The notes below the pieces were generated by a model. That model made no database searches. It was not told the DNA's origin and was given only the letters and a program-made list of their open reading frames with translations. Made by a program: the position numbers and the translations under genes. A DNA stretch of 61,789 bases, counting the filler, from Sanchytrium tribonematis (lineage: Eukaryota): the NCBI GenBank assembly GCA_018985235.1. It is 9 parts of 9 records of this genome, joined end to end, with 100 filler letters (N's around TTAATTAATTAA, not from the genome) between each part and the next. Parts side by side here need not be neighbours in the genome. Positions count along the whole stretch, not along the records: positions 1 to 6,829 come from JADGIG010000492.1; positions 6,930 to 13,759 come from JADGIG010000491.1; positions 13,860 to 20,684 come from JADGIG010000493.1; positions 20,785 to 27,595 come from JADGIG010000494.1; positions 27,696 to 34,498 come from JADGIG010000495.1; positions 34,599 to 41,350 come from JADGIG010000497.1; positions 41,451 to 48,171 come from JADGIG010000498.1; positions 48,272 to 54,986 come from JADGIG010000499.1; 1 more part is not named here. One strand, given 5' to 3'. The number at the start of each line of letters is the position of its first letter. The first letter of the stretch is position 1. Shown piece by piece: positions 1 to 61,789 of this stretch.

Positions 1-299
1 CCTTGCAATTTCATTTTTTTGTCACTTAAATAATTTTTAAAAGCTACTAGTTCTGCGCATGGACCACAACCCATACTACAAACAGCAATTTCCTGCTTTT
101 TAATTAGTCCACGGAATGACAATAACTTAAATGATTCCCAACAATCTGCATAGCGGTAGCCAAATTTTCGATTTATATACGATTCTTGATACTGCTTACT
201 TGAGTAGTTTGATGCATCGCTGAGTAGCCCATCGTTCTGGGTATTAGTATCCGATATTTTTAGCTTTACCATTATTTCATCTAACCCGCGTACAGTCAT
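1..299 (-). CDS. SAM-dependent methyltransferase-like protein (3' partial, runs off the window)
   Basis: Hand translation from ATG 299: MTVRGLDEIMVK...KQEIAVCSMGCGPCAELVAFKNYL..., open to the window edge. VCSMGCGP resembles class I methyltransferase motif I. Not in the ORF track. Confidence 0.6.
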   Translation of the reverse strand, partial: MTVRGLDEIMVKLKISDTNTQNDGLLSDASNYSSKQYQESYINRKFGYRYADCWESFKLLSFRGLIKKQEIAVCSMGCGPCAELVAFKNYLSDKKMKLQ

Positions 300-723
300 G
301 TTTCAAACAAACCCTAATTTCACGTCTAAGCAAAAAATACTACTTCTTACAATTTTCAATTCAATAGAGCTTGAGCTGTATCTTCTAATGATCTAATATA
401 AATCGTAACTCTATCATAGGAAAAAAGCGGAGAAGGCCAAATTGGTCTTACGGAGATTTGAAATAGATTTCAAAAGTTAGGATAGTCATGAACACTCTCC
501 AAAAATTTACATTCTGATATAATTCTTTCGCAGAAAATAAATTCAACGATATTTGACTAAAAAATAAAAAATTTGAAAATGCAAACTGTAATCTAGAGAA
601 AACTTGGGTGGATTGCTAATTTAGGACTTTATTTGTACACTGTACCAATTTAATGACATTCTAGGACGATTCTCAAGATTGCATTTTGTATTAAATCTCA
701 AGTATGAAGCACCTCCTTCAACA

Positions 724-2379
724 ATGCATTTATTTGTAGCTTTGGTCAAAGCTGCCAAAAACGTCATACAATTTGAAAGAAGACCAACTAGAATTATAGA
801 CAATGATTTACTTCATATTCCATCAGACAAAGATCAACCGCAATTAGTAACTCAAAAGGATATTGATTATCTCAAGTCTCTGGATAATAAAGAAAAGGTC
901 ATATCTGAGATTCAAACATCATCTGTAGCTCAAAAAGAATCTCCTAAGCAAGAGACATTCATAAATCCTGAACTTGTGAGACCGTTGACTGAATCTTCTG
1001 TGCCATCATCTCAATTTTCGAGATTATTTGAATATTCTGGTCTATTTACTAAATTGGCAGCAAATACATTATCACAGACAGTCAAAAATACCTTGTACGG
1101 ATCTGAGTCTCAAAAAAGCGCCTTTCTGAATTCGCAAAACGCTGAGTATTTAGTTTCCAAGTTGACAAAGTTGAGAGGCGCTGCACTTAAATTGGGTCAA
1201 ATGATCAGCATACAAGCAGAAGAATTGTCTCCCGAGCTTCAGAATATTCTTAGTAGAGTGCAAGCGTCTGCAAACTACATGCCTAAATATCAAATGGAGT
1301 CCGTCTTGGGTGATCTTAGAAGTAAATTTGACGAATTTGATGAAGTGCCATTTGCAGCTGCCTCCATTGGTCAGGTTCATAAAGGAAAGATAAATAACGT
1401 CAAGGTAGCTTGCAAAATTCAATATCCTGGTGTTTCTAAATCTATAAATTCTGATCTGTCATCGTTGAAAACCCTTATTAAAATGGGAGACATATTTCCA
1501 AAAGGAATGTATCCAGATAGCATGATATCAGTTGCTAAAAAAGAACTGAAATGGGAAACTAATTATAAAAGAGAGCTTCTTTGCACAATTTGGATGCAAA
1601 AACTGATTCAAGGCAAATTAAATTCAGACGATGTCGAGAAAGAGTGGTCCAGCATCGACAAAATTGAAGATGTAAATGATTCAGAGTTATCTAGACTTCA
1701 AAATATTGGAACGCGAAAGATCCAAACTGATAATCCAAAATATTTTTATGTGCCAAATGTTTTTACTGAAAATTCTAATGAGGTGGTTCTCACGACAGAA
1801 TTTGTAGAAGGTGTCCCATTAGGTATGGTGGCCAATATGTCCCAGGGTGTGCGAAATAAGGTGGCGCAAAGATTGCTTTCACTTTGCATTCAAGAACTAT
1901 TTGATTTTCGAATGATGCAAACTGACCCCAATTTTTCAAATTTTTTATACAACCCTGCAAAAGATATCATTTATCTTATTGATTTTGGTAGTTGCCGACA
2001 ATTTCCCAGAGATTTCACTGCACCTTATCTTGAAATTCTCAAGGGCGCCGCCAGACAAGACCGTGAGACAATTCTCGAAAATAGCATCAAATTGAAGTTC
2101 CTTACTGGAAAAGAAACGCAAACCATGATGAATGCACATGTTGATAGTGTTCTCGCTTTAGGGGAGCCATTTTTGCACGAGATTTATGACTTTTCGAAAG
2201 CGCAGCAAATTACCAAAAAAGTTAGAAGTTTAATCCCAATAATGCTACAGGAGAGACTTACTCCACCTCCAGAGGAAACTTATTCCTTGCATAGAAAAAT
2301 GAGTGGTGCATTCCTATTGTGCAGCAAACTAGGTGCGCAAGTTCGCTGTAGAGAGTTGTTGGAAAATGTGAAAATTTAA
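724..2379 (+). CDS. COQ8: ABC1/UbiB-family atypical kinase COQ8 (ubiquinone biosynthesis)
   Basis: Motifs LRGAALKLGQMISIQ, PFAAASIGQVH, VACKIQYPGV, MQTDPNFSNF, IDFG and RLTPPPEETYSLHRKMSG. First ATG at 724. Confidence 0.95.
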   Translation: MHLFVALVKAAKNVIQFERRPTRIIDNDLLHIPSDKDQPQLVTQKDIDYLKSLDNKEKVISEIQTSSVAQKESPKQETFINPELVRPLTESSVPSSQFSRLFEYSGLFTKLAANTLSQTVKNTLYGSESQKSAFLNSQNAEYLVSKLTKLRGAALKLGQMISIQAEELSPELQNILSRVQASANYMPKYQMESVLGDLRSKFDEFDEVPFAAASIGQVHKGKINNVKVACKIQYPGVSKSINSDLSSLKTLIKMGDIFPKGMYPDSMISVAKKELKWETNYKRELLCTIWMQKLIQGKLNSDDVEKEWSSIDKIEDVNDSELSRLQNIGTRKIQTDNPKYFYVPNVFTENSNEVVLTTEFVEGVPLGMVANMSQGVRNKVAQRLLSLCIQELFDFRMMQTDPNFSNFLYNPAKDIIYLIDFGSCRQFPRDFTAPYLEILKGAARQDRETILENSIKLKFLTGKETQTMMNAHVDSVLALGEPFLHEIYDFSKAQQITKKVRSLIPIMLQERLTPPPEETYSLHRKMSGAFLLCSKLGAQVRCRELLENVKI

Positions 2380-2428
2380 TCTATAAATTTAATATTAAAA
2401 ATAAAACAGAATAGGATTTATTTTGAAA

Positions 2429-5405
2429 TTAAATAGGACTTTTACCATCCCAGCCCCTGGGTTCTCTTTCCATACTAAGCTTATAAAGTTCTTTGTCGAT
2501 GTCTTCTTTCATTAATGGTATGTTTCTAAGAAGTTTTTGTATATCTCCTACTGGAACCAAATTGTACGGTATTTCTTGGCATTTTAGCATAGCACTAATA
2601 ACTCCAGTCTCTAAAACCCTTTTAGTAAAATTAATCATTTTGTCTATCTTATCTGGATTGCCGTCTGCAACGTAAATTAAATCTAATAAATGTACTCCGC
2701 TAAATAAATATAAATTACATATAAGGGATCTTTGCTTCATCTTTGTCTGTATTAGCGTAAAGTAGCGACCTATAATTTCTATATGCATTTTCAGGGCTTA
2801 AAGCTAATTCTAGCTCAGTTTTTCTTTTCTTTGATTTGACTGACACTTCATTCCAGCTATATTTTAAACGGCTTATAGCTGCACTGTTGAGACCTGCAAC
2901 CACCGCCATGCAGCCACTAAAATTCCTTAAATTTAGCAAGCAACTGGCCAACTCTACTAGAAATTCTATTCTATTTGCTCTTCTTTTTAGACTTTTACCC
3001 TCCAAGACAGACTTTGCTGTCCAACTGGCCATTGAATTAAATCTTTCAGTCATAGACCAAACATTGGGTGCCCGCCGTTCTCCATCTGACTTGGCCCAAG
3101 CTTGTCCCAGAAATTCTGTTGGGAGAATGTTCTGAAAAAATTTTGATTCGGTTATGCAAACCTGTCTTGCGATTTCCTCAGGATCATGATGAAATATACT
3201 AGGATTTTGAACGAATTTTTTAGGCAATTTGGGTAATGGTGGTGGTTCGGAGAACTGGTACTGATTGTTGTTCATAGAACCGATTCTCAGAAGACATTTT
3301 CTAATATGTTTTGCAAGTTGAGCTTGTTTATCTGGGACAAGAATATTTTCTGAAAATTCCAAGACATCTTTAATTAGGTAAGCGCCCTTCAGCGGGTCCT
3401 CAAAAGCGGTTTGGTACTGCTTAGTCCATACTTTTAAGACATTTCCGACTCTAAGCTGCACCAAATTTCGAAATTCAATAAAATCTTTTGCAGACTGATT
3501 TTGTTGTCTTGGAACATGATATCTTTCCTTGAGTTTATAGAAAAGGGTTTGGCTGTTAGTAAAACTGTGATATGTTAGTAGAAATGTTTGCAAATAAGCA
3601 TTGTAAAGCTGAAAATCTTTAATTTCTGTTGCTGTCAGCTTCTCAATCAATTTGCTAAGTGTTCCGGCAGCAATATTGCACTCTAATCTATTTAAATCTT
3701 TTTGCTTTATTTCGTCTTTAGTTATTTCTTGAGAAGTAAGACTGTATCTAATGTTGTCGGGCGCATCTTCGCCAGAAAGCCAAACATTTTCATCAGTCAT
3801 TGTCATATAAATTCCATGATATTTATCGTTGACATTAATTCTAATGACCTGGGAAGGTTTAATCTTTATTTGATGAAAATTTTGCTTTCTATCTAGCTCA
3901 TAACTCTTGCCATCTATCCGCAACTCAAAGCTTTTAAAGTTAGATTTTGGGATTCCAAATTTTCTTTCCAGCAAAGATTCAATTTCTTCAAGCTTCTTGC
4001 TCGGGTATATCTCAATTTCCTGAGCAGAATCATCCACACTTAATTGAAATGGTATCAGTCGACTTTGTTCCCTTAAAACAAATTCCTCGGTACTCAAAAC
4101 TTCTTTGATAACTTGCCAAATTGTATTTTGCGCCAAAAGTTTCTCACCACTTTTATTATAAAGCCACAATTCTGGTACATCTGCCCTTGTCAATTCTAAT
4201 TTGCATAAGTTCACAACATCTTGAACAGTTGCTTCTTCCGTAATTAATAAACGATAAGGTTCTCCGTAATCATTAAATATAGTAATTTCTTCAGTCTGAA
4301 GTCTAAGTTCAATTCCACACTGATTAATGTTTTGAGTGAAATCTCCAGCCTTTTCATTGAAACCATAATCACTTAAACATCTTTTGAGATCCATCCAAGT
4401 AGAATTATGAGTTAGAAATATAGAATAATGAGATGAAGGTTTTGGTAATTTTAATGATCTTACTTTCAGATTGTACTGAATGAGTCTGCTAACATCAGCT
4501 CCTGTAAATGTTAATGGCGCTTTCATGACAAATTTGGCATCAAGCACTGGAATAGTCACTCTTACATATAATTGATACCCGTTGAGTCTCAATTCCACTT
4601 TGTCTTCTAAATTAAATTCGTAAGCTCTTAAAGGCTTGTTTTCTTCTAGCCAATAGCCATGTTGTGATGTGCAAAATAAGGTAAAAGGATCTTTCTCGGG
4701 TAATTTAAAATGAGCTTTCACCTTTTCGACAGCTTCTTTTACAGACAATGTAGCATTATAATTAAGTATCATTTCCTTATCATCATTTGCTAAGCTTATT
4801 TTAAGTGTTTCCACAAAGTCTTTTTTCATGATTCTCCATTTTTCATCAACTGAATTTAAATAACTTTCACGTAAGACTTCATCCACAAATTCCATGTGCT
4901 GGAATTCCACTCGCTGTCCATGGTATTTAAGATCAAAATGGTATAAATCGTATAAAAGAGGGTCATTATTTTCTTTAATTTCCAATTGTTCTAAAATACT
5001 GGTAATTGCTTGCTTCGCTGTTATCATTTTAATTGTATGATTGTTAGAAACTTCAAATACACATTTACAAGTTGGCTTGGGCCCGTTATTGACGTAAACA
5101 TCTACTCCGGCGGGATTATATTCAAGGTTTCCATTCCACTCTTCCACTTCGTCTGCCGTCATTTCACTAGCAGTATCAGAGGTTGATTTTGGTTTTCTAT
5201 CTAATATTTTACCAAAAAATTTACCGGTACTACTTTTACCAAATTCATTTATACTTTTCGTATCTCTACTTGGTTTTTTAGGCTTGAAATCATCACTCTC
5301 GTCATCCTTACTCTCGACATAAGTTTGACGCTTTAACATTTTTGATATAGCATCATCTGTTTTCAAAGTAGCGCTAGAATTTCTTCTGGATCTTGGTGCA
5401 TCCAT
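2429..5405 (-). CDS. Ras guanine-nucleotide exchange factor (REM + CDC25 domains; N-terminal ubiquitin/FERM-like repeats); 2 exons 5405-2719 and 2699-2429, 985 aa
   Basis: AGTLSKLIEKL, FLLTYHSF, PEEIARQ, LRNFSGCMAVVAGLNSAAISRLK. Splicing joins KIPYI-GVHLLDLIYVADGNPD...INFTKR, the canonical CDC25 C-terminal motif. Confidence 0.92.
2700..2718 (-). other. 19-nt spliceosomal intron in RasGEF (gtaatttatatttatttag)
   Basis: GT-AG. Removal restores the IPY(I/L)GV motif, and the intron contains the in-frame stop of the upstream ORF. Confidence 0.9.
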
Positions 5406-5599
5406 TTGACGTGATTCAACTCTTTCAAGCCACAAGATTTTTATTTGAGCAGCAGTGCCCTTTTAGTGAATAAGAGAACGGGAGTTGCAATAATGCTCGT
5501 AATGCAAGGGCTATTCTAGCTGTAATGTAATACGTGTAGACGGTGACTTTTAGATTTGAAACTGGATTTATAAAACTAAGGAAAATTATTGTAAGTGCT

Positions 5600-6097
5600 T
5601 TATTTAGCTGGTACTTCTAGAGTTCCAGCACCAATTTGATCACTGAGCTCTTTTGGGGATTGTCCATCAACAGTACATCCAACACTGAAAGCAGTTCCAA
5701 GAATTTCTTTAATACTACCTTTAAGATCTTTGGCATAACTCTTAACTTTCATTTCTCTAGCAATATCAATAATTTTTGCTAATGGAATATCTCCATTGTG
5801 AAGTATATTCTTTTCCTTCTTCTTGTCGCGAGGAGGTTCATTTAAGGCTTTAATTACTAAACTACTTGCACTTGGAAGAACAGAAACCTGAGCTTGTCTG
5901 TTTTGAATTTTTAATTGTACTGTGACTCTAAGTCCTTTCCACTGTTGAGTATTTTTTGCAATATCGTCACCTACTTTCTTTGGTGATAAACCTAAAGGTC
6001 CAATTTTAGGTGCTAGAGCAGATCCACCCGGTACTTCTCCACCAGTAACTCGAAGATTTACATATACAACCTCATTAGGATCAAATTTTGGTGGCAT
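5600..6097 (-). CDS. RPL12: 60S ribosomal protein L12 (uL11)
   Basis: [10 protein letters not shown]...GGEV...[19 protein letters not shown]; full-length and intronless. Confidence 0.98.
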
Positions 6098-6134
6098 TTT
6101 TTATCTTTCTGACAAATCTACGACAATTACAATT

Positions 6135-6152
6135 CACGTGTATTTGACCAAT
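6135..6152. promoter_or_regulatory. E-box (CACGTG) plus CCAAT box upstream of RPL12
   Basis: cacgtg at 6135-6140 and ccaat at 6148-6152, 40-55 nt upstream of the RPL12 ATG. Motif match only. Confidence 0.35.
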
Positions 6153-6423
6153 CAATAATTGTTTTAGGTTTCTCCCTTTTTACTTGGCTTGTATCAACAC
6201 TTTTCCCACAACGATGTCGCTGATTATTAAACTAGTCATTTAAATATCATCTCACGCTAGGAATTGTAGCAGACATCTTTGTAGATGCAATATAATCCCA
6301 CATTCTACTACTAAATTATTGAGTTCTAAAATTAAGTTAATTATCGCTGCTATAGAAAATGATTTGCAAATTTGCTGATTATTGAAAACATCTGCGTCAC
6401 ATTTTACTGACTATGAGCGATTT

Positions 6424-6829
6424 ATGCTGTCTTTAGTGTGCCATAAGCTATTAATAAATCGTTGCAAATTTGTTTTTCAAACAATCATGTCCCAACCAAT
6501 TATTCATCAATCCAAATTTCCACTTAATAGTCAGTTGCATATTCAAAGGTACCCAAGTAGTGAAATTAATATTAGCACATGTAATGAATTTGGTGTTCTC
6601 GAAGACATCAATGCGTATTACGTGTTATGCCACGAATACGGTTATATTATGCACCATGATACTATCTTTACACTAAATCATCCAGAAATTACGTGTGTGC
6701 AGCTTTCGAGAATTCTTCCGAAAACCTTGAAAGATGGATACACTCACATGTTATTTGTTTTCACAAATGAATCAGTTTTTTATTATGCATATAAATATGA
6801 ATCAAATACCGCTTTACTTGTACATCAAA
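6424..6829 (+). CDS. Hypothetical protein, 3' partial (cut by spacer)
   Basis: Open frame to the contig end. Start could be ATG 6424 or 6487; no recognisable motif. Confidence 0.5.
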
Positions 6830-6929
6830 NNNNNNNNNNNNNNNNNNNNNNNNNNNNNNNNNNNNNNNNNNNNTTAATTAATTAANNNNNNNNNNNNNNN
6901 NNNNNNNNNNNNNNNNNNNNNNNNNNNNN
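6830..6929. other. Artificial contig spacer N44-TTAATTAATTAA-N44
   Basis: N-runs flanking a 12-mer with stops in all six frames. Confidence 0.98.
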
Positions 6930-6931
6930 TA

Positions 6932-8899
6932 CTATGCCGTTATTTGAATAACAAAGAATATAGAAATTCAGTTAGTACTATTATTTTAAAATATTGCGAT
7001 TTGGAAATTGTGGCTGCTTGCCTTGCTAAATATAACGTTGATGAGTTTTCAGCCGCCACTTTACTTCTAGTGCATATAAATGATAGAAGACCATTTGAAT
7101 CAACTTACTCTTCATTATGCCAAATTTTGGATTTTAAAGACAAGAAAATCTCTTTAACTGTCGATCAATTGATGCGACTTTACAAAACTGGATCTACATC
7201 ACAGCAAATGATGTTTAGAGCATTGTTTAATCACAGAGATGTGTTTGTAGATTTTCTAGAATATATTGTCAATTATCCACATGACTTTATCTACTATTTT
7301 AATACAAGTTTTGTTTTGGATTTTTTGAAAGCTGCGAAAGGCATAAACTTTGATTCGTTTTTAAGTTTAATTTATCCCACTGCAAATGTTGAGTTTCTAG
7401 TTTTTGTTTCAAAGTGTTTAAGTACAAACGTCACTTATAGCAAAAGATTTGTTAATATTGTCATAAAACATTTTGTATTTACAAATTTTTCATCTCTTAG
7501 AAAAATTGGAATCAAACTTTTAAACCCAACTCCATCTGAATACTTTGACTCAGATTTACTCCCGGAGCTATGTATCGGCAATCTGGACTCTGAATGGCCC
7601 ACTTTGAGAGAAAGTTGCATAGCATGTTTGCTACTGCTAAATGATAAAAAGCCAATACAAGGTCTATCAACAATATTCAGAAACAATGGCATACCACATT
7701 TTCAGACACCAGATTTTGTGTTTGAAACTGGTTACAAAATTATTGAGTCGTTGAAGAAGTGTCCCCAAACACAACTTGATGGCCTGAGTGATGAAGCCAT
7801 TGAGCTAATCAGCTCAGAAAATGTTGAAATTGATACACTTTGGAGAAATTTAAAAGAAATTGGCAAATACATTGCATCAAAGTGTGCCGAATGGGAGAAA
7901 GAAAAAATTCTTGCATTTTTTGAAAGCATTTTTACAAATATTCGTCACTGGGGCATTTTAAATGAGATGTTATCTGAATATACCCGAATTTGCAAATTTT
8001 ATCATTCAAGTGAGAAGGAATGTATTTACTGGTATAAAAGAATCGTATCTGATACTCGACAGGTAAACAGAATGGACGGGAAGTACTCGGGCCTTAGTTA
8101 TTTGCTTCTTGCCCCTTTAAGGGCTTTAAATGGATTCCCTGCAAAACTTGTGAAAGAAATAGAACAAGATTTACCTACGAATAATACTAATGTAATTTCA
8201 ATTTTGTATATACTGCTCACTGATTCAATTGTAGGCGACTGGTGCATTGAGATGACGCCAAAACTATTTGAACTGGTATTTAGCATGCCAGATATGCTTC
8301 AATGGGCTGGCAAATTGTTAAAGGCATGGATAAAACGTTGTAAACTTTCTCTACCCGAGCTTATTGATAGATGGCCTGTCTGCTCTAAAATTTTGCTGCA
8401 TGCTTTGAGAAACTCAGCTGATACAAAGTTATTGGCATTGTTGATTATTCAGGAATCTTCAAATTTATGTTCTCAAAAAGTGGAAGCATATTTAATGAAG
8501 GAAATTATAAATTGTGGGCACTCCGAGAATGCAAAAGTGAGAGCTGTTGCTGCTAGAGTCACAAATTCACTGCTTTCTAAAGACCAGCTGCAGGATATTT
8601 TAAAAAATGAAAGCCCAAATTTCAATAATTTTGTAGATTTACTGTTCCAGGAATCGAAAGATAGTCTTGCACTGGAAGAGGATTTCAATCTAGAACACAA
8701 CGTTGGTGCAGATCAATTTAAAGTGGAAAAAGCGGGATGGAACCTTTTGAAGCTAAATTCGAACGAGGAAGATATTATGATGCATTACTTTGAGCATGGA
8801 AAAACTGTCAAGCTTCCACATTATGAAGAATCATGGAATGAAATTATAGATGGAAATCACATTTACAATTATTCTAATTTTATTAATAAATTGCTTTGA
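6932..8899 (+). CDS. THADA/Trm732-like ARM-repeat protein (5' partial)
   Basis: FTNIRHWG and RMDGKYSGLSYLL resemble the DUF2428 motifs RHRG and RRSAGLP; SENAKVRAVAAR resembles the C-terminal KVRxxAAR motif. Frame open to the contig start. Confidence 0.6.
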   Translation, partial: LCRYLNNKEYRNSVSTIILKYCDLEIVAACLAKYNVDEFSAATLLLVHINDRRPFESTYSSLCQILDFKDKKISLTVDQLMRLYKTGSTSQQMMFRALFNHRDVFVDFLEYIVNYPHDFIYYFNTSFVLDFLKAAKGINFDSFLSLIYPTANVEFLVFVSKCLSTNVTYSKRFVNIVIKHFVFTNFSSLRKIGIKLLNPTPSEYFDSDLLPELCIGNLDSEWPTLRESCIACLLLLNDKKPIQGLSTIFRNNGIPHFQTPDFVFETGYKIIESLKKCPQTQLDGLSDEAIELISSENVEIDTLWRNLKEIGKYIASKCAEWEKEKILAFFESIFTNIRHWGILNEMLSEYTRICKFYHSSEKECIYWYKRIVSDTRQVNRMDGKYSGLSYLLLAPLRALNGFPAKLVKEIEQDLPTNNTNVISILYILLTDSIVGDWCIEMTPKLFELVFSMPDMLQWAGKLLKAWIKRCKLSLPELIDRWPVCSKILLHALRNSADTKLLALLIIQESSNLCSQKVEAYLMKEIINCGHSENAKVRAVAARVTNSLLSKDQLQDILKNESPNFNNFVDLLFQESKDSLALEEDFNLEHNVGADQFKVEKAGWNLLKLNSNEEDIMMHYFEHGKTVKLPHYEESWNEIIDGNHIYNYSNFINKLL

Positions 8900-8950
8900 A
8901 AGATTCTAAATAATTAAAGTCTGGAGAATCTATCCACCTTTTACCATAAA

Positions 8951-9036
8951 ACTGAGATGAAAGCTTTGGGTAATTGCATTTTCTGGGTGTTGGTAAGTTT
9001 CTCTTGAGCTGAGGGTGCGCTAATTCCCATCTCAGT
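8951..9036 (+). ncRNA. Candidate structured ncRNA (long hairpin), identity unresolved
   Basis: actgagatg (8951-8959) pairs with catctcagt (9028-9036). Inner arms gggtaattgcattttc and gagggtgcgctaattccc pair with G-U wobbles. Lies in an unusually long 183-nt convergent intergenic gap. Confidence 0.35.
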
Positions 9037-9082
9037 CGAATAGTATCTTCGCGATTCATAAAATATCAGACAGACCTATTTA

Positions 9083-9517
9083 TTAATTTTGCAATTCATT
9101 TTTTAGTTCAACGTATTGTAGCGGGCTTTTCTTCTTGAGGTATTTCATATTTCTTATCTGTTTAAACTCTAGTTCTTGTAATTTTTGCTTAGTCGTAAAA
9201 TCTTTTGTATTATTTTTCAAATGATTTTGCAATCCTTGTATCTTGATATGCAAATTTCTAATTTGATAAGCCATGTCTCCGCTTGAACTGGATGGAATAT
9301 CGTGTTTTTTGGCCAAAGAAGCTTCCAATTGTGAAGCTGTATCATCTGACAAAATGCGTCGTAGCATTTCCACTCTTTCTTCAATAGTCGGGCGTTTGTC
9401 GTTGTGTAGTCTGGGGTTTTCTTTAGATTCAATTATGGGAGCATATTTGAGAATGAAATCGATCTCTGGCTGCGATAGTTTGAAGCGATAAAAACTTCGA
9501 CGAATGGACAAAAACAT
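9083..9517 (-). CDS. Mitochondrial ribosomal protein S15 (uS15m)
   Basis: SSGDMAYQIRNLHIKIQGLQNHLKNNTKDF...MKYLKKKSPLQY (S15 core). Arg/Ser-rich presequence from ATG 9517. Confidence 0.8.
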   Translation of the reverse strand: MFLSIRRSFYRFKLSQPEIDFILKYAPIIESKENPRLHNDKRPTIEERVEMLRRILSDDTASQLEASLAKKHDIPSSSSGDMAYQIRNLHIKIQGLQNHLKNNTKDFTTKQKLQELEFKQIRNMKYLKKKSPLQYVELKNELQN

Positions 9518-9537
9518 GTACAATAAGGGGTAATTTA

Positions 9538-10125
9538 TTAATTGTAACCTATGCAATACATAAATTTCGTCTTTTTGTATTTGTCTATCATCTCATTCAT
9601 AATTTTTGGCCCTTGGTCGTGTATATCTGTCGCATTCTCAAATCTAACTGCAAGATCTTTAATGATTTCTCCACCCAACTTGGCTTGTTCAGCGTTATCC
9701 TTAATGTCTACGTTTATTACATGAACTGGATATGTGCTATATGATCTGGTGGCAAGATCTTCAACAACTGCATCAAAGACTCGCTCTTCACAACAAATAA
9801 CAACATCAAATTTGTGACTTTTAGATTCAGTTTGCCATTTTTCAGGTTTTTCTTTAATTTTTCGGTTTCTATCGACCATTTTAATAAGGCCATTGTTGGT
9901 ATAGAAATCCATATCTTGTGACTCTAAATCCTCGTAAATTTCTTGATAGGTTGATTTGCCAAAAGGATAAATATTTGGCGAATTCTGCTTCTTCCCAGGC
10001 AATTTACAGCTATTTCCGGTACCATAAGATTTTACATCTAATTTGGCATCCAGCATGACACAATGCCCTTCCATCGATCTATTAAAGTTGCTCGCACAAA
10101 CGACTGAAAATTTTAAATTCGGCAT
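9538..10125 (-). CDS. SSU72: RNA Pol II CTD phosphatase SSU72
   Basis: VVCASNFNRSMEGH (CX5R), SYGTG, FDVVICCEERVFDAVVEDL. Confidence 0.97.
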   Translation of the reverse strand: MPNLKFSVVCASNFNRSMEGHCVMLDAKLDVKSYGTGNSCKLPGKKQNSPNIYPFGKSTYQEIYEDLESQDMDFYTNNGLIKMVDRNRKIKEKPEKWQTESKSHKFDVVICCEERVFDAVVEDLATRSYSTYPVHVINVDIKDNAEQAKLGGEIIKDLAVRFENATDIHDQGPKIMNEMIDKYKKTKFMYCIGYN

Positions 10126-10145
10126 TCTCCTTGTTTTCAGCGTAA

Positions 10146-11759
10146 TTATAAAAACCCACGTTTTTTCTTTTTCTTCTTCGGCTCAGCCTCGTTTTCTTGA
10201 GTACTAGGTTTTACGGTAGTCAGAGTTGGTGGCGATACAAAAGATGTTTCCATGAACATGGCAGCATCAACTTTGTCTTTTGGACAATTGAGCATTTGAT
10301 TAAATCGGTAAGAAAACTTACAAATCATGTCTGACGCTGGACCTGGATACTCCAAAATGGTTCCCTTTAGTTCGCTTTCCTGAAAATGTATTGTGTCCCA
10401 CGGAAATGTCTCGATGTTTGTGGAATCTGGCATCATGTCCATATTGGACTTTGGTCGTAAAAATTCCGGTTTTCCGTTTGCTTTGTTTTTAAAATCCAAT
10501 GATATTTTGTCCTGGTATGAAATCTCATCTTTTTGAATTGCTTCATCATTCTCAAAGTTATTGGAAACGTTAACAGAACCACCAATGTTGTGCCGCTTGA
10601 TAATTCTTCTATCACGAGATATCGAGGCTCTATACCTGGAATTATCATTGAAGCATAATATAACAGAATTAGAACTTTCGAAGCCTGCCGAAAGCAATTT
10701 CAAGTGTGAATTTTCTAAATCGTCATAAAATGCAAATTGATCTCCTAAGAATGGATAAATATCACTACTCTGCATATTGTAATTCGTCGACCAATGATTT
10801 TCTAGCAACTCAAATTCCACCATTTTTATAGATGGATAAGAGTGTGTACCAACAATGGCAATTATTTCATTTTTTTCAAATAATGCATCGTATAATTTTG
10901 GAGCCAAATCGCGAAATTCATGGTTTCTTCTTTTAATGGGAGTAGAAAACATTCTTATGTCATAAATATTGACTCCATCACTGTCGATACTCACATACAT
11001 CAAGTCATTTACCTTTTTTAGTCCAAAAAATTTCAAATGGCTTAATTCAATTAGTTTAGAAGCCTTTTTGTCTCTAGTATCAACAGAATATAAGTATTTT
11101 TCATTCATAAAAAGGATTTCTGAATCCCAACACCCATTTTGTAGTTGGCAAAATCGAAATTGTGGAGTTATGTCAAGCGATTTAAAATTATAAGATGCCA
11201 CTTTTCTATTATTTTCTAGATCAAATACTTTCATGTAGTAGTTTTCGATGCCTAAATAGATGATATCCTTATTAGGGTCAGGGAGCATGTCTGTTAATTT
11301 GTTTGGCTGTACAGTATAATTAAAATCGCCTGAACGAAATGATTTATATAGAATGCTGCACAATTGACGGATAAAAATACGATTGGAAGAAGTCTGAATG
11401 TCGAAAACTTGTCCAGATTCAATAAAGTCGTCTGGAAATAATGTCTGACCTTGAATTTTTACAAACAAACTACCAAATAGTGGATTATACAGTCGAGCTT
11501 GTCGTTCGCAATTTTTCTCGTTTTCAACATATCTCGAGAAAGACGATTTGTTTAGATATAGATTAGTAGAAGTATAATTTAATTTCATCTCGTCAATTAG
11601 TTGTTCCCTATTCCCTACTTTTAATATTTCATCTAAATAAATTTGATATGGTTCTTTAAAATATAATCCAGTATTTCCATCGCCATATATGCTTCCAACG
11701 AAACCACGTCTAGTGCCTGTAAAATATTTGTAATCGAGTGGTTGCGCATGAGGCAACAT
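10146..11759 (-). CDS. Divergent beta-propeller protein, possibly RRN6/TAF1C (Pol I core factor)
   Basis: 537 aa with propeller-like segments (IYDIRMFSTPI). The C-terminus KKKKKKRGFL resembles the Rrn6 tail. Confidence 0.5.
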   Translation of the reverse strand: MLPHAQPLDYKYFTGTRRGFVGSIYGDGNTGLYFKEPYQIYLDEILKVGNREQLIDEMKLNYTSTNLYLNKSSFSRYVENEKNCERQARLYNPLFGSLFVKIQGQTLFPDDFIESGQVFDIQTSSNRIFIRQLCSILYKSFRSGDFNYTVQPNKLTDMLPDPNKDIIYLGIENYYMKVFDLENNRKVASYNFKSLDITPQFRFCQLQNGCWDSEILFMNEKYLYSVDTRDKKASKLIELSHLKFFGLKKVNDLMYVSIDSDGVNIYDIRMFSTPIKRRNHEFRDLAPKLYDALFEKNEIIAIVGTHSYPSIKMVEFELLENHWSTNYNMQSSDIYPFLGDQFAFYDDLENSHLKLLSAGFESSNSVILCFNDNSRYRASISRDRRIIKRHNIGGSVNVSNNFENDEAIQKDEISYQDKISLDFKNKANGKPEFLRPKSNMDMMPDSTNIETFPWDTIHFQESELKGTILEYPGPASDMICKFSYRFNQMLNCPKDKVDAAMFMETSFVSPPTLTTVKPSTQENEAEPKKKKKKRGFL

Positions 11760-11782
11760 TAATTAAGAAATAGGATAAAACA

Positions 11783-12709
11783 ATGAGATTTGCAGTGGGT
11801 ACAACTACTCAAATTTTAACAAAAGAGAAAGTTTTTAACACAAATAGTAGTGTATTAGAAATTTCGAATAATCTGTTATTTAGTTATCATGATAATGCTC
11901 TCGTGATTCAAAATTGGAGTGGACAGACGAAAACCATTTCCATGCCAACCATTACAGCCATAAAATTTAGAAAATACTTGGTGATGGGGACTTCTCAAGG
12001 GAAGCTATTTATATATAATGATCAAGGTGACTTGTTAACGATAATTGAAGCACATTTTCAGAAAATTACCAGCATTGAATTGGATGAATATTATTTAATA
12101 ACAGGAAGTTCAGACGGGATTGTAAAGATTTGGTACATAGACCAAGTACTATCTCAGTCATTTAAGCCTGTAGATGAATACATGCATATGTTGGGTGTCT
12201 GTAGAATCAAAAAATTCAATAATATATTTTACAGTGCGTCAACTGACAGATTTATTAAACTGTACAGACATAGACTAATTGACTCTATAGAATTCGAAGA
12301 TGCAATTGCCGACTTTGATGTCGGATTACATGGTTTATGTATTTGTTTTCGAAATGGTCAAGTTGGGGTTTACAAAGATTCTTTTGTCCCGTACAAAGTA
12401 GTTGATGGTGTTAAAACAATTAGATGGGTTGGATTTCACATTGTGTGTGCTACTAGTAATGCTTATTTTGAATTTAATGAGCATGGTGATATTCTAAGTG
12501 AAAAACAAATTGAAAATATTACGTCCATCCATCCAATGCCCATTAAGCAAAATTTTATTAACAAAAAGGACATTCCCACACTTGGGAAAACAATACAAAA
12601 AAGAGAAATTTGGTTGGATATTGAACAGAAAATTTCAAACTCAGAACAATTTGTTAATAAAGTGTTGAATATTTATTGCTGCTCTTCATCATTGTACTTG
12701 AAACTTTGA
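11783..12709 (+). CDS. WD40 protein IPI3/WDR18-like (Rix1 complex)
   Basis: GTSQGKLFIY, AHFQKITSI, LITGSSDGIVKIW, YSASTDRFIKLY. Confidence 0.7.
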   Translation: MRFAVGTTTQILTKEKVFNTNSSVLEISNNLLFSYHDNALVIQNWSGQTKTISMPTITAIKFRKYLVMGTSQGKLFIYNDQGDLLTIIEAHFQKITSIELDEYYLITGSSDGIVKIWYIDQVLSQSFKPVDEYMHMLGVCRIKKFNNIFYSASTDRFIKLYRHRLIDSIEFEDAIADFDVGLHGLCICFRNGQVGVYKDSFVPYKVVDGVKTIRWVGFHIVCATSNAYFEFNEHGDILSEKQIENITSIHPMPIKQNFINKKDIPTLGKTIQKREIWLDIEQKISNSEQFVNKVLNIYCCSSSLYLKL

Positions 12710-13740
12710 TTGAGAAAATTTATAAATAAGGATTTGATGCTATTTTCATCGCTAGTACTTATATCAGATACATTTGTACCATCTTTTGTTCTCAAATTAA
12801 TAAATGATCTTTGCAATTCTTTGAGTTTTGTGCGAGTCAATTTATAAGGAATTATGAACTCTGTATCACAATCGCTGTATAGTTTGACAGCCGACCCAGG
12901 CGTGGTATTAGTTATTTTCATAAGGTCTTTAACGACTAAAGTGGTCATTTTGCTCAAAGTCTGCAAATAATTAGAGTCCGAGACTGGTTTAATCACGGTA
13001 GAAAAATTAGGGTTTTTAGTTTCACCATTAAAAATGAAGTCGCAAACATTTAAGAGAGGGTAATGGTCTACTGAATTAAGAGGTTGACTCGATTTATACG
13101 TACAAGACTCAGGCACAAGAGTAAACAATGGGGCGTCCCATCTATTAGATGCAATCGGCTCCTCATAACGAAAAATTAGATTATTAAATAAGTCTTCAGT
13201 ATATTTTGTATTCCATTTCCTAGCCAAATCCACTTGTGTCGCAATATGGAGAACACACCAAGGTGTACCAACTGCCCTGGCTATGCAATATAATTGATAT
13301 CGTAGGCCTTTTATATAATTCATTGCATCGACAATCACTATTGTTGAGGATGATAAATGTCGCTCAACAGCACTTAAATACATTCCTCTAACTTCTTTCT
13401 CAGAAGCCGAATTTTCATATAATTTACAGTCAACATGGAGCGACTCGTCATTCAAAACCACGATATAAAATTGCTTGCCATTGTAAATAATTGAGACGTT
13501 CTCCAAATTATCCAGCGAATTGGGATCAAAACTCAGTTTAGGAGATATAGCTGTAGTTTCAGAACGTCCAAAAAATCTAGCCATTGGATCAACTACAGAT
13601 GATTCATTTGAATTTAAATTAATTTCGTTTTTCAATATTTCAACTGGCTCGGTACAATATCTCCGAAGTAACTGTTTCAATTGTCTAGATCTAGTAGTTT
13701 TACCGGAAGATGGAAATCCAGTAATTGTAATTAAAGGCAT
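12673..13740 (-). CDS. KTI12: Elongator-associated KTI12
   Basis: MPLITITGFPSSGKTT, NYIKGLRYQLYCIAR, RYEEPIASNRWDAPLF. The 3' end overlaps the IPI3-like CDS by 37 nt. Confidence 0.95.
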   Translation of the reverse strand: MPLITITGFPSSGKTTRSRQLKQLLRRYCTEPVEILKNEINLNSNESSVVDPMARFFGRSETTAISPKLSFDPNSLDNLENVSIIYNGKQFYIVVLNDESLHVDCKLYENSASEKEVRGMYLSAVERHLSSSTIVIVDAMNYIKGLRYQLYCIARAVGTPWCVLHIATQVDLARKWNTKYTEDLFNNLIFRYEEPIASNRWDAPLFTLVPESCTYKSSQPLNSVDHYPLLNVCDFIFNGETKNPNFSTVIKPVSDSNYLQTLSKMTTLVVKDLMKITNTTPGSAVKLYSDCDTEFIIPYKLTRTKLKELQRSFINLRTKDGTNVSDISTSDENSIKSLFINFLNQSFKYNDEEQQ

Positions 13741-13759
13741 AGACAATGTTTCCTCCTTG

Positions 13760-13859
13760 NNNNNNNNNNNNNNNNNNNNNNNNNNNNNNNNNNNNNNNNN
13801 NNNTTAATTAATTAANNNNNNNNNNNNNNNNNNNNNNNNNNNNNNNNNNNNNNNNNNNN
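13760..13859. other. Artificial contig spacer
   Basis: N44-TTAATTAATTAA-N44. Confidence 0.98.
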
Positions 13860-14244
13860 GTAGTCCGAGTTCCTTCTCGTTAAACTCCACAAACAAACTT
13901 TACACTCAACACTTTTCTTTTTACACTTAAAATAAAAAACAAATATAAAAAAACAGAAGATGAAAGATATTTGGCTGACTGACGTAATATGATCTAATAG
14001 GTTAAATAATCGAGTTATATTCCTTAAAATCTACTTATTGCACATGGCACATAAACTGGAGTTTCATTTGGATGCTTTGAGTTGGAATTGTATTTATTGT
14101 ACTAAATTTGCATAAGATGTTGATTATCGGGAAAGAGCTAGACGCAAAATTAATGCATTTGTGGGATCGAATACATATCCTTCAGCTTCGGTATGTTAAT
14201 AAATCCTCCTCTTTCTTTATTTCTTTCTTACGATTCCCCTCAAA

Positions 14245-15250
14245 ATGAAAAAACGCTACTTTGTACTTCCGGCTTTGGCATTAGCTATTATTTACTATAC
14301 AAAATCAAATCTCAGGCGTTCTTTATTGAGCAATAGCAAGGAATCGAACATATCAAGAAGATACAAGCATTTTCAAATGGATTTACGATTTACGATGGAT
14401 CAAATTTTGGCGCTTCTCGACATCAAAGAAATAGACCTTGACCTCATCCTACAATCATTGTCACAATTTAAAAATTCAGACAAAGTATTAATAGAAGGTG
14501 AATATCGTGATAAGTTAAGTGCTTGGAACTTGTTTAAGTCCAAATGCATTCAAAAATTAATTACGAAATTGTATTGTTCCAGTGCCTTGTGCCTTTTAGT
14601 GAATATCCAAATGAATATATTGGGAAAATACTTATATTTACAAAGCGTAGGGGAGTTAAATAATAGTAAGATTTGCTTTACTTCAAAGTTGTCACAATCA
14701 AAGTTCCTAGAGTTAACAAATTACATCATTGAAGAGGGTTGGAGAAAATTACATGTAGACCTATCTGTGGTGGAATGTGTCGAATTAAATCAGGCACTGA
14801 CATGTAAAGATTTCTCAAAAGTGATTCAATCAGTCCGTGAAAAAATTGAAATTCACGATATCAATGAGAATTTTAAAAATATAATATTGCCAGATCCAGT
14901 ATCCCACATTGACATGTCCGACCATTCTGTCGTTGGCATGGCACGACTCAATTCTGAACTTTACGATGTCGTCGAGAGGTAATTTCTATTTACGAAGTAA
15001 GGACTTCCATCTTGTATTAGCACAGCTTTTCGACATTTCTTTTATGAATTTTGAAACAGAACTGCAAAGTTATTATAAGAGCATTAAAGCGGAGTGTTTG
15101 CCTTTTGCCAAATTATTACCATTTGTTGTAAAAGAATGTAAAATGATAAATCGGCCGCAATCTAAATACTGTCAAAGCCTTGAAGCATCATCACTGCTAA
15201 GTATGCTTAACGCTTCAATTTATACTTCGTTTGAAAATTTCGGCGGATAA
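14245..15250 (+). CDS. PEX3: Peroxin-3; 2 exons 14245-14978 and 14998-15250
   Basis: Basic residues plus TM at the N-terminus, KENISRRY-like segment, KLSAWNLFK, IQMNILGKYLY. Spliced junction DVVE-SKDF; LPFAKLLP; C-terminal ASIYTSF. Confidence 0.88.
14979..14997 (+). other. 19-nt intron in PEX3 (gtaatttctatttacgaag)
   Basis: GT-AG; joins ORFs 14245 and 14909 in frame (DVVES-KDF, matching Pex3 D..ES.DF). Confidence 0.88.
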
Positions 15251-15287
15251 CAATATCAACACTTTTTAGTAAATTGTTTTTCCAACA

Positions 15288-18200
15288 ATGTTTCAATCAT
15301 CTTTGCAGAAACTTAACATACATTTGAAGCAAAATTACGAATACCCTTCTCAAAAGCAGCAAATCTTGCAAAGTATCCAGGAGAATCTTTCCAAATCTCC
15401 ACTGTTAATGCTGGATGTACTGGTCAAATATTCGCAAGTAGACAAATTGCCACAGTCTTATGTTGAGACAATTTTGAATTCCGAGCTTCAATTGAAACCA
15501 AATGAGATGCTCATGATGGGGCAACTCATATATCTTAGCGTGAAAACTTGTCTTCAAAATTTTGAAAAAAAAGATATAGATTATTTGCTGCTTTGTATGA
15601 GAAAGCTCTACGCATATTATAAGCAGAGTAATAGCAGCCAGCTGGGGGCGCTCTTTCTGCAGCTCACTCAACCATCCGACTCAAATGAGTCCTTGAAGCA
15701 ATACTATAATGATATATTATTGGTCTTATGCAAATTATCCGTCAAATATTCAGACGAATTACCTCTCTTCTGCATTATGTATTTAGCAAAGCAAAAATAC
15801 TTTAATTACAACGTCTTGTTGCCAATGACTTTAAATTTGAAAAGAAGTAGTAACAATATCATTTCAACGCATTTATTGAGTCACACTATCGAACTGCAGC
15901 CGCTATTCCCGTATCACTTCGAAATTTATTACAAATTGTTTTTAACTAATTTCAATGAGCACTCAATCTCTGTTTTATCAAACTTAGACTGTAAATATTG
16001 GATTGAATGGTACATAAACTACGATTGCAATCCTTTAATGCAAATCAATTTGCTGGAGAAGATCATACTATGGCTCATGAAATGTATCACTAATGGTACA
16101 GAGTTTGAGAAATCCTCTCTTGATCTACAAGAACCGTCCTATCCGACTTCTAATACAAACTTGATGGGTTCTGCACAAATGCGATCTTTTGCTTTAAAAA
16201 GACTAGTTCTAATTTTGCAAAAATGGGTTTCTTGGATGGAACAGCCGGTACCTGTTGAGCATGAAGAACATCCACGTTCCGCGATTACACAAAAGCAATT
16301 TAAGTCCACTTTAGAAGAAGGTATCAAAAAATTTAACATAAAGCCGAAACATGGAATTCAATTTTTGATTCAAAACAATTGTATAGCCTCAAACACAACT
16401 CTTGCAATTGCCAACTTTTTATTTCAAAATGGTCATTCACTTGATAAAACTTCATTGGGAGATTATCTCGGAGAACTTGAATTTCAAGATTTGATGAGAG
16501 CCTTTGTGGATTTGTACGATTTTCGGGATTTGTCCTTTTTATCTGCTTTGAGGTTACTGTTGACCAAATTTCGGTTACCTGGTGAAGCGCAGAAGATTGA
16601 CAGGATCATGCTAAAATTTGCTGAACGCTTTACTTTGATGAATCCTGAAGTATTTGCTAACGCTGATACTGCTTACATTTTGGCTTATAGCGTGATTATG
16701 TTGAACACAGATCTCCATAATCCACAAGTCAAAAATAGGATGACCACTGAAGATTTTATAAAGAATAACAGAGGAATCGACGACAAAAAGGATCTTCCAC
16801 GTGCGCTTTTGGAGTCGATTTACTCCGAGATACGGGATGATGAAATCAAACTCGACCAAAAAGTAAAATTAGTGCAGGCTCAGGGATTTGTCCCAGGACA
16901 GAAGCAAGAAAATGCTATGGAGGATAGTTTAATTGCAATTGAAAAAGAATTTAGAAAACTTGAGAGCAAAGGTAAGAGTGGTCATTTAAAAGACTTTCAA
17001 GAATTGTCGTCTCAAAAGATACCCACAGAACTTCAGAATGAGTCAGCAACACCATCCCCAAGGCAGTCTGTACCCAACTCACCAATGAGTGACATTCAGA
17101 GCGCAGTAGATTTTAAGTATGTTAAAGCTTCACATCCTGATCATATACGAGATATGTTCCAGTTGGTCTGGACAAGTTTGTTGACTGCCTTTTCGCATCC
17201 TTTACAGTACAGTGATTTAGACAATGTTGTAGAGGATGCATTGAATGGATTCATCCAAGCTTGTCATATTGCTTGTAAGTTCAAGTTGAAAACTGAGAAA
17301 GATGCCTTTGTTACCACTTTATCGAAATATACTTTTTTGTCATCATTGAGCGACATCACCTCTAGGAATTCCATGACTGTTATAGCTTTATTGGACATTG
17401 CCGCGAAGGAAGGTGACTATCTAGCCGGAAATTGGCACGTAATTTTATCATGTATCAGTGAACTTGACAGACTCAGAATTTTACCATCCAGTGGAGAATC
17501 ATTATTAAGAAGCGAATCCAATTCTAGCCTGAACGAGCCGAAACGCAAAGACTCCAATCTAATATCGCAGCCCACTTTCATGAGTAGTAGAAAGATTACA
17601 GCTCCGCGAGCACAACGTAATAATATTGAGGACACAAAAATGAGTGAATCCCAAATTCAAGAAATTGTTGTTAAAGTCGATAAAATTTTGAGCGCCTCCT
17701 CAAATTTATCCGGTCCTAGCATTTGTGAGTTTGTTCAATGTATGTGTCAGATCAGTGAGGAAGAGCTGTCAAGCAAGAATCCCCGAATGTTTTGCCTATC
17801 TAAATTAGTTGAAATTAGTTACTATAACATGGAAAGAATACGTGTTGAGTGGACGCAGCTATGGCAAATTCTTGGGCACCATTTTTATAAAGTTGGAATT
17901 CATACAAATCAACAGATTGCTGCATTTGCGGTAGATAGCTTACGCCAATTAAGCATGAAGTTTATGGAAAAAGAAGAATTGCCAAATTTTAAATTTCAAA
18001 GAGAATTTTTGAATCCATTTAGTCAAATCATTGAAGACTCCAATTATGATGAAATTCGAGATTTGGTGTTACGTTGCATTAATCAAATTGTTCAGTCAAA
18101 ATTTCAGGCAATCAAATCTGGCTGGGCTACAATTTGCTCTATACTCTTTCTATCAAGCAAATCTGTAACTGAAAGTGTAGTTTCACTTGGGTTTGATACA

Positions 18201-19545
18201 ATGAAAAGTTTATCTTCTCATTATTTGCTGCTTATAGATAACTCATCATTTTCTGAGTATTTATTAACATTAGCTGAATTTTGTAATTGTAAAGCATTTC
18301 CCAAAATTAGCCTCCAAAGTATTGAACTGCTCCATTCCATCCTCGATCTTTGCAACGCGACTAAATTTGAGGACCAAGAAACAAAAATGTGGCTACCGAT
18401 TCTGATAGCTCTCCAGGAAATTGTATTGAAGTGTGATCTTGAGGTCCGTACTCGTGCTCTGACGTATCTTTTTGATTCACTTAATACTCTAGGTGTAAAT
18501 TTCAATTCCTCTTTTTGGAAAATTATAATGGATGACGTTTTAGGCAATTTATTTAAACTTCTTGATGATAACGACAGCAATACTATAGAGGAAACTAATA
18601 TTTGGCTATCTACTACCATGATCCAGGTGCTTCGTCATTACGTTGAATTTTACTCCAAATATTTTGAAGAATTACAATCTTACTTAAATTACTTTCTAAA
18701 CCTTTTGCAAAAATGCATTCTTCACGGTAGTTTACGCTTATTCAGAAAATGAGACAATTGCAAGACTGGGTACCTCATGTTTGCAGCAATTTGTTGAAAA
18801 TAATTTTCAATTACTCAAGGCAGATTCTTGGGATTTAATTACAAACGGAATTATCACTCTATTTCAAACAACGACTGCAAATCAATTGTTTACATCTTTT
18901 TCGCATCTTTCATATGATATTGAGGATAAATCTCCCATTATATCTCCCGTAGAAGACAATAATCAGGACAATATTTTGTTCCAAAAAGTAATAAGTCAAT
19001 GTGTGTTGCAATTGTTACTAATACATTTAATTGACGACCTTGTCAATAACACTAAGGGTTTGTACGAAACCGTTGATTCCAATTTTCTCATCAAGCTATG
19101 TGACTGCCTGGAGGCGAGTTACGATTTTGCTAATAGATTTAATTGTGACGAAAAATTGAGATTCAATTTATGGAAAGCCGGATTCATGAAGCAAAGGCCC
19201 AATTTACACAAGCAAGAAGCTACTAGCATAATGTGCCTTATTTCCATTTTACTAAAATTAATTACTGCAAATCCGGAATTGGAAAACAGAACCGCAAAGG
19301 TCATAGAGAGATTAATATCGACATATCTAAGTGCAGAATCGAAAGAAGAAAAACGAGGAAAAAATGCAGTCAAACCGGCTATCGAATTGGTATTAGACTA
19401 TTTCACTGTCATGGCGGACGAAATATTTGATCGAATCGGTAAATCAATGTTTCGATCTTTCATTCTAATAGCAAAAATGGAAAATGACGAGATTTTACGC
19501 ATTAAAGTTTGCGATGTATTAGATAGATATTTCATATATTTGTAA
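15288..19545 (+). CDS. SEC7: Large Arf-GEF SEC7/BIG; 2 exons 15288-18726 and 18746-19545
   Basis: FRLPGEAQKIDR, LAYSVIMLNTDLHNPQVK, YYNMERIRVEW, AVDSLRQLSMKF. Spliced junction CILH-ENETIARLGTSCLQ; C-terminal LWKAGFMKQRPNLHKQE. Confidence 0.95.
18727..18745 (+). other. 19-nt intron in SEC7 (gtagtttacgcttattcag)
   Basis: GT-AG; restores the conserved ENET.AR.G.SCLQ motif. Confidence 0.92.
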
Positions 19546-19747
19546 ATAAATATAAAGTCTTTAGCAGATCAAGGGGAGTTGACAGAATCTTCTAATCTAT
19601 AAATTTGAAAAATATGGGTCTTAATTATCCACTCAAGTCTCCCTGGAAAGTTGAGCTGCTAAAAGATTTAATACCACCCTTAAAATCGACAGCAAAATCG
19701 GATTGTTGATTGTTTTTATATATAAATTTTCAGACACTCCTTTTAAA

Positions 19748-20662
19748 ATGTCACTTCCTTGGTTGAAAGTTACTTACTCAGACTCTAATAATTCTTCCAG
19801 ATCTTTCTGTATACAATGTATATCTTGCATAAAATTCGACTGTTCAAAATGTGGGCAAATACACCTAACTTCGGGAAACGGTGGCTTCAGTTGTCTCAAT
19901 TGTAAAAAAACATTCGAAATTAGTGGAAGCAAAGCTACTGGACAGGTCCTTATGGATTTCAATAATTTCATCTACTATTATGGAAATTTGTTGACAGACA
20001 GTAACGTAAGAATCGGATTTTTGCATTCAAAATCATTCTCAAGCGCAATAGAAGCTCAAAACATGGACGTTTCTGAAAAATCAAGCACACTGGTTATGGT
20101 GTATGACACCTTTATAGACTTTTTCGCAACTACAATAGGAGATAATAAGTATGAAAGAATCAGACCCAGAATTAGTCTTAAAAAGTGTAAACTACTTCAA
20201 ATGAATGAGAGATCAAAAGGATTTGTATTAGAAATACAAGAGGAAGAATCCATTTTGTTATGGAGCGAAGTTCAAGACTTTCAACATCTTTGGATCAAGT
20301 CCATCAGTTCCAAAATGAATAAAATGGAGAAGAGATCGAAAATTAAAAATCCCCCATCTCCCCAGAGCCGCGCAATGAGACCTGTATTAGACAAACGTAT
20401 TGCTGACCCGGAAAAAGATCCTTTTTATCCATTATTGGAGAAATTAATGGATTCTTTTCCTGAACTTAACAAAGGTAAAACGTTGAATAATACGGGAAAC
20501 ACTCTAACGAACGATTTAATGCAAGGCAAATCCAGTGAATTTGACTATACTCAAAAGTCCCATTCCGATGTACGAGAAAAGCAAACTGAAATCAAGCCAC
20601 CTACTCCAGCTACAAATGCAAATATTTTGGCAAAATTAGACGAATATTTCCAATTTAAGTAA
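19748..20662 (+). CDS. Hypothetical protein with CxxC pairs and a PH-like domain
   Basis: CSKCG and CLNCK pairs; PH-like terminal helix DFQHLWIKSI. ATG 19748. Confidence 0.55.
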   Translation: MSLPWLKVTYSDSNNSSRSFCIQCISCIKFDCSKCGQIHLTSGNGGFSCLNCKKTFEISGSKATGQVLMDFNNFIYYYGNLLTDSNVRIGFLHSKSFSSAIEAQNMDVSEKSSTLVMVYDTFIDFFATTIGDNKYERIRPRISLKKCKLLQMNERSKGFVLEIQEEESILLWSEVQDFQHLWIKSISSKMNKMEKRSKIKNPPSPQSRAMRPVLDKRIADPEKDPFYPLLEKLMDSFPELNKGKTLNNTGNTLTNDLMQGKSSEFDYTQKSHSDVREKQTEIKPPTPATNANILAKLDEYFQFK

Positions 20663-20684
20663 AAGTCTAGCTACATAGTAATTT

Positions 20685-20784
20685 NNNNNNNNNNNNNNNN
20701 NNNNNNNNNNNNNNNNNNNNNNNNNNNNTTAATTAATTAANNNNNNNNNNNNNNNNNNNNNNNNNNNNNNNNNNNNNNNNNNNN
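20685..20784. other. Artificial contig spacer
   Basis: N44-TTAATTAATTAA-N44. Confidence 0.98.
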
Positions 20785-20785
20785 A

Positions 20786-21932
20786 ATCGAAGAAGAGCTA
20801 AATAATCAAATCCAGGAGTGTAAATTTGACTACATTGCAGAAAATATCTCACTTGGGTCGCCTCTAGCTTTGGGCAGATTAAAAAGCGAGCCAATTTCAA
20901 TTCAGGCCAATTCTGACTTTAATTTTATAGGATGTAAAAATGGAGATTTGTGGATATATGGTAGAAATTTTAAATCTTTAATTCAATTTGGCTCTATAAT
21001 ACACATAGGATTATCTCCGAATGGTAAGTTTTTGGCTATTAGTTGTCAAAAAAATATTTTTCTGTATTATATTAACAATTACACCTGTACTCACACAGGT
21101 CCCAAGCTCAAGTATATAGAAAGTTCTCTAATACTAAGGCTTCTTAAAAAACTTACTGGCCATCGAAAATTGGTCACATTTTTAAAATTTGATTCAGATA
21201 ACGCCACACTATATTCTGTTTCTAATGAACGATGCCTGAAAGTGTGGAACGTACGATATTCTGATGCAACCCAAGTGAACGATTCTGGATATATGGATAC
21301 ACTATTTGGTCATCAGGATATAATTACTGGATTATCATTACTGGTGGAAAACAAGCCCATCACAATTGGCAACAGAGACAAGACTTGCAGAATATTCAAC
21401 ACTATTCAAAGCACTCAATTGATTTATAGATTACCTCATGAATCTGACAGTTGTACTTCATTAACCGTTATCAATTTAAAACACTTTATCGTAGGAACAG
21501 CTGCGGGACACTTAATGCTATTTAATATCCAAAAGAAGAAACCGATTTACACTTTAAAAACAGCTCATGGATTTGTTTCAAAGAAAACCTTGTGTGGGAA
21601 AATTGATATTGCAAATCCAGTGATGAATCTTTGCAGTCAAATCAATACTGATTTAGTTGCCTCTAGTTCCGGGACTGAAATGATTATTTGGAAATGTGAC
21701 ATAAATGTGCCTATCATTTTTCAGGTAAAGAAACTAATCTTTGTATTTTTATTTTATTTAGGGTGCTTTGGTTACTAGCGTATTTTTAAACGATTGCCAA
21801 CTTGGCATAGGTACAGGTATAAATCAGAAAGATGGGAGATTCCCCAAAGATTCCTCGTTGCTCAAAACAGAAAAATTTTCTTTGTGCAGAAATTCGGTTT
21901 TTATTTACAAATTCAAATGCAACTCGGAATAA
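20786..21932 (+). CDS. RRP9: U3 snoRNP WD40 protein RRP9/U3-55K (5' partial); exons ..21742 and 21762-21932
   Basis: GYMDTLFGHQD, GNRDKTCRIF, STQLIYR, KKKPIY. Spliced exon 2 GALVTSVF...GIGTGINQKDGRF...RNSVFIY matches the RRP9 terminal blade (G.V.SL...G.G.E.R.GRW). Confidence 0.85.
21743..21761 (+). other. 19-nt intron in RRP9 (gtatttttattttatttag)
   Basis: GT-AG; opens a 56-codon terminal exon with RRP9-like sequence. Confidence 0.85.
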
Positions 21933-21936
21933 AATA

Positions 21937-24046
21937 TTAGATAAATTTGTTCTCCAAAAGCCAGTCTTGAGCATCTGTAAATTCTTTTGCAAGCGAGTCA
22001 TCAACCAAATTTTCTTTATGGAGACATTTCACGAGTACGACCACCTAGATAAGTAATAATTACATGTTGCCAAAATTCAAAAGCCCTTTTAACTTCTTTT
22101 TCGACATCTTTGCAGACAGTTTCAAATAGAATTTGTAAATCAGTCAAATCTTTCAAAATCAAATAATTCGTTAATAACACTCCCATAGTACAATTGAAGT
22201 CTCTGCTAAAAAGAAGCTTTGGCACAATATTTGCAACACCCTGCACCTCAATTTCCTCGGTGCAAATCGTATGCACCAAAATTGCCTCATTCCATTGGCG
22301 AATCGATTTTGAAAACAACTTCACAATACTATTAAACATCAGAATATTCCTGTCTAAAGGGGCACTCCAGGTAGAATCCTTGGCTCGTAGATTAATCAGA
22401 CTACAAACTCTAGATACAAGGTTGATAAATTGCTGATTTGATTCTTTAACTTGTGGTTTTGTTGGATATACCTCCTTGAAATTAGAGCTGTTCAGATGCC
22501 CGAACCTCAAAAGTTCAGAGGCGATAAGTAAGCCCTCTTCCATTTCAAAAGACAAATGTGAAAGGGCTTTTTTCAAGCACTTACCAAGTGGGGTTATCTC
22601 GTTTAAGCGTTCTGTATATCCAAGTACATTCAACAATCTTAGATTGACATTATGAAAAAGGTCAGACACTGTTGCGATTTTAAGTCGTTTCTGAACCCCG
22701 GAAAAAGTGACCCGCAAGTGACTCGTTGCCTTCTCAAATTCAAATAATGTCTTGTTTAAACCTAAAAGAGTAATTATGGCGTTTTTAGTCTTCAAAAATG
22801 GATGGGCATGACCGTTACTATCCTGGGACTTGATTGTGTAGGGAACTTTGGCGTCGTACCAAAAATATAAACTTGACGGGCGAGTTTTAATGAACTGCTT
22901 TAATACATCGAACACAAACCCGCGATTGGCATGAACCAGAGAGAGAATTTTTCTATAATTTTCACCGCCATTGCAAAGTGGTGGTGACTCAAGAACTATT
23001 CCTGATAGCAATTGAAAAATCAGATGTGGATTAATAAGGCTGTTGGCCATACAATAGTAAATACCATTACTCAATCTCGGTCCAAATATGTCGGCAACAT
23101 TTTTAGGAAGCTCAGCTCCATTGTTTGGATCTAGAATTATATTTACGGGAACTATAGCACCCTCTCTGGTATAGACAGGATTAAAATACCAAAAAACGTA
23201 ATAGCGAATAAACAGTTGCAAATAGTTGCTTAAATTTTGTTGGCTGCTCTGTATAGCCATGTCAATAGCTGTATAGCCATTTCCGCTCATTAAAATTTGA
23301 TTGATCGAATTCTCGAAAACATTAAAGTGGTGAGACGCCTGCCTTTGATCTGGTATAATAGGTGGAAATGTCGGAGAGTCAATTCCACAAAGCAAACAAG
23401 TGTCTAGCATTTGCTCAGATCCAAGACCAATTTTTTTTAATACAGCATCTCTGTAGACCCAATGAAATTCCTTGTTACTAAATTCAGTTATCCATTTATC
23501 AATGTTGTAACAAATAATTTCGTTAGAAGCTAATATAGCATGGACAGTTTTGGATTCTTTTAAATACACTAATTGAGGTATTGCAGCAAATGGAGCTCGA
23601 AAGGCAATAATATTTTTTGAAATAAGATAGTTAACCACATAAGATGCCAATTCAGGAAGCGAGAATGATTTAGAAGATTCAAAAGAGTATTGTGCCGCAT
23701 TGATTTCTCCTCCAAAATATTGTTCCCAGCCTTGATTTCTCATGTTAGAAGAATCATCCGGAGTGCTGTAAGGTAGTTCAGTTCGCAGAACAGGCAAGGA
23801 CGGAAAAACGAATATAGGCTGAATACTCAGTGATTCATAAAATGCAATCTCCTTGTCAATTTGCTGCAATAATTGTCCTGGTACAACTTTGCCCAAAGCA
23901 ATATGAAAAGGGTCTTTGAGGCTCAAAAGGCGTCTAAGCCAAAAAGTTCCATCAATCCCGAGTCTTATCCCACGAAGTTGATAGACCGAATCTTTGTTAA
24001 TGAGTGCAGACCGCTTTAAAAAGTATTCTAAACCTCGTACTCCCAT
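21937..24046 (-). CDS. MKT1: MKT1 (XPG/FEN1-like post-transcriptional regulator); exons 24046-22064 and 22044-21937
   Basis: MGVRGLE, RLGIDGTFWL, FRAPFAAIPQL, WSAPLDRNILMFNS. Spliced C-terminus AFEFWQH-VVVLVK...EFTDAQDWLLENKFI fits the Mkt1 C-terminal F..A..WL pattern. Confidence 0.85.
22045..22063 (-). other. 19-nt intron in MKT1 (gtaattattacttatctag)
   Basis: GT-AG with the same consensus; gives a Mkt1-like C-terminal helix. Confidence 0.82.
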
Positions 24047-24076
24047 TCTCCGTGTATCAAATACAAAATTATAATA

Positions 24077-25045
24077 TCAATTACATAATTTATTTATAAT
24101 TGTAGCAGATTCGCTAAAATCATTTTCGCTCATATAATATTTTTCGTCTTGCATCAAATATTTTCGGCTTAATTGGCCACCGGCAAACCATAATAAACCT
24201 TTCTCTCTTGCAAGTTCCAAATGATCAATAGCAAGCCTGTTAATAAATCCTAAGGAAGCAACTTGATTTTCATTGATTTGGTCAGATGTACTGAGATATT
24301 TCAAAACACCTGTCCTCAGTGTAGCATCGAAGTCGGTAATTGAAAAGGGTCCAGTGAGTAAAATTTTGGAGGCAAGGATATTCCTTATCCTATTTGGTAT
24401 TTTTAATAGAATAAAATGGAACAACAAAAAGAAATCGTGGTTTTTTAAAAGGTCATCAAGTAATTGAGTCCTCGCAGTAGCGGGAATTGTGATTTCAAAA
24501 CTCTCTGATTCACTGAGTTTGATCCACGTAGTATAAGACCCATGTTCAATTGAGACAAAGCAACATTCTCTTTCGTCATTAGGAATTGACTCTTTCAAGA
24601 GAAAATCAAAAACTTTTCTTTGCTTCTCATCTGACAACCTTTCAAGGCTCTTCTCAGACTTGATTTTTGGGAGCAAATTTTCTTTGAAAGCACGAAAAAG
24701 GTAGTCGGTGTTGTAAAAGTATCTTAAGGAGCAATAAGGAAGATATTTCCCTTCAAATATGGCACTGAAATACATTCCTGATTCATTTAGGTCTAGAACT
24801 ATGCCTGTTGTTTCGTTTACAGCATAAAGTGACGAGACAGGAGACAAGAGGATCCCAATTTTACTACATTTTGTAGATTTTGATATTTCATCAACATGAT
24901 CTATAGCAACTTGTTCATTCAAAGGCTCAGTGATAAAAACAACTTCTTTGCATTTGACGTCTTTAATTTTGATATCTTTCGGCTCATCCACACCACCCTG
25001 GTACGTGTTTTTGGAATTTGCTCGCAAGAGAAAAGCCTCAACCAT
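24077..25045 (-). CDS. Divergent actin-related protein (Arp9-like)
   Basis: SPVSSLYAVNETTGIVLDL, KILLTG, WFAGGQL (actin-fold motifs). ATG 25045. Confidence 0.6.
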   Translation of the reverse strand: MVEAFLLRANSKNTYQGGVDEPKDIKIKDVKCKEVVFITEPLNEQVAIDHVDEISKSTKCSKIGILLSPVSSLYAVNETTGIVLDLNESGMYFSAIFEGKYLPYCSLRYFYNTDYLFRAFKENLLPKIKSEKSLERLSDEKQRKVFDFLLKESIPNDERECCFVSIEHGSYTTWIKLSESESFEITIPATARTQLLDDLLKNHDFFLLFHFILLKIPNRIRNILASKILLTGPFSITDFDATLRTGVLKYLSTSDQINENQVASLGFINRLAIDHLELAREKGLLWFAGGQLSRKYLMQDEKYYMSENDFSESATIINKLCN

Positions 25046-25069
25046 CTCCTTAAATTTCAAAAAAACTTA

Positions 25070-25333
25070 ATGGATCCAGTTATGAAGTTGCAAAAAAACC
25101 TAGATTCTATTGCATTATGTACAGCCAAAAGTGTTGATTGCATATACAATGGCGTGTCATACAATCATCATCTTGAGGAAATCAAATTGGCCTTCGAGGA
25201 AGCCTTCACGATAATCGAACGCTTGCCAAATTCGACTCAAAATATCCCAAAAATTGCATTAGATTTAGATGCTTTGTATGTTGCAGCAGGGAAAGGTGTA
25301 AAGAATTTTGAAAATAAAATTTTAGATAATTGA
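25070..25333 (+). CDS. Small helical protein, possibly Mediator subunit Med21-like
   Basis: MDPVMKLQKNLDSIA...IIERLP resembles Med21 (MDRLTQLQD...LIDSLP). Weak. Confidence 0.4.
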   Translation: MDPVMKLQKNLDSIALCTAKSVDCIYNGVSYNHHLEEIKLAFEEAFTIIERLPNSTQNIPKIALDLDALYVAAGKGVKNFENKILDN

Positions 25334-25470
25334 CCAAATTAAACAACCTAAATATTTACATTTTGTTTTGCGTTATTGTTTCCTTAAATTGAAGTTCTAT
25401 TTGAAAATCATTGCAGCATTTCGTGATAATAGAGTACCTCTAGATTTTTTTGTAAATATTTTTGAAACAA

Positions 25471-26253
25471 ATGTTGAATTTTTCTCTTGGTATTTCAACC
25501 GAAAAAAATAGAGTATATAGAAGGACCATGGAAGACAGAGATTTTCACTGTTTGGATTTTAATAATATTAAAGGACAAGCTCTTTTAGCCATTTTTGATG
25601 GACATGCCGGAAGTGAAGCCTCAATATATTGCGAAGAACATTTTCATCGTGAATTCGTCAACCAACTATTGCTATCACAAGAGGAAAATATTAGTAACAA
25701 TTCTAACAATCAATTTTTTCCAATCTTTGATAAAACTTTTCTTGCTATTGACGAGCAACTTAAATTTACCCATGCTGGGTGCACTGCTGTAGTTTCTTAT
25801 ATCCAAAAAGAAGGGCAAGATAAATTTACACTCTATTGCGCAAACGTAGGGGATGCTAGGGCTGTATTGTGTCGAAATAGGCAAGCTTTCCGGTTAACAA
25901 GAGATCACAAAGGAACTGACGATTGGGAAGCTAAAAGGATAACTGACAACAATGGATTTGTTTTCAAGGGAAGAGTCAATGGGGTTTTAGCAGTAACAAG
26001 ATCTTTAGGGGATCATTCTATGAAAGAACATGTGATATCTCGTCCTTTTTGCACTAGCACTGAGCTGTGTCCATTAGACAATTACCTAATACTTGCTTGT
26101 GATGGACTTTGGGATGTGTGTGACGATCAAACAGCAGTCGATATCGTTCTGAAGTATAAAGAACCCCAAAAATGTGCAGACAAACTTATTGAATATGCCC
26201 TAGAAAACAATTCTACAGACAATCTTTCAATTATGGTTTTGCAAATAAAATAA
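25471..26253 (+). CDS. Protein phosphatase 2C (PTC1-like)
   Basis: RRTMED, IFDGHAG, ANVGDARAVL, LAVTRSLGD, LACDGLWDV, STDNLS. Confidence 0.95.
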   Translation: MLNFSLGISTEKNRVYRRTMEDRDFHCLDFNNIKGQALLAIFDGHAGSEASIYCEEHFHREFVNQLLLSQEENISNNSNNQFFPIFDKTFLAIDEQLKFTHAGCTAVVSYIQKEGQDKFTLYCANVGDARAVLCRNRQAFRLTRDHKGTDDWEAKRITDNNGFVFKGRVNGVLAVTRSLGDHSMKEHVISRPFCTSTELCPLDNYLILACDGLWDVCDDQTAVDIVLKYKEPQKCADKLIEYALENNSTDNLSIMVLQIK

Positions 26254-26280
26254 AATAAAAGTTAATATCTCCTTTTTTCG

Positions 26281-27499
26281 ATGTCTGGGACTCAAATTTA
26301 CAAAATATTCTTCACGGTAAGTTCTTCCGCATCAATCTCGTGGCTTTTGATTTCAAATACGCCATTCAAGCATTACTTTGAGGGAAACGAGGTTATTTAT
26401 GATTATATGCTCTACACAGAACAAATGACAACCAGATTGGCTGGTTTTGACATTGAAGCACCTAAATTAATAGGACTTGAGCCAGAGTTGAATATTTTGC
26501 AAAACAATTTAAAAAATTCTTCTCGGTTCCAGGATTCTTTGAAAAATTTTAATGAAAAATTCAAGTTGATGAAGTTGCACAGCCGAGGGGATAAACAATA
26601 TATCCGCAAACTCGAGGCCGATCTCTCAGGTGAGACCAAAAAATATGAGAACGACCTTATGGAATTGCGGCACAATCTGGAAGAAGCGCATAGGGAATCC
26701 AATTTAAAAATTATTACAGAAAAAGAAAAGCAATTGAAGTCTCAGTATGAAAAGCTTTTGAGTGCTCAGAACCAACACCTGAAAGACCAATTTAAAAGAG
26801 AAGTATCTGAATTAGTTGAAACAGAAAGAGAAGGTAAATTACAGAAATTGAACAATTTGGAAGAAGAATTGACTGAATTGAAATATGCAACTATAAAAGT
26901 TCAAGAGGAAAACTCAAGAATGAAAAATAGTGTCGATCTTTACAACTCAATAATTTTATTGAAAAATAGGATGGCAAAAGAAAATACAAGTATTGATTTG
27001 AATACGCCTGGCGATCCATTCATAAATTCAATAATTGCTCATATGCCAAAGTACGTTCGGTCTGAAAACGAAATTCAAGCCAAATTTATCAACATGTATC
27101 CGCAACTTCTAAAAACATCTTTATTGAATTCAAACGAATCATTATTGAATAAAGCGACCAATTTCATTAATGGCTGGACAGGCTGGAGTTTGTCAAATGA
27201 GCAAGAAAAATATCCTAGAATGACATTTTGGAGATATTTTACCACCAGTGTTCTTAGTAAGTTTGTATTCCCTTGGCAAACGAAGCTGGATGAATTGCTA
27301 CTGAAAGTTAAGCAGCGGAATTTTAAAGATAGTGCCACATTATGTTCAGATCTACCATTCTGGCCCAAGAAGTTGTTGTCGGAGTGGCACCGAGATGTTG
27401 CTGATCACGAAAAAGTAAAAGAATTAATTTTGGTACTGGAAACTAACTAAGGTTCTTGAGAGGTATACTTTGTCACAGTTATCAACACAGAATGAATAA
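26281..27499 (+). CDS. MIC60: MICOS subunit MIC60/mitofilin; exons 26281-27432 and 27452-27499
   Basis: N-terminal TM followed by FKHYF, long coiled coil with VETEREGKL, and mitofilin-domain end LPFWPKKLLSEW. Confidence 0.75.
27433..27451 (+). other. 19-nt intron in MIC60 (gtactggaaactaactaag)
   Basis: GT-AG with a perfect ACTAAC branch site at the consensus position and an in-frame TAA. Splicing extends the terminal helix (ELIL-VLERYTLSQLSTQNE*). Confidence 0.75.
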
Positions 27500-27512
27500 G
27501 TAAAACCATTTA

Positions 27513-27595
27513 TTAGACTTCAATGAATCTGATATAATTTTTGAGCCAAATTGCAGTGCTCTCGTCTAATATGGGAGTTAACTCTTCCAAACATC
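27513..27595 (-). CDS. C-terminal gene fragment (PWI-domain-like end), 5' partial
   Basis: Hand translation CLEELTPILDESTAIWLKNYIRFIEV*. Confidence 0.3.
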
Positions 27596-27695
27596 NNNNN
27601 NNNNNNNNNNNNNNNNNNNNNNNNNNNNNNNNNNNNNNNTTAATTAATTAANNNNNNNNNNNNNNNNNNNNNNNNNNNNNNNNNNNNNNNNNNNN
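27596..27695. other. Artificial contig spacer
   Basis: N44-TTAATTAATTAA-N44. Confidence 0.98.
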
Positions 27696-29815
27696 ATTTT
27701 CTTGTTATTTTTAGCATTGTATAATTCAATGGTCAATAATGGAGTAGGTTGAAATACTCTTAACTGAAATACAATAGTTCCATTGGCGGTAAAGTCTGCT
27801 GAGATGACATCTGATTTTGCATGGTATCCACTGAAAGGGTCGTCTAAATGCCCGCTTGTGAGTACATTTGGGAATTTACCATCTTTTCCTAGAACAGAAA
27901 CATCACTCAAGCTTCCTTTGTATCCCATATATGGAATATTAATTGGATAAGCATCACCTTTGATTGGAAAAGCCTGGATATAGCCAGAATAGATCCACTG
28001 ATCTTTACTTGGAAGCCAAGGTGGGATGATGTTCAAATTGATACTTCTAGACTGTTTCGCTTGTAATGTAATTGTGCCAGGCATGAGGATCTTCGCAGGG
28101 CTACTTTTAGTAGAAACTTGTCCAAATACTTTACCACTGGCAGACAATGCCGGAATGTGTTTCAGTTTAAAAGTTACAGGAGCATTTCCGTCATTTTTCA
28201 AGGTGATTTTCTTGTTCTTTAAAAATGAGTACCATTTTTGATCTCCCAATTCTAATTTTGGAGGATATGCAGAAACAATATTGAACAATACTTTGGTAGC
28301 ATTGACCAAACCATTACCTTGTTTGATCACAGGATAAACACCCTTGTTATCACAGATTTCACCATTATTCATAAGCAATTGTTTCATTTTGTCTGAACTT
28401 GTCTTACCGTATTTGCCAACATACAATGCAGCCACGCCGGAGATATAAGGGGCACTCATTGATGTACCACTCAATACACCATATTTACCTTGATTTAACG
28501 GCAATGAGGAGAACACAGCTCCACCAACACCACCTACTTCAGGTTTTAATTGCAAGGCACTTCCAGGTCCATAACTTGAAAAGTCACTAGGTAATCCACT
28601 TGCATCTGAAATTTCTTGGGAAGTAGCATCAGTTAAAGTGATCATTTCTCCAGCTTGACTTCTTAATTTTTGGCCATCAGTTCCACTAATAAGATAGACA
28701 CCAGTAGCAAAAGACTCATCCACATATCCACTAGCAAATGGACCTTCAGCAGAATTGTAAATCAAGACAGCTCCTGCACCAGCATCAATTGCATGCTTCG
28801 CTTTATCAGCTAATGGGCAAGAACCCCTTTTGATCAACAAAGCAGCACCTTTAAAATTGGTTGTATAAGCTTCACATCCATCAGTACTAATTTCAGAAGG
28901 CGAACTTAATGCCAATTTAAATGACCCAGATCCTTTTTTGACAACCTCTGCACTTACAGATGTACTTCCAATTTGCAATCTTTGATAGTTGAGGTAGATC
29001 TTGTTGTTGAATGATGCAATAGCAATTGCCTTTTCAGCAATAGCCGGTGATCCACCCATAAATAACCCATCTGCGCCTTCATTACCCTGAGAAATGATCA
29101 CAATCAGTCCCAATTCACTCAAACGATCTATTAATCGACAATAAGGTCTATCAGCCCAACCAGACCAACTACCCAAACTCAAATTAATAATGTCCATTCC
29201 ATCGTGGTAAGCTTGTTCCATGGCTCTCATAATAATAGACTCTCTAGCACCCCCAGTACAAGGAAACACTTTGTAAGCACCGAGTTTTGCAGCAGGTGCT
29301 ACACCAGTAAATAATTCATCTTTTCCTGCTACGATTCCTCCAACATGTGTACCGTGCTCGTTGCAGTTGTCAACGGGGTCATCGTCCTCGAGAGTTCCAT
29401 CGTCTCCAACAAAATCGTGTCCAGAAATCACTTTACAATTAGGAGTTTTATAACAACTTCCAAATGCAGGGTGGTTGTAATCTAATCCAGTATCGATGAT
29501 TCCAACTTTAGCTCCCTCACCGAAAATGCCTTGATCATGCAATTCTTTGACATTGGTGAGTTCATGAATAGCGTTGTTGATTGTACTATTAGTCGTTGTG
29601 ACTGTGACATCTGGTTTTGGAGCTTGAATTTCTATATCCTCCCAAACATTTTTGACTCCTTTCAAATTACTTAATGCCTCAACAGATTTATCAGAAGAAA
29701 CTAAAACTGTTGGCATGGTCTTAAACTTATAGATTGGCTTAACACTTCCAGGTAACTTGAAATTTACATCCAATTCTACAATGTAATTTTTACTTAGAAC
29801 TGTGGTCCAGAGCAT
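27696..29815 (-). CDS. Secreted subtilisin (S8, Vpr/pyrolysin-like) with PA and Fn3-like domains (3' partial)
   Basis: Catalytic triad GIIDTG, HGTHVGG, GTSMSAP; PA motif LIKRGSC. Confidence 0.95.
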
Positions 29816-29990
29816 TGTGTCTGAATGCTACTGTCGCAATTTATAATAAATTATAACGCCATTTGTGTCACTCCCATGTCCTGACTGGAAATATGTCGCC
29901 ATACTTTACGAATATTGCGTCACTATCTTTCCAAACAATCAAAGATAGTTCAAGGAATTTGCCAATCAGTTGAATTTGAAATCACATGGT

Positions 29991-31265
29991 TTATTTTAAT
30001 CTTAAATTGACGCGAGAAATGGCCAAGATACTAGAGAATATACCAAAGATGCCTAAAGATACTGTGAGTAGCTTTCTAAATTTAAAATCAAATGGACTAA
30101 TAGAGTAAAGAATCTTAATATTTTGATCGTCTTGCAAATAATGACTTTTAATCACTAACTTACGTCTACCGATTGTGTCAAAATAAGAAAATTCTTTCTG
30201 GTGATCAAGAGAAATTGAGTGTACCTTTGCTTGAACATAAATATGATGAGCCCCTTCTGGTAATACAATTTCAATCACAGCATGCTCTGCAGTATACTGT
30301 TTTGGCAAATCGGCTAGATTTACCGTTATGAAAAAGTAATGAGGGCTATAGGTATTTGTTTTTTCTATCTCAAGCGGTTTTTTTAATAATCCATGTAGTT
30401 CATCAAATGATCCAGAAATTAGGCGATTATTGGACTTGAGCATATAACCGTTCCCAAACTCAAATTTCCAACCACCGAAAAGCGGATATCGAGGCTTAAT
30501 TCTTAAGTGAGATGGTTTTCCTTTGATAACCATTGGCTTTTCTGCCATGTCAAATTTTTGAGCTTTGCCTTTTCTAAAATTACTTGTCGAGATATTACCC
30601 ACTTGGTCTCTCACCCAGGGCTCCAACGCACCACCAGGAAGTGAGAATTCAATTTCTTGTACCACTGGAAGATTGTCCACTTGCTGCCTTTTGACCATAT
30701 AATCAGCTCTATTGAAGTAGTCAAGCCTGCTTCCTCTATTTACAAGCGTGTACTTATTAAATACATTCACAATACCTGAGTAATGCTCAATATATACTTT
30801 CTTCGCATATTTCTCTAAAATAGGACCATAGTAACTATTTTCAAATTGGATTTGAAAGTCTTCTCCTTTAGCTAACTCAAAGACTACCTTAGTAGACTTT
30901 TGAGAAACGGGTTTTGGATCTGCCTTTTTAATTTTGCCTTTTGTGATCAAAGTAATCTTAATTTTGTTTGCGTCAAAGCTCACATTTGGAACAACACTTT
31001 TAAAAATAGTTATCTGCTGCTCACCTTGAGAAATATCGCCAGCGAGCAAATCCAGCTGAGGCTGTTTGACTCTAAATTCGGCGCCCTTGTCAACGGCAAT
31101 TTTACAGCAATTTAAACCACAAGATTTACCACCAGAGACTTGTTTGCAGTCATAAGCAAGATCCATCATTCCCTTCTTTTCTGTGATTACTTTATATTTG
31201 ATATTGTTTCTCGCTGTGAATGTCAATTCTAATTCCAAAGCGAAAATTGCCAACAAAAAAAGCAT
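29991..31265 (-). CDS. OST1: Oligosaccharyltransferase subunit ribophorin I
   Basis: RDQVGNISTSNFR, PRYPLFGGWK, IVLPEGA, YFDTIGR, C-terminal TM. Confidence 0.93.
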   Translation of the reverse strand: MLFLLAIFALELELTFTARNNIKYKVITEKKGMMDLAYDCKQVSGGKSCGLNCCKIAVDKGAEFRVKQPQLDLLAGDISQGEQQITIFKSVVPNVSFDANKIKITLITKGKIKKADPKPVSQKSTKVVFELAKGEDFQIQFENSYYGPILEKYAKKVYIEHYSGIVNVFNKYTLVNRGSRLDYFNRADYMVKRQQVDNLPVVQEIEFSLPGGALEPWVRDQVGNISTSNFRKGKAQKFDMAEKPMVIKGKPSHLRIKPRYPLFGGWKFEFGNGYMLKSNNRLISGSFDELHGLLKKPLEIEKTNTYSPHYFFITVNLADLPKQYTAEHAVIEIVLPEGAHHIYVQAKVHSISLDHQKEFSYFDTIGRRKLVIKSHYLQDDQNIKILYSISPFDFKFRKLLTVSLGIFGIFSSILAISRVNLRLK

Positions 31266-31413
31266 GAGTTTCAAAAAATAAAAAAGGGCTGATGATTTAT
31301 ATGGCCCCCATGAAAGAATTCATCAAAAGCTCTATATATCATTGGTGATATTGTGCCAGTTTTATTAATGTTAAACAAGCCATGAACAATTTCGTGATGC
31401 GAAGTGGCTTTCA

Positions 31414-32031
31414 ATGGATCCAAATCTTCATTTACTTTCAAAAGAGACACAAGCATCTGTATTGAAGAATTTATACCCAAATAAAATTAACAACGAGGAA
31501 CTATTGGTTTTCAGAAAGTGCCACAATTGTCCACATAAAGTGTGGCAGGTTAAGCAAAACCAAACTTGGCATTGCGGTTGTCAGCTTTATCATTCAGAAT
31601 TTGCTGGAAATAAAAGAGATGTTTGTCCTTGTACATTCAAAAAAGAAAATATCGAATGTAGACTTGAGGTTGAGCAATTTTTGTTAAGCGATGGACATTT
31701 CAGCGGCCACGAGGGCCCTCTGCTAGGTAACAAACCAGGAGCCATTGCAGTTATGCAGACTGACGGAAATTTGGTAATTTACTATCGAAGTCAAGCCATT
31801 TGGGCATCAAACACTTGTGGGGCTGGTCAAGGTCCTTTCAAATTGGCCTTGACCAATGAAGGGAATTTAGTGATATTGGACAGTACCGGCAATGCAACAT
31901 GGAAAGCTGGTCATCGACGATCAATAAGCGAACACCCTTGTTTTCTCGTCTTTCAAGACGATGGAAATTTGGTTTTATATGACGCAAACAGCAATCCTTT
32001 GTGGGCATCGGACACAGATGGAAGAATGTAA
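31414..32031 (+). CDS. Bulb-type (GNA-like) mannose-binding lectin with Cys-rich N-terminus
   Basis: QTDGNLVIY, TNEGNLVIL and QDDGNLVLY (QxDxNxVxY repeats), each followed by W-A-S/K. Confidence 0.88.
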   Translation: MDPNLHLLSKETQASVLKNLYPNKINNEELLVFRKCHNCPHKVWQVKQNQTWHCGCQLYHSEFAGNKRDVCPCTFKKENIECRLEVEQFLLSDGHFSGHEGPLLGNKPGAIAVMQTDGNLVIYYRSQAIWASNTCGAGQGPFKLALTNEGNLVILDSTGNATWKAGHRRSISEHPCFLVFQDDGNLVLYDANSNPLWASDTDGRM

Positions 32032-32447
32032 ATTGCTTCAATAAATATCAGAACATTTATATCAGATACGTGACATAACACAAGAAAACTCGAAATTAAT
32101 ATTCCACCTATTAATTTAATAGCAGAATTCTTGCGTAATAGCTTTTTGTTGTGTCATCACCACGGAGATTGAGGTTCTAATTTGCTTTTTGACTCGATAA
32201 AAGGCTAAAAGTCATTTGATTAAGATTGCCTGTTGCTATATTAAAATTTAATTCCCCGGCACCGTTTTTTGGTTTTATAGACGCGATTCTTGAAACAACA
32301 ATTGGCGAAACCAAATTCTCATATTTAAGGACCAATCAACATTTTGTGTGACTGTAAGCGGATCTTCGTTGGAGATTGTCAATTAACTTAAGATAGTCAC
32401 ATGCTTTTACAAAGGGTATAAGTTTGCGATGAACCTGGCCAACTATA

Positions 32448-32804
32448 ATGTCAACATTGAAAGAATTATTCCTGACTTCGAAGGAAGCTTATATTGTTCG
32501 AAGAATTATTAAAGCTTTCAAGATACCTCCATATACCGTCGGATGTGCGCTGTGCTACTATCAGGATATATCTATTGATAGTTTTAATATGTTTTGCTTG
32601 TGCCTTCTTGTTGCCCATAAGGTCTATGAAGATTATAAAATTAGAACGAAAAGCTGGTCAAGATATGTGAATATCGACAAATCATGGCTCATAGTCAATG
32701 AAATCCGCCTGCTGAAGTTTTACAATCATCAAATGTATTTGCCGAAAGAGCGGGTTCTTGCTGCAACAGTCAATTGTTTAAGTGCCTTTTTCCCAAGTAA
32801 ATAA
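32448..32804 (+). CDS. Small cyclin-fold protein (Pcl/Pho80-like)
   Basis: CLLVAHKVYED...TKSWSRY...NEIRLL cyclin-box motif. Confidence 0.7.
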   Translation: MSTLKELFLTSKEAYIVRRIIKAFKIPPYTVGCALCYYQDISIDSFNMFCLCLLVAHKVYEDYKIRTKSWSRYVNIDKSWLIVNEIRLLKFYNHQMYLPKERVLAATVNCLSAFFPSK

Positions 32805-32893
32805 ATTGTGTAAATTATAATTGCTGTTTGGCAATCTTAGTACTTGGGAATTTTGGTACCAAGGAACTTGAATTATAAAATATTTTTCAAAAC

Positions 32894-34498
32894 ATGCTTC
32901 AAATTAATACTTCGGCTACGTTTGCTTTTATAGGAGAAAGCCAATTAGCATGTGGAACTGTAGCGGGTGCATTGGACGAGAACTTTGACTCAACTAGTCA
33001 GTTAAAAATTTATTCGACCAAGGACAAGAGCGTGGCCCAAACTTGGCAGGTCAATTCTAAATTCAACTCTCTTTGCTATTCGCCCGTCAAAGGTGGTGTC
33101 ATCATAGGTGGACTAGAAAATGGTGAGGTTCAATTATTCGTACAAAACAAAGCTGAACCTGTATTTGCAAAACAAGCTGCAAGTGGATCTATTAAAGGTC
33201 TTGACACTAATCGTATTCAACCCAATTTATTTGCAACAGCTAGTCGCGGAGAAGATTTAAATATATGGGATGTTAATAATTTATCTACTCCATATTCACC
33301 TGGCAATAGAACACCAAAATTAAGTGGAAGAGAAATACTCAATTTGAAATGGAACAATAGTATTCCTCATATATTGGCTAGCAGTGCTGATAATGGATAT
33401 ACTGTCATTTGGGATCTGAAAAACAAACGAGAAGTCATTAGTTTGCAACTTCCAGGTGGTGTCAATCAAGGTGGTGTTATTGGAGAATGGCATCCCTCAA
33501 TTGCCACACAAATTATGACTGCCTCTAACAGAGATGATAATCCAATAATCATGAATTGGGATTTAAGAAATGCCCAGCAACCATTGTATACTGTCCAAGG
33601 ACATCAAAAAGGCATTTTGAGCATGTCTTGGAATGCTAAAGATCCTGACTTGCTAATTACAAGTGCTAAAGATCTAAGAACAATTATTTGGGATTTGAGC
33701 ACAAAAGAAGCAGTCGGTGAATTGGAACACTCATCAAAATGGGTCTTTCAAGTCCAGTGGCATCCATTAAAGCCATGGTTGTTTGGTACGGCAAATTATG
33801 ATGGAAAATTACAGGTGCAAAATTTAGATGGAGATGATGAGCATGTTGGATCCACTCCAAATATTAATGATTCTGATGACCCATTTCATAATCTAGCTGC
33901 AAATGAACCAGCAACAGCTTCAGGAATTGCACTTAGAAGAGCACCTCAATGGTTTAGAATCCCAGTTTGTGGGGCTTTTGGAAATAATAATCAATTTATT
34001 CACGTCGCCAGCAAATTTACAATTTACAACGAAATTCCTTTTGATTTTATCAAAGAAGCATCTGACGAAGCTTATATCAAACTTTGCAAAGAAAGAATCG
34101 ACAACCATTTCATTTGGTACGTGTTAGAATCTTTGGGTGAAAATGGCCGACAAATTTTGGTTAATGCTTTAAACAGTGGATTGGCTACACCTGATTTTGA
34201 TTACAAAGAATCAGATGTCCAGGATACACCACTTGAAGTACCAGCTGTGAAAGTTAGTAACAAAAATGGTACAAGTGATCTGACTTTGCAAAACTTTTTG
34301 CTTAGTGGGCAATTTCACAATGCCTGTAGACACGCAATTGATCAAAATGATTTTACCACAGCACTCACAATCGCGGGTTTGGGAAGTAACGATCTGTACA
34401 AGTCTGTTAGATTGCTCTACCTCCAATCTCTTGATTCTCAAGGTCTTAATAGCAATGAATTTTTGTTATATTGCATTAAAATAAGGTTGTAAATGTAG
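32894..34498 (+). CDS. SEC31: COPII coat protein SEC31, N-terminal part (3' partial)
   Basis: GTVAGALDENF, WD40 repeats, IWDLKNKREV, RAPQWFRIPV. The stop at 34492 probably lies in an intron (gtaaatgtag...) cut by the spacer. Confidence 0.92.
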
Positions 34499-34598
34499 NN
34501 NNNNNNNNNNNNNNNNNNNNNNNNNNNNNNNNNNNNNNNNNNTTAATTAATTAANNNNNNNNNNNNNNNNNNNNNNNNNNNNNNNNNNNNNNNNNNNN
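34499..34598. other. Artificial contig spacer
   Basis: N44-TTAATTAATTAA-N44. Confidence 0.98.
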
Positions 34599-34599
34599 A

Positions 34600-35116
34600 G
34601 AATGTTTACTAACATTAAGATACTTTCTCAATGGTAAACCTGTTAAAGATATTATTTCCATTCATTTGAATGACGAATTTTTTGATAGGCGTGTTGTATA
34701 TCGTCTTTATAGTGAAATAAGAAATCATATTGAACACTTCACACAACTAGCCTTTAAATCATTTGGTGGACCTGGATGTGTAGTAGAAATTGTTGGTGAA
34801 ATGATGCTCCGCAAACGCAAATACAACCTATTTAAAAGCCATTATTGTGGAATTTATCCCTGGTCCTATTAATAACACACCTGCTACTGGTGAACGGTTT
34901 GATTTGTTTGAACATTATGAGCTTATAATGAGCCTGGTAAGACAGGGAATATGTTTCAGGGGATCCGGATTTGTTGTAAATGACAACAATGCTACTATTG
35001 TAGAAGGTGCCACACCTTCAGATGACTTGCTAAATGAGATAGAAGATGCTTTGATAGAACGGGATGAGAGTATTGAAGATTCAGAGACAGATACAGCATC
35101 ATTAATCAGAATATAA
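34600..35116 (+). mobile_element. Degenerate Merlin/IS1595 (ISXO2-like) DDE transposase relic
   Basis: FGGPGCVVEIVGEMMLRKRKYN matches the Merlin/ISXO2 motif GGPG.IVEIDE....RKYN with the catalytic Asp lost. The rest of the DDE domain is missing and the frame breaks near 34850-34870. Confidence 0.75.
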
Positions 35117-36123
35117 CGATCAATAAACTGCCATTTTTAATTATTTATTCAAACCTTTTACATTAAACCAATGTATTAATAATATATACAAACCGATATT
35201 TAATTCCACAAGCGATTGACAAAGATATAATGGAAATGTTTTTGAAAGGGATTAACCCTCATATCTCCACAAATAATGATGATATTTCTTATTTATTAAG
35301 ATCAATCTTCATGATTTTAATGGGTTTATAACATATCAAAAATGTACTTTTGTAGGTATCGTATTATAGAACGTGCAAAATGGAAATATTCTAAATTGTG
35401 AATCAATAACAGAACTACACATCTCTTGACAGAATAATACCAAACTCAATTTACTAAAATTATTTGATTTATTAATAATAAATATGATTAAATAGACCTT
35501 TTTGAGTACTATACAATGGTGATATGGGCTATTGTACATGGTAAATAATTTTGTTTCTTTCAACGCGATAAATCATCATAGCAATGAAATGCTACGGGTT
35601 GTAAAATGAAATAAATAGACATGATTTATTACCCTTCTCACGTGTATTCATATTTTTTTTTTAATTTGGTTCAGCTTCAAATTGGGGTACCATCTTATAT
35701 AGTTAAGCAATTTAAAATCTTTCTGCATAATTGAGTATGCCTTGTTTCCTTTGTCGTGTTTGGTATTTACCAATATCGCTCGTAAATCTCTCCAATTCGG
35801 CTTCCATTTTGGCTCTTATTCCATTCAATTGTCCTTCAAAATATGACTGCGTTACACAATGTTTGAATAAAGTTGGGTAAGTATGGATTTTGGTATTGGC
35901 TAAGCTAATGATTTTGAACAAATAAATGATTTGAATATTTTTTGCGCTGCTTGAGGCGATTATAAATTTTGATAGTTTCGAAAATTAAAATATCAAATGT
36001 CAAGTAGACCCTAATTTAAAAAATAATATAGTAACGCAAATTCAATCATGAGACCTAGCTCTCCGAGATTAAAAATTGAAATATAATTTGCTTTGCGTAC
36101 CGTAAAAGGGAACGCTCAATTCA

Positions 36124-36670
36124 TCTAAGATATTTTTCGATAGGACTTTCTTGACTTGATTTCTTTTATAATCTGGGTTCCTTGTGGGCTTACTTCAGCA
36201 AAACTTCGGTGATCCCACACTTACTGGCAACAGCATTGGCGGTTATCGAATTATCTCCAGTGCACATTATTACCTCAATCCTCATCATCTCTAGTCCTTC
36301 AACAGTTTCCTTCGCAAATGGCTTTAGTTCGTCACCAACGCTCACGCATCCAGCTAGCTTATTATTTAGCTCAACAAATATGACAGTATGGCCCAACATA
36401 GACTCATCTTCGAAAAAACTTTGCAATAAGCTGTCATCAATTCCCAACTTTTTCATTAATTTTGCATTACCAACTAAAACCTCAAAATGTTCACCGTGAT
36501 GATCAGAAAAAGCTGCATCTGCTTTTTTAGATTTTGTAGGGGAATTCAGAGGACATCTTGTCGTTTTGTATATGGTGGGCATGACAAAGGATCGCTCTAT
36601 GTGTCTAACGCAATCATAATCTATAAATTGAACTTATGCATCACAGCTACCAACAATTGCAGAGAACAAG
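36124..36670 (-). pseudogene. P1B (Cu-transporting, CCC2/ATP7-like) ATPase fragment
   Basis: VLVGNAKLM, GHTVIFV, GDELKPFAKETV, MCTGDNSITANAVA. A 1-nt deletion breaks GITEV-FAEVSPQG, and there are stops up- and downstream. Confidence 0.8.
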
Positions 36671-36720
36671 TAGAATACTAAAGCTCTAATTCGAAAGAGA
36701 CTTGGAGAGTTTGAAACAAA

Positions 36721-37764
36721 ATGAGTTTCAACTGTATTACCATTAAATTTAAAGCGTCTCTCGAAAAAGAGTATATATCTAGATTTATTATTGAAAATAT
36801 CTGCATAAAGTGTAATAGCCTTGTTCGAGAGGATTTTTTTCTAAAAATGGATCATATGTTTTGTTGTTTATCTGAAGAGGAACTAAAAATTTTTAAAATT
36901 GAATTATTGAGCTTCTCCACCAGGTTTGTTTCTAACAAATATATAAGATATGGCGATATGCAGCAAATAAGACCGGTTTTAAATATGACTTTGAAGCCTG
37001 TATCGGTTAGTGAATCTGTTGAGCGACCAATTACTCCTGAGTTCAAATATAATTTAGTTGAAGAAATTATGGGAATACACAACACTGATGCTGTAGATGA
37101 CAATAAATTGACTGCTAGTGTAACCAATGACATGAAAGAAAAGGAAATTATGGATCAAGTTTCTAGAATAGATGTAAAGGATGGAAAGGACAGGCTCAAA
37201 CAGATTGATGAATTTATTTCGAGAGAAAAAGCCAAATTATCAATGCTTGTAGATAAATTTGATCCTGAAGTTAGAGAATTAGTGAAGGAGGTTTGTCGTA
37301 ATATGTTGAGTGACGATTTAGTTTCTAATCCATTGCCGGATGACAAACAGTCAAATTCACTTGGCCATCCCTATATCCCATCCAAGGTCATATCAAATAG
37401 CTTTGTGAAACCTTCGGCTATTGCTGGATTAAGGCACTCTTCCAGCTTCCCTGGGCAAGGATCAAGAACCTTTCTTTCGACGAGTATTAATTCAAATTCC
37501 AGATCAAAATTGATATCTACAAGATCTCCTTCTTCCATTGGGAAAAAGTCGTCTTTGGACTCTCTTTCACAAACTGGAATGATACAAAATAGCCGCAACT
37601 CGATTTATCAGTCTGTTTTGAGAGAAAGCTCGAACTTACCAACATTGGGTGCTAAAAGGAAACAATTTGAACTTACTGAGTCATCAAAATATCCAAAGCT
37701 TGATACTCATAAAGAGAAGACAATTTTTATTTCAAACGAATTAAAAGAAGAAAATATTGATTGA
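36721..37764 (+). CDS. Hypothetical protein with Ser-rich C-terminus
   Basis: 347-aa ORF with ATG; no family recognised. Confidence 0.7.
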   Translation: MSFNCITIKFKASLEKEYISRFIIENICIKCNSLVREDFFLKMDHMFCCLSEEELKIFKIELLSFSTRFVSNKYIRYGDMQQIRPVLNMTLKPVSVSESVERPITPEFKYNLVEEIMGIHNTDAVDDNKLTASVTNDMKEKEIMDQVSRIDVKDGKDRLKQIDEFISREKAKLSMLVDKFDPEVRELVKEVCRNMLSDDLVSNPLPDDKQSNSLGHPYIPSKVISNSFVKPSAIAGLRHSSSFPGQGSRTFLSTSINSNSRSKLISTRSPSSIGKKSSLDSLSQTGMIQNSRNSIYQSVLRESSNLPTLGAKRKQFELTESSKYPKLDTHKEKTIFISNELKEENID

Positions 37765-37773
37765 TGTAATTTT

Positions 37774-38238
37774 TTAAAAATCAATATAATGAGTATTAGA
37801 TAGAATCAGCTTGTCGCCATCGCACAGATCAAACACTTCAAAGCCATTAATAGTGATGTTATCTCCAATTGCTGGATGACTTTCATTGTTTAATTTTCGT
37901 CTCTTTTCTGCGTCAAAAAGTTGCTCTCTTCTGTAAATCAAAACAACATGCTCACCCAGTAAAATATAGCCTTTGTCGATCATTTCGATATTAGTCACAT
38001 TCATTTTCAAAACCTTGTTGCTGCGCATAATACGGTAATCAACGTCTCTAAAAAGTTTATTTGCTTGACTTTCTGTCTCCACTTCTTCTACTTCTGCATC
38101 ATTAATATGCCTTTTTTTACTTAAATCTTTATTCTCGATTGTCTTTGGATTGGACGACTTAAATTTGTTGAGTAATTTTGTTCGATTCATAATGTGACAA
38201 AATGGGGACAAAAGTTTTATTACTTTATCAATATTCAA
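37774..38238 (-). CDS. Hypothetical protein
   Basis: 154-aa ORF whose start overlaps the DIM1 stop by 11 nt. Confidence 0.6.
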   Translation of the reverse strand: MNIDKVIKLLSPFCHIMNRTKLLNKFKSSNPKTIENKDLSKKRHINDAEVEEVETESQANKLFRDVDYRIMRSNKVLKMNVTNIEMIDKGYILLGEHVVLIYRREQLFDAEKRRKLNNESHPAIGDNITINGFEVFDLCDGDKLILSNTHYIDF

Positions 38239-38656
38239 ATTTTGTTGAGTAATCTTTATTTGAAATTATCAAGCCTTTCCCTTTTCTGGCACCTCGATAA
38301 CATAATTCCACCAAATCAATCAACTCCTGCTTGTCATTTATTACAAAATTAATCTTATTATTATTACCAGTTCCCAAATCAATTTTAATGTGTTGATTTC
38401 GAAAAAATAGAATTAGGCAAAAAGGATCTACTAATTCATACATTTCGTTAAAATCGGAGACTTCTCTTATATCAACTAAATAAATTACTGCAAAAAGCCT
38501 AATTCGCTCGGATATTGAATTTAAAATATCATCCATTATTAAGCAATTTTGATGTTCGTTATATCCAAATCGTAGTACCACGACTCGGTCGTCTTCGGAC
38601 AATATGGCCTGATCGACCTGCCAGGCATTCGTGAGTTGATGCAGCATAAATGACAT
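38228..38656 (-). CDS. DIB1: U5 snRNP thioredoxin-like protein DIM1/DIB1 (TXNL4A)
   Basis: MSFML.L..AWQVDQAILSEDDRVVVLRFG, DFNEMYEL, IDLGTGNNNKIN, YRGARKGKGL. Confidence 0.96.
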   Translation of the reverse strand: MSFMLHQLTNAWQVDQAILSEDDRVVVLRFGYNEHQNCLIMDDILNSISERIRLFAVIYLVDIREVSDFNEMYELVDPFCLILFFRNQHIKIDLGTGNNNKINFVINDKQELIDLVELCYRGARKGKGLIISNKDYSTKFEY

Positions 38657-38681
38657 GGCCAAATAGGAGAATTGTTTTAAA

Positions 38682-40541
38682 TTAACATGACAAAATTTTA
38701 CTCGATGCTTCGTTGCATAAATGAATCAAATTACGGCTTGTTACTTGACCATAATTAACAATAAATGCTGCTGCTGCTGCATCCCCAGCGCCCACCACAG
38801 ATGTCTTAACAGACTTTCTCAATGATTTAACATAAATCCCTTTAAAGCAGTTTTCTGAAAATTCCACACCCCATGAAAATGACTCGAACGATCGCTTGGA
38901 ATCGCATTTTTCGATTAAACACATTCCATGCGAGCCGAATTTGGCCAAGACCAGTGGTACATGAGCAGATAACGCAATAGCTTTTGCAATATATTCGTCT
39001 AAAAATTCTGAACCACATGTTTGCTGCGGAAAGACTGCTTTCAAATCAAGGCTTGTGATCAGACAATCCAATTCCAGCAAATTGGGGAAAATGATATCCA
39101 AATTTCGAGAAATTATAGAAGGTATAATCTTGGTGCATTTTTCGATAGAGATGGGTTCGAAAGCGGTGACTATATTATTTCTTTTACAAATTGAAAGGCT
39201 TTCATTTAAATCTTTCTTATTAATATTTGCATCAAATAGGGCCAATCGACAATTTAAATTCAAATATTTCGACATTTTGTCGGTACTTAATCTACTCATG
39301 ATATCCGTATTTGAATAGCAATGTTTAACGTCTCTCTTTTCATTCAGTATAGCAAAATACCTACCGGATAAAAGATTTTCTTTGTAAATGTGAGCATTAA
39401 GAGTTTTTTCCAATTTTTTTTGTAACTCTAGTCCACTCGTATCATTTCCTACCACAGAACAAAAATGAATTCTACCATCAGAGTTGTTAGTGTTTTTAAA
39501 AATATTATAACCGACGCCTCCAATTGATGTGCTAATTTTCGATGGTTGAGAAGAGGGTTTTCCATTGTCATTTAGATTTAAAGGCTCTATAATTGTATCT
39601 AGATTGATGCCTCCAAATATGAATATACTCTTATTTGCTTTATCAAGCTCTTTTGCGAGATTTTTTGCTAAAATCGAACCGGTTCTTACATTATTGTAAT
39701 ACAACTGTATGTTTGTTTTCAAGGATAATCCTTTAGTCATTTCGTTCAGTTTCGATAATAAAAATGGTGTTAAATCCTTGCCTTTAATGTCCTCAATTTC
39801 AGCTAGTCGCAAAGATTCATCAATGACATTTTCTATATATTGGTCATTCAATTTGTGTTCCTCCGGAATTGGATTTGAAAAAAATATTCCATTCATTTTA
39901 GCATCTAAATGGGTCTTTAAAATTTTGGCACAATTTGATATATCAGGTTCGTTATATGGGGCGAGATGACCAGACTTATTGTGATAAAAAGCGGGAAATT
40001 CCTTATTATGAGATATATTAATTACAGGAACACCGAGAGATTCTAAATATTCTAGGCTCTTGGGTATATCCAAAATAGACTTTACTCCTGAGGCTACAAC
40101 CGCAACCCTCGATCGACTAAATTCAAATAAATCTGCAGAGAGATCAAAGGTTTCATTATAGTTTCTATGCACTCCGCCAATACCTCCAGTAGAAAAGACT
40201 TTAATCCCCGCTTGGTGCGCAGCATACATTGTCGCACTTACAGTTGTCCCACCATTTTTTAATTTCGCAGAGCAATATGAAATATCTCTTCTTGATAATT
40301 TTACACATGGCTCTGTTGCAAGCCTTTTGATTTCATTTGAAGACAGTCCTACTTTCAATGAACCGTCTAACATTCCGACTGTTGCAGGTACCACATTTAA
40401 AGATTTGCAAATGGCTTCTGCCTTCAATGCAGTTTCAAAATTTTGGGGGAATGGCATTCCATGAGATATTATTGTTGATTCTAAAGCAACAACTGGTAGA
40501 CCTTTTGAAATAGCAGATTTCACAGCAGCACTTATTTGCAT
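38682..40541 (-). CDS. Pseudouridine-5'-phosphate glycosidase / PfkB pseudouridine kinase fusion
   Basis: VVALESTIISHGMP, TGGIGGVHR, GVKSILDI, GKDLTPFLL; PfkB motifs GGVGYN and VVGAGD. Confidence 0.93.
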   Translation of the reverse strand: MQISAAVKSAISKGLPVVALESTIISHGMPFPQNFETALKAEAICKSLNVVPATVGMLDGSLKVGLSSNEIKRLATEPCVKLSRRDISYCSAKLKNGGTTVSATMYAAHQAGIKVFSTGGIGGVHRNYNETFDLSADLFEFSRSRVAVVASGVKSILDIPKSLEYLESLGVPVINISHNKEFPAFYHNKSGHLAPYNEPDISNCAKILKTHLDAKMNGIFFSNPIPEEHKLNDQYIENVIDESLRLAEIEDIKGKDLTPFLLSKLNEMTKGLSLKTNIQLYYNNVRTGSILAKNLAKELDKANKSIFIFGGINLDTIIEPLNLNDNGKPSSQPSKISTSIGGVGYNIFKNTNNSDGRIHFCSVVGNDTSGLELQKKLEKTLNAHIYKENLLSGRYFAILNEKRDVKHCYSNTDIMSRLSTDKMSKYLNLNCRLALFDANINKKDLNESLSICKRNNIVTAFEPISIEKCTKIIPSIISRNLDIIFPNLLELDCLITSLDLKAVFPQQTCGSEFLDEYIAKAIALSAHVPLVLAKFGSHGMCLIEKCDSKRSFESFSWGVEFSENCFKGIYVKSLRKSVKTSVVGAGDAAAAAFIVNYGQVTSRNLIHLCNEASSKILSC

Positions 40542-40568
40542 CTCCTGCGTTACGTGTAAGAGATATTT

Positions 40569-41350
40569 TTAATAATTTATTTCAAGCCAATCGATAAACT
40601 CTTTCTCTTCAAATCCATAATGTTGTAGAACTTTCAAAAAAACAGAGTTTGGCAGAAAGCTAGACCTTTTAATTTCAGGATTTGTAGAAGTACATTGGGG
40701 GTATTTGACTTTCAAAGCTACAATAACATCCAAAACGGGTATTCCAATATTTGAAATCATCATAGACATATAATCGAGGTCATAAAATGCTTGCTCTGAA
40801 TCTTCTTTTGCATAAATTCTCCAAATCAAAAATTGAAACAACATAACTACTGTTCTGGTTGTTTGAATTGTGTGATCTTCACAAATTGATGTTGTTTCTA
40901 AACAGTTCATATAAGATTCTGAATCAGGAGACATGATCCCAGTCAAATGCTCTGACTGATCGATAAAATCAGGTAATAAAAGCATTTTTTCACAAGCAGT
41001 AGACATGCTAATTTTAATCGACGAATACAATGGGTGTAACAGCATGATATAACCCAAAACTATTACAGGCTTTGAATCTATGTCAAAATTAAACATTAAG
41101 TCTTCTATAATTAATTCGTTTGATATAATTGAGTGTATATTCATGACAATTTTTATATCGGTTATGACGTCCTTGTCATTAATAATACTCGAATTATCGA
41201 ATTTGTACTTTTCGTAATAGGCATCAATATCATTTACAAATTTAGAGGTTAGCCTTTGAATACAAGAGTTCAGCACTTTTGAGATTTTGTCGATGTCAAT
41301 GCCGAGATCCATAGATCTTTTATAAATACCATGAAGTGAACTTAAACTGT
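40569..41350 (-). CDS. Hypothetical protein (5' partial), C-terminus reminiscent of Lines/LINS
   Basis: Frame open to the contig edge. PNSVFLKVLQHYGFEEKEFIDWL resembles the Lines C-terminal P..F..F....FD...LDFL motif. Confidence 0.45.
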
Positions 41351-41450
41351 NNNNNNNNNNNNNNNNNNNNNNNNNNNNNNNNNNNNNNNNNNNNTTAATT
41401 AATTAANNNNNNNNNNNNNNNNNNNNNNNNNNNNNNNNNNNNNNNNNNNN
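41351..41450. other. Artificial contig spacer
   Basis: N44-TTAATTAATTAA-N44. Confidence 0.98.
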
Positions 41451-41710
41451 TGCGGGCATTTGTGGCAGATGAATATTGGTGTTTTTGTCAAACATAAATC
41501 TTCTAAACAAGGAGCCTTTTAAATCAATTCAAATCAAAAAGAGATTTATTAACATACTGATGCTGATGAATGTGTATTCGATCTCAGGTTTGACTTGACT
41601 TTTTTATATTTTATAAATTATTATTTCTTTCTTCACGGTTTTATTTATTTTTGTTTTAAATGTATTTGCAAGTAGAATTTGTCTGCAGAATAATGATTTT
41701 AGTAAATCAT

Positions 41711-44317
41711 TTATTTTCTTATATGAAAGGCTAAATCTTCTTCAAAAAAGACAGTGTCATCATTCATCATTTCATATTCCTGTTCTTTAGCTTCGATTGT
41801 TACTGTAGAACGATCTGTCAATTTGCCACTGATAATTAATTTGGATAAAAGAGTTGTGATTGTCTTTTCAAGAAATCTCTTAACGGGTCTGGCACCATAT
41901 TCCGAGTCATAGGATTTTTGCAATATCACATCGATTGCTGCGTCTGTCGCTAATACTTTAATTTTTCTGTCCTCCATTCTTATCATTAATAAATCCAGCT
42001 GATTTGTGATAATACTTTTCAAGGTATCTCTGTTGAGTTTGCTGAAGACGATGATATCGTCCAGTCGATTTAAAAACTCTGGTCTAAAGTTGTTTTTAAT
42101 ATCTCTTAAAACTAAATTTTTAACTTCGGCAGTCAATTCACCCTGCAAATGTTGATAGCCAACATTTGTTGTTAAAATTACGACGCACTCGGTAAAACTG
42201 ACAGTTCTTCCATGGCTATCGGTTAGCCTTCCGTCATCAAGAATTTGGAGAAGAATATTCAAGACTTGAGGATGTGCTTTTTCAACCTCATCAAACAGTA
42301 CGACATTGTATGGTCTTCTTCTCACCTTTTCACAAAGAAAATTAGCATCATCATATCCGACATAACCCTGTGGAGCGCCAATTAATTTGCTTACTGAATG
42401 AGATTCCATAAATTCGCTCATATCAATTCTGACCATATGCTTGTCATCATTAAATAATTCCCCTGCAATCGCTTTAGCCAACTCTGTTTTACCAACACCT
42501 GTACTTCCGGCAAACAGAAAACTACCAGTTGGCATATTTGGTCTAGACAATCCAGCACGGCTCCTAAGAATTGCTTCAGAAACGCTTTTAATAGCTTCAT
42601 CCTGTCCAATAACCCTCTTTTTCAGAACCGACTCAAGGTTAACCAATCTTTCGACATCAGATTTGCTAAGTTTCTCAACTGGAATTCCAGTCCATTTGGC
42701 GACTACTTGGGTAATTTGTTGCTCACTTACAGTTTCTGTCAGATATCCGCTATTGGCGGATCTAGCTTTCTGTTCCGTTTCCATTTGTCTTAAACGTTGC
42801 TCAATCTCAGGAATGGCGTAATATTTAAGATCAGCTGCTTTTGATATGTCGCCTTGTCTCTCAGCAAGCATTGCCTTTGTTTTAAGCTCCTCGATTCTTT
42901 GCTGAAGCTGTCTTAACTCATCCACTCGTCCTTTTTCTGACGAATATTTCATTTTTAGAGGCTTGATCTCATCCTGCAATTTTGCAATTTCTTGATTCAC
43001 AGTTGCCAATCGTTCTTGAGAACGTTGGTCTTGCTCTTGTTTCAAAGCTGTCGCTTCTATCTGTAGTTGGAGAATGCGTCTCTCTAGACTGTCAATCTCG
43101 ACAGGCTGAGAATCCAATTGAACCCGTGTACTTGCACACGCCTCATCAAGTAAATCAATAGCTTTATCAGGTAGAAATCTTTCACTGATATATCTTGATG
43201 ATAAGATCACGGATTGAATGATGGCAGAGTCAAGAATCCGTACTCCATGATGGGATTCATACTTTTCTTTTAGACCTCTTAAGATTGAGATAGCCTCTTC
43301 TTTTGAAGGTTCGTCGACGTAAACCTGCTGGAACCGTCGTTCCAGGGCAGTATCCTTTTCAATATATTTGCGATATTCTTCTAGAGTTGTTGCACCAATA
43401 CATCGCAACTCACCTCTGGCTAGCATAGGCTTTAAAAGATTTGCAGCATCCATCGCACCATCTGTTTTCCCTGCACCTACCAATTGATGCATTTCGTCAA
43501 TAAAAAGTATAACCTTTCCCTGTTTTTCTTTGAGTTCCTTCAAAACAGCTTTTATGCGTTCTTCAAACTCACCCCGATATTTTGCACCAGCCACGAGTGC
43601 CCCAAGATCTAAACTGAATACCCTGCAATTCAAAGTGCTTGGAACATCATTATTGGCGATTCTCATACACAATCCTTCAACTATTGCAGTTTTACCTGTA
43701 CCTGGTGGACCAATCAAAACAGCATTGTTTTTGGATTTTCGGCAAAGAATTTCAATAATTCTATTAATTTCATTTAATCTTCCAATAACCGGATCAAGTT
43801 TTCCTTGTTCAGCCAATGCTGTCATATCAATTGCATATTTCTTAAGCGCTTCGTAGTTTTCGTCATCAGATTTTGAATCAACTCGCTTATTACCTCTTAT
43901 TTGTTCCAAGGTTTTGCTCACCATTTGCCTACTTGTCTCGCTCTCTTTCAGAATATTGTTCATATCCTCCAAGTCAAATAATCCAATAATTAGATGATCT
44001 ACGGCAATGTAAGTGTCATGTTGTTTCTTTCTCAATTCATCAGCTTTGGTGATGGCTCTCAAACTCAAAGGATGCAATTCAACTTTGTCGATTGGGTGTT
44101 GTTGAGGTTGTTTCTGCACTTCGGCCTTAATTCTTTTCTCAAAAGTTAACAAGTTTGCATTTGATCGTGAAAGTGTAGACTTTAAAAATTGAGACTCATC
44201 TTCAAAAAGAGTCAGTAAAATATGAGATGGATGCACATATTGGTTATTAAACCTTTGTGCTAATTGTATTGCATCAGATATAATGTTTTGCGCTTTATCA
44301 GTAAAATCCATAGACAT
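41711..44317 (-). CDS. HSP104: Cytosolic ClpB/Hsp104 disaggregase
   Basis: N-domain, two AAA+ Walker A motifs ([16 protein letters not shown]), coiled-coil M domain, GARP motif. Confidence 0.96.
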
Positions 44318-44337
44318 AATAATTGTGGTAAGGCTAC

Positions 44338-44387
44338 TTATATAAACACAGGAGAAATTTCAGGGAGGTTCTCGAACTCTCTCCAAT
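44338..44387 (-). promoter_or_regulatory. HSP104 promoter: TATA, heat-shock element array and CCAAT
   Basis: TATA-like 44338-44346. Alternating pentamers aGAAa-tTTCa-gGGAg-gTTCt-cGAAc at 44353-44377; ccaat at 44383-44387. Confidence 0.8.
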
Positions 44388-44512
44388 CAACTTATCGGAA
44401 CTAACTAAAGATAGACCATCGGACAAGACTTGCTAGCGATGATTTAAAAATAAATAAAAATTACATATCAGCGATAGCCCTTGATTAAAATTATAATTTA
44501 AGTCTCCTTTGT

Positions 44513-44995
44513 ATGAACAAGCAAAAACGAAATTTCAAATATCTAAGTTTTGCATTGATACCAATTTTAGCCTATTATGCGACATATTCATGGGAAGTAG
44601 TTTATAAATTATCTATATTGCTAGGAACTCCCATATTATTATACGCGATTTGGATTTATTTTAGTCATTCAGATCATCCAATTTATTTGCTTGGAGATAA
44701 ATCCATTAAGAATTCTGTTTTAGAAGGATGTGTATACGAGGACAGATTTAAAGATGACCAAGGCAATACAATTTACGATCTAATGTTTTGTCAATTAATT
44801 GATGTCGAACAAGATTTGGAATATATGGATAAGGCTTCAAGTTATTATTTTTACCACAATATTAAACCACCAAGTAAATTCAATGGTACAATTGTTGTTT
44901 CTGAGATCAAATTGTTCAGGCATGAGTTTCCGAATTCGTCTCTTTGTACTCAAAAAGATTTCTGGGCCAATCTTAAAAAACTAGGAAAATTTTAA
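44513..44995 (+). CDS. Hypothetical membrane protein (2 N-terminal TM segments)
   Basis: 160-aa ORF, hydrophobic at residues 10-50. Confidence 0.65.
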   Translation: MNKQKRNFKYLSFALIPILAYYATYSWEVVYKLSILLGTPILLYAIWIYFSHSDHPIYLLGDKSIKNSVLEGCVYEDRFKDDQGNTIYDLMFCQLIDVEQDLEYMDKASSYYFYHNIKPPSKFNGTIVVSEIKLFRHEFPNSSLCTQKDFWANLKKLGKF

Positions 44996-45017
44996 AATAA
45001 ATTTTGAAACTTAATTA

Positions 45018-46529
45018 ATGTCTTTTCGCGGCCGGTTTATTAACACAAAGAGCGCTCACTTTCATAATTCACCCATAATGTCGCTTAAATTTTGCTCATC
45101 TCATCAGTTGATATTGATGGGTGATGAAAAAGGCACAATGCACGTTTATAAGGATGATCTTGAGCATATTACTTCACATTTACTGCATCATCAATCAATT
45201 TATTCTATTGATTGTAGTGAACAATACTTTGTGACCGTTTCTAGCGATGGTCAAGCAATTATGTCAAATTACGAGAATTATGATCCAATAGGCTTGTTGG
45301 GGGACTCATCACAATGCTTAAAATCTGTAAATATATCACCATGGGACAGCAACAGGATACTGATATGTGGTAAAGAAGGTAAGATATCGCTTTATGACAT
45401 AAGAGTAAATCCGTCAATTAGTTTTGGAGTTGACCACTTTAAGCCAATCAAAACTTTACAAAATGGAAATGTTTCGGGTATTAAATATTGCGTAGGTAAA
45501 GGTCTGTGGCAAACAGACAATCATATTTCTTCGTACGGTGTCAGCGACAAAACAGTTAAACTATGGGATTTGAGGAATTCAAAGGGTTGTGTCGCTGAAA
45601 ATATATTGGAGAGTCAAGTTCTGGACATATGCAAGGCTGAATCTTCCATAATTACACTCACAGAGAAAGGAGTTATTTTAGATTTAAATAACTGGGATTT
45701 AAGCATTGCTGATAGATGGCAGACAAATCTTTCTACGTCTCAATATTCTAGATTAGCCTATCAAGAATCTACTTCCACACTAGCAATTGGAACAACACCT
45801 GGGGAGCTTGCGTATCTTTGTTTTAGCCCGATTTCGTACAAGAATATTTTCAAGCGGAGTTTAATGCTCGATTACAAAATGGGCACTGACACAATCAGAT
45901 CGGATTATAGAAAAGCACCTTTATTGTTCAAAACGGAATCGGGTTTTAAAGAAATTAATGCTGTGGAATTTATGGATTCGCCCTACACTGTTTTGACTGG
46001 AGACGATCTTGGTAACGTGAGAATTTGGGAAACAGAAAGACCAGGTAATGACATATCTACAGCATCGCTTCCAATTGGTGCGGATGTAGGTCAAATTGAG
46101 TCTAAAGGTATTGGAACTAGATTTTGCGACCAAATACCTGCAAAAAAATACGCCATTGAATCAGTCCATGCGTTCAGGGATATCGATCAAAATAGATTTG
46201 AAGATCCTTTATTTATTCGATCAGATTTTAAGAAATTATCAGTTGCACCAACTAAAGCAGCTACTCTCTTGACTCCAATGAAAAAACGAAGGCGTACAAT
46301 GGACAAGGAATTGTTTGATGATAAATTTATCGACGATCCCAACTTATCTAACCTTAACACAATCGAGAATGCTTCCCCTCTTTATCAGTCAACCATTAAT
46401 TTTTGGCAATCATCAAATAATATTGCAAATGAAAACACAGAACCATCAAATTTAAAGCGAAGAAGAAAGAAATCCAAAATCAAGATTGCTCCTCTTATAG
46501 TTCATGACTTTTTCAGAACCCGACATTAA
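45018..46529 (+). CDS. WD40 protein CDT2/DTL-like (CRL4 substrate receptor)
   Basis: GDEKG, CLKSVNI...GKEGKISLYDIR, DKTVKLWDLR; basic disordered tail with PIP-box-like QSTINFW and IVHDFF. Confidence 0.7.
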   Translation: MSFRGRFINTKSAHFHNSPIMSLKFCSSHQLILMGDEKGTMHVYKDDLEHITSHLLHHQSIYSIDCSEQYFVTVSSDGQAIMSNYENYDPIGLLGDSSQCLKSVNISPWDSNRILICGKEGKISLYDIRVNPSISFGVDHFKPIKTLQNGNVSGIKYCVGKGLWQTDNHISSYGVSDKTVKLWDLRNSKGCVAENILESQVLDICKAESSIITLTEKGVILDLNNWDLSIADRWQTNLSTSQYSRLAYQESTSTLAIGTTPGELAYLCFSPISYKNIFKRSLMLDYKMGTDTIRSDYRKAPLLFKTESGFKEINAVEFMDSPYTVLTGDDLGNVRIWETERPGNDISTASLPIGADVGQIESKGIGTRFCDQIPAKKYAIESVHAFRDIDQNRFEDPLFIRSDFKKLSVAPTKAATLLTPMKKRRRTMDKELFDDKFIDDPNLSNLNTIENASPLYQSTINFWQSSNNIANENTEPSNLKRRRKKSKIKIAPLIVHDFFRTRH

Positions 46530-46545
46530 TAATCGAATGTGATCA

Positions 46546-47130
46546 TTAACAATTTGTATTAATAAAGTTCTTAAATTTGGTTTTTGATTCTTTGTCTAAA
46601 GGCACGCCATGGCCACCTTTGTGGAGATATATCTCAATGTCTGTGTAAGCCTTTAACATGTAATCTTGCGAAATTGTTGCTGGACAAATTTCATCATTAC
46701 TTCCACAAATGTGCAAACATTTTGTATTTATCTTTTCTGTAAACCAGTCAGAAGATATTGCTGATACTGTCTTTGAAGCAGAAAAGCAGAGCGCAAATTT
46801 AAATTTAAAATCGTATTTCTTTTGAAATAATGTAATGACAGTAGATCCTTGTGAGAACCCAATTGCGCCATCAAATGGACCATTTTTAGTTATGAAATCT
46901 TGAATATAGGACAAAGAAACATCTATATTCTTAAATAGCTCTTCAGGGCTTAATTTAGGATTCCAAAATGCAAAACCATTTTGAGTCGGATCACAATCGC
47001 TTGCTTTGAAAGGGCCATCAATAAATACGAAAATAGTTGACTTACCACAAGCTCTTCTTAAGGCTCCAATCTGTTTCCTAAAAATTTCGCTATCTTGAGA
47101 GTAGCCATGCAAACATAAAATTTTTGTCAT
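46546..47130 (-). CDS. FSH1/OVCA2-family serine hydrolase
   Basis: ILCLHGYSQ, GPFDGAIGFSQG, HKGGHGVP. Confidence 0.93.
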   Translation of the reverse strand: MTKILCLHGYSQDSEIFRKQIGALRRACGKSTIFVFIDGPFKASDCDPTQNGFAFWNPKLSPEELFKNIDVSLSYIQDFITKNGPFDGAIGFSQGSTVITLFQKKYDFKFKFALCFSASKTVSAISSDWFTEKINTKCLHICGSNDEICPATISQDYMLKAYTDIEIYLHKGGHGVPLDKESKTKFKNFINTNC

Positions 47131-47150
47131 CCCCTGAAATTTGTGTAGGA

Positions 47151-47969
47151 ATGATTTATTACAATCAGCAGCGAGTCACTCAATACCAGCAACTAATCAG
47201 CAAGAAATTTGAAGAGCCAATAAAAGATTACAAGGACAGATATCAGATCGAATTGGATGTAAAAAGATCATTTGGACAACTTAGAAAGAAGCCCTTATCA
47301 GAACTACAGCAGATTTTAGATTACGTTTTCTATCATTCGCAAAAGAATTATGTTCAAGGTTTTCATGACGTTTGTGCTACGCTATTAATGATAAGTGAAA
47401 ATGCAAAATACATCGCATACACCTTAGCCATAAATCAATTTTCAGAATTCCTTAAAGAAGATGGAGTAATGAAAGCTGAGCAAATGTGTCAAGAATCTTT
47501 CAATCTCATTAGAATTCACGATAAACCTCTTTATGCGCAAATCAAGGAAATACCTCCATCCTTCTTTATATCTTGGATTTTAACTGCATTTCAACATGAC
47601 ATCACAAATTTAGAGTCAAAACTTTTGATCTTAGATCTAGTCGCCTTAGAATCCATTGATTATTTAGTTTATTTCACAAGTGCCGTGATTATTGATTCAA
47701 GACATAAAATAATTAGTTTTGGCGGCGAGCAAGAGATTTTAAAGGAGCTCTCTGCTTTGAGGCACTTAGGAGAGGTAAATTTTAAGCACTGTTTAAAGCT
47801 GTGCGAAATTTCAAAAAATCTTAAATCTAAATATCCTTATGAAAAGTTGCGAAAGTATAACGAAAAAGATTTAAAAAAACTTGAAAAGTCTCAATTACCA
47901 TACTACATTCTCGGGATTTTAATTCTCATAGTTTCTATACTAATGATGTCATTTAATTTTTTAGAATAA
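47151..47969 (+). CDS. Rab GAP, TBC1D20/GYP8-like, with C-terminal TM
   Basis: QIELDVKRSF, YVQGFHDV, FFISWILTAFQHDI, C-terminal TM. First ATG 47151. Confidence 0.88.
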   Translation: MIYYNQQRVTQYQQLISKKFEEPIKDYKDRYQIELDVKRSFGQLRKKPLSELQQILDYVFYHSQKNYVQGFHDVCATLLMISENAKYIAYTLAINQFSEFLKEDGVMKAEQMCQESFNLIRIHDKPLYAQIKEIPPSFFISWILTAFQHDITNLESKLLILDLVALESIDYLVYFTSAVIIDSRHKIISFGGEQEILKELSALRHLGEVNFKHCLKLCEISKNLKSKYPYEKLRKYNEKDLKKLEKSQLPYYILGILILIVSILMMSFNFLE

Positions 47970-47989
47970 ATACTCCGGGTTTTACTGTC

Positions 47990-48171
47990 ATGGAGCAAAT
48001 TCTTAGATCTTTTCAAACTGCACTGGTACCATTAATAGTCGTATCGGTTTACTCAATTTATTATTTTGTAAATAATTATTACTCAAGAAAAAGAATCGAG
48101 GGCATTTATAGAAGTATATATGGCCAGCTGAGTGAAAATTTTGATACTGTTTCCATGTGGCAAGAGAATGG
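47990..48171 (+). CDS. Membrane protein N-terminus (possibly CCDC47-like), 3' partial
   Basis: TM followed by N...I....L.ENF; cut by the spacer. Confidence 0.4.
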
Positions 48172-48271
48172 NNNNNNNNNNNNNNNNNNNNNNNNNNNNN
48201 NNNNNNNNNNNNNNNTTAATTAATTAANNNNNNNNNNNNNNNNNNNNNNNNNNNNNNNNNNNNNNNNNNNN
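48172..48271. other. Artificial contig spacer
   Basis: N44-TTAATTAATTAA-N44. Confidence 0.98.
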
Positions 48272-48272
48272 T

Positions 48273-48437
48273 TTTATTTTTGGATACGAGGTGGAATCTA
48301 CTAAAACGGAATACTTTTTTCGATTAGATGTCAACACGCCTGTAGAAACTATCATGGAAAGCAAAATAATTACTTTTCCAAAAATATTTTTCGTACATAT
48401 AAATGTAGATGATTTTAATGTAGAGACTTTATGTTGA
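48273..48437 (+). CDS. C-terminal gene fragment (5' partial)
   Basis: Hand translation FIFGYEVESTKTEYFFRLDVNTPVETIMESKIITFPKIFFVHINVDDFNVETLC*. Confidence 0.4.
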   Translation, partial: FIFGYEVESTKTEYFFRLDVNTPVETIMESKIITFPKIFFVHINVDDFNVETLC

Positions 48438-48597
48438 AGGAAACAGGGTTCAAAAAAGTGAAAAATTTATTCAAATTCCTCCCATTTTAAAGTTTTTAGA
48501 ATTCCGAGATGACTATCATCTGAAAGGTGTATTTTGTCATTCAGGCTCGGCAGATTCTGGGCATTATTGGTTTGAAGTTTTCTCAAATAATCATTGG

Positions 48598-48981
48598 CTA
48601 AAATGCAATGATTCTGATGGCTTCCTCCAATCCCAGATTCACAGCATAAGGTCCTTCGCGAACTAATTTGGCATCATCATATAAAGCATCATTAGGACTA
48701 AGCTCACAAGAGATATTGTTGTGAGCTGCTCGGATATGCCTACTTAAGTTGTATCGATGTTTGTATTGCAACCCACATGCTCTGCATTCATAGTTTTTAA
48801 CCGAAAAGTGGCTTTTTAGATGTGTCTTAAGCCTATAACGGTTAGTTGTAACGTAATTACACCCCAGCCAGTTGCAACTGGGCTTCTTATCTTTCTGATT
48901 CGTATGGGCTCTTATGGCGTGCAGAAATAGGTCTTCTTCTGAAAGGGATTCGTAGCAACAATTTTGCCACTGACAGTGCAT
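48598..48981 (-). CDS. Three-finger C2H2 zinc-finger transcription factor (PacC/GLI-type tandem CWCH2)
   Basis: CQWQNC..H..H, CNWLGC..H..H, CRAC..H..H. Confidence 0.85.
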   Translation of the reverse strand: MHCQWQNCCYESLSEEDLFLHAIRAHTNQKDKKPSCNWLGCNYVTTNRYRLKTHLKSHFSVKNYECRACGLQYKHRYNLSRHIRAAHNNISCELSPNDALYDDAKLVREGPYAVNLGLEEAIRIIAF

Positions 48982-49183
48982 TCAACAATATTGCAACTGT
49001 AAAGTCGTTATAAGCACAAATATGGTGAGATATTCGTAAACTATGGCCATTGAACAATTCAACGTGACACAAATATGACGAAATTTGTCGCCGAATGACA
49101 GATTGTTACGCGAATCCTCGATCAAATAATTACAAACCCCTGAAAATATTACACAATCCAACTTCAAAAATTTAATCATTTAT

Positions 49184-51977
49184 TCAACCGGTATTTCCCA
49201 TTCCGCTGGCAATTCCTTGAATTGTAATAATCATGGCATCGTTTGTAACGTTGTCAATAATGGATTCACCGCGTAGCTTTTTAAGTAAACCAACCTGCAT
49301 CGCATTCAATGGATCGACAAAACCTAGTCTAGAATCTATCATTCTCTTTGTGACCAATTCCTTTTCAAGCAGAACCTTTTGATCGGCAACTTTTAAAATC
49401 AATTCTTCGCAATTTCTTAATTCCTTTCTAAATCGTACCCCATACTCCAAATGGCCAGGCGCCAATGTATCGTAAAGTTCAGAAATTGGTAGTGATGCCT
49501 TGGCCAGGACCATTTGAACTAAGTCTATTGTTGTTCTAAAAAACGGCCAATGCTGATGCATTTCTCGTAACAAATTGAAATTCCCTGAGTCGATTTCAGT
49601 CTGTATGGAAGGGGCGATACCAAGCCAAACAGGTAATTGTAATCGAGATTGGGTAAAACTGAAAACCCAAGGAATTGCTCTTAATGATTCAATTGTAAAT
49701 GCTTTCTTTCTCTTTGAGGGTCGAGAGCCAATATTCAAGTTGGCAATCTCATGAAAAGGAGTTGCTCCTTGTAAATAATTGACAAATTCAGCATCCTTGT
49801 GCACAATGTTGCGAAAATGGGAGCAAGAAATTTCACTCATACGATCCATAGCTTCTGTCCATTCTTTTTTCACTGGAGTAGATTTTCTCAAAGAGTGAAG
49901 TAGGACTGCCGAGGCGTATCGTTCTAGAGATTGTTCTGCTGTTGGAATGGTTCCAAAATGATTGTCGATAATCTCTCCTTGAATTGTAACTCTAATATTT
50001 CCCCTCACAGAACCAGGAGGCTGAGACAAAATAGCTGAATGCTGACTAAGTTAGCAATAAATACGAGCCACCACCTCGAGCAACACTTCCACCTCTTCCA
50101 TGGAACATATTAACTTTGATGCCATATTTATCGCCAGTCTCAACGAGCCTAACTTGACATTTGTATAATTCCCATCCAGAAGTTAATTTTCCAGCATCTT
50201 TTGCACTATCAGAGTATCCCAACATGACTTCAATATGATTTCCATCATATAGCACATATTTTTGAATATCTTTTGGCAATTGCAATATTTCGTTAACAGT
50301 TCTGTCCGAATTTTCCAAGTCTCTGCGTGTTTCGAACAAAGGAACTGTTCGCAATGTTAATTTCACATTACAGGCTTTTTGCAACAAGGCCACTTCTAAC
50401 ACATCGGATGCACTGGTGGCCATGCTAATGACATACGCCCCAAAACACTCCGATTGAGATTCGGCAGCAATCATTTTGAAGGTTGCTATGACTTCTTTAG
50501 CTTCTTCCGAGACTGAATTGTCATCTTGTGGCCAGCTATCAGGAAACAATGGTCTTCTTGAGACTAGGTTTGAGGCAAGCCATTTAACCTTTTCAGATTC
50601 AGTCCATTCATTATAATATTTCCCATTGATGTTTTCATCCAAATATCTGGTGACAAAATCTATTGCATCCGAATGTCTTGTGCTCTCTTGTCTGATGTCT
50701 AATTTGACTAAAGAAATTCCAAATGCAGCCAACCGACGCAATGTATTCCGTAATCGACCATTCGCAATTATATGGTGACCACATTCTACTAGGGAATTGT
50801 AGATTGCCTTTAAGGGCTCAAAAATTTCTTCAGCTTTAGTAATGATAAATTTTGGGGGAATTGGGGCTGGCTCATTAACCTTTGAATGCTCGTCATATAT
50901 ATTATTTATATTGCTCCTCTCCATAACGCAGTCAGCATAAAATAGCTCAGTTTGTTTTAATCTCTCTCGTAGGTCTGACAATAAAATTCGGTATGGCTCA
51001 TCGTTCGGAATTACACCTTTTGGAAATACTAAATGTAAACTTTTTCCAGAAGATATGTGATCTATGGTGGAAAGGTTGTCTAGTCTTTTTTTAAAGGACG
51101 AACTGCATTCCGTCAAAGAGATTTCAAAAAGCAATCGATCAATCTCCTCGTAGTAAAGATGCGCAGCTCTCCACTTTGAAATAAATAAAACTCGCTTTGT
51201 CACTTCAGCTGTAGCAAAAGGATTACCATCTCGGTCTCCCGCTGTCCATGACCCAAATTCAAATAAGCTTTTAGTCTCTGGAAGCGCTGGAAGTCCATTT
51301 TGAATTAAAACGTCGTCTAATTCTTTCATATGATCTGGTAAAGCATTCCAAAGAACACTTTCTACGACATTTAGACCGTATCGAGCCTCATCTTCAACGG
51401 AAGGCTTGTTTCTGCGAACTGTGTTGCTTCCCCATGCTGAAATCACTTCTCTTTCTATGTCTTCATTCAAAGCTCTCTTTTCAAATGGTGTTAAGATGTT
51501 GGTATCCCTTTTTAGTAACAATTTAGCAATCTCGGAATATTTGTCAAGCATAGTGCGTCGGGAAGCTTGGGTCGGATGACTAGTGATGGTCAATGAGACC
51601 TTTTGATTTAAAAGCATTTGATAAATATCATTTTTTCCAATTCCCTCGAAAATCAGAGCATCAATGGCATCTTTCATAGTATGCTTGAATACAATATCAT
51701 TTTTACCTCTCTTGTACCCTCTCCATCTGCAAATTCGCAAATGCCTTTCTGCCACTTCTGCCAAAACTAAATACTCGTGAAATAGCCGAGCACCTTTTAC
51801 AACTTCTTCGATTGGCAAGTCTCTTACGATTTTTAGAGTATCTTCGAATTTAGCCTCATTTTTGCTGCTCAGACTAATCAAGTCTTGAAATTCTGATGGC
51901 GCTAATTTTACAAGAATTCCTGCAAATCGCTCAATCTCATGCTGAAGAGGCTTGATGAAATCTATCGAGTCTTCCAT
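49184..51977 (-). CDS. ppc: Phosphoenolpyruvate carboxylase (PEPC); exons 51977-50065 and 50045-49184, 924 aa
   Basis: ITSHPTQ, GSWTAGDRDGNP, VMLGYSDSAKDAG, FHGRGGSVARGGG, LRAIPWVF, C-terminal GIASGMGNTG. Confidence 0.97.
50046..50064 (-). other. 19-nt intron in PEPC (gtatttattgctaacttag)
   Basis: GT-AG with GCTAAC branch site; restores ARGGGS-QHSAILSQPPGS (canonical GRGGGP.H.AILSQPP). Confidence 0.93.
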
Positions 51978-52022
51978 TTAAAAGGGGAAAGAAAATGTGC
52001 AGCTTTATCAAATTTATCGCTT

Positions 52023-53396
52023 TTATTTTTTATCAAACAATAGATTGTCAAAAGCGAAACTCAGCCTTTCAATCAGATCTTCCTCGCACCCAACTGAAAT
52101 GCGAAGAAGATGTTTTGCGACTCCATATTGTCTGGCCCAGTCGAGTTCGTTGAAGTGTGCCAAAATTGTGTATGGACATATCAAAGTTGTCCAATTTCCT
52201 AATGATGGCCCTTTGTTAATGTTGAGGCTATCAAAAAATAATTCCGCTTGAGTCTCTTTACAAAATTCTATTGAAAAAAGATGACAAGATCCTTTGCAAT
52301 ATTTTTTCCACATATTCGCTGAGTAAGTGTCTATCTCAGGGTGGAAGACTCTTTTGAGAATGCTCGAATGCGCCACTAATTTACCTTTAAGCCAGGATAA
52401 TAGCTTGGTTGAATTATTTTGCATTTTTAAGAGTCTTTCTTCGTAATCATTTGAATTCAAATCTAAAACTTCCAAATCTTTCTGATAGATCCAACTAGCG
52501 CTATCATAAAGATTTTGCATTTTGTATAGAATATTATTGCTTTTCGGATTTACAATTACCGAGCCTGCACAAACGTTACCGTATCCTGAGAATGATTTTG
52601 TGAGAGATGTCACCAAAACATCACAGTATGTAAGCAGTGATGCATTGTAAAAAGTTGTTATAGTATCGTCAATGACAACAGTTGCTTTTTTAGAAGTTGC
52701 AAATTGGTATATTATTTCCAAGTCAGAGACAGATAGAAGAGGGTTGCTAGGGAATTCTAAAAAAATACACCCGACCTTTTCAATTTTTAGTAAATCTTCA
52801 AGTTTCTCTACAAATTGGCCTTTTCCATATTTCTCTATTATTTTCAGTGTATCTATGTATGGAAACCCGAACATCACATATGGGCCTTGCATAATTAGAA
52901 ATGTGGTGAAAATTGCTGTCATACCGGATGAAAATAAAAATATATGATTTTGAGGTACTGCGTTGTACAATTGCATTTTCTTTACGATATTGTTGTACGT
53001 GCTCCTCTTATAAGTCTCAGTTTGATTGTTTAAGATATCATTTGCGTATCTGCTGCTAATCCCTAGTCCGGTATGTTGCCAAAAATTTCTTATTTTACAT
53101 GCATCTGTGTTTTTAACTATATACAATTGTGTATTGTTGATTGCAAACCCTTCAGCTTGGCCACCGCAGTATTTGGCACACAAATCGGAAAAAAATTTGT
53201 TAGGAAATACTACATTTCCATCATTAAGTTGTTTGACCAGCGGATGCATTAGGAATCTTGGATATCCAATTCTCAAATCTAACTTTCCTTCTTCGTAATC
53301 TATATTGTCTTTCCAAGTTGGAAGGCAAACAGATACGGCGTGCTCATCATCTGGAATTGGGTGGCCAAATCTACATTCAATTTGAATGGGTCTCAT
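52023..53396 (-). CDS. Cystathionine gamma-synthase (fungal STR2-type, PLP-dependent)
   Basis: HAVSVCLPTW, GYPRF, FWQHTGLGISSRYA, EFPSNPLL, SLTKSFSG, KGPSLG. Confidence 0.92.
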   Translation of the reverse strand: MRPIQIECRFGHPIPDDEHAVSVCLPTWKDNIDYEEGKLDLRIGYPRFLMHPLVKQLNDGNVVFPNKFFSDLCAKYCGGQAEGFAINNTQLYIVKNTDACKIRNFWQHTGLGISSRYANDILNNQTETYKRSTYNNIVKKMQLYNAVPQNHIFLFSSGMTAIFTTFLIMQGPYVMFGFPYIDTLKIIEKYGKGQFVEKLEDLLKIEKVGCIFLEFPSNPLLSVSDLEIIYQFATSKKATVVIDDTITTFYNASLLTYCDVLVTSLTKSFSGYGNVCAGSVIVNPKSNNILYKMQNLYDSASWIYQKDLEVLDLNSNDYEERLLKMQNNSTKLLSWLKGKLVAHSSILKRVFHPEIDTYSANMWKKYCKGSCHLFSIEFCKETQAELFFDSLNINKGPSLGNWTTLICPYTILAHFNELDWARQYGVAKHLLRISVGCEEDLIERLSFAFDNLLFDKK

Positions 53397-53475
53397 TTGA
53401 TACGAAGTTTTTGTTTGACGTTTTCCCTCATAAGCAAATTAATTTTATTAATTGAGAAAAATTTCAGGACATCAA

Positions 53476-54984
53476 TTACAAATACAAACTGGCTGCAAAT
53501 ACAATATCTCTTCTAATCCTGACCTGACATGCTTCCATTTTTTCCTTTAATTGCACATGTCCCATCAAAACACTAGCGCCCTTGAGCTCTCTACAAGCCT
53601 CGTCTAACCTGGTGATACATCTGACAATTGAACCTTCGTGTATTTCAGTGAGATCCATTATTTTTTCGAATGAAAGTCCATTTCCCCACTCATAAACAAC
53701 TTCCATTAAACCAGATCTAAGAACATCCTGAACATAAGTTTCTGTTGGTATATCAATTCCTAGTTGGTGCTGTACTTCGGCTATTTCTGTTGCTCTATTT
53801 TTAAAGTTATCATAGTACCCTTGTAATCTAGAATTAATTCTTACGTCGTCATTTCCTTTTTCTTGGCAAATAAGGACACTAAGAATACTCAGAATTTCTA
53901 ATTCATCCAAAGTATCGAAAAAATTATCAAATAATAGCTCTGTAACAAGCAAACTGTCCATGGTATTTATCTCTGTCATCACTCTACCTTTAAGCAAGAC
54001 AACATTTTCGTCGCTTATCATTTTGAATTGCTTTAAAACCTTCAGCCTATTCTCATATTCTTTTAAGTGAAATAACGCATCGGAACTTATTATCTCTTCC
54101 AAGCGTTCAATTTCCTGCTGTAATGTACAATAGTCATGGTAAGCCTTAAAATCGTCCAAAAAGTTTGGTCCCTCTACACATTTGAAGGCTTTAAGTTGAG
54201 GCTTTAATTTGGCCAGTTCATCTTCAATGGATCTATAATCTAACGAATTAATTTTTGGTTCCAACTTTTCAATCACATTAGATTTTACAAATTGTTTCAG
54301 TTTCCCAAATACCCACTTTGGAGAAATATCTTTCACGTAAAATTTTGAATTGTAGACTGCAACAATCTCTGTAACTTCGCAACTTTTCATTTCGACCTTG
54401 AGGTTTTTAAAACTTTTTACCGATTTTAAATTTATAAATCTATTAAAAATGTCATGTGGATTTACATCCTGGTTCAATACACCAACACTATACTTATAAT
54501 CTTGATATTGCAAGATGATGCCTAGTCCATATTTTGTCAGTACAACTTTACCAATTTGAAATATACCAATTTTCGCATTGTAACGAATTTGCATGAGTTT
54601 AGATTCATTCTCATATACTTTTAACAACATCGAATAATACTGAGCCAAATCTTTTGTATAAATTGTATCACTTAAAGTAATGGATGATAGCATTTCCACT
54701 TTTTCAGCCATTTCCTCTTTCAGCCGAGGCAATTCTAGAAGTACGTCTTGCTGGCAAAAACTGCGTCTCATCATATCTGTAACGTGAACATGGTTCACCT
54801 TTAAAAGATTTGCTATCATGTTGTACGTTAAATGAAATCGTGATTCCAATTTATCCGTTTTTGACAATATCATGGAATGCAGCCAAGGAACATTAGGCAT
54901 GTAGTCCACACAGCACAAGATAACAATCCCTACTGTATCTTTGTTTCTTCTTCCCGACCGGCCAGACATTTGTACAAATTCACT
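53476..54984 (-). CDS. SKI2: SKI2-like RNA helicase, C-terminal part (5' partial)
   Basis: EFVQMSGRSGRR (motif VI), LKGRV, EGSIVRCITRLDE, RRDIVFAASLYL (DSHCT). Confidence 0.92.
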   Translation of the reverse strand, partial: SEFVQMSGRSGRRNKDTVGIVILCCVDYMPNVPWLHSMILSKTDKLESRFHLTYNMIANLLKVNHVHVTDMMRRSFCQQDVLLELPRLKEEMAEKVEMLSSITLSDTIYTKDLAQYYSMLLKVYENESKLMQIRYNAKIGIFQIGKVVLTKYGLGIILQYQDYKYSVGVLNQDVNPHDIFNRFINLKSVKSFKNLKVEMKSCEVTEIVAVYNSKFYVKDISPKWVFGKLKQFVKSNVIEKLEPKINSLDYRSIEDELAKLKPQLKAFKCVEGPNFLDDFKAYHDYCTLQQEIERLEEIISSDALFHLKEYENRLKVLKQFKMISDENVVLLKGRVMTEINTMDSLLVTELLFDNFFDTLDELEILSILSVLICQEKGNDDVRINSRLQGYYDNFKNRATEIAEVQHQLGIDIPTETYVQDVLRSGLMEVVYEWGNGLSFEKIMDLTEIHEGSIVRCITRLDEACRELKGASVLMGHVQLKEKMEACQVRIRRDIVFAASLYL

Positions 54985-54986
54985 TG

Positions 54987-55086
54987 NNNNNNNNNNNNNN
55001 NNNNNNNNNNNNNNNNNNNNNNNNNNNNNNTTAATTAATTAANNNNNNNNNNNNNNNNNNNNNNNNNNNNNNNNNNNNNNNNNNNN
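54987..55086. other. Artificial contig spacer
   Basis: N44-TTAATTAATTAA-N44. Confidence 0.98.
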
Positions 55087-55149
55087 TGCTTTAATTTATT
55101 TAACTCTTGCTGGACGTAATAATCGTACAAATGCATGGAGTTTCAAAAA

Positions 55150-56412
55150 TTAATAATTTGTGCATTTGAATTTTTCTTCAAACCATCCACTCACAGAGGT
55201 ATCTACTTTCTTGCTAGTCGGTATTCCATTTTTCTTCCAGCAATTATTGTTTGATTTTGTAAAAGTCCAACTAAAACAACTCTGATCCTCGAAACATTTT
55301 AGGATACACTCGTCTAGAGTGCTTACAAAGTTTTCGTAATCACTTCCTGTTAGATCTAAATTTTTTCGGATCAAGAATTGACGTTCAATTCCTTCTGAAT
55401 TTTTGATTGTTTTAAAAGTTTCTAATTCATCAGATTGACGCAACATAGGATCTTTCTTTACAACCCAATTAAATATCTGACCCATATTAACTTCCGCACC
55501 GTATCCATCGTTCTTCTGTATCTCAGATTCTAGCTCATGTAGTAATTGGATTTGAAACGGAAACAAATGATGGAATGTAAATGGCTTGTCGCAAGGACTG
55601 CTAAACTTGACTTTTTGGACAGGGCTACCATGGAAGTCGTTTCTAGAAGCCATTCTATCCAAAAGTATTCCTGCATCTCTTAAACATAAAGCCACTCGAA
55701 TGTCTCCAGCCCAACACTTGCCATATTTATTAGTGCAGGATTCTTCCAATGGAACCAATTTATCCAGTGCAACGCGATTAATAACTATTCCAGAACCACC
55801 ATGTGCAAATAAGGGTCCATCTCCCAATCTCTTTACACCATCGCATCCTCTAAAGTGGTTTGCTGCACCTAAATAATACGCTTCATGTGGACTTAGGGTT
55901 TTTAAATGATTAATTAAATTATTTTTGAACAGATAAGTGTCATCGTCGATCATGATAAACCATTTAGAAGAAGGATAATCAATTTGTAGCTTCTTGAAGC
56001 CTGGGTAATTTTTAAAAGCATCTAATTTCCACCCTTCATTGTTTTCATTCGGTTTCTGCTCGTCTTTGGCGACACTGTCTACGTGTCTATTTTTGGGGTA
56101 TGTTTTTCTTTGATGTGTCGATGGTAAAATATTAAAAACTTTGTGATCTCCAATTAATTCGTCATAATCGCTAATAATTAAGGGATTTTCATTATTTAAA
56201 AATGTCATAAGTTGAACTGGGACCCTTTCTAGACTTGTCTCCATCCCGGTCTTTAGACAAATAGCCAAATAATCATCTGAATTGATACTTGGCCTTAATG
56301 ACCTTAATTTTTTGGTCAAATTCGTCGGCTTCAAAACGATCAACAAATATACAACGAATATGGATATGGAAACTAGCTGTAAATTTGAAGATCTCAATTT
56401 ATAAGACGCCAT
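55150..56412 (-). CDS. GT31 (Fringe/core-1 galactosyltransferase-like) glycosyltransferase with C-terminal PAN/apple module
   Basis: Type II TM, WFIMIDDDTY, AHGGSG, GDIRVALC, TFHH; C-terminal DLTGSD..C..C....C.SWT....CWKK. Confidence 0.85.
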   Translation of the reverse strand: MASYKLRSSNLQLVSISIFVVYLLIVLKPTNLTKKLRSLRPSINSDDYLAICLKTGMETSLERVPVQLMTFLNNENPLIISDYDELIGDHKVFNILPSTHQRKTYPKNRHVDSVAKDEQKPNENNEGWKLDAFKNYPGFKKLQIDYPSSKWFIMIDDDTYLFKNNLINHLKTLSPHEAYYLGAANHFRGCDGVKRLGDGPLFAHGGSGIVINRVALDKLVPLEESCTNKYGKCWAGDIRVALCLRDAGILLDRMASRNDFHGSPVQKVKFSSPCDKPFTFHHLFPFQIQLLHELESEIQKNDGYGAEVNMGQIFNWVVKKDPMLRQSDELETFKTIKNSEGIERQFLIRKNLDLTGSDYENFVSTLDECILKCFEDQSCFSWTFTKSNNNCWKKNGIPTSKKVDTSVSGWFEEKFKCTNY

Positions 56413-56587
56413 TACTTGCGCAGGGGGTATGAGTTATATTGGAAAAGCCTGACATCTGATTGGTAGGCAAGCAATTGTTTTTCAGTACAAGCAAAGTCTA
56501 AGCTTGGCTTCTGGTGTGAATGCAAGAACTTAAACTGCGAATTACAAAATTCGGTTGCGGAAGTTAAATAGTCATAATTTTTCAAAC

Positions 56588-57226
56588 ATGGGAACAGCAG
56601 AGGACAGGAAGTTGGCGGCTGCGAAAAGAAAAGAAAAGTTTCTCAAAAATTCTGAAAATAGACTCGATAGAATTACTGGGGTGCACAAAGGAAAAAGCGA
56701 GGAAGAAATACATGAAGCTGCAAAGGCGAAAGAGGTTGAAATCGACGAGAAAGAAATTAAAGAGAAACTGCAAGCTCCACCAAAGCAAAAAAAAGCAGGC
56801 ACGATAGATGTTAATCAAAAATCCGCAGAGTTGCAGCAAATGCTACAAGCACAGCAAATGCAGAATATAAAATTATTTGGCTACGGTGGCTTGATCCTCT
56901 TAATTGCAATATTATTTGGTTATTTTTATAGCACCACTGAAGTTACAGAGTCTGTAATGACTACTCAACAGCTATTTACTAAACTAAGATACGAATCTAT
57001 TCTTTGGGATGAAGTTGTTTCGACTTTTCCCAGTTTCGGAATAATTCCAGATTTCTTCAGCGTGTTTTTTATTTTAGAACTCGCATACCATGGTGTGACT
57101 TTTTTATCGACCAAATCTGCTACCACCAATACTGTCACTGGCTTTTTAACACACTTTGGGGTAAACTTACTGAATCATATCTGCGTTTTAATTTTTTTGG
57201 TAGGAATGATATCCATGTTATACTAG
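56588..57226 (+). CDS. GET2/CAML-like tail-anchored protein insertase subunit
   Basis: AAAKRKEKFLKNSENRLDRITG (CAML RRRKLL.NSE.R..RI.G) plus three C-terminal TMs. Confidence 0.7.
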   Translation: MGTAEDRKLAAAKRKEKFLKNSENRLDRITGVHKGKSEEEIHEAAKAKEVEIDEKEIKEKLQAPPKQKKAGTIDVNQKSAELQQMLQAQQMQNIKLFGYGGLILLIAILFGYFYSTTEVTESVMTTQQLFTKLRYESILWDEVVSTFPSFGIIPDFFSVFFILELAYHGVTFLSTKSATTNTVTGFLTHFGVNLLNHICVLIFLVGMISMLY

Positions 57227-57384
57227 GTCAAAATCTGAATAAATTCTTTTGGTTTAACCGTTTTTGTCATTCAATCACATGCGCGATGATTCCAAACGTA
57301 TTGTTTGATGGTTTGGGAAAATGTGATTCACACGCCCTCACCGTGATGCTATAAGAAGCTCGAAATACCAATATTTTATACGAA

Positions 57385-58584
57385 ATGTTTGTACCTTTAG
57401 TTTTTGCCCATATGAAAATGAGTTACCCTCCCCCAAGAGGATCAGCTGAAGCTGGCTTCACTGGAAATGATATTGACTATTCGATGACTTCTCCAATTTC
57501 TGCCGATCAGTATCCTTGTAAGCATACACAAATCAGCCCAAAAATTTTACCACTGACTGCTGGTTCTTCTTTAAATGTTCAATTAGCAGGAGGTGCGCCT
57601 CACGGAGGCGGGGTTTGTCAATTTGCCTTAAGTTACGATTCTAAAACATGGATTAGTTTAATGGATGTAGAAGGACCTTGTATGATCGACTCTCTCTCAT
57701 ACCCTGTAGATATCCCTAAAAATGTACCAAATGGACAGGCTGTTTTTATGTGGGCTTGGATTAATCGCCTAGGAAATAGAGAGTACTACACCAATTGCGC
57801 TGATGTTAAAATCTCAGGATCTCAAGGAACAGATTTCAAGGGGCCTGAGCTATTAGTTGCTGACATTTTTGGCCCGACTATTCCTGAGGGTGTTGGTATT
57901 GAGAGTGTTTTGCTTCCATTGATGGCTAAAAGACCAATTATATCATTTAAAGGTGTAGTTTCGACTCCTAACCTTCCCCCAACAACAACTACGACAAAAG
58001 CTTCTACTTTTACGGCCACAACCGTCGCCCCAGTCGGCACAACTACAACCGTCCCTATCCAAACAACTTTACAAATAACAACTACTGTAGCTGTTCAACC
58101 TAGTCCAATAGAAACCCCACCCCAAGCAGACCCGACTGCCGATCCTACTTCAGATCCCACTCCGGATCCTACTCCAGATCCTACTCCAAATAATCCCATT
58201 CCTCCTTCAGGCACATGTGTTCATGGAACCATCTCATGTGTGAGCTTAACTGAATTTGCGACTTGTGTCTGGGGAAATCTAGTCCAACAGCCAATGGCAC
58301 CAGGCACAAATTGTCAACAAAATGGTAATAGCATTGCCATTGTTCATGCTGGACAAGCCCCACCGGGTGGTTTGACTGATCCAACTGGTTCTACATCAAT
58401 TGCGGAAAGTACGCCTACGGACACTCCAACTAGCCCAGATGCATGTACTTCAGGTTCTGTTACTTGTCTCGGTAATGGTGAAATTCAGTCATGCCTCAAT
58501 GGAACTCCTTTTACTAGCACGATTCCAACTGGATCAGTTTGCACACAACAAGATAGCGCAGCTGTGATATCAGTACCAGCTTAA
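57385..58584 (+). CDS. Secreted AA11-like lytic polysaccharide monooxygenase with P/T linker and two CBM19-like Cys modules
   Basis: Mature N-terminal His (HMKMSYPPPR), YPCK, APHGGGVCQFALSYD, WINRLGNREYYTNCADV; C-terminal C..G...C.....F..C..G......PGT.C repeats. Confidence 0.8.
   Translation: MFVPLVFAHMKMSYPPPRGSAEAGFTGNDIDYSMTSPISADQYPCKHTQISPKILPLTAGSSLNVQLAGGAPHGGGVCQFALSYDSKTWISLMDVEGPCMIDSLSYPVDIPKNVPNGQAVFMWAWINRLGNREYYTNCADVKISGSQGTDFKGPELLVADIFGPTIPEGVGIESVLLPLMAKRPIISFKGVVSTPNLPPTTTTTKASTFTATTVAPVGTTTTVPIQTTLQITTTVAVQPSPIETPPQADPTADPTSDPTPDPTPDPTPNNPIPPSGTCVHGTISCVSLTEFATCVWGNLVQQPMAPGTNCQQNGNSIAIVHAGQAPPGGLTDPTGSTSIAESTPTDTPTSPDACTSGSVTCLGNGEIQSCLNGTPFTSTIPTGSVCTQQDSAAVISVPA
58129..58188 (+). 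repeat. Coding 12-bp tandem repeat x5 (DPTA/DPTS/DPTP linker)
   Basis: gacccgactgcc gatcctacttca gatcccactccg gatcctactcca gatcctactcca. Confidence 0.85.
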
Positions 58585-58613
58585 CTTATAAAATACAATA
58601 AAATAGTTTAATT

Positions 58614-59945
58614 TTATTTCAAGACTGCACAAACTCTCTCCCACACTTCTTCAACGCCTGCTTCTGCATCTATTTGGAAGACTAAGTTCTTTTCACTGTA
58701 ATAATCCAAAACTGGCATAGTTTCCTTTAGAAATGTCTCAATTCTATGGTTAGCAGTATTTTCATTATCGTCAGCTCTACCACTTGTTAAACCACGGTTT
58801 AATATTCGCTTCACCAAAGTTTCTTTTGCGCATTTAAAATAAAGAACTTTTGAAATATCTAGATACCCTGAAAGAAGTTTAGCTTGCTCTACAGTTCTCG
58901 GAAAGCCATCTAAAATTATTAATGGAAATCTTTTGCATTGATTCACCTTTCCAAGAAGTAAATTCATAATAAGATCATCAGGAACAAGATCTCCTCTTGC
59001 AATAGATTCCTTAAGAAGTAGCCCAATAAAAGATTCTTTCTTGATTTCCTCTCTCAAAAGGTCACCAGTTGATATGTGACAACAAACATGATTTTTCATT
59101 ATCAAATCTGACATGGTACCTTTCCCACTTGCAGGGCCTCCAGAAAGAATAATGGTATTTCCTAAAAAGTTTAATTTTTCAACAAGAACCTGTCTAGTTA
59201 GCTGAAATATCGACTCTGCGTTTCCCTCTGAATTAATTTGAGCAAACTTATCAAATTTTTTAAAGTAAGATAAGACTGGTTCAATTCTTGTTTGAAATTT
59301 AAATATTTCAGACTTTATAGAATCTGCCTGACTGATATCAGGATATTCTAGTGTCGATTGCACCGACGAGAATTCTAAACTAAAGTTTATGGCAAAACAA
59401 CACTTTTGAACTTGTTTTTCAAATTCGACCGCATCAACTAAGTCTAGCGGATATCCTTGAATAAAAAACCCTTTTGGATTATTTTCCAAAGCCTTAACCA
59501 ATTCTGCTTTAACGAGATACAACATAATCTCAGGAGGCAGAGTGCTCCCATTCTTTGCAATGCTTTGCATCGCTGAAGCCAGAGAATCGGAAGAATGTGT
59601 TGAAATGAATTTTTGAATAACTAGCTTGGTATCAATTATCTCAAATTTAAAATCATTGGCTAACAATGTACACTGTTCACTGCACAATAAATGATTGGAA
59701 CCCAATACAAACACAATATTTTTGATGGCTGGATGTGATTTCCATAGCTCACTGTCTGCGGTATCAGGCAATGTTGCTCGACCCAACATTGACTTTTTCG
59801 ACTTTAAAGGAGAACTCCCTAATTTTTCCTTCTCAATCAATACCTTTAAGGTCTCCAATGGATTTTTGTCATCATTTTCTATAACATTGGTCAAAAATTC
59901 AGTAAGGAAAGGCCTTAAATCATGTTTTTCAATATAATCTAACAT
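58614..59945 (-). CDS. Tandem-domain adenylate kinase with N-terminal RIIa/Dpy-30-like docking domain (AK5/AK8-like)
   Basis: MLDYIEKHDLRPFL...NPLETL; degenerate first AK domain; second domain GGPASGKGT, HISTGDLLR, LDGFPR, GRADDN. Confidence 0.85.
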   Translation of the reverse strand: MLDYIEKHDLRPFLTEFLTNVIENDDKNPLETLKVLIEKEKLGSSPLKSKKSMLGRATLPDTADSELWKSHPAIKNIVFVLGSNHLLCSEQCTLLANDFKFEIIDTKLVIQKFISTHSSDSLASAMQSIAKNGSTLPPEIMLYLVKAELVKALENNPKGFFIQGYPLDLVDAVEFEKQVQKCCFAINFSLEFSSVQSTLEYPDISQADSIKSEIFKFQTRIEPVLSYFKKFDKFAQINSEGNAESIFQLTRQVLVEKLNFLGNTIILSGGPASGKGTMSDLIMKNHVCCHISTGDLLREEIKKESFIGLLLKESIARGDLVPDDLIMNLLLGKVNQCKRFPLIILDGFPRTVEQAKLLSGYLDISKVLYFKCAKETLVKRILNRGLTSGRADDNENTANHRIETFLKETMPVLDYYSEKNLVFQIDAEAGVEEVWERVCAVLK

Positions 59946-59983
59946 GACAATTATGACCTTAGAAAAAATTGAATTTACTGAAA

Positions 59984-61236
59984 TTAAGATATGGCCAAAC
60001 AGCTTAGCAAAAGCTTTCCTCTCTCAGTATTTAATGGCGAGACTATACTCTTAATTTCTTGCTTTTGCTTATTTTGTAAGAATAGCTGAAAAAAGGGATT
60101 GGCAAGAGATTCCAATAGAATGAATACCATAACATCTTTCCATAAAGTGTCCTTTAGCCGAATTGAATTTTGAAGGCTGTATTTGAAAAACTCGTAATTG
60201 AGTTCGGTATTTTTGCTTTCAAAATGTTTAAAAAGCTGTAAAATATTGCTAGTTGTAAATACTAAGCTACATGAGCAATCAATCACTTTTTTTGCAAAGC
60301 TTTCTTCACTTTGTGCGTGCCATACGACTCGTCGCTATTCAAAATTACTTTAATTGATAGTGTCGAATTGTTTTTTCGTATAATATGCTTATAAATTAAG
60401 TCACTTTGCTCCCTGCTTAGTTCGATTTTGCCCTTTGAAAGATATTTACTAAGAGCTGACTCAAAAACTTGAATAAACATGTTGTCTTTGTGTTGGTTGC
60501 TTAAAGATAAGGCTTGTCTTAATGATGTATCAAAAGTTGATTCATCCAGTCCCTGGCACATCAAACTCATCACAAATTCGAGATTCCTTGGAAGTCCGAG
60601 AATCAAGTTGCTAAAACATTTTAGAACTTTCAAATTGTCTGCTGCAAGAAGGCTAGAAAATAATTGTTTTAGTTGTTCCTTAATACATAAATGTTCGATC
60701 CAATATTGTGTCAATTCGGAACAATGGATATTTATGAATTTTCTCATCTTTTCATTATTCAAAATATTGTAAACTGTTGTCAATTCACCGCTTCTAAGTA
60801 TTTCCTCATAAATAATAATCCAATGTCTGAGGAACGTAGGTGTATTGATATCAATAAGGTCATTCAATGCGAAATTCAAAATTAGATTAGCTGATGATTT
60901 CTGGTATACATCTAAAAAAGGATACAAATCATACTGCTTGTAATGATTGATGATATTTGTGATTTCGGCACTTGAAAATTCAAGAAAAATTTGTGGAAAT
61001 TTATGTAAAATAAATTGAAAAACCAGTGGTTTGTTTACAGCTGATACTAGTAACTTGGTTGTTTTGATTTTTCTCTCTTCATCCATGTCTTCAAGGACTT
61101 TCTGCAAAACTTTTACTTGTTCATCAGCCTTGTATGAATGAAATTCATGTTGGACTACTTGATATAGAGTATTAATCCTCTTCTCACTAAAGTTAGGAAT
61201 AAATTCTAAAAATTCTTGAATAATTGTAGAATTCAT
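59984..61236 (-). CDS. Hypothetical helical-repeat protein; probably 2 exons 61236-60287 and 60266-59984
   Basis: Two abutting ORFs of similar composition are joined in frame by a 20-nt GT-AG intron. Confidence 0.6.
60267..60286 (-). other. Putative 20-nt intron (gtgattgattgctcatgtag)
   Basis: GT-AG with T at +5 and CTCAT branch A at -6, as in the 19-nt set. A homopolymer error in the adjacent A7 run is an alternative. Confidence 0.6.
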
Positions 61237-61257
61237 TGATAAAGTGGCTGATTTGAA

Positions 61258-61789
61258 ATGTCTTCAAATGTGTCAAATGTAGAAGTAGAAAATCATCAAG
61301 AAATCTCAGCAGAAAACAAGAATCTAAGCAGCGAAATAGCGGGATCGCGCTCTAAGTCAGAAGTTCAGATTGAAATTATTGAAACTGTCAAATCTTCAAA
61401 AATCGAGGATGAGACTATCAACTTGGAAACAGAAGCAATTGCTGTTGTCGAAAACCAGGTTCAGATCGTCGTTGATAGTATTCCTATCGTTAGTTCTGAT
61501 AAATTAAATAAGTCACCGAGTTCGTCAAGTATCAATTCAGCTCACTCAAACAAAGATTTAGATTTGAAAAAATCCATTAGTCATAGTAGTGTAAAATCTG
61601 CAAAAGAAAACGTAGAGTTACAAGAACCTGTACATATATCCACGGTTCCCCTTACTAATGATTTAAAAGAATCTATTAAATCTGTTAGTGTCGTACAGTT
61701 AGAAGTAAAAGAAACTATTCAGAATCCAGTACCGATTTCAACCAACTTAGAAATAAAACCAGCGGAAGAACCGAAGAAAAATAGCATCA
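61258..61789 (+). CDS. Low-complexity E/S/K-rich protein N-terminus (3' partial)
   Basis: Hand translation from ATG 61258: MSSNVSNVEVENHQEISAENK..., apparently open to the window end. Not in the ORF track. Confidence 0.7.
   Translation, partial: MSSNVSNVEVENHQEISAENKNLSSEIAGSRSKSEVQIEIIETVKSSKIEDETINLETEAIAVVENQVQIVVDSIPIVSSDKLNKSPSSSSINSAHSNKDLDLKKSISHSSVKSAKENVELQEPVHISTVPLTNDLKESIKSVSVVQLEVKETIQNPVPISTNLEIKPAEEPKKNSI

What the first reader, a model, noticed from the sequence alone, without database searches (positions are those of the whole stretch)
2429..61236. Every intron lies in the last third of its gene (reverse of the usual 5' bias)
Seen: intron positions as a fraction of CDS are RasGEF 91%, PEX3 74%, SEC7 81%, RRP9 at least 85%, MKT1 95%, MIC60 96%, PEPC 69% and the 20-nt case 77%, with only one intron per gene. 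Genes whose 5' ends I can check (RPL12, SSU72, KTI12, DIM1, HSP104, SEC31, MKT1) start normally without an intron. If positions were uniform, 8 of 8 in the last third has probability (1/3)^8. Established: intron-poor genomes such as budding yeast and microsporidia keep 5'-proximal introns, explained by 3'-biased reverse-transcript recombination. Inference: a different loss mechanism or selection operates here, for example the 3'-most intron being retained through coupling to 3'-end formation or export.
Basis: partly seen in the sequence, partly recalled or inferred. Interest (0 to 1): 0.75.

Follow-up and report, generated by a model that had tools for sequence, protein, structure and literature searches.

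The report
19-base introns kept near gene ends
In this reduced fungal parasite of algae, the few predicted introns are 19 bases long and sit late in their genes, the reverse of yeasts, likely because old upstream introns were erased first.

Summary
Largely confirmed. The window is nine joined contigs of a sanchytrid fungus. Removing them repairs the reading frame; six are backed by homologues, Pfam or motif, while MIC60 rests on sequence alone. The 20-nt case is unresolved. A position-blind motif scan added one more 19-nt intron, in a ubiquitin protease, 243 nt before its stop. None of 40 gene starts hides a rule-fitting coding intron. The SEC31 'counter-example' is an inverted assembly chimera. 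For six whole genes, mean position is 0.84 (two-sided P 0.002; 0.02 if the first third were invisible). The SEC7 and RasGEF sites are shared with distant fungi, so these are shrunken old introns. Three relatives' proteins also break only late. The '3'-most intron kept' idea fails for SEC7, where basidiomycetes have four later introns. 'One per gene' is chance. Best guess: mRNA-templated loss biased to upstream introns; selection through exon-junction surveillance is the rival. A ciliate (Fabrea) shows the same bias; I found no fungal report. There is no RNA and no whole genome, so n is small.

The parts
2700..2718 (-). 19-nt intron, RasGEF, phase 2, 0.91 of CDS, 271 nt to stop
   Evidence: same break in relative P0362; chytrid partial models P0507 and P0372 end at this site
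14979..14997 (+). 19-nt intron, PEX3, phase 2, 0.74
18727..18745 (+). 19-nt intron, SEC7, phase 1, 0.81; site shared with basidiomycete-like loci and one chytrid-like locus
21743..21761 (+). 19-nt intron, RRP9-like WD40 gene (5' end cut by contig), phase 0, at least 0.85
   Evidence: no Pfam hit for exon 2
22045..22063 (-). 19-nt intron, MKT1, phase 0, 0.95
27433..27451 (+). 19-nt intron, MIC60, phase 0, 0.96; motif and frame only, weakest of the seven
48405..48423 (+).
   Evidence: position-blind motif scan; exon 2 Pfam UCH 163-233 of 254, E 1.7e-9
50046..50064 (-). 19-nt intron, PEP carboxylase, phase 2, 0.69
60267..60286 (-). possible 20-nt intron in an unidentified gene, 0.77; unresolved
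34479..34498 (+). inverted chimeric contig end that creates the SEC31 stop and the false GT at 34489; not an intron
   Evidence: the deep record (depth 207) leaves the window at 34478, and the window's last bases match the opposite strand of that record at its positions 416-444; the window's own path has depth 11.7

Best explanation
These are predicted spliceosomal introns, likely old ones shrunk to 19 bases, and they sit late in genes likely because mRNA-templated loss removed upstream and middle introns faster than late ones. Shown: fixed length, shared branch geometry, frame repair, late position, and old sites for SEC7 and RasGEF. Inferred: the U2 spliceosome removes them, using an A six bases from the end as branch point. 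Inferred: about 98% of ancestral introns were lost (0.14-0.16 per kb here against 7.6 per kb reconstructed for the fungal ancestor in PMC8476143), with loss falling toward the 3' end. Inferred, least certain: the template was the transcript still held at its gene, or an internally primed cDNA. Upstream introns are already spliced in such a template, while late introns tend to be spliced after release, so copying it back (for example by polymerase zeta) erases upstream introns and spares late ones.
For: Old sites. The RasGEF break is shared with P0362, P0376 and two chytrid partial models. The window's SEC7 lacks 8 upstream and 4 downstream basidiomycete sites. Leftover-like behaviour. Only 6 or 7 of 36 whole genes have an intron. 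In PEPC, three sanchytrid-clade sequences break at three different sites at 0.68-0.71 and a fourth has none. 6 of 8 19-nt introns lie within 300 nt of the stop, where 25% of coding bases lie (P 0.004, threshold post hoc). The Amoeboradix annotation lists Prp8, REV3 and reverse-transcriptase-like ORFs (PMC8371127 supplement 4). Pol zeta can delete whole introns from spliced RNA (PMC12065846, passages). A terminal intron is mostly spliced after release in a human reporter (PMC4210818, passages).
Against: No RNA and no genome-wide count; n is 6 whole genes plus 2 cut ones from 9 contigs. Nothing tested here separates a mutational bias from selection. Two introns are 800 and 862 nt from the stop, far for a release-timing effect. 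The Amoeboradix annotation lists RNase H1 and H2, which restrict RNA-templated repair in yeast (PMC12065846 introduction). SEC7 lost four later sites too, if they were present in its ancestor. No cited paper links RNA-templated repair to a 5' loss bias; that link is my inference. The window's own PEPC site was not seen in any distant sequence, so gain or sliding is open there.
Confidence: 0.45

Rival explanations
1. Loss was position-neutral, but selection kept late introns. A late exon junction would mark any upstream premature stop for decay, or would help 3'-end formation and export.
For: The Amoeboradix annotation lists Mago, UPF1, UPF2, CBP20/80, U2AF35/65 and U1-70K. Budding yeasts, which are 5'-biased, have simplified or lost the exon junction complex (PMC6351623, start of abstract in listing). 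Three of four PEPC sequences keep a late intron at different sites. Synergy of terminal-intron splicing with 3'-end formation is a stated model (PMC4210818 introduction).
Against: About 80% of whole genes have no intron and one PEPC has none. SEC7 kept a site with four basidiomycete sites behind it. One-per-gene is not above chance (P 0.54).
Confidence: 0.27
2. The bias is overstated by small numbers or by what can be seen without RNA. 5'-UTR or in-frame introns are missed, and the genome-wide pattern is weaker or has peaks at both ends.
For: n is 6-9 and the pattern was chosen after looking. Untestable UTR-type motifs exist at +608 (17 nt) and +32396 (19 nt, GTC start). Retention at both gene ends is known (PMC532390; Entodinium in PMC13685798).
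Against: 0 of 13 possible upstream-exon joins at 40 gene starts fit the branch rule. The strict motif has 8 hits at 19 nt and 3 over seven other lengths, none at 18 or 21 nt and none in a 5' region. One-sided P stays 0.011 with the first third blind. The blind scan's one new intron is also late. Relatives' PEPC and RasGEF frames run unbroken for 630-890 codons.
Confidence: 0.2
3. The introns are new gains that insert or survive preferentially late in genes.
For: Three different PEPC sites lie within 93 nt in close relatives, and two of them were not seen in distant sequences.
Against: SEC7 and RasGEF sites are shared with distant fungi. The Amoeboradix PEPC site is shared with a 39% identical sequence P0196. 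The introns share only the splice motif.
Confidence: 0.08

Closest known systems
Fabrea salina (heterotrich ciliate) intron landscape, PMC13685798 and PMC9004412 (passages)
   Same: Streamlined genome, tiny fixed-length introns, most genes intronless, 3' enrichment attributed to preferential loss of 5' introns.
   Different: Free-living ciliate with 15-nt in-frame introns and 5,156 introns in all. Here a parasitic fungus with 19-nt frameshifting introns. The passages I read give no molecular mechanism.
Stentor and Blepharisma 15-16 nt introns (PMC9505925, PMC13685798; passages)
   Same: GTA start, AT-rich, branch A with a 5-nt tail, that is six bases from the end.
   Different: Shorter, and 5'-biased in Stentor.
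Chlorarachniophyte nucleomorph 18-21 nt and mikrocytid 16-17 nt introns (as described in PMC10245619, passages)
   Same: Narrow size class in a reduced genome.
   Different: Not fungi. Nucleomorphs are intron-rich. No 3' bias is stated in the passages read.
Intron-poor fungi: Saccharomycotina and Microsporidia (PMC8476143, PMC532390; passages)
   Same: Low intron density after massive loss from an intron-rich ancestor.
   Different: They keep introns near the start codon and lose them at the 3' end or mid-gene. Here none is seen in the first two thirds of 36 whole genes.

Membership tests
U2-type spliceosomal intron | GT...AG ends | tested here: met
   8 of 8 19-nt introns
U2-type spliceosomal intron | Branch-point adenosine in a conserved motif near the 3' end | tested here: met
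   A at -6 and T at -8 in 8 of 8; its use as branch point is inferred
U2-type spliceosomal intron | Removal restores a conserved protein | tested here: met
   SEC7, RasGEF and PEPC by homologues; MKT1, PEX3 and USP by Pfam on the second exon; RRP9 and MIC60 not independently shown
U2-type spliceosomal intron | Spliced junction in RNA | not testable with these tools
   no RNA holder listed
U2-type spliceosomal intron | Spliceosome encoded in the genome | tested here: inconclusive
   no whole genome and no snRNA in the window; Prp8, U1-70K and U2AF are listed for the relative Amoeboradix
Tiny fixed-length introns (heterotrich, nucleomorph, mikrocytid type) | Length under about 25 nt in a narrow class | tested here: met
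   8 strict motif hits at 19 nt against 3 over seven other lengths
Yeast/microsporidia-type intron-poor genome | Coding introns concentrated near the start codon | tested here: not met
   window only
Fabrea-type 3'-enriched genome | Genome-wide 3' enrichment through loss of 5' introns | tested here: inconclusive
   met in the window and in four relatives' genes; genome-wide count not possible
Introner-type gained introns | Near-identical sequences at lineage-specific sites | tested here: not met
   sequences differ outside the motif; two sites are shared with distant fungi

The most novel reading that the evidence does not exclude
Sanchytrids as a whole carry an overlooked class of 19-nt introns, the shortest found for any fungus in my searches, with a genome-wide inversion of the fungal 5' rule. 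The inversion records intron erasure by the nascent transcript in cis rather than by poly(A)-primed cDNA, giving a natural read-out of RNA-templated repair over evolutionary time.
Probability: 0.3. Interest if true: 0.85.

Novelty: new variant of a known kind. Interest (0 to 1): 0.66.

Why it matters
The 5' bias of intron-poor genomes is the main argument for poly(A)-primed reverse-transcript loss. A fungus with the opposite bias, with old intron sites that can be mapped against intron-rich fungi, would test that model directly and cheaply. It would be a second, independent case beside Fabrea. There is also a practical point. Published sanchytrid proteins were called by TransDecoder on genomic contigs (PMC8371127 methods passage), and the collection's copies of this window's PEPC, SEC7 and RasGEF are the unspliced, truncated frames (643, 1154 and 896 aa). 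Roughly a sixth of genes may therefore lack their C-terminus in current proteomes.

Tried and rejected
No whole genome is held. No RNA holder listed; this is no evidence on expression. A sanchytrid PEPC profile found no loci in metagenome or viral contigs. Two SEC7 searches showed no close sanchytrid orthologue, whole or in pieces, among the 120 hits listed in each, so intron sites in relatives' SEC7 are unknown. None of 120 short SEC7 fragments ends at the window's site; this weak sign of novelty was overturned by the DNA scan. In-frame 'introns' called by my aligner in loop regions (for example 15 nt at -4864, 39-48 nt near -50927) were rejected: close relatives encode those residues. Loss of the cap-binding complex as a cause was rejected, since both subunits are listed for Amoeboradix (the supplement is cut when stored, and two files were too large to read). 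The atlas gave no hit at 0.9 or above for the gene at -61236. Rfam gave nothing. Earlier scan notes held nothing on this genome or on sanchytrids. KTI12's frame was mis-set in the first 5' scan and redone. Searches that found no report of sanchytrid nuclear introns or of a 3' bias in fungi. These cover open-licence text only, and the search cannot take the prime sign.
Full report
Setting. The window is nine separate contigs of 6.7-6.8 kb joined by N runs with a stop-codon linker, GC 30-39%, gene-dense. SEC7 hits Blastocladiomycota and chytrids first. PEPC is 70% identical to Amoeboradix gromovi and to an unnamed ENA protein, and forms a 100/100 clade with them and a fourth sequence. So the organism is a sanchytrid or close kin. 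No whole genome and no RNA run were available.

The introns. The SEC7 junction aligns without a gap to 5 of 5 homologues, and the RasGEF junction to four blastoclad orthologues. A spliced aligner that sees only a foreign protein called the same 19-nt intron as the sole frame-breaking one in RasGEF (4 of 4 alignments spanning the site), SEC7 (5 of 5) and PEPC (3 of 3). It also called in-frame gaps in loops, which I rejected. MKT1 and PEX3 second exons continue their Pfam models weakly. RRP9 and MIC60 rest on motif and frame. All share GTA, T at -8 and A at -6, the same branch-to-end distance as Stentor's introns (PMC9505925, passages). The eighth, 20-nt case fits the branch rule but starts GTG after an A8 run, has alternatives and lies in an unidentified gene. 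I leave it open.

Were early introns missed? A strict motif rule run on both strands without regard to genes gave 8 hits at 19 nt and 3 over seven other lengths. The rule was built from the seven, so only the eighth hit is a test. It proved to be a further intron, in a 5'-cut ubiquitin protease, 243 nt before the stop. Filling the rest of the Pfam domain would put it at about 0.66 or later. At 40 gene starts, 13 GT..AG stretches of 16-24 nt could join an upstream ATG in frame, and none obeys the branch rule. Two UTR-type motifs (+608, +32396) cannot be tested; loose-rule hits are as common antisense. The SEC31 candidate is an artefact. In run X1 the deep record leaves the window at 34478, and the window's last bases match the opposite strand of that record about 400 nt on, across a 9-nt shared stretch; the window's path has depth 11.7 against 207. 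By hand, the 59 letters known there are stop-free only in SEC31's frame.

Chance. Six whole genes give mean position 0.844, one-sided P 0.001, two-sided 0.002, KS 0.002. With the first third declared invisible, one-sided P is 0.011. Dropping MKT1 and MIC60 and adding RRP9 gives 0.004. In 36 whole genes (43.5 kb coding) there is no intron in about 29 kb of first two thirds and 6 or 7 in 14.5 kb of last thirds. One intron per gene is what a Poisson model gives (P 0.54). The direction was noticed after looking, so these values flatter the claim somewhat.

Relatives. Proteins called without intron models end where an intron breaks the frame. Amoeboradix PEPC breaks at 0.68, ENA protein P0122 at 0.71, the window at 0.69, each at a different codon; P0124 is unbroken. 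These breaks are read from protein ends, not DNA, and later introns would be hidden. An ENA RasGEF, 80% identical, runs 890 codons and breaks at the window's site. So in four relatives' genes no break lies in the first two thirds.

Old or new? By rule 44 have a 45-123 nt intron at the window's exact site and phase, 67 have none and 4 are unclear; 2 of the 4 were resolved as intron by alignment. By best hit among 40 named proteins, the carriers are basidiomycete-like plus one chytrid-like locus, L085. I mapped 25 of the 115 loci in full. Three basidiomycete-like loci have 13 introns over window residues 441-1411: eight before the shared site and four after it. All 13 such loci have at least two after it, and one later site recurs in two ascomycete-like loci. 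For RasGEF, partial models of the chytrids Blyttiomyces and Borealophlyctis and the unnamed P0376 end at the window's site; a partial model can also end at a contig edge. The Amoeboradix PEPC site recurs in a 39% identical sequence. The window's own PEPC site was not seen elsewhere. PEX3, RRP9, MKT1, MIC60 and USP sites were not tested.

Mechanism. Density here is 0.14-0.16 per kb, against 1.30 in Allomyces and 7.6 in the reconstructed fungal ancestor (PMC8476143, passages). The survivors are old where tested, are not the last ones, are absent from most genes and differ between relatives. That reads best as leftovers of a loss process that weakened toward the 3' end. An exponential fit gives k about 6, interval 2-13. 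I commit, at 0.45, to mRNA-templated loss from a template in which upstream introns are spliced and late ones are not. Support is indirect: Pol zeta-dependent whole-intron deletion (PMC12065846, passages), post-release splicing of a terminal intron (PMC4210818, passages), internal priming as raised in PMC532390 (passages), and REV3 in the Amoeboradix table. Selection through exon-junction surveillance or 3'-end coupling is the main rival (0.27), since Mago, UPF1, UPF2, U2AF and the cap-binding complex are listed too. The surveillance rule for stops upstream of the last junction is recalled, not from a call. I put the chance that a 3' bias holds genome-wide at about 0.8.

What is known. Fungi lose introns preferentially at 3' ends and keep first introns near the start. 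Fabrea salina shows extreme 3' enrichment with loss of 5' introns (PMC13685798, passages), so the pattern is not new to biology. Tiny introns are known from heterotrichs, nucleomorphs, mikrocytids and myxozoans (PMC10245619, passages; PMC13644364, first third of the text). The sanchytrid genome paper and PMC10459994 mention introns only in a reference title; the former's main supplementary PDF and one spreadsheet could not be read and may bear on this. Five searches found no report of sanchytrid nuclear introns or a fungal 3' bias. PMC2586383 (passages) gave background only.

Verdict. A real feature with a modest sample: a new variant of known kinds, combining 19-nt introns and a reversed position bias in a fungus. 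Interest 0.66.

Noticed in passing
window 6830-6929 and seven further spacers: The window is nine unrelated contigs of near-equal length joined by a stop-codon linker, so neighbours across spacers mean nothing.
   Followed up: yes
window 49184-51977 (-): PEP carboxylase occurs in sanchytrids, chytrids, a monoblepharid and an aphelid, which suggests vertical descent in early fungi; deep branches are unresolved.
   Followed up: partly
P0122, P0124/P0241, P0362: Unnamed ENA metagenome proteins represent at least two further sanchytrid-clade lineages (59-80% identity), on contigs of 11-37 kb.
   Followed up: partly
window 48424-48666 (+) and 48598-48981 (-): The spliced protease frame and a zinc-finger gene overlap by 69 nt at their 3' ends.
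   Followed up: no
window 15288-19545 (+) and 2429-5405 (-): SEC7 (1412 aa) lacks Pfam hits for the N-terminal DCB and HUS domains seen in 1700-2000 aa homologues, and RasGEF is 170-400 aa shorter than blastoclad orthologues. The gaps to the upstream genes (38 and 195 nt) leave no room for exons of that size.
   Followed up: partly
window 34599-35116 (+) and 36190-36633 (-): Broken frames resembling an ISXO2/Merlin-type transposase (recalled motif, no Pfam hit) and a fragment of a P-type ATPase (Pfam Hydrolase hit).
   Followed up: no
window 27696-29815 (-) and 34204-34478: Run X1 shows divergent second copies or alleles over the subtilase gene and part of SEC31.
   Followed up: no
window 608-624 (+), 32396-32414 (+): Intron-like motifs upstream of the ABC1 and cyclin-like starts; possible 5'-UTR introns or chance.
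   Followed up: partly
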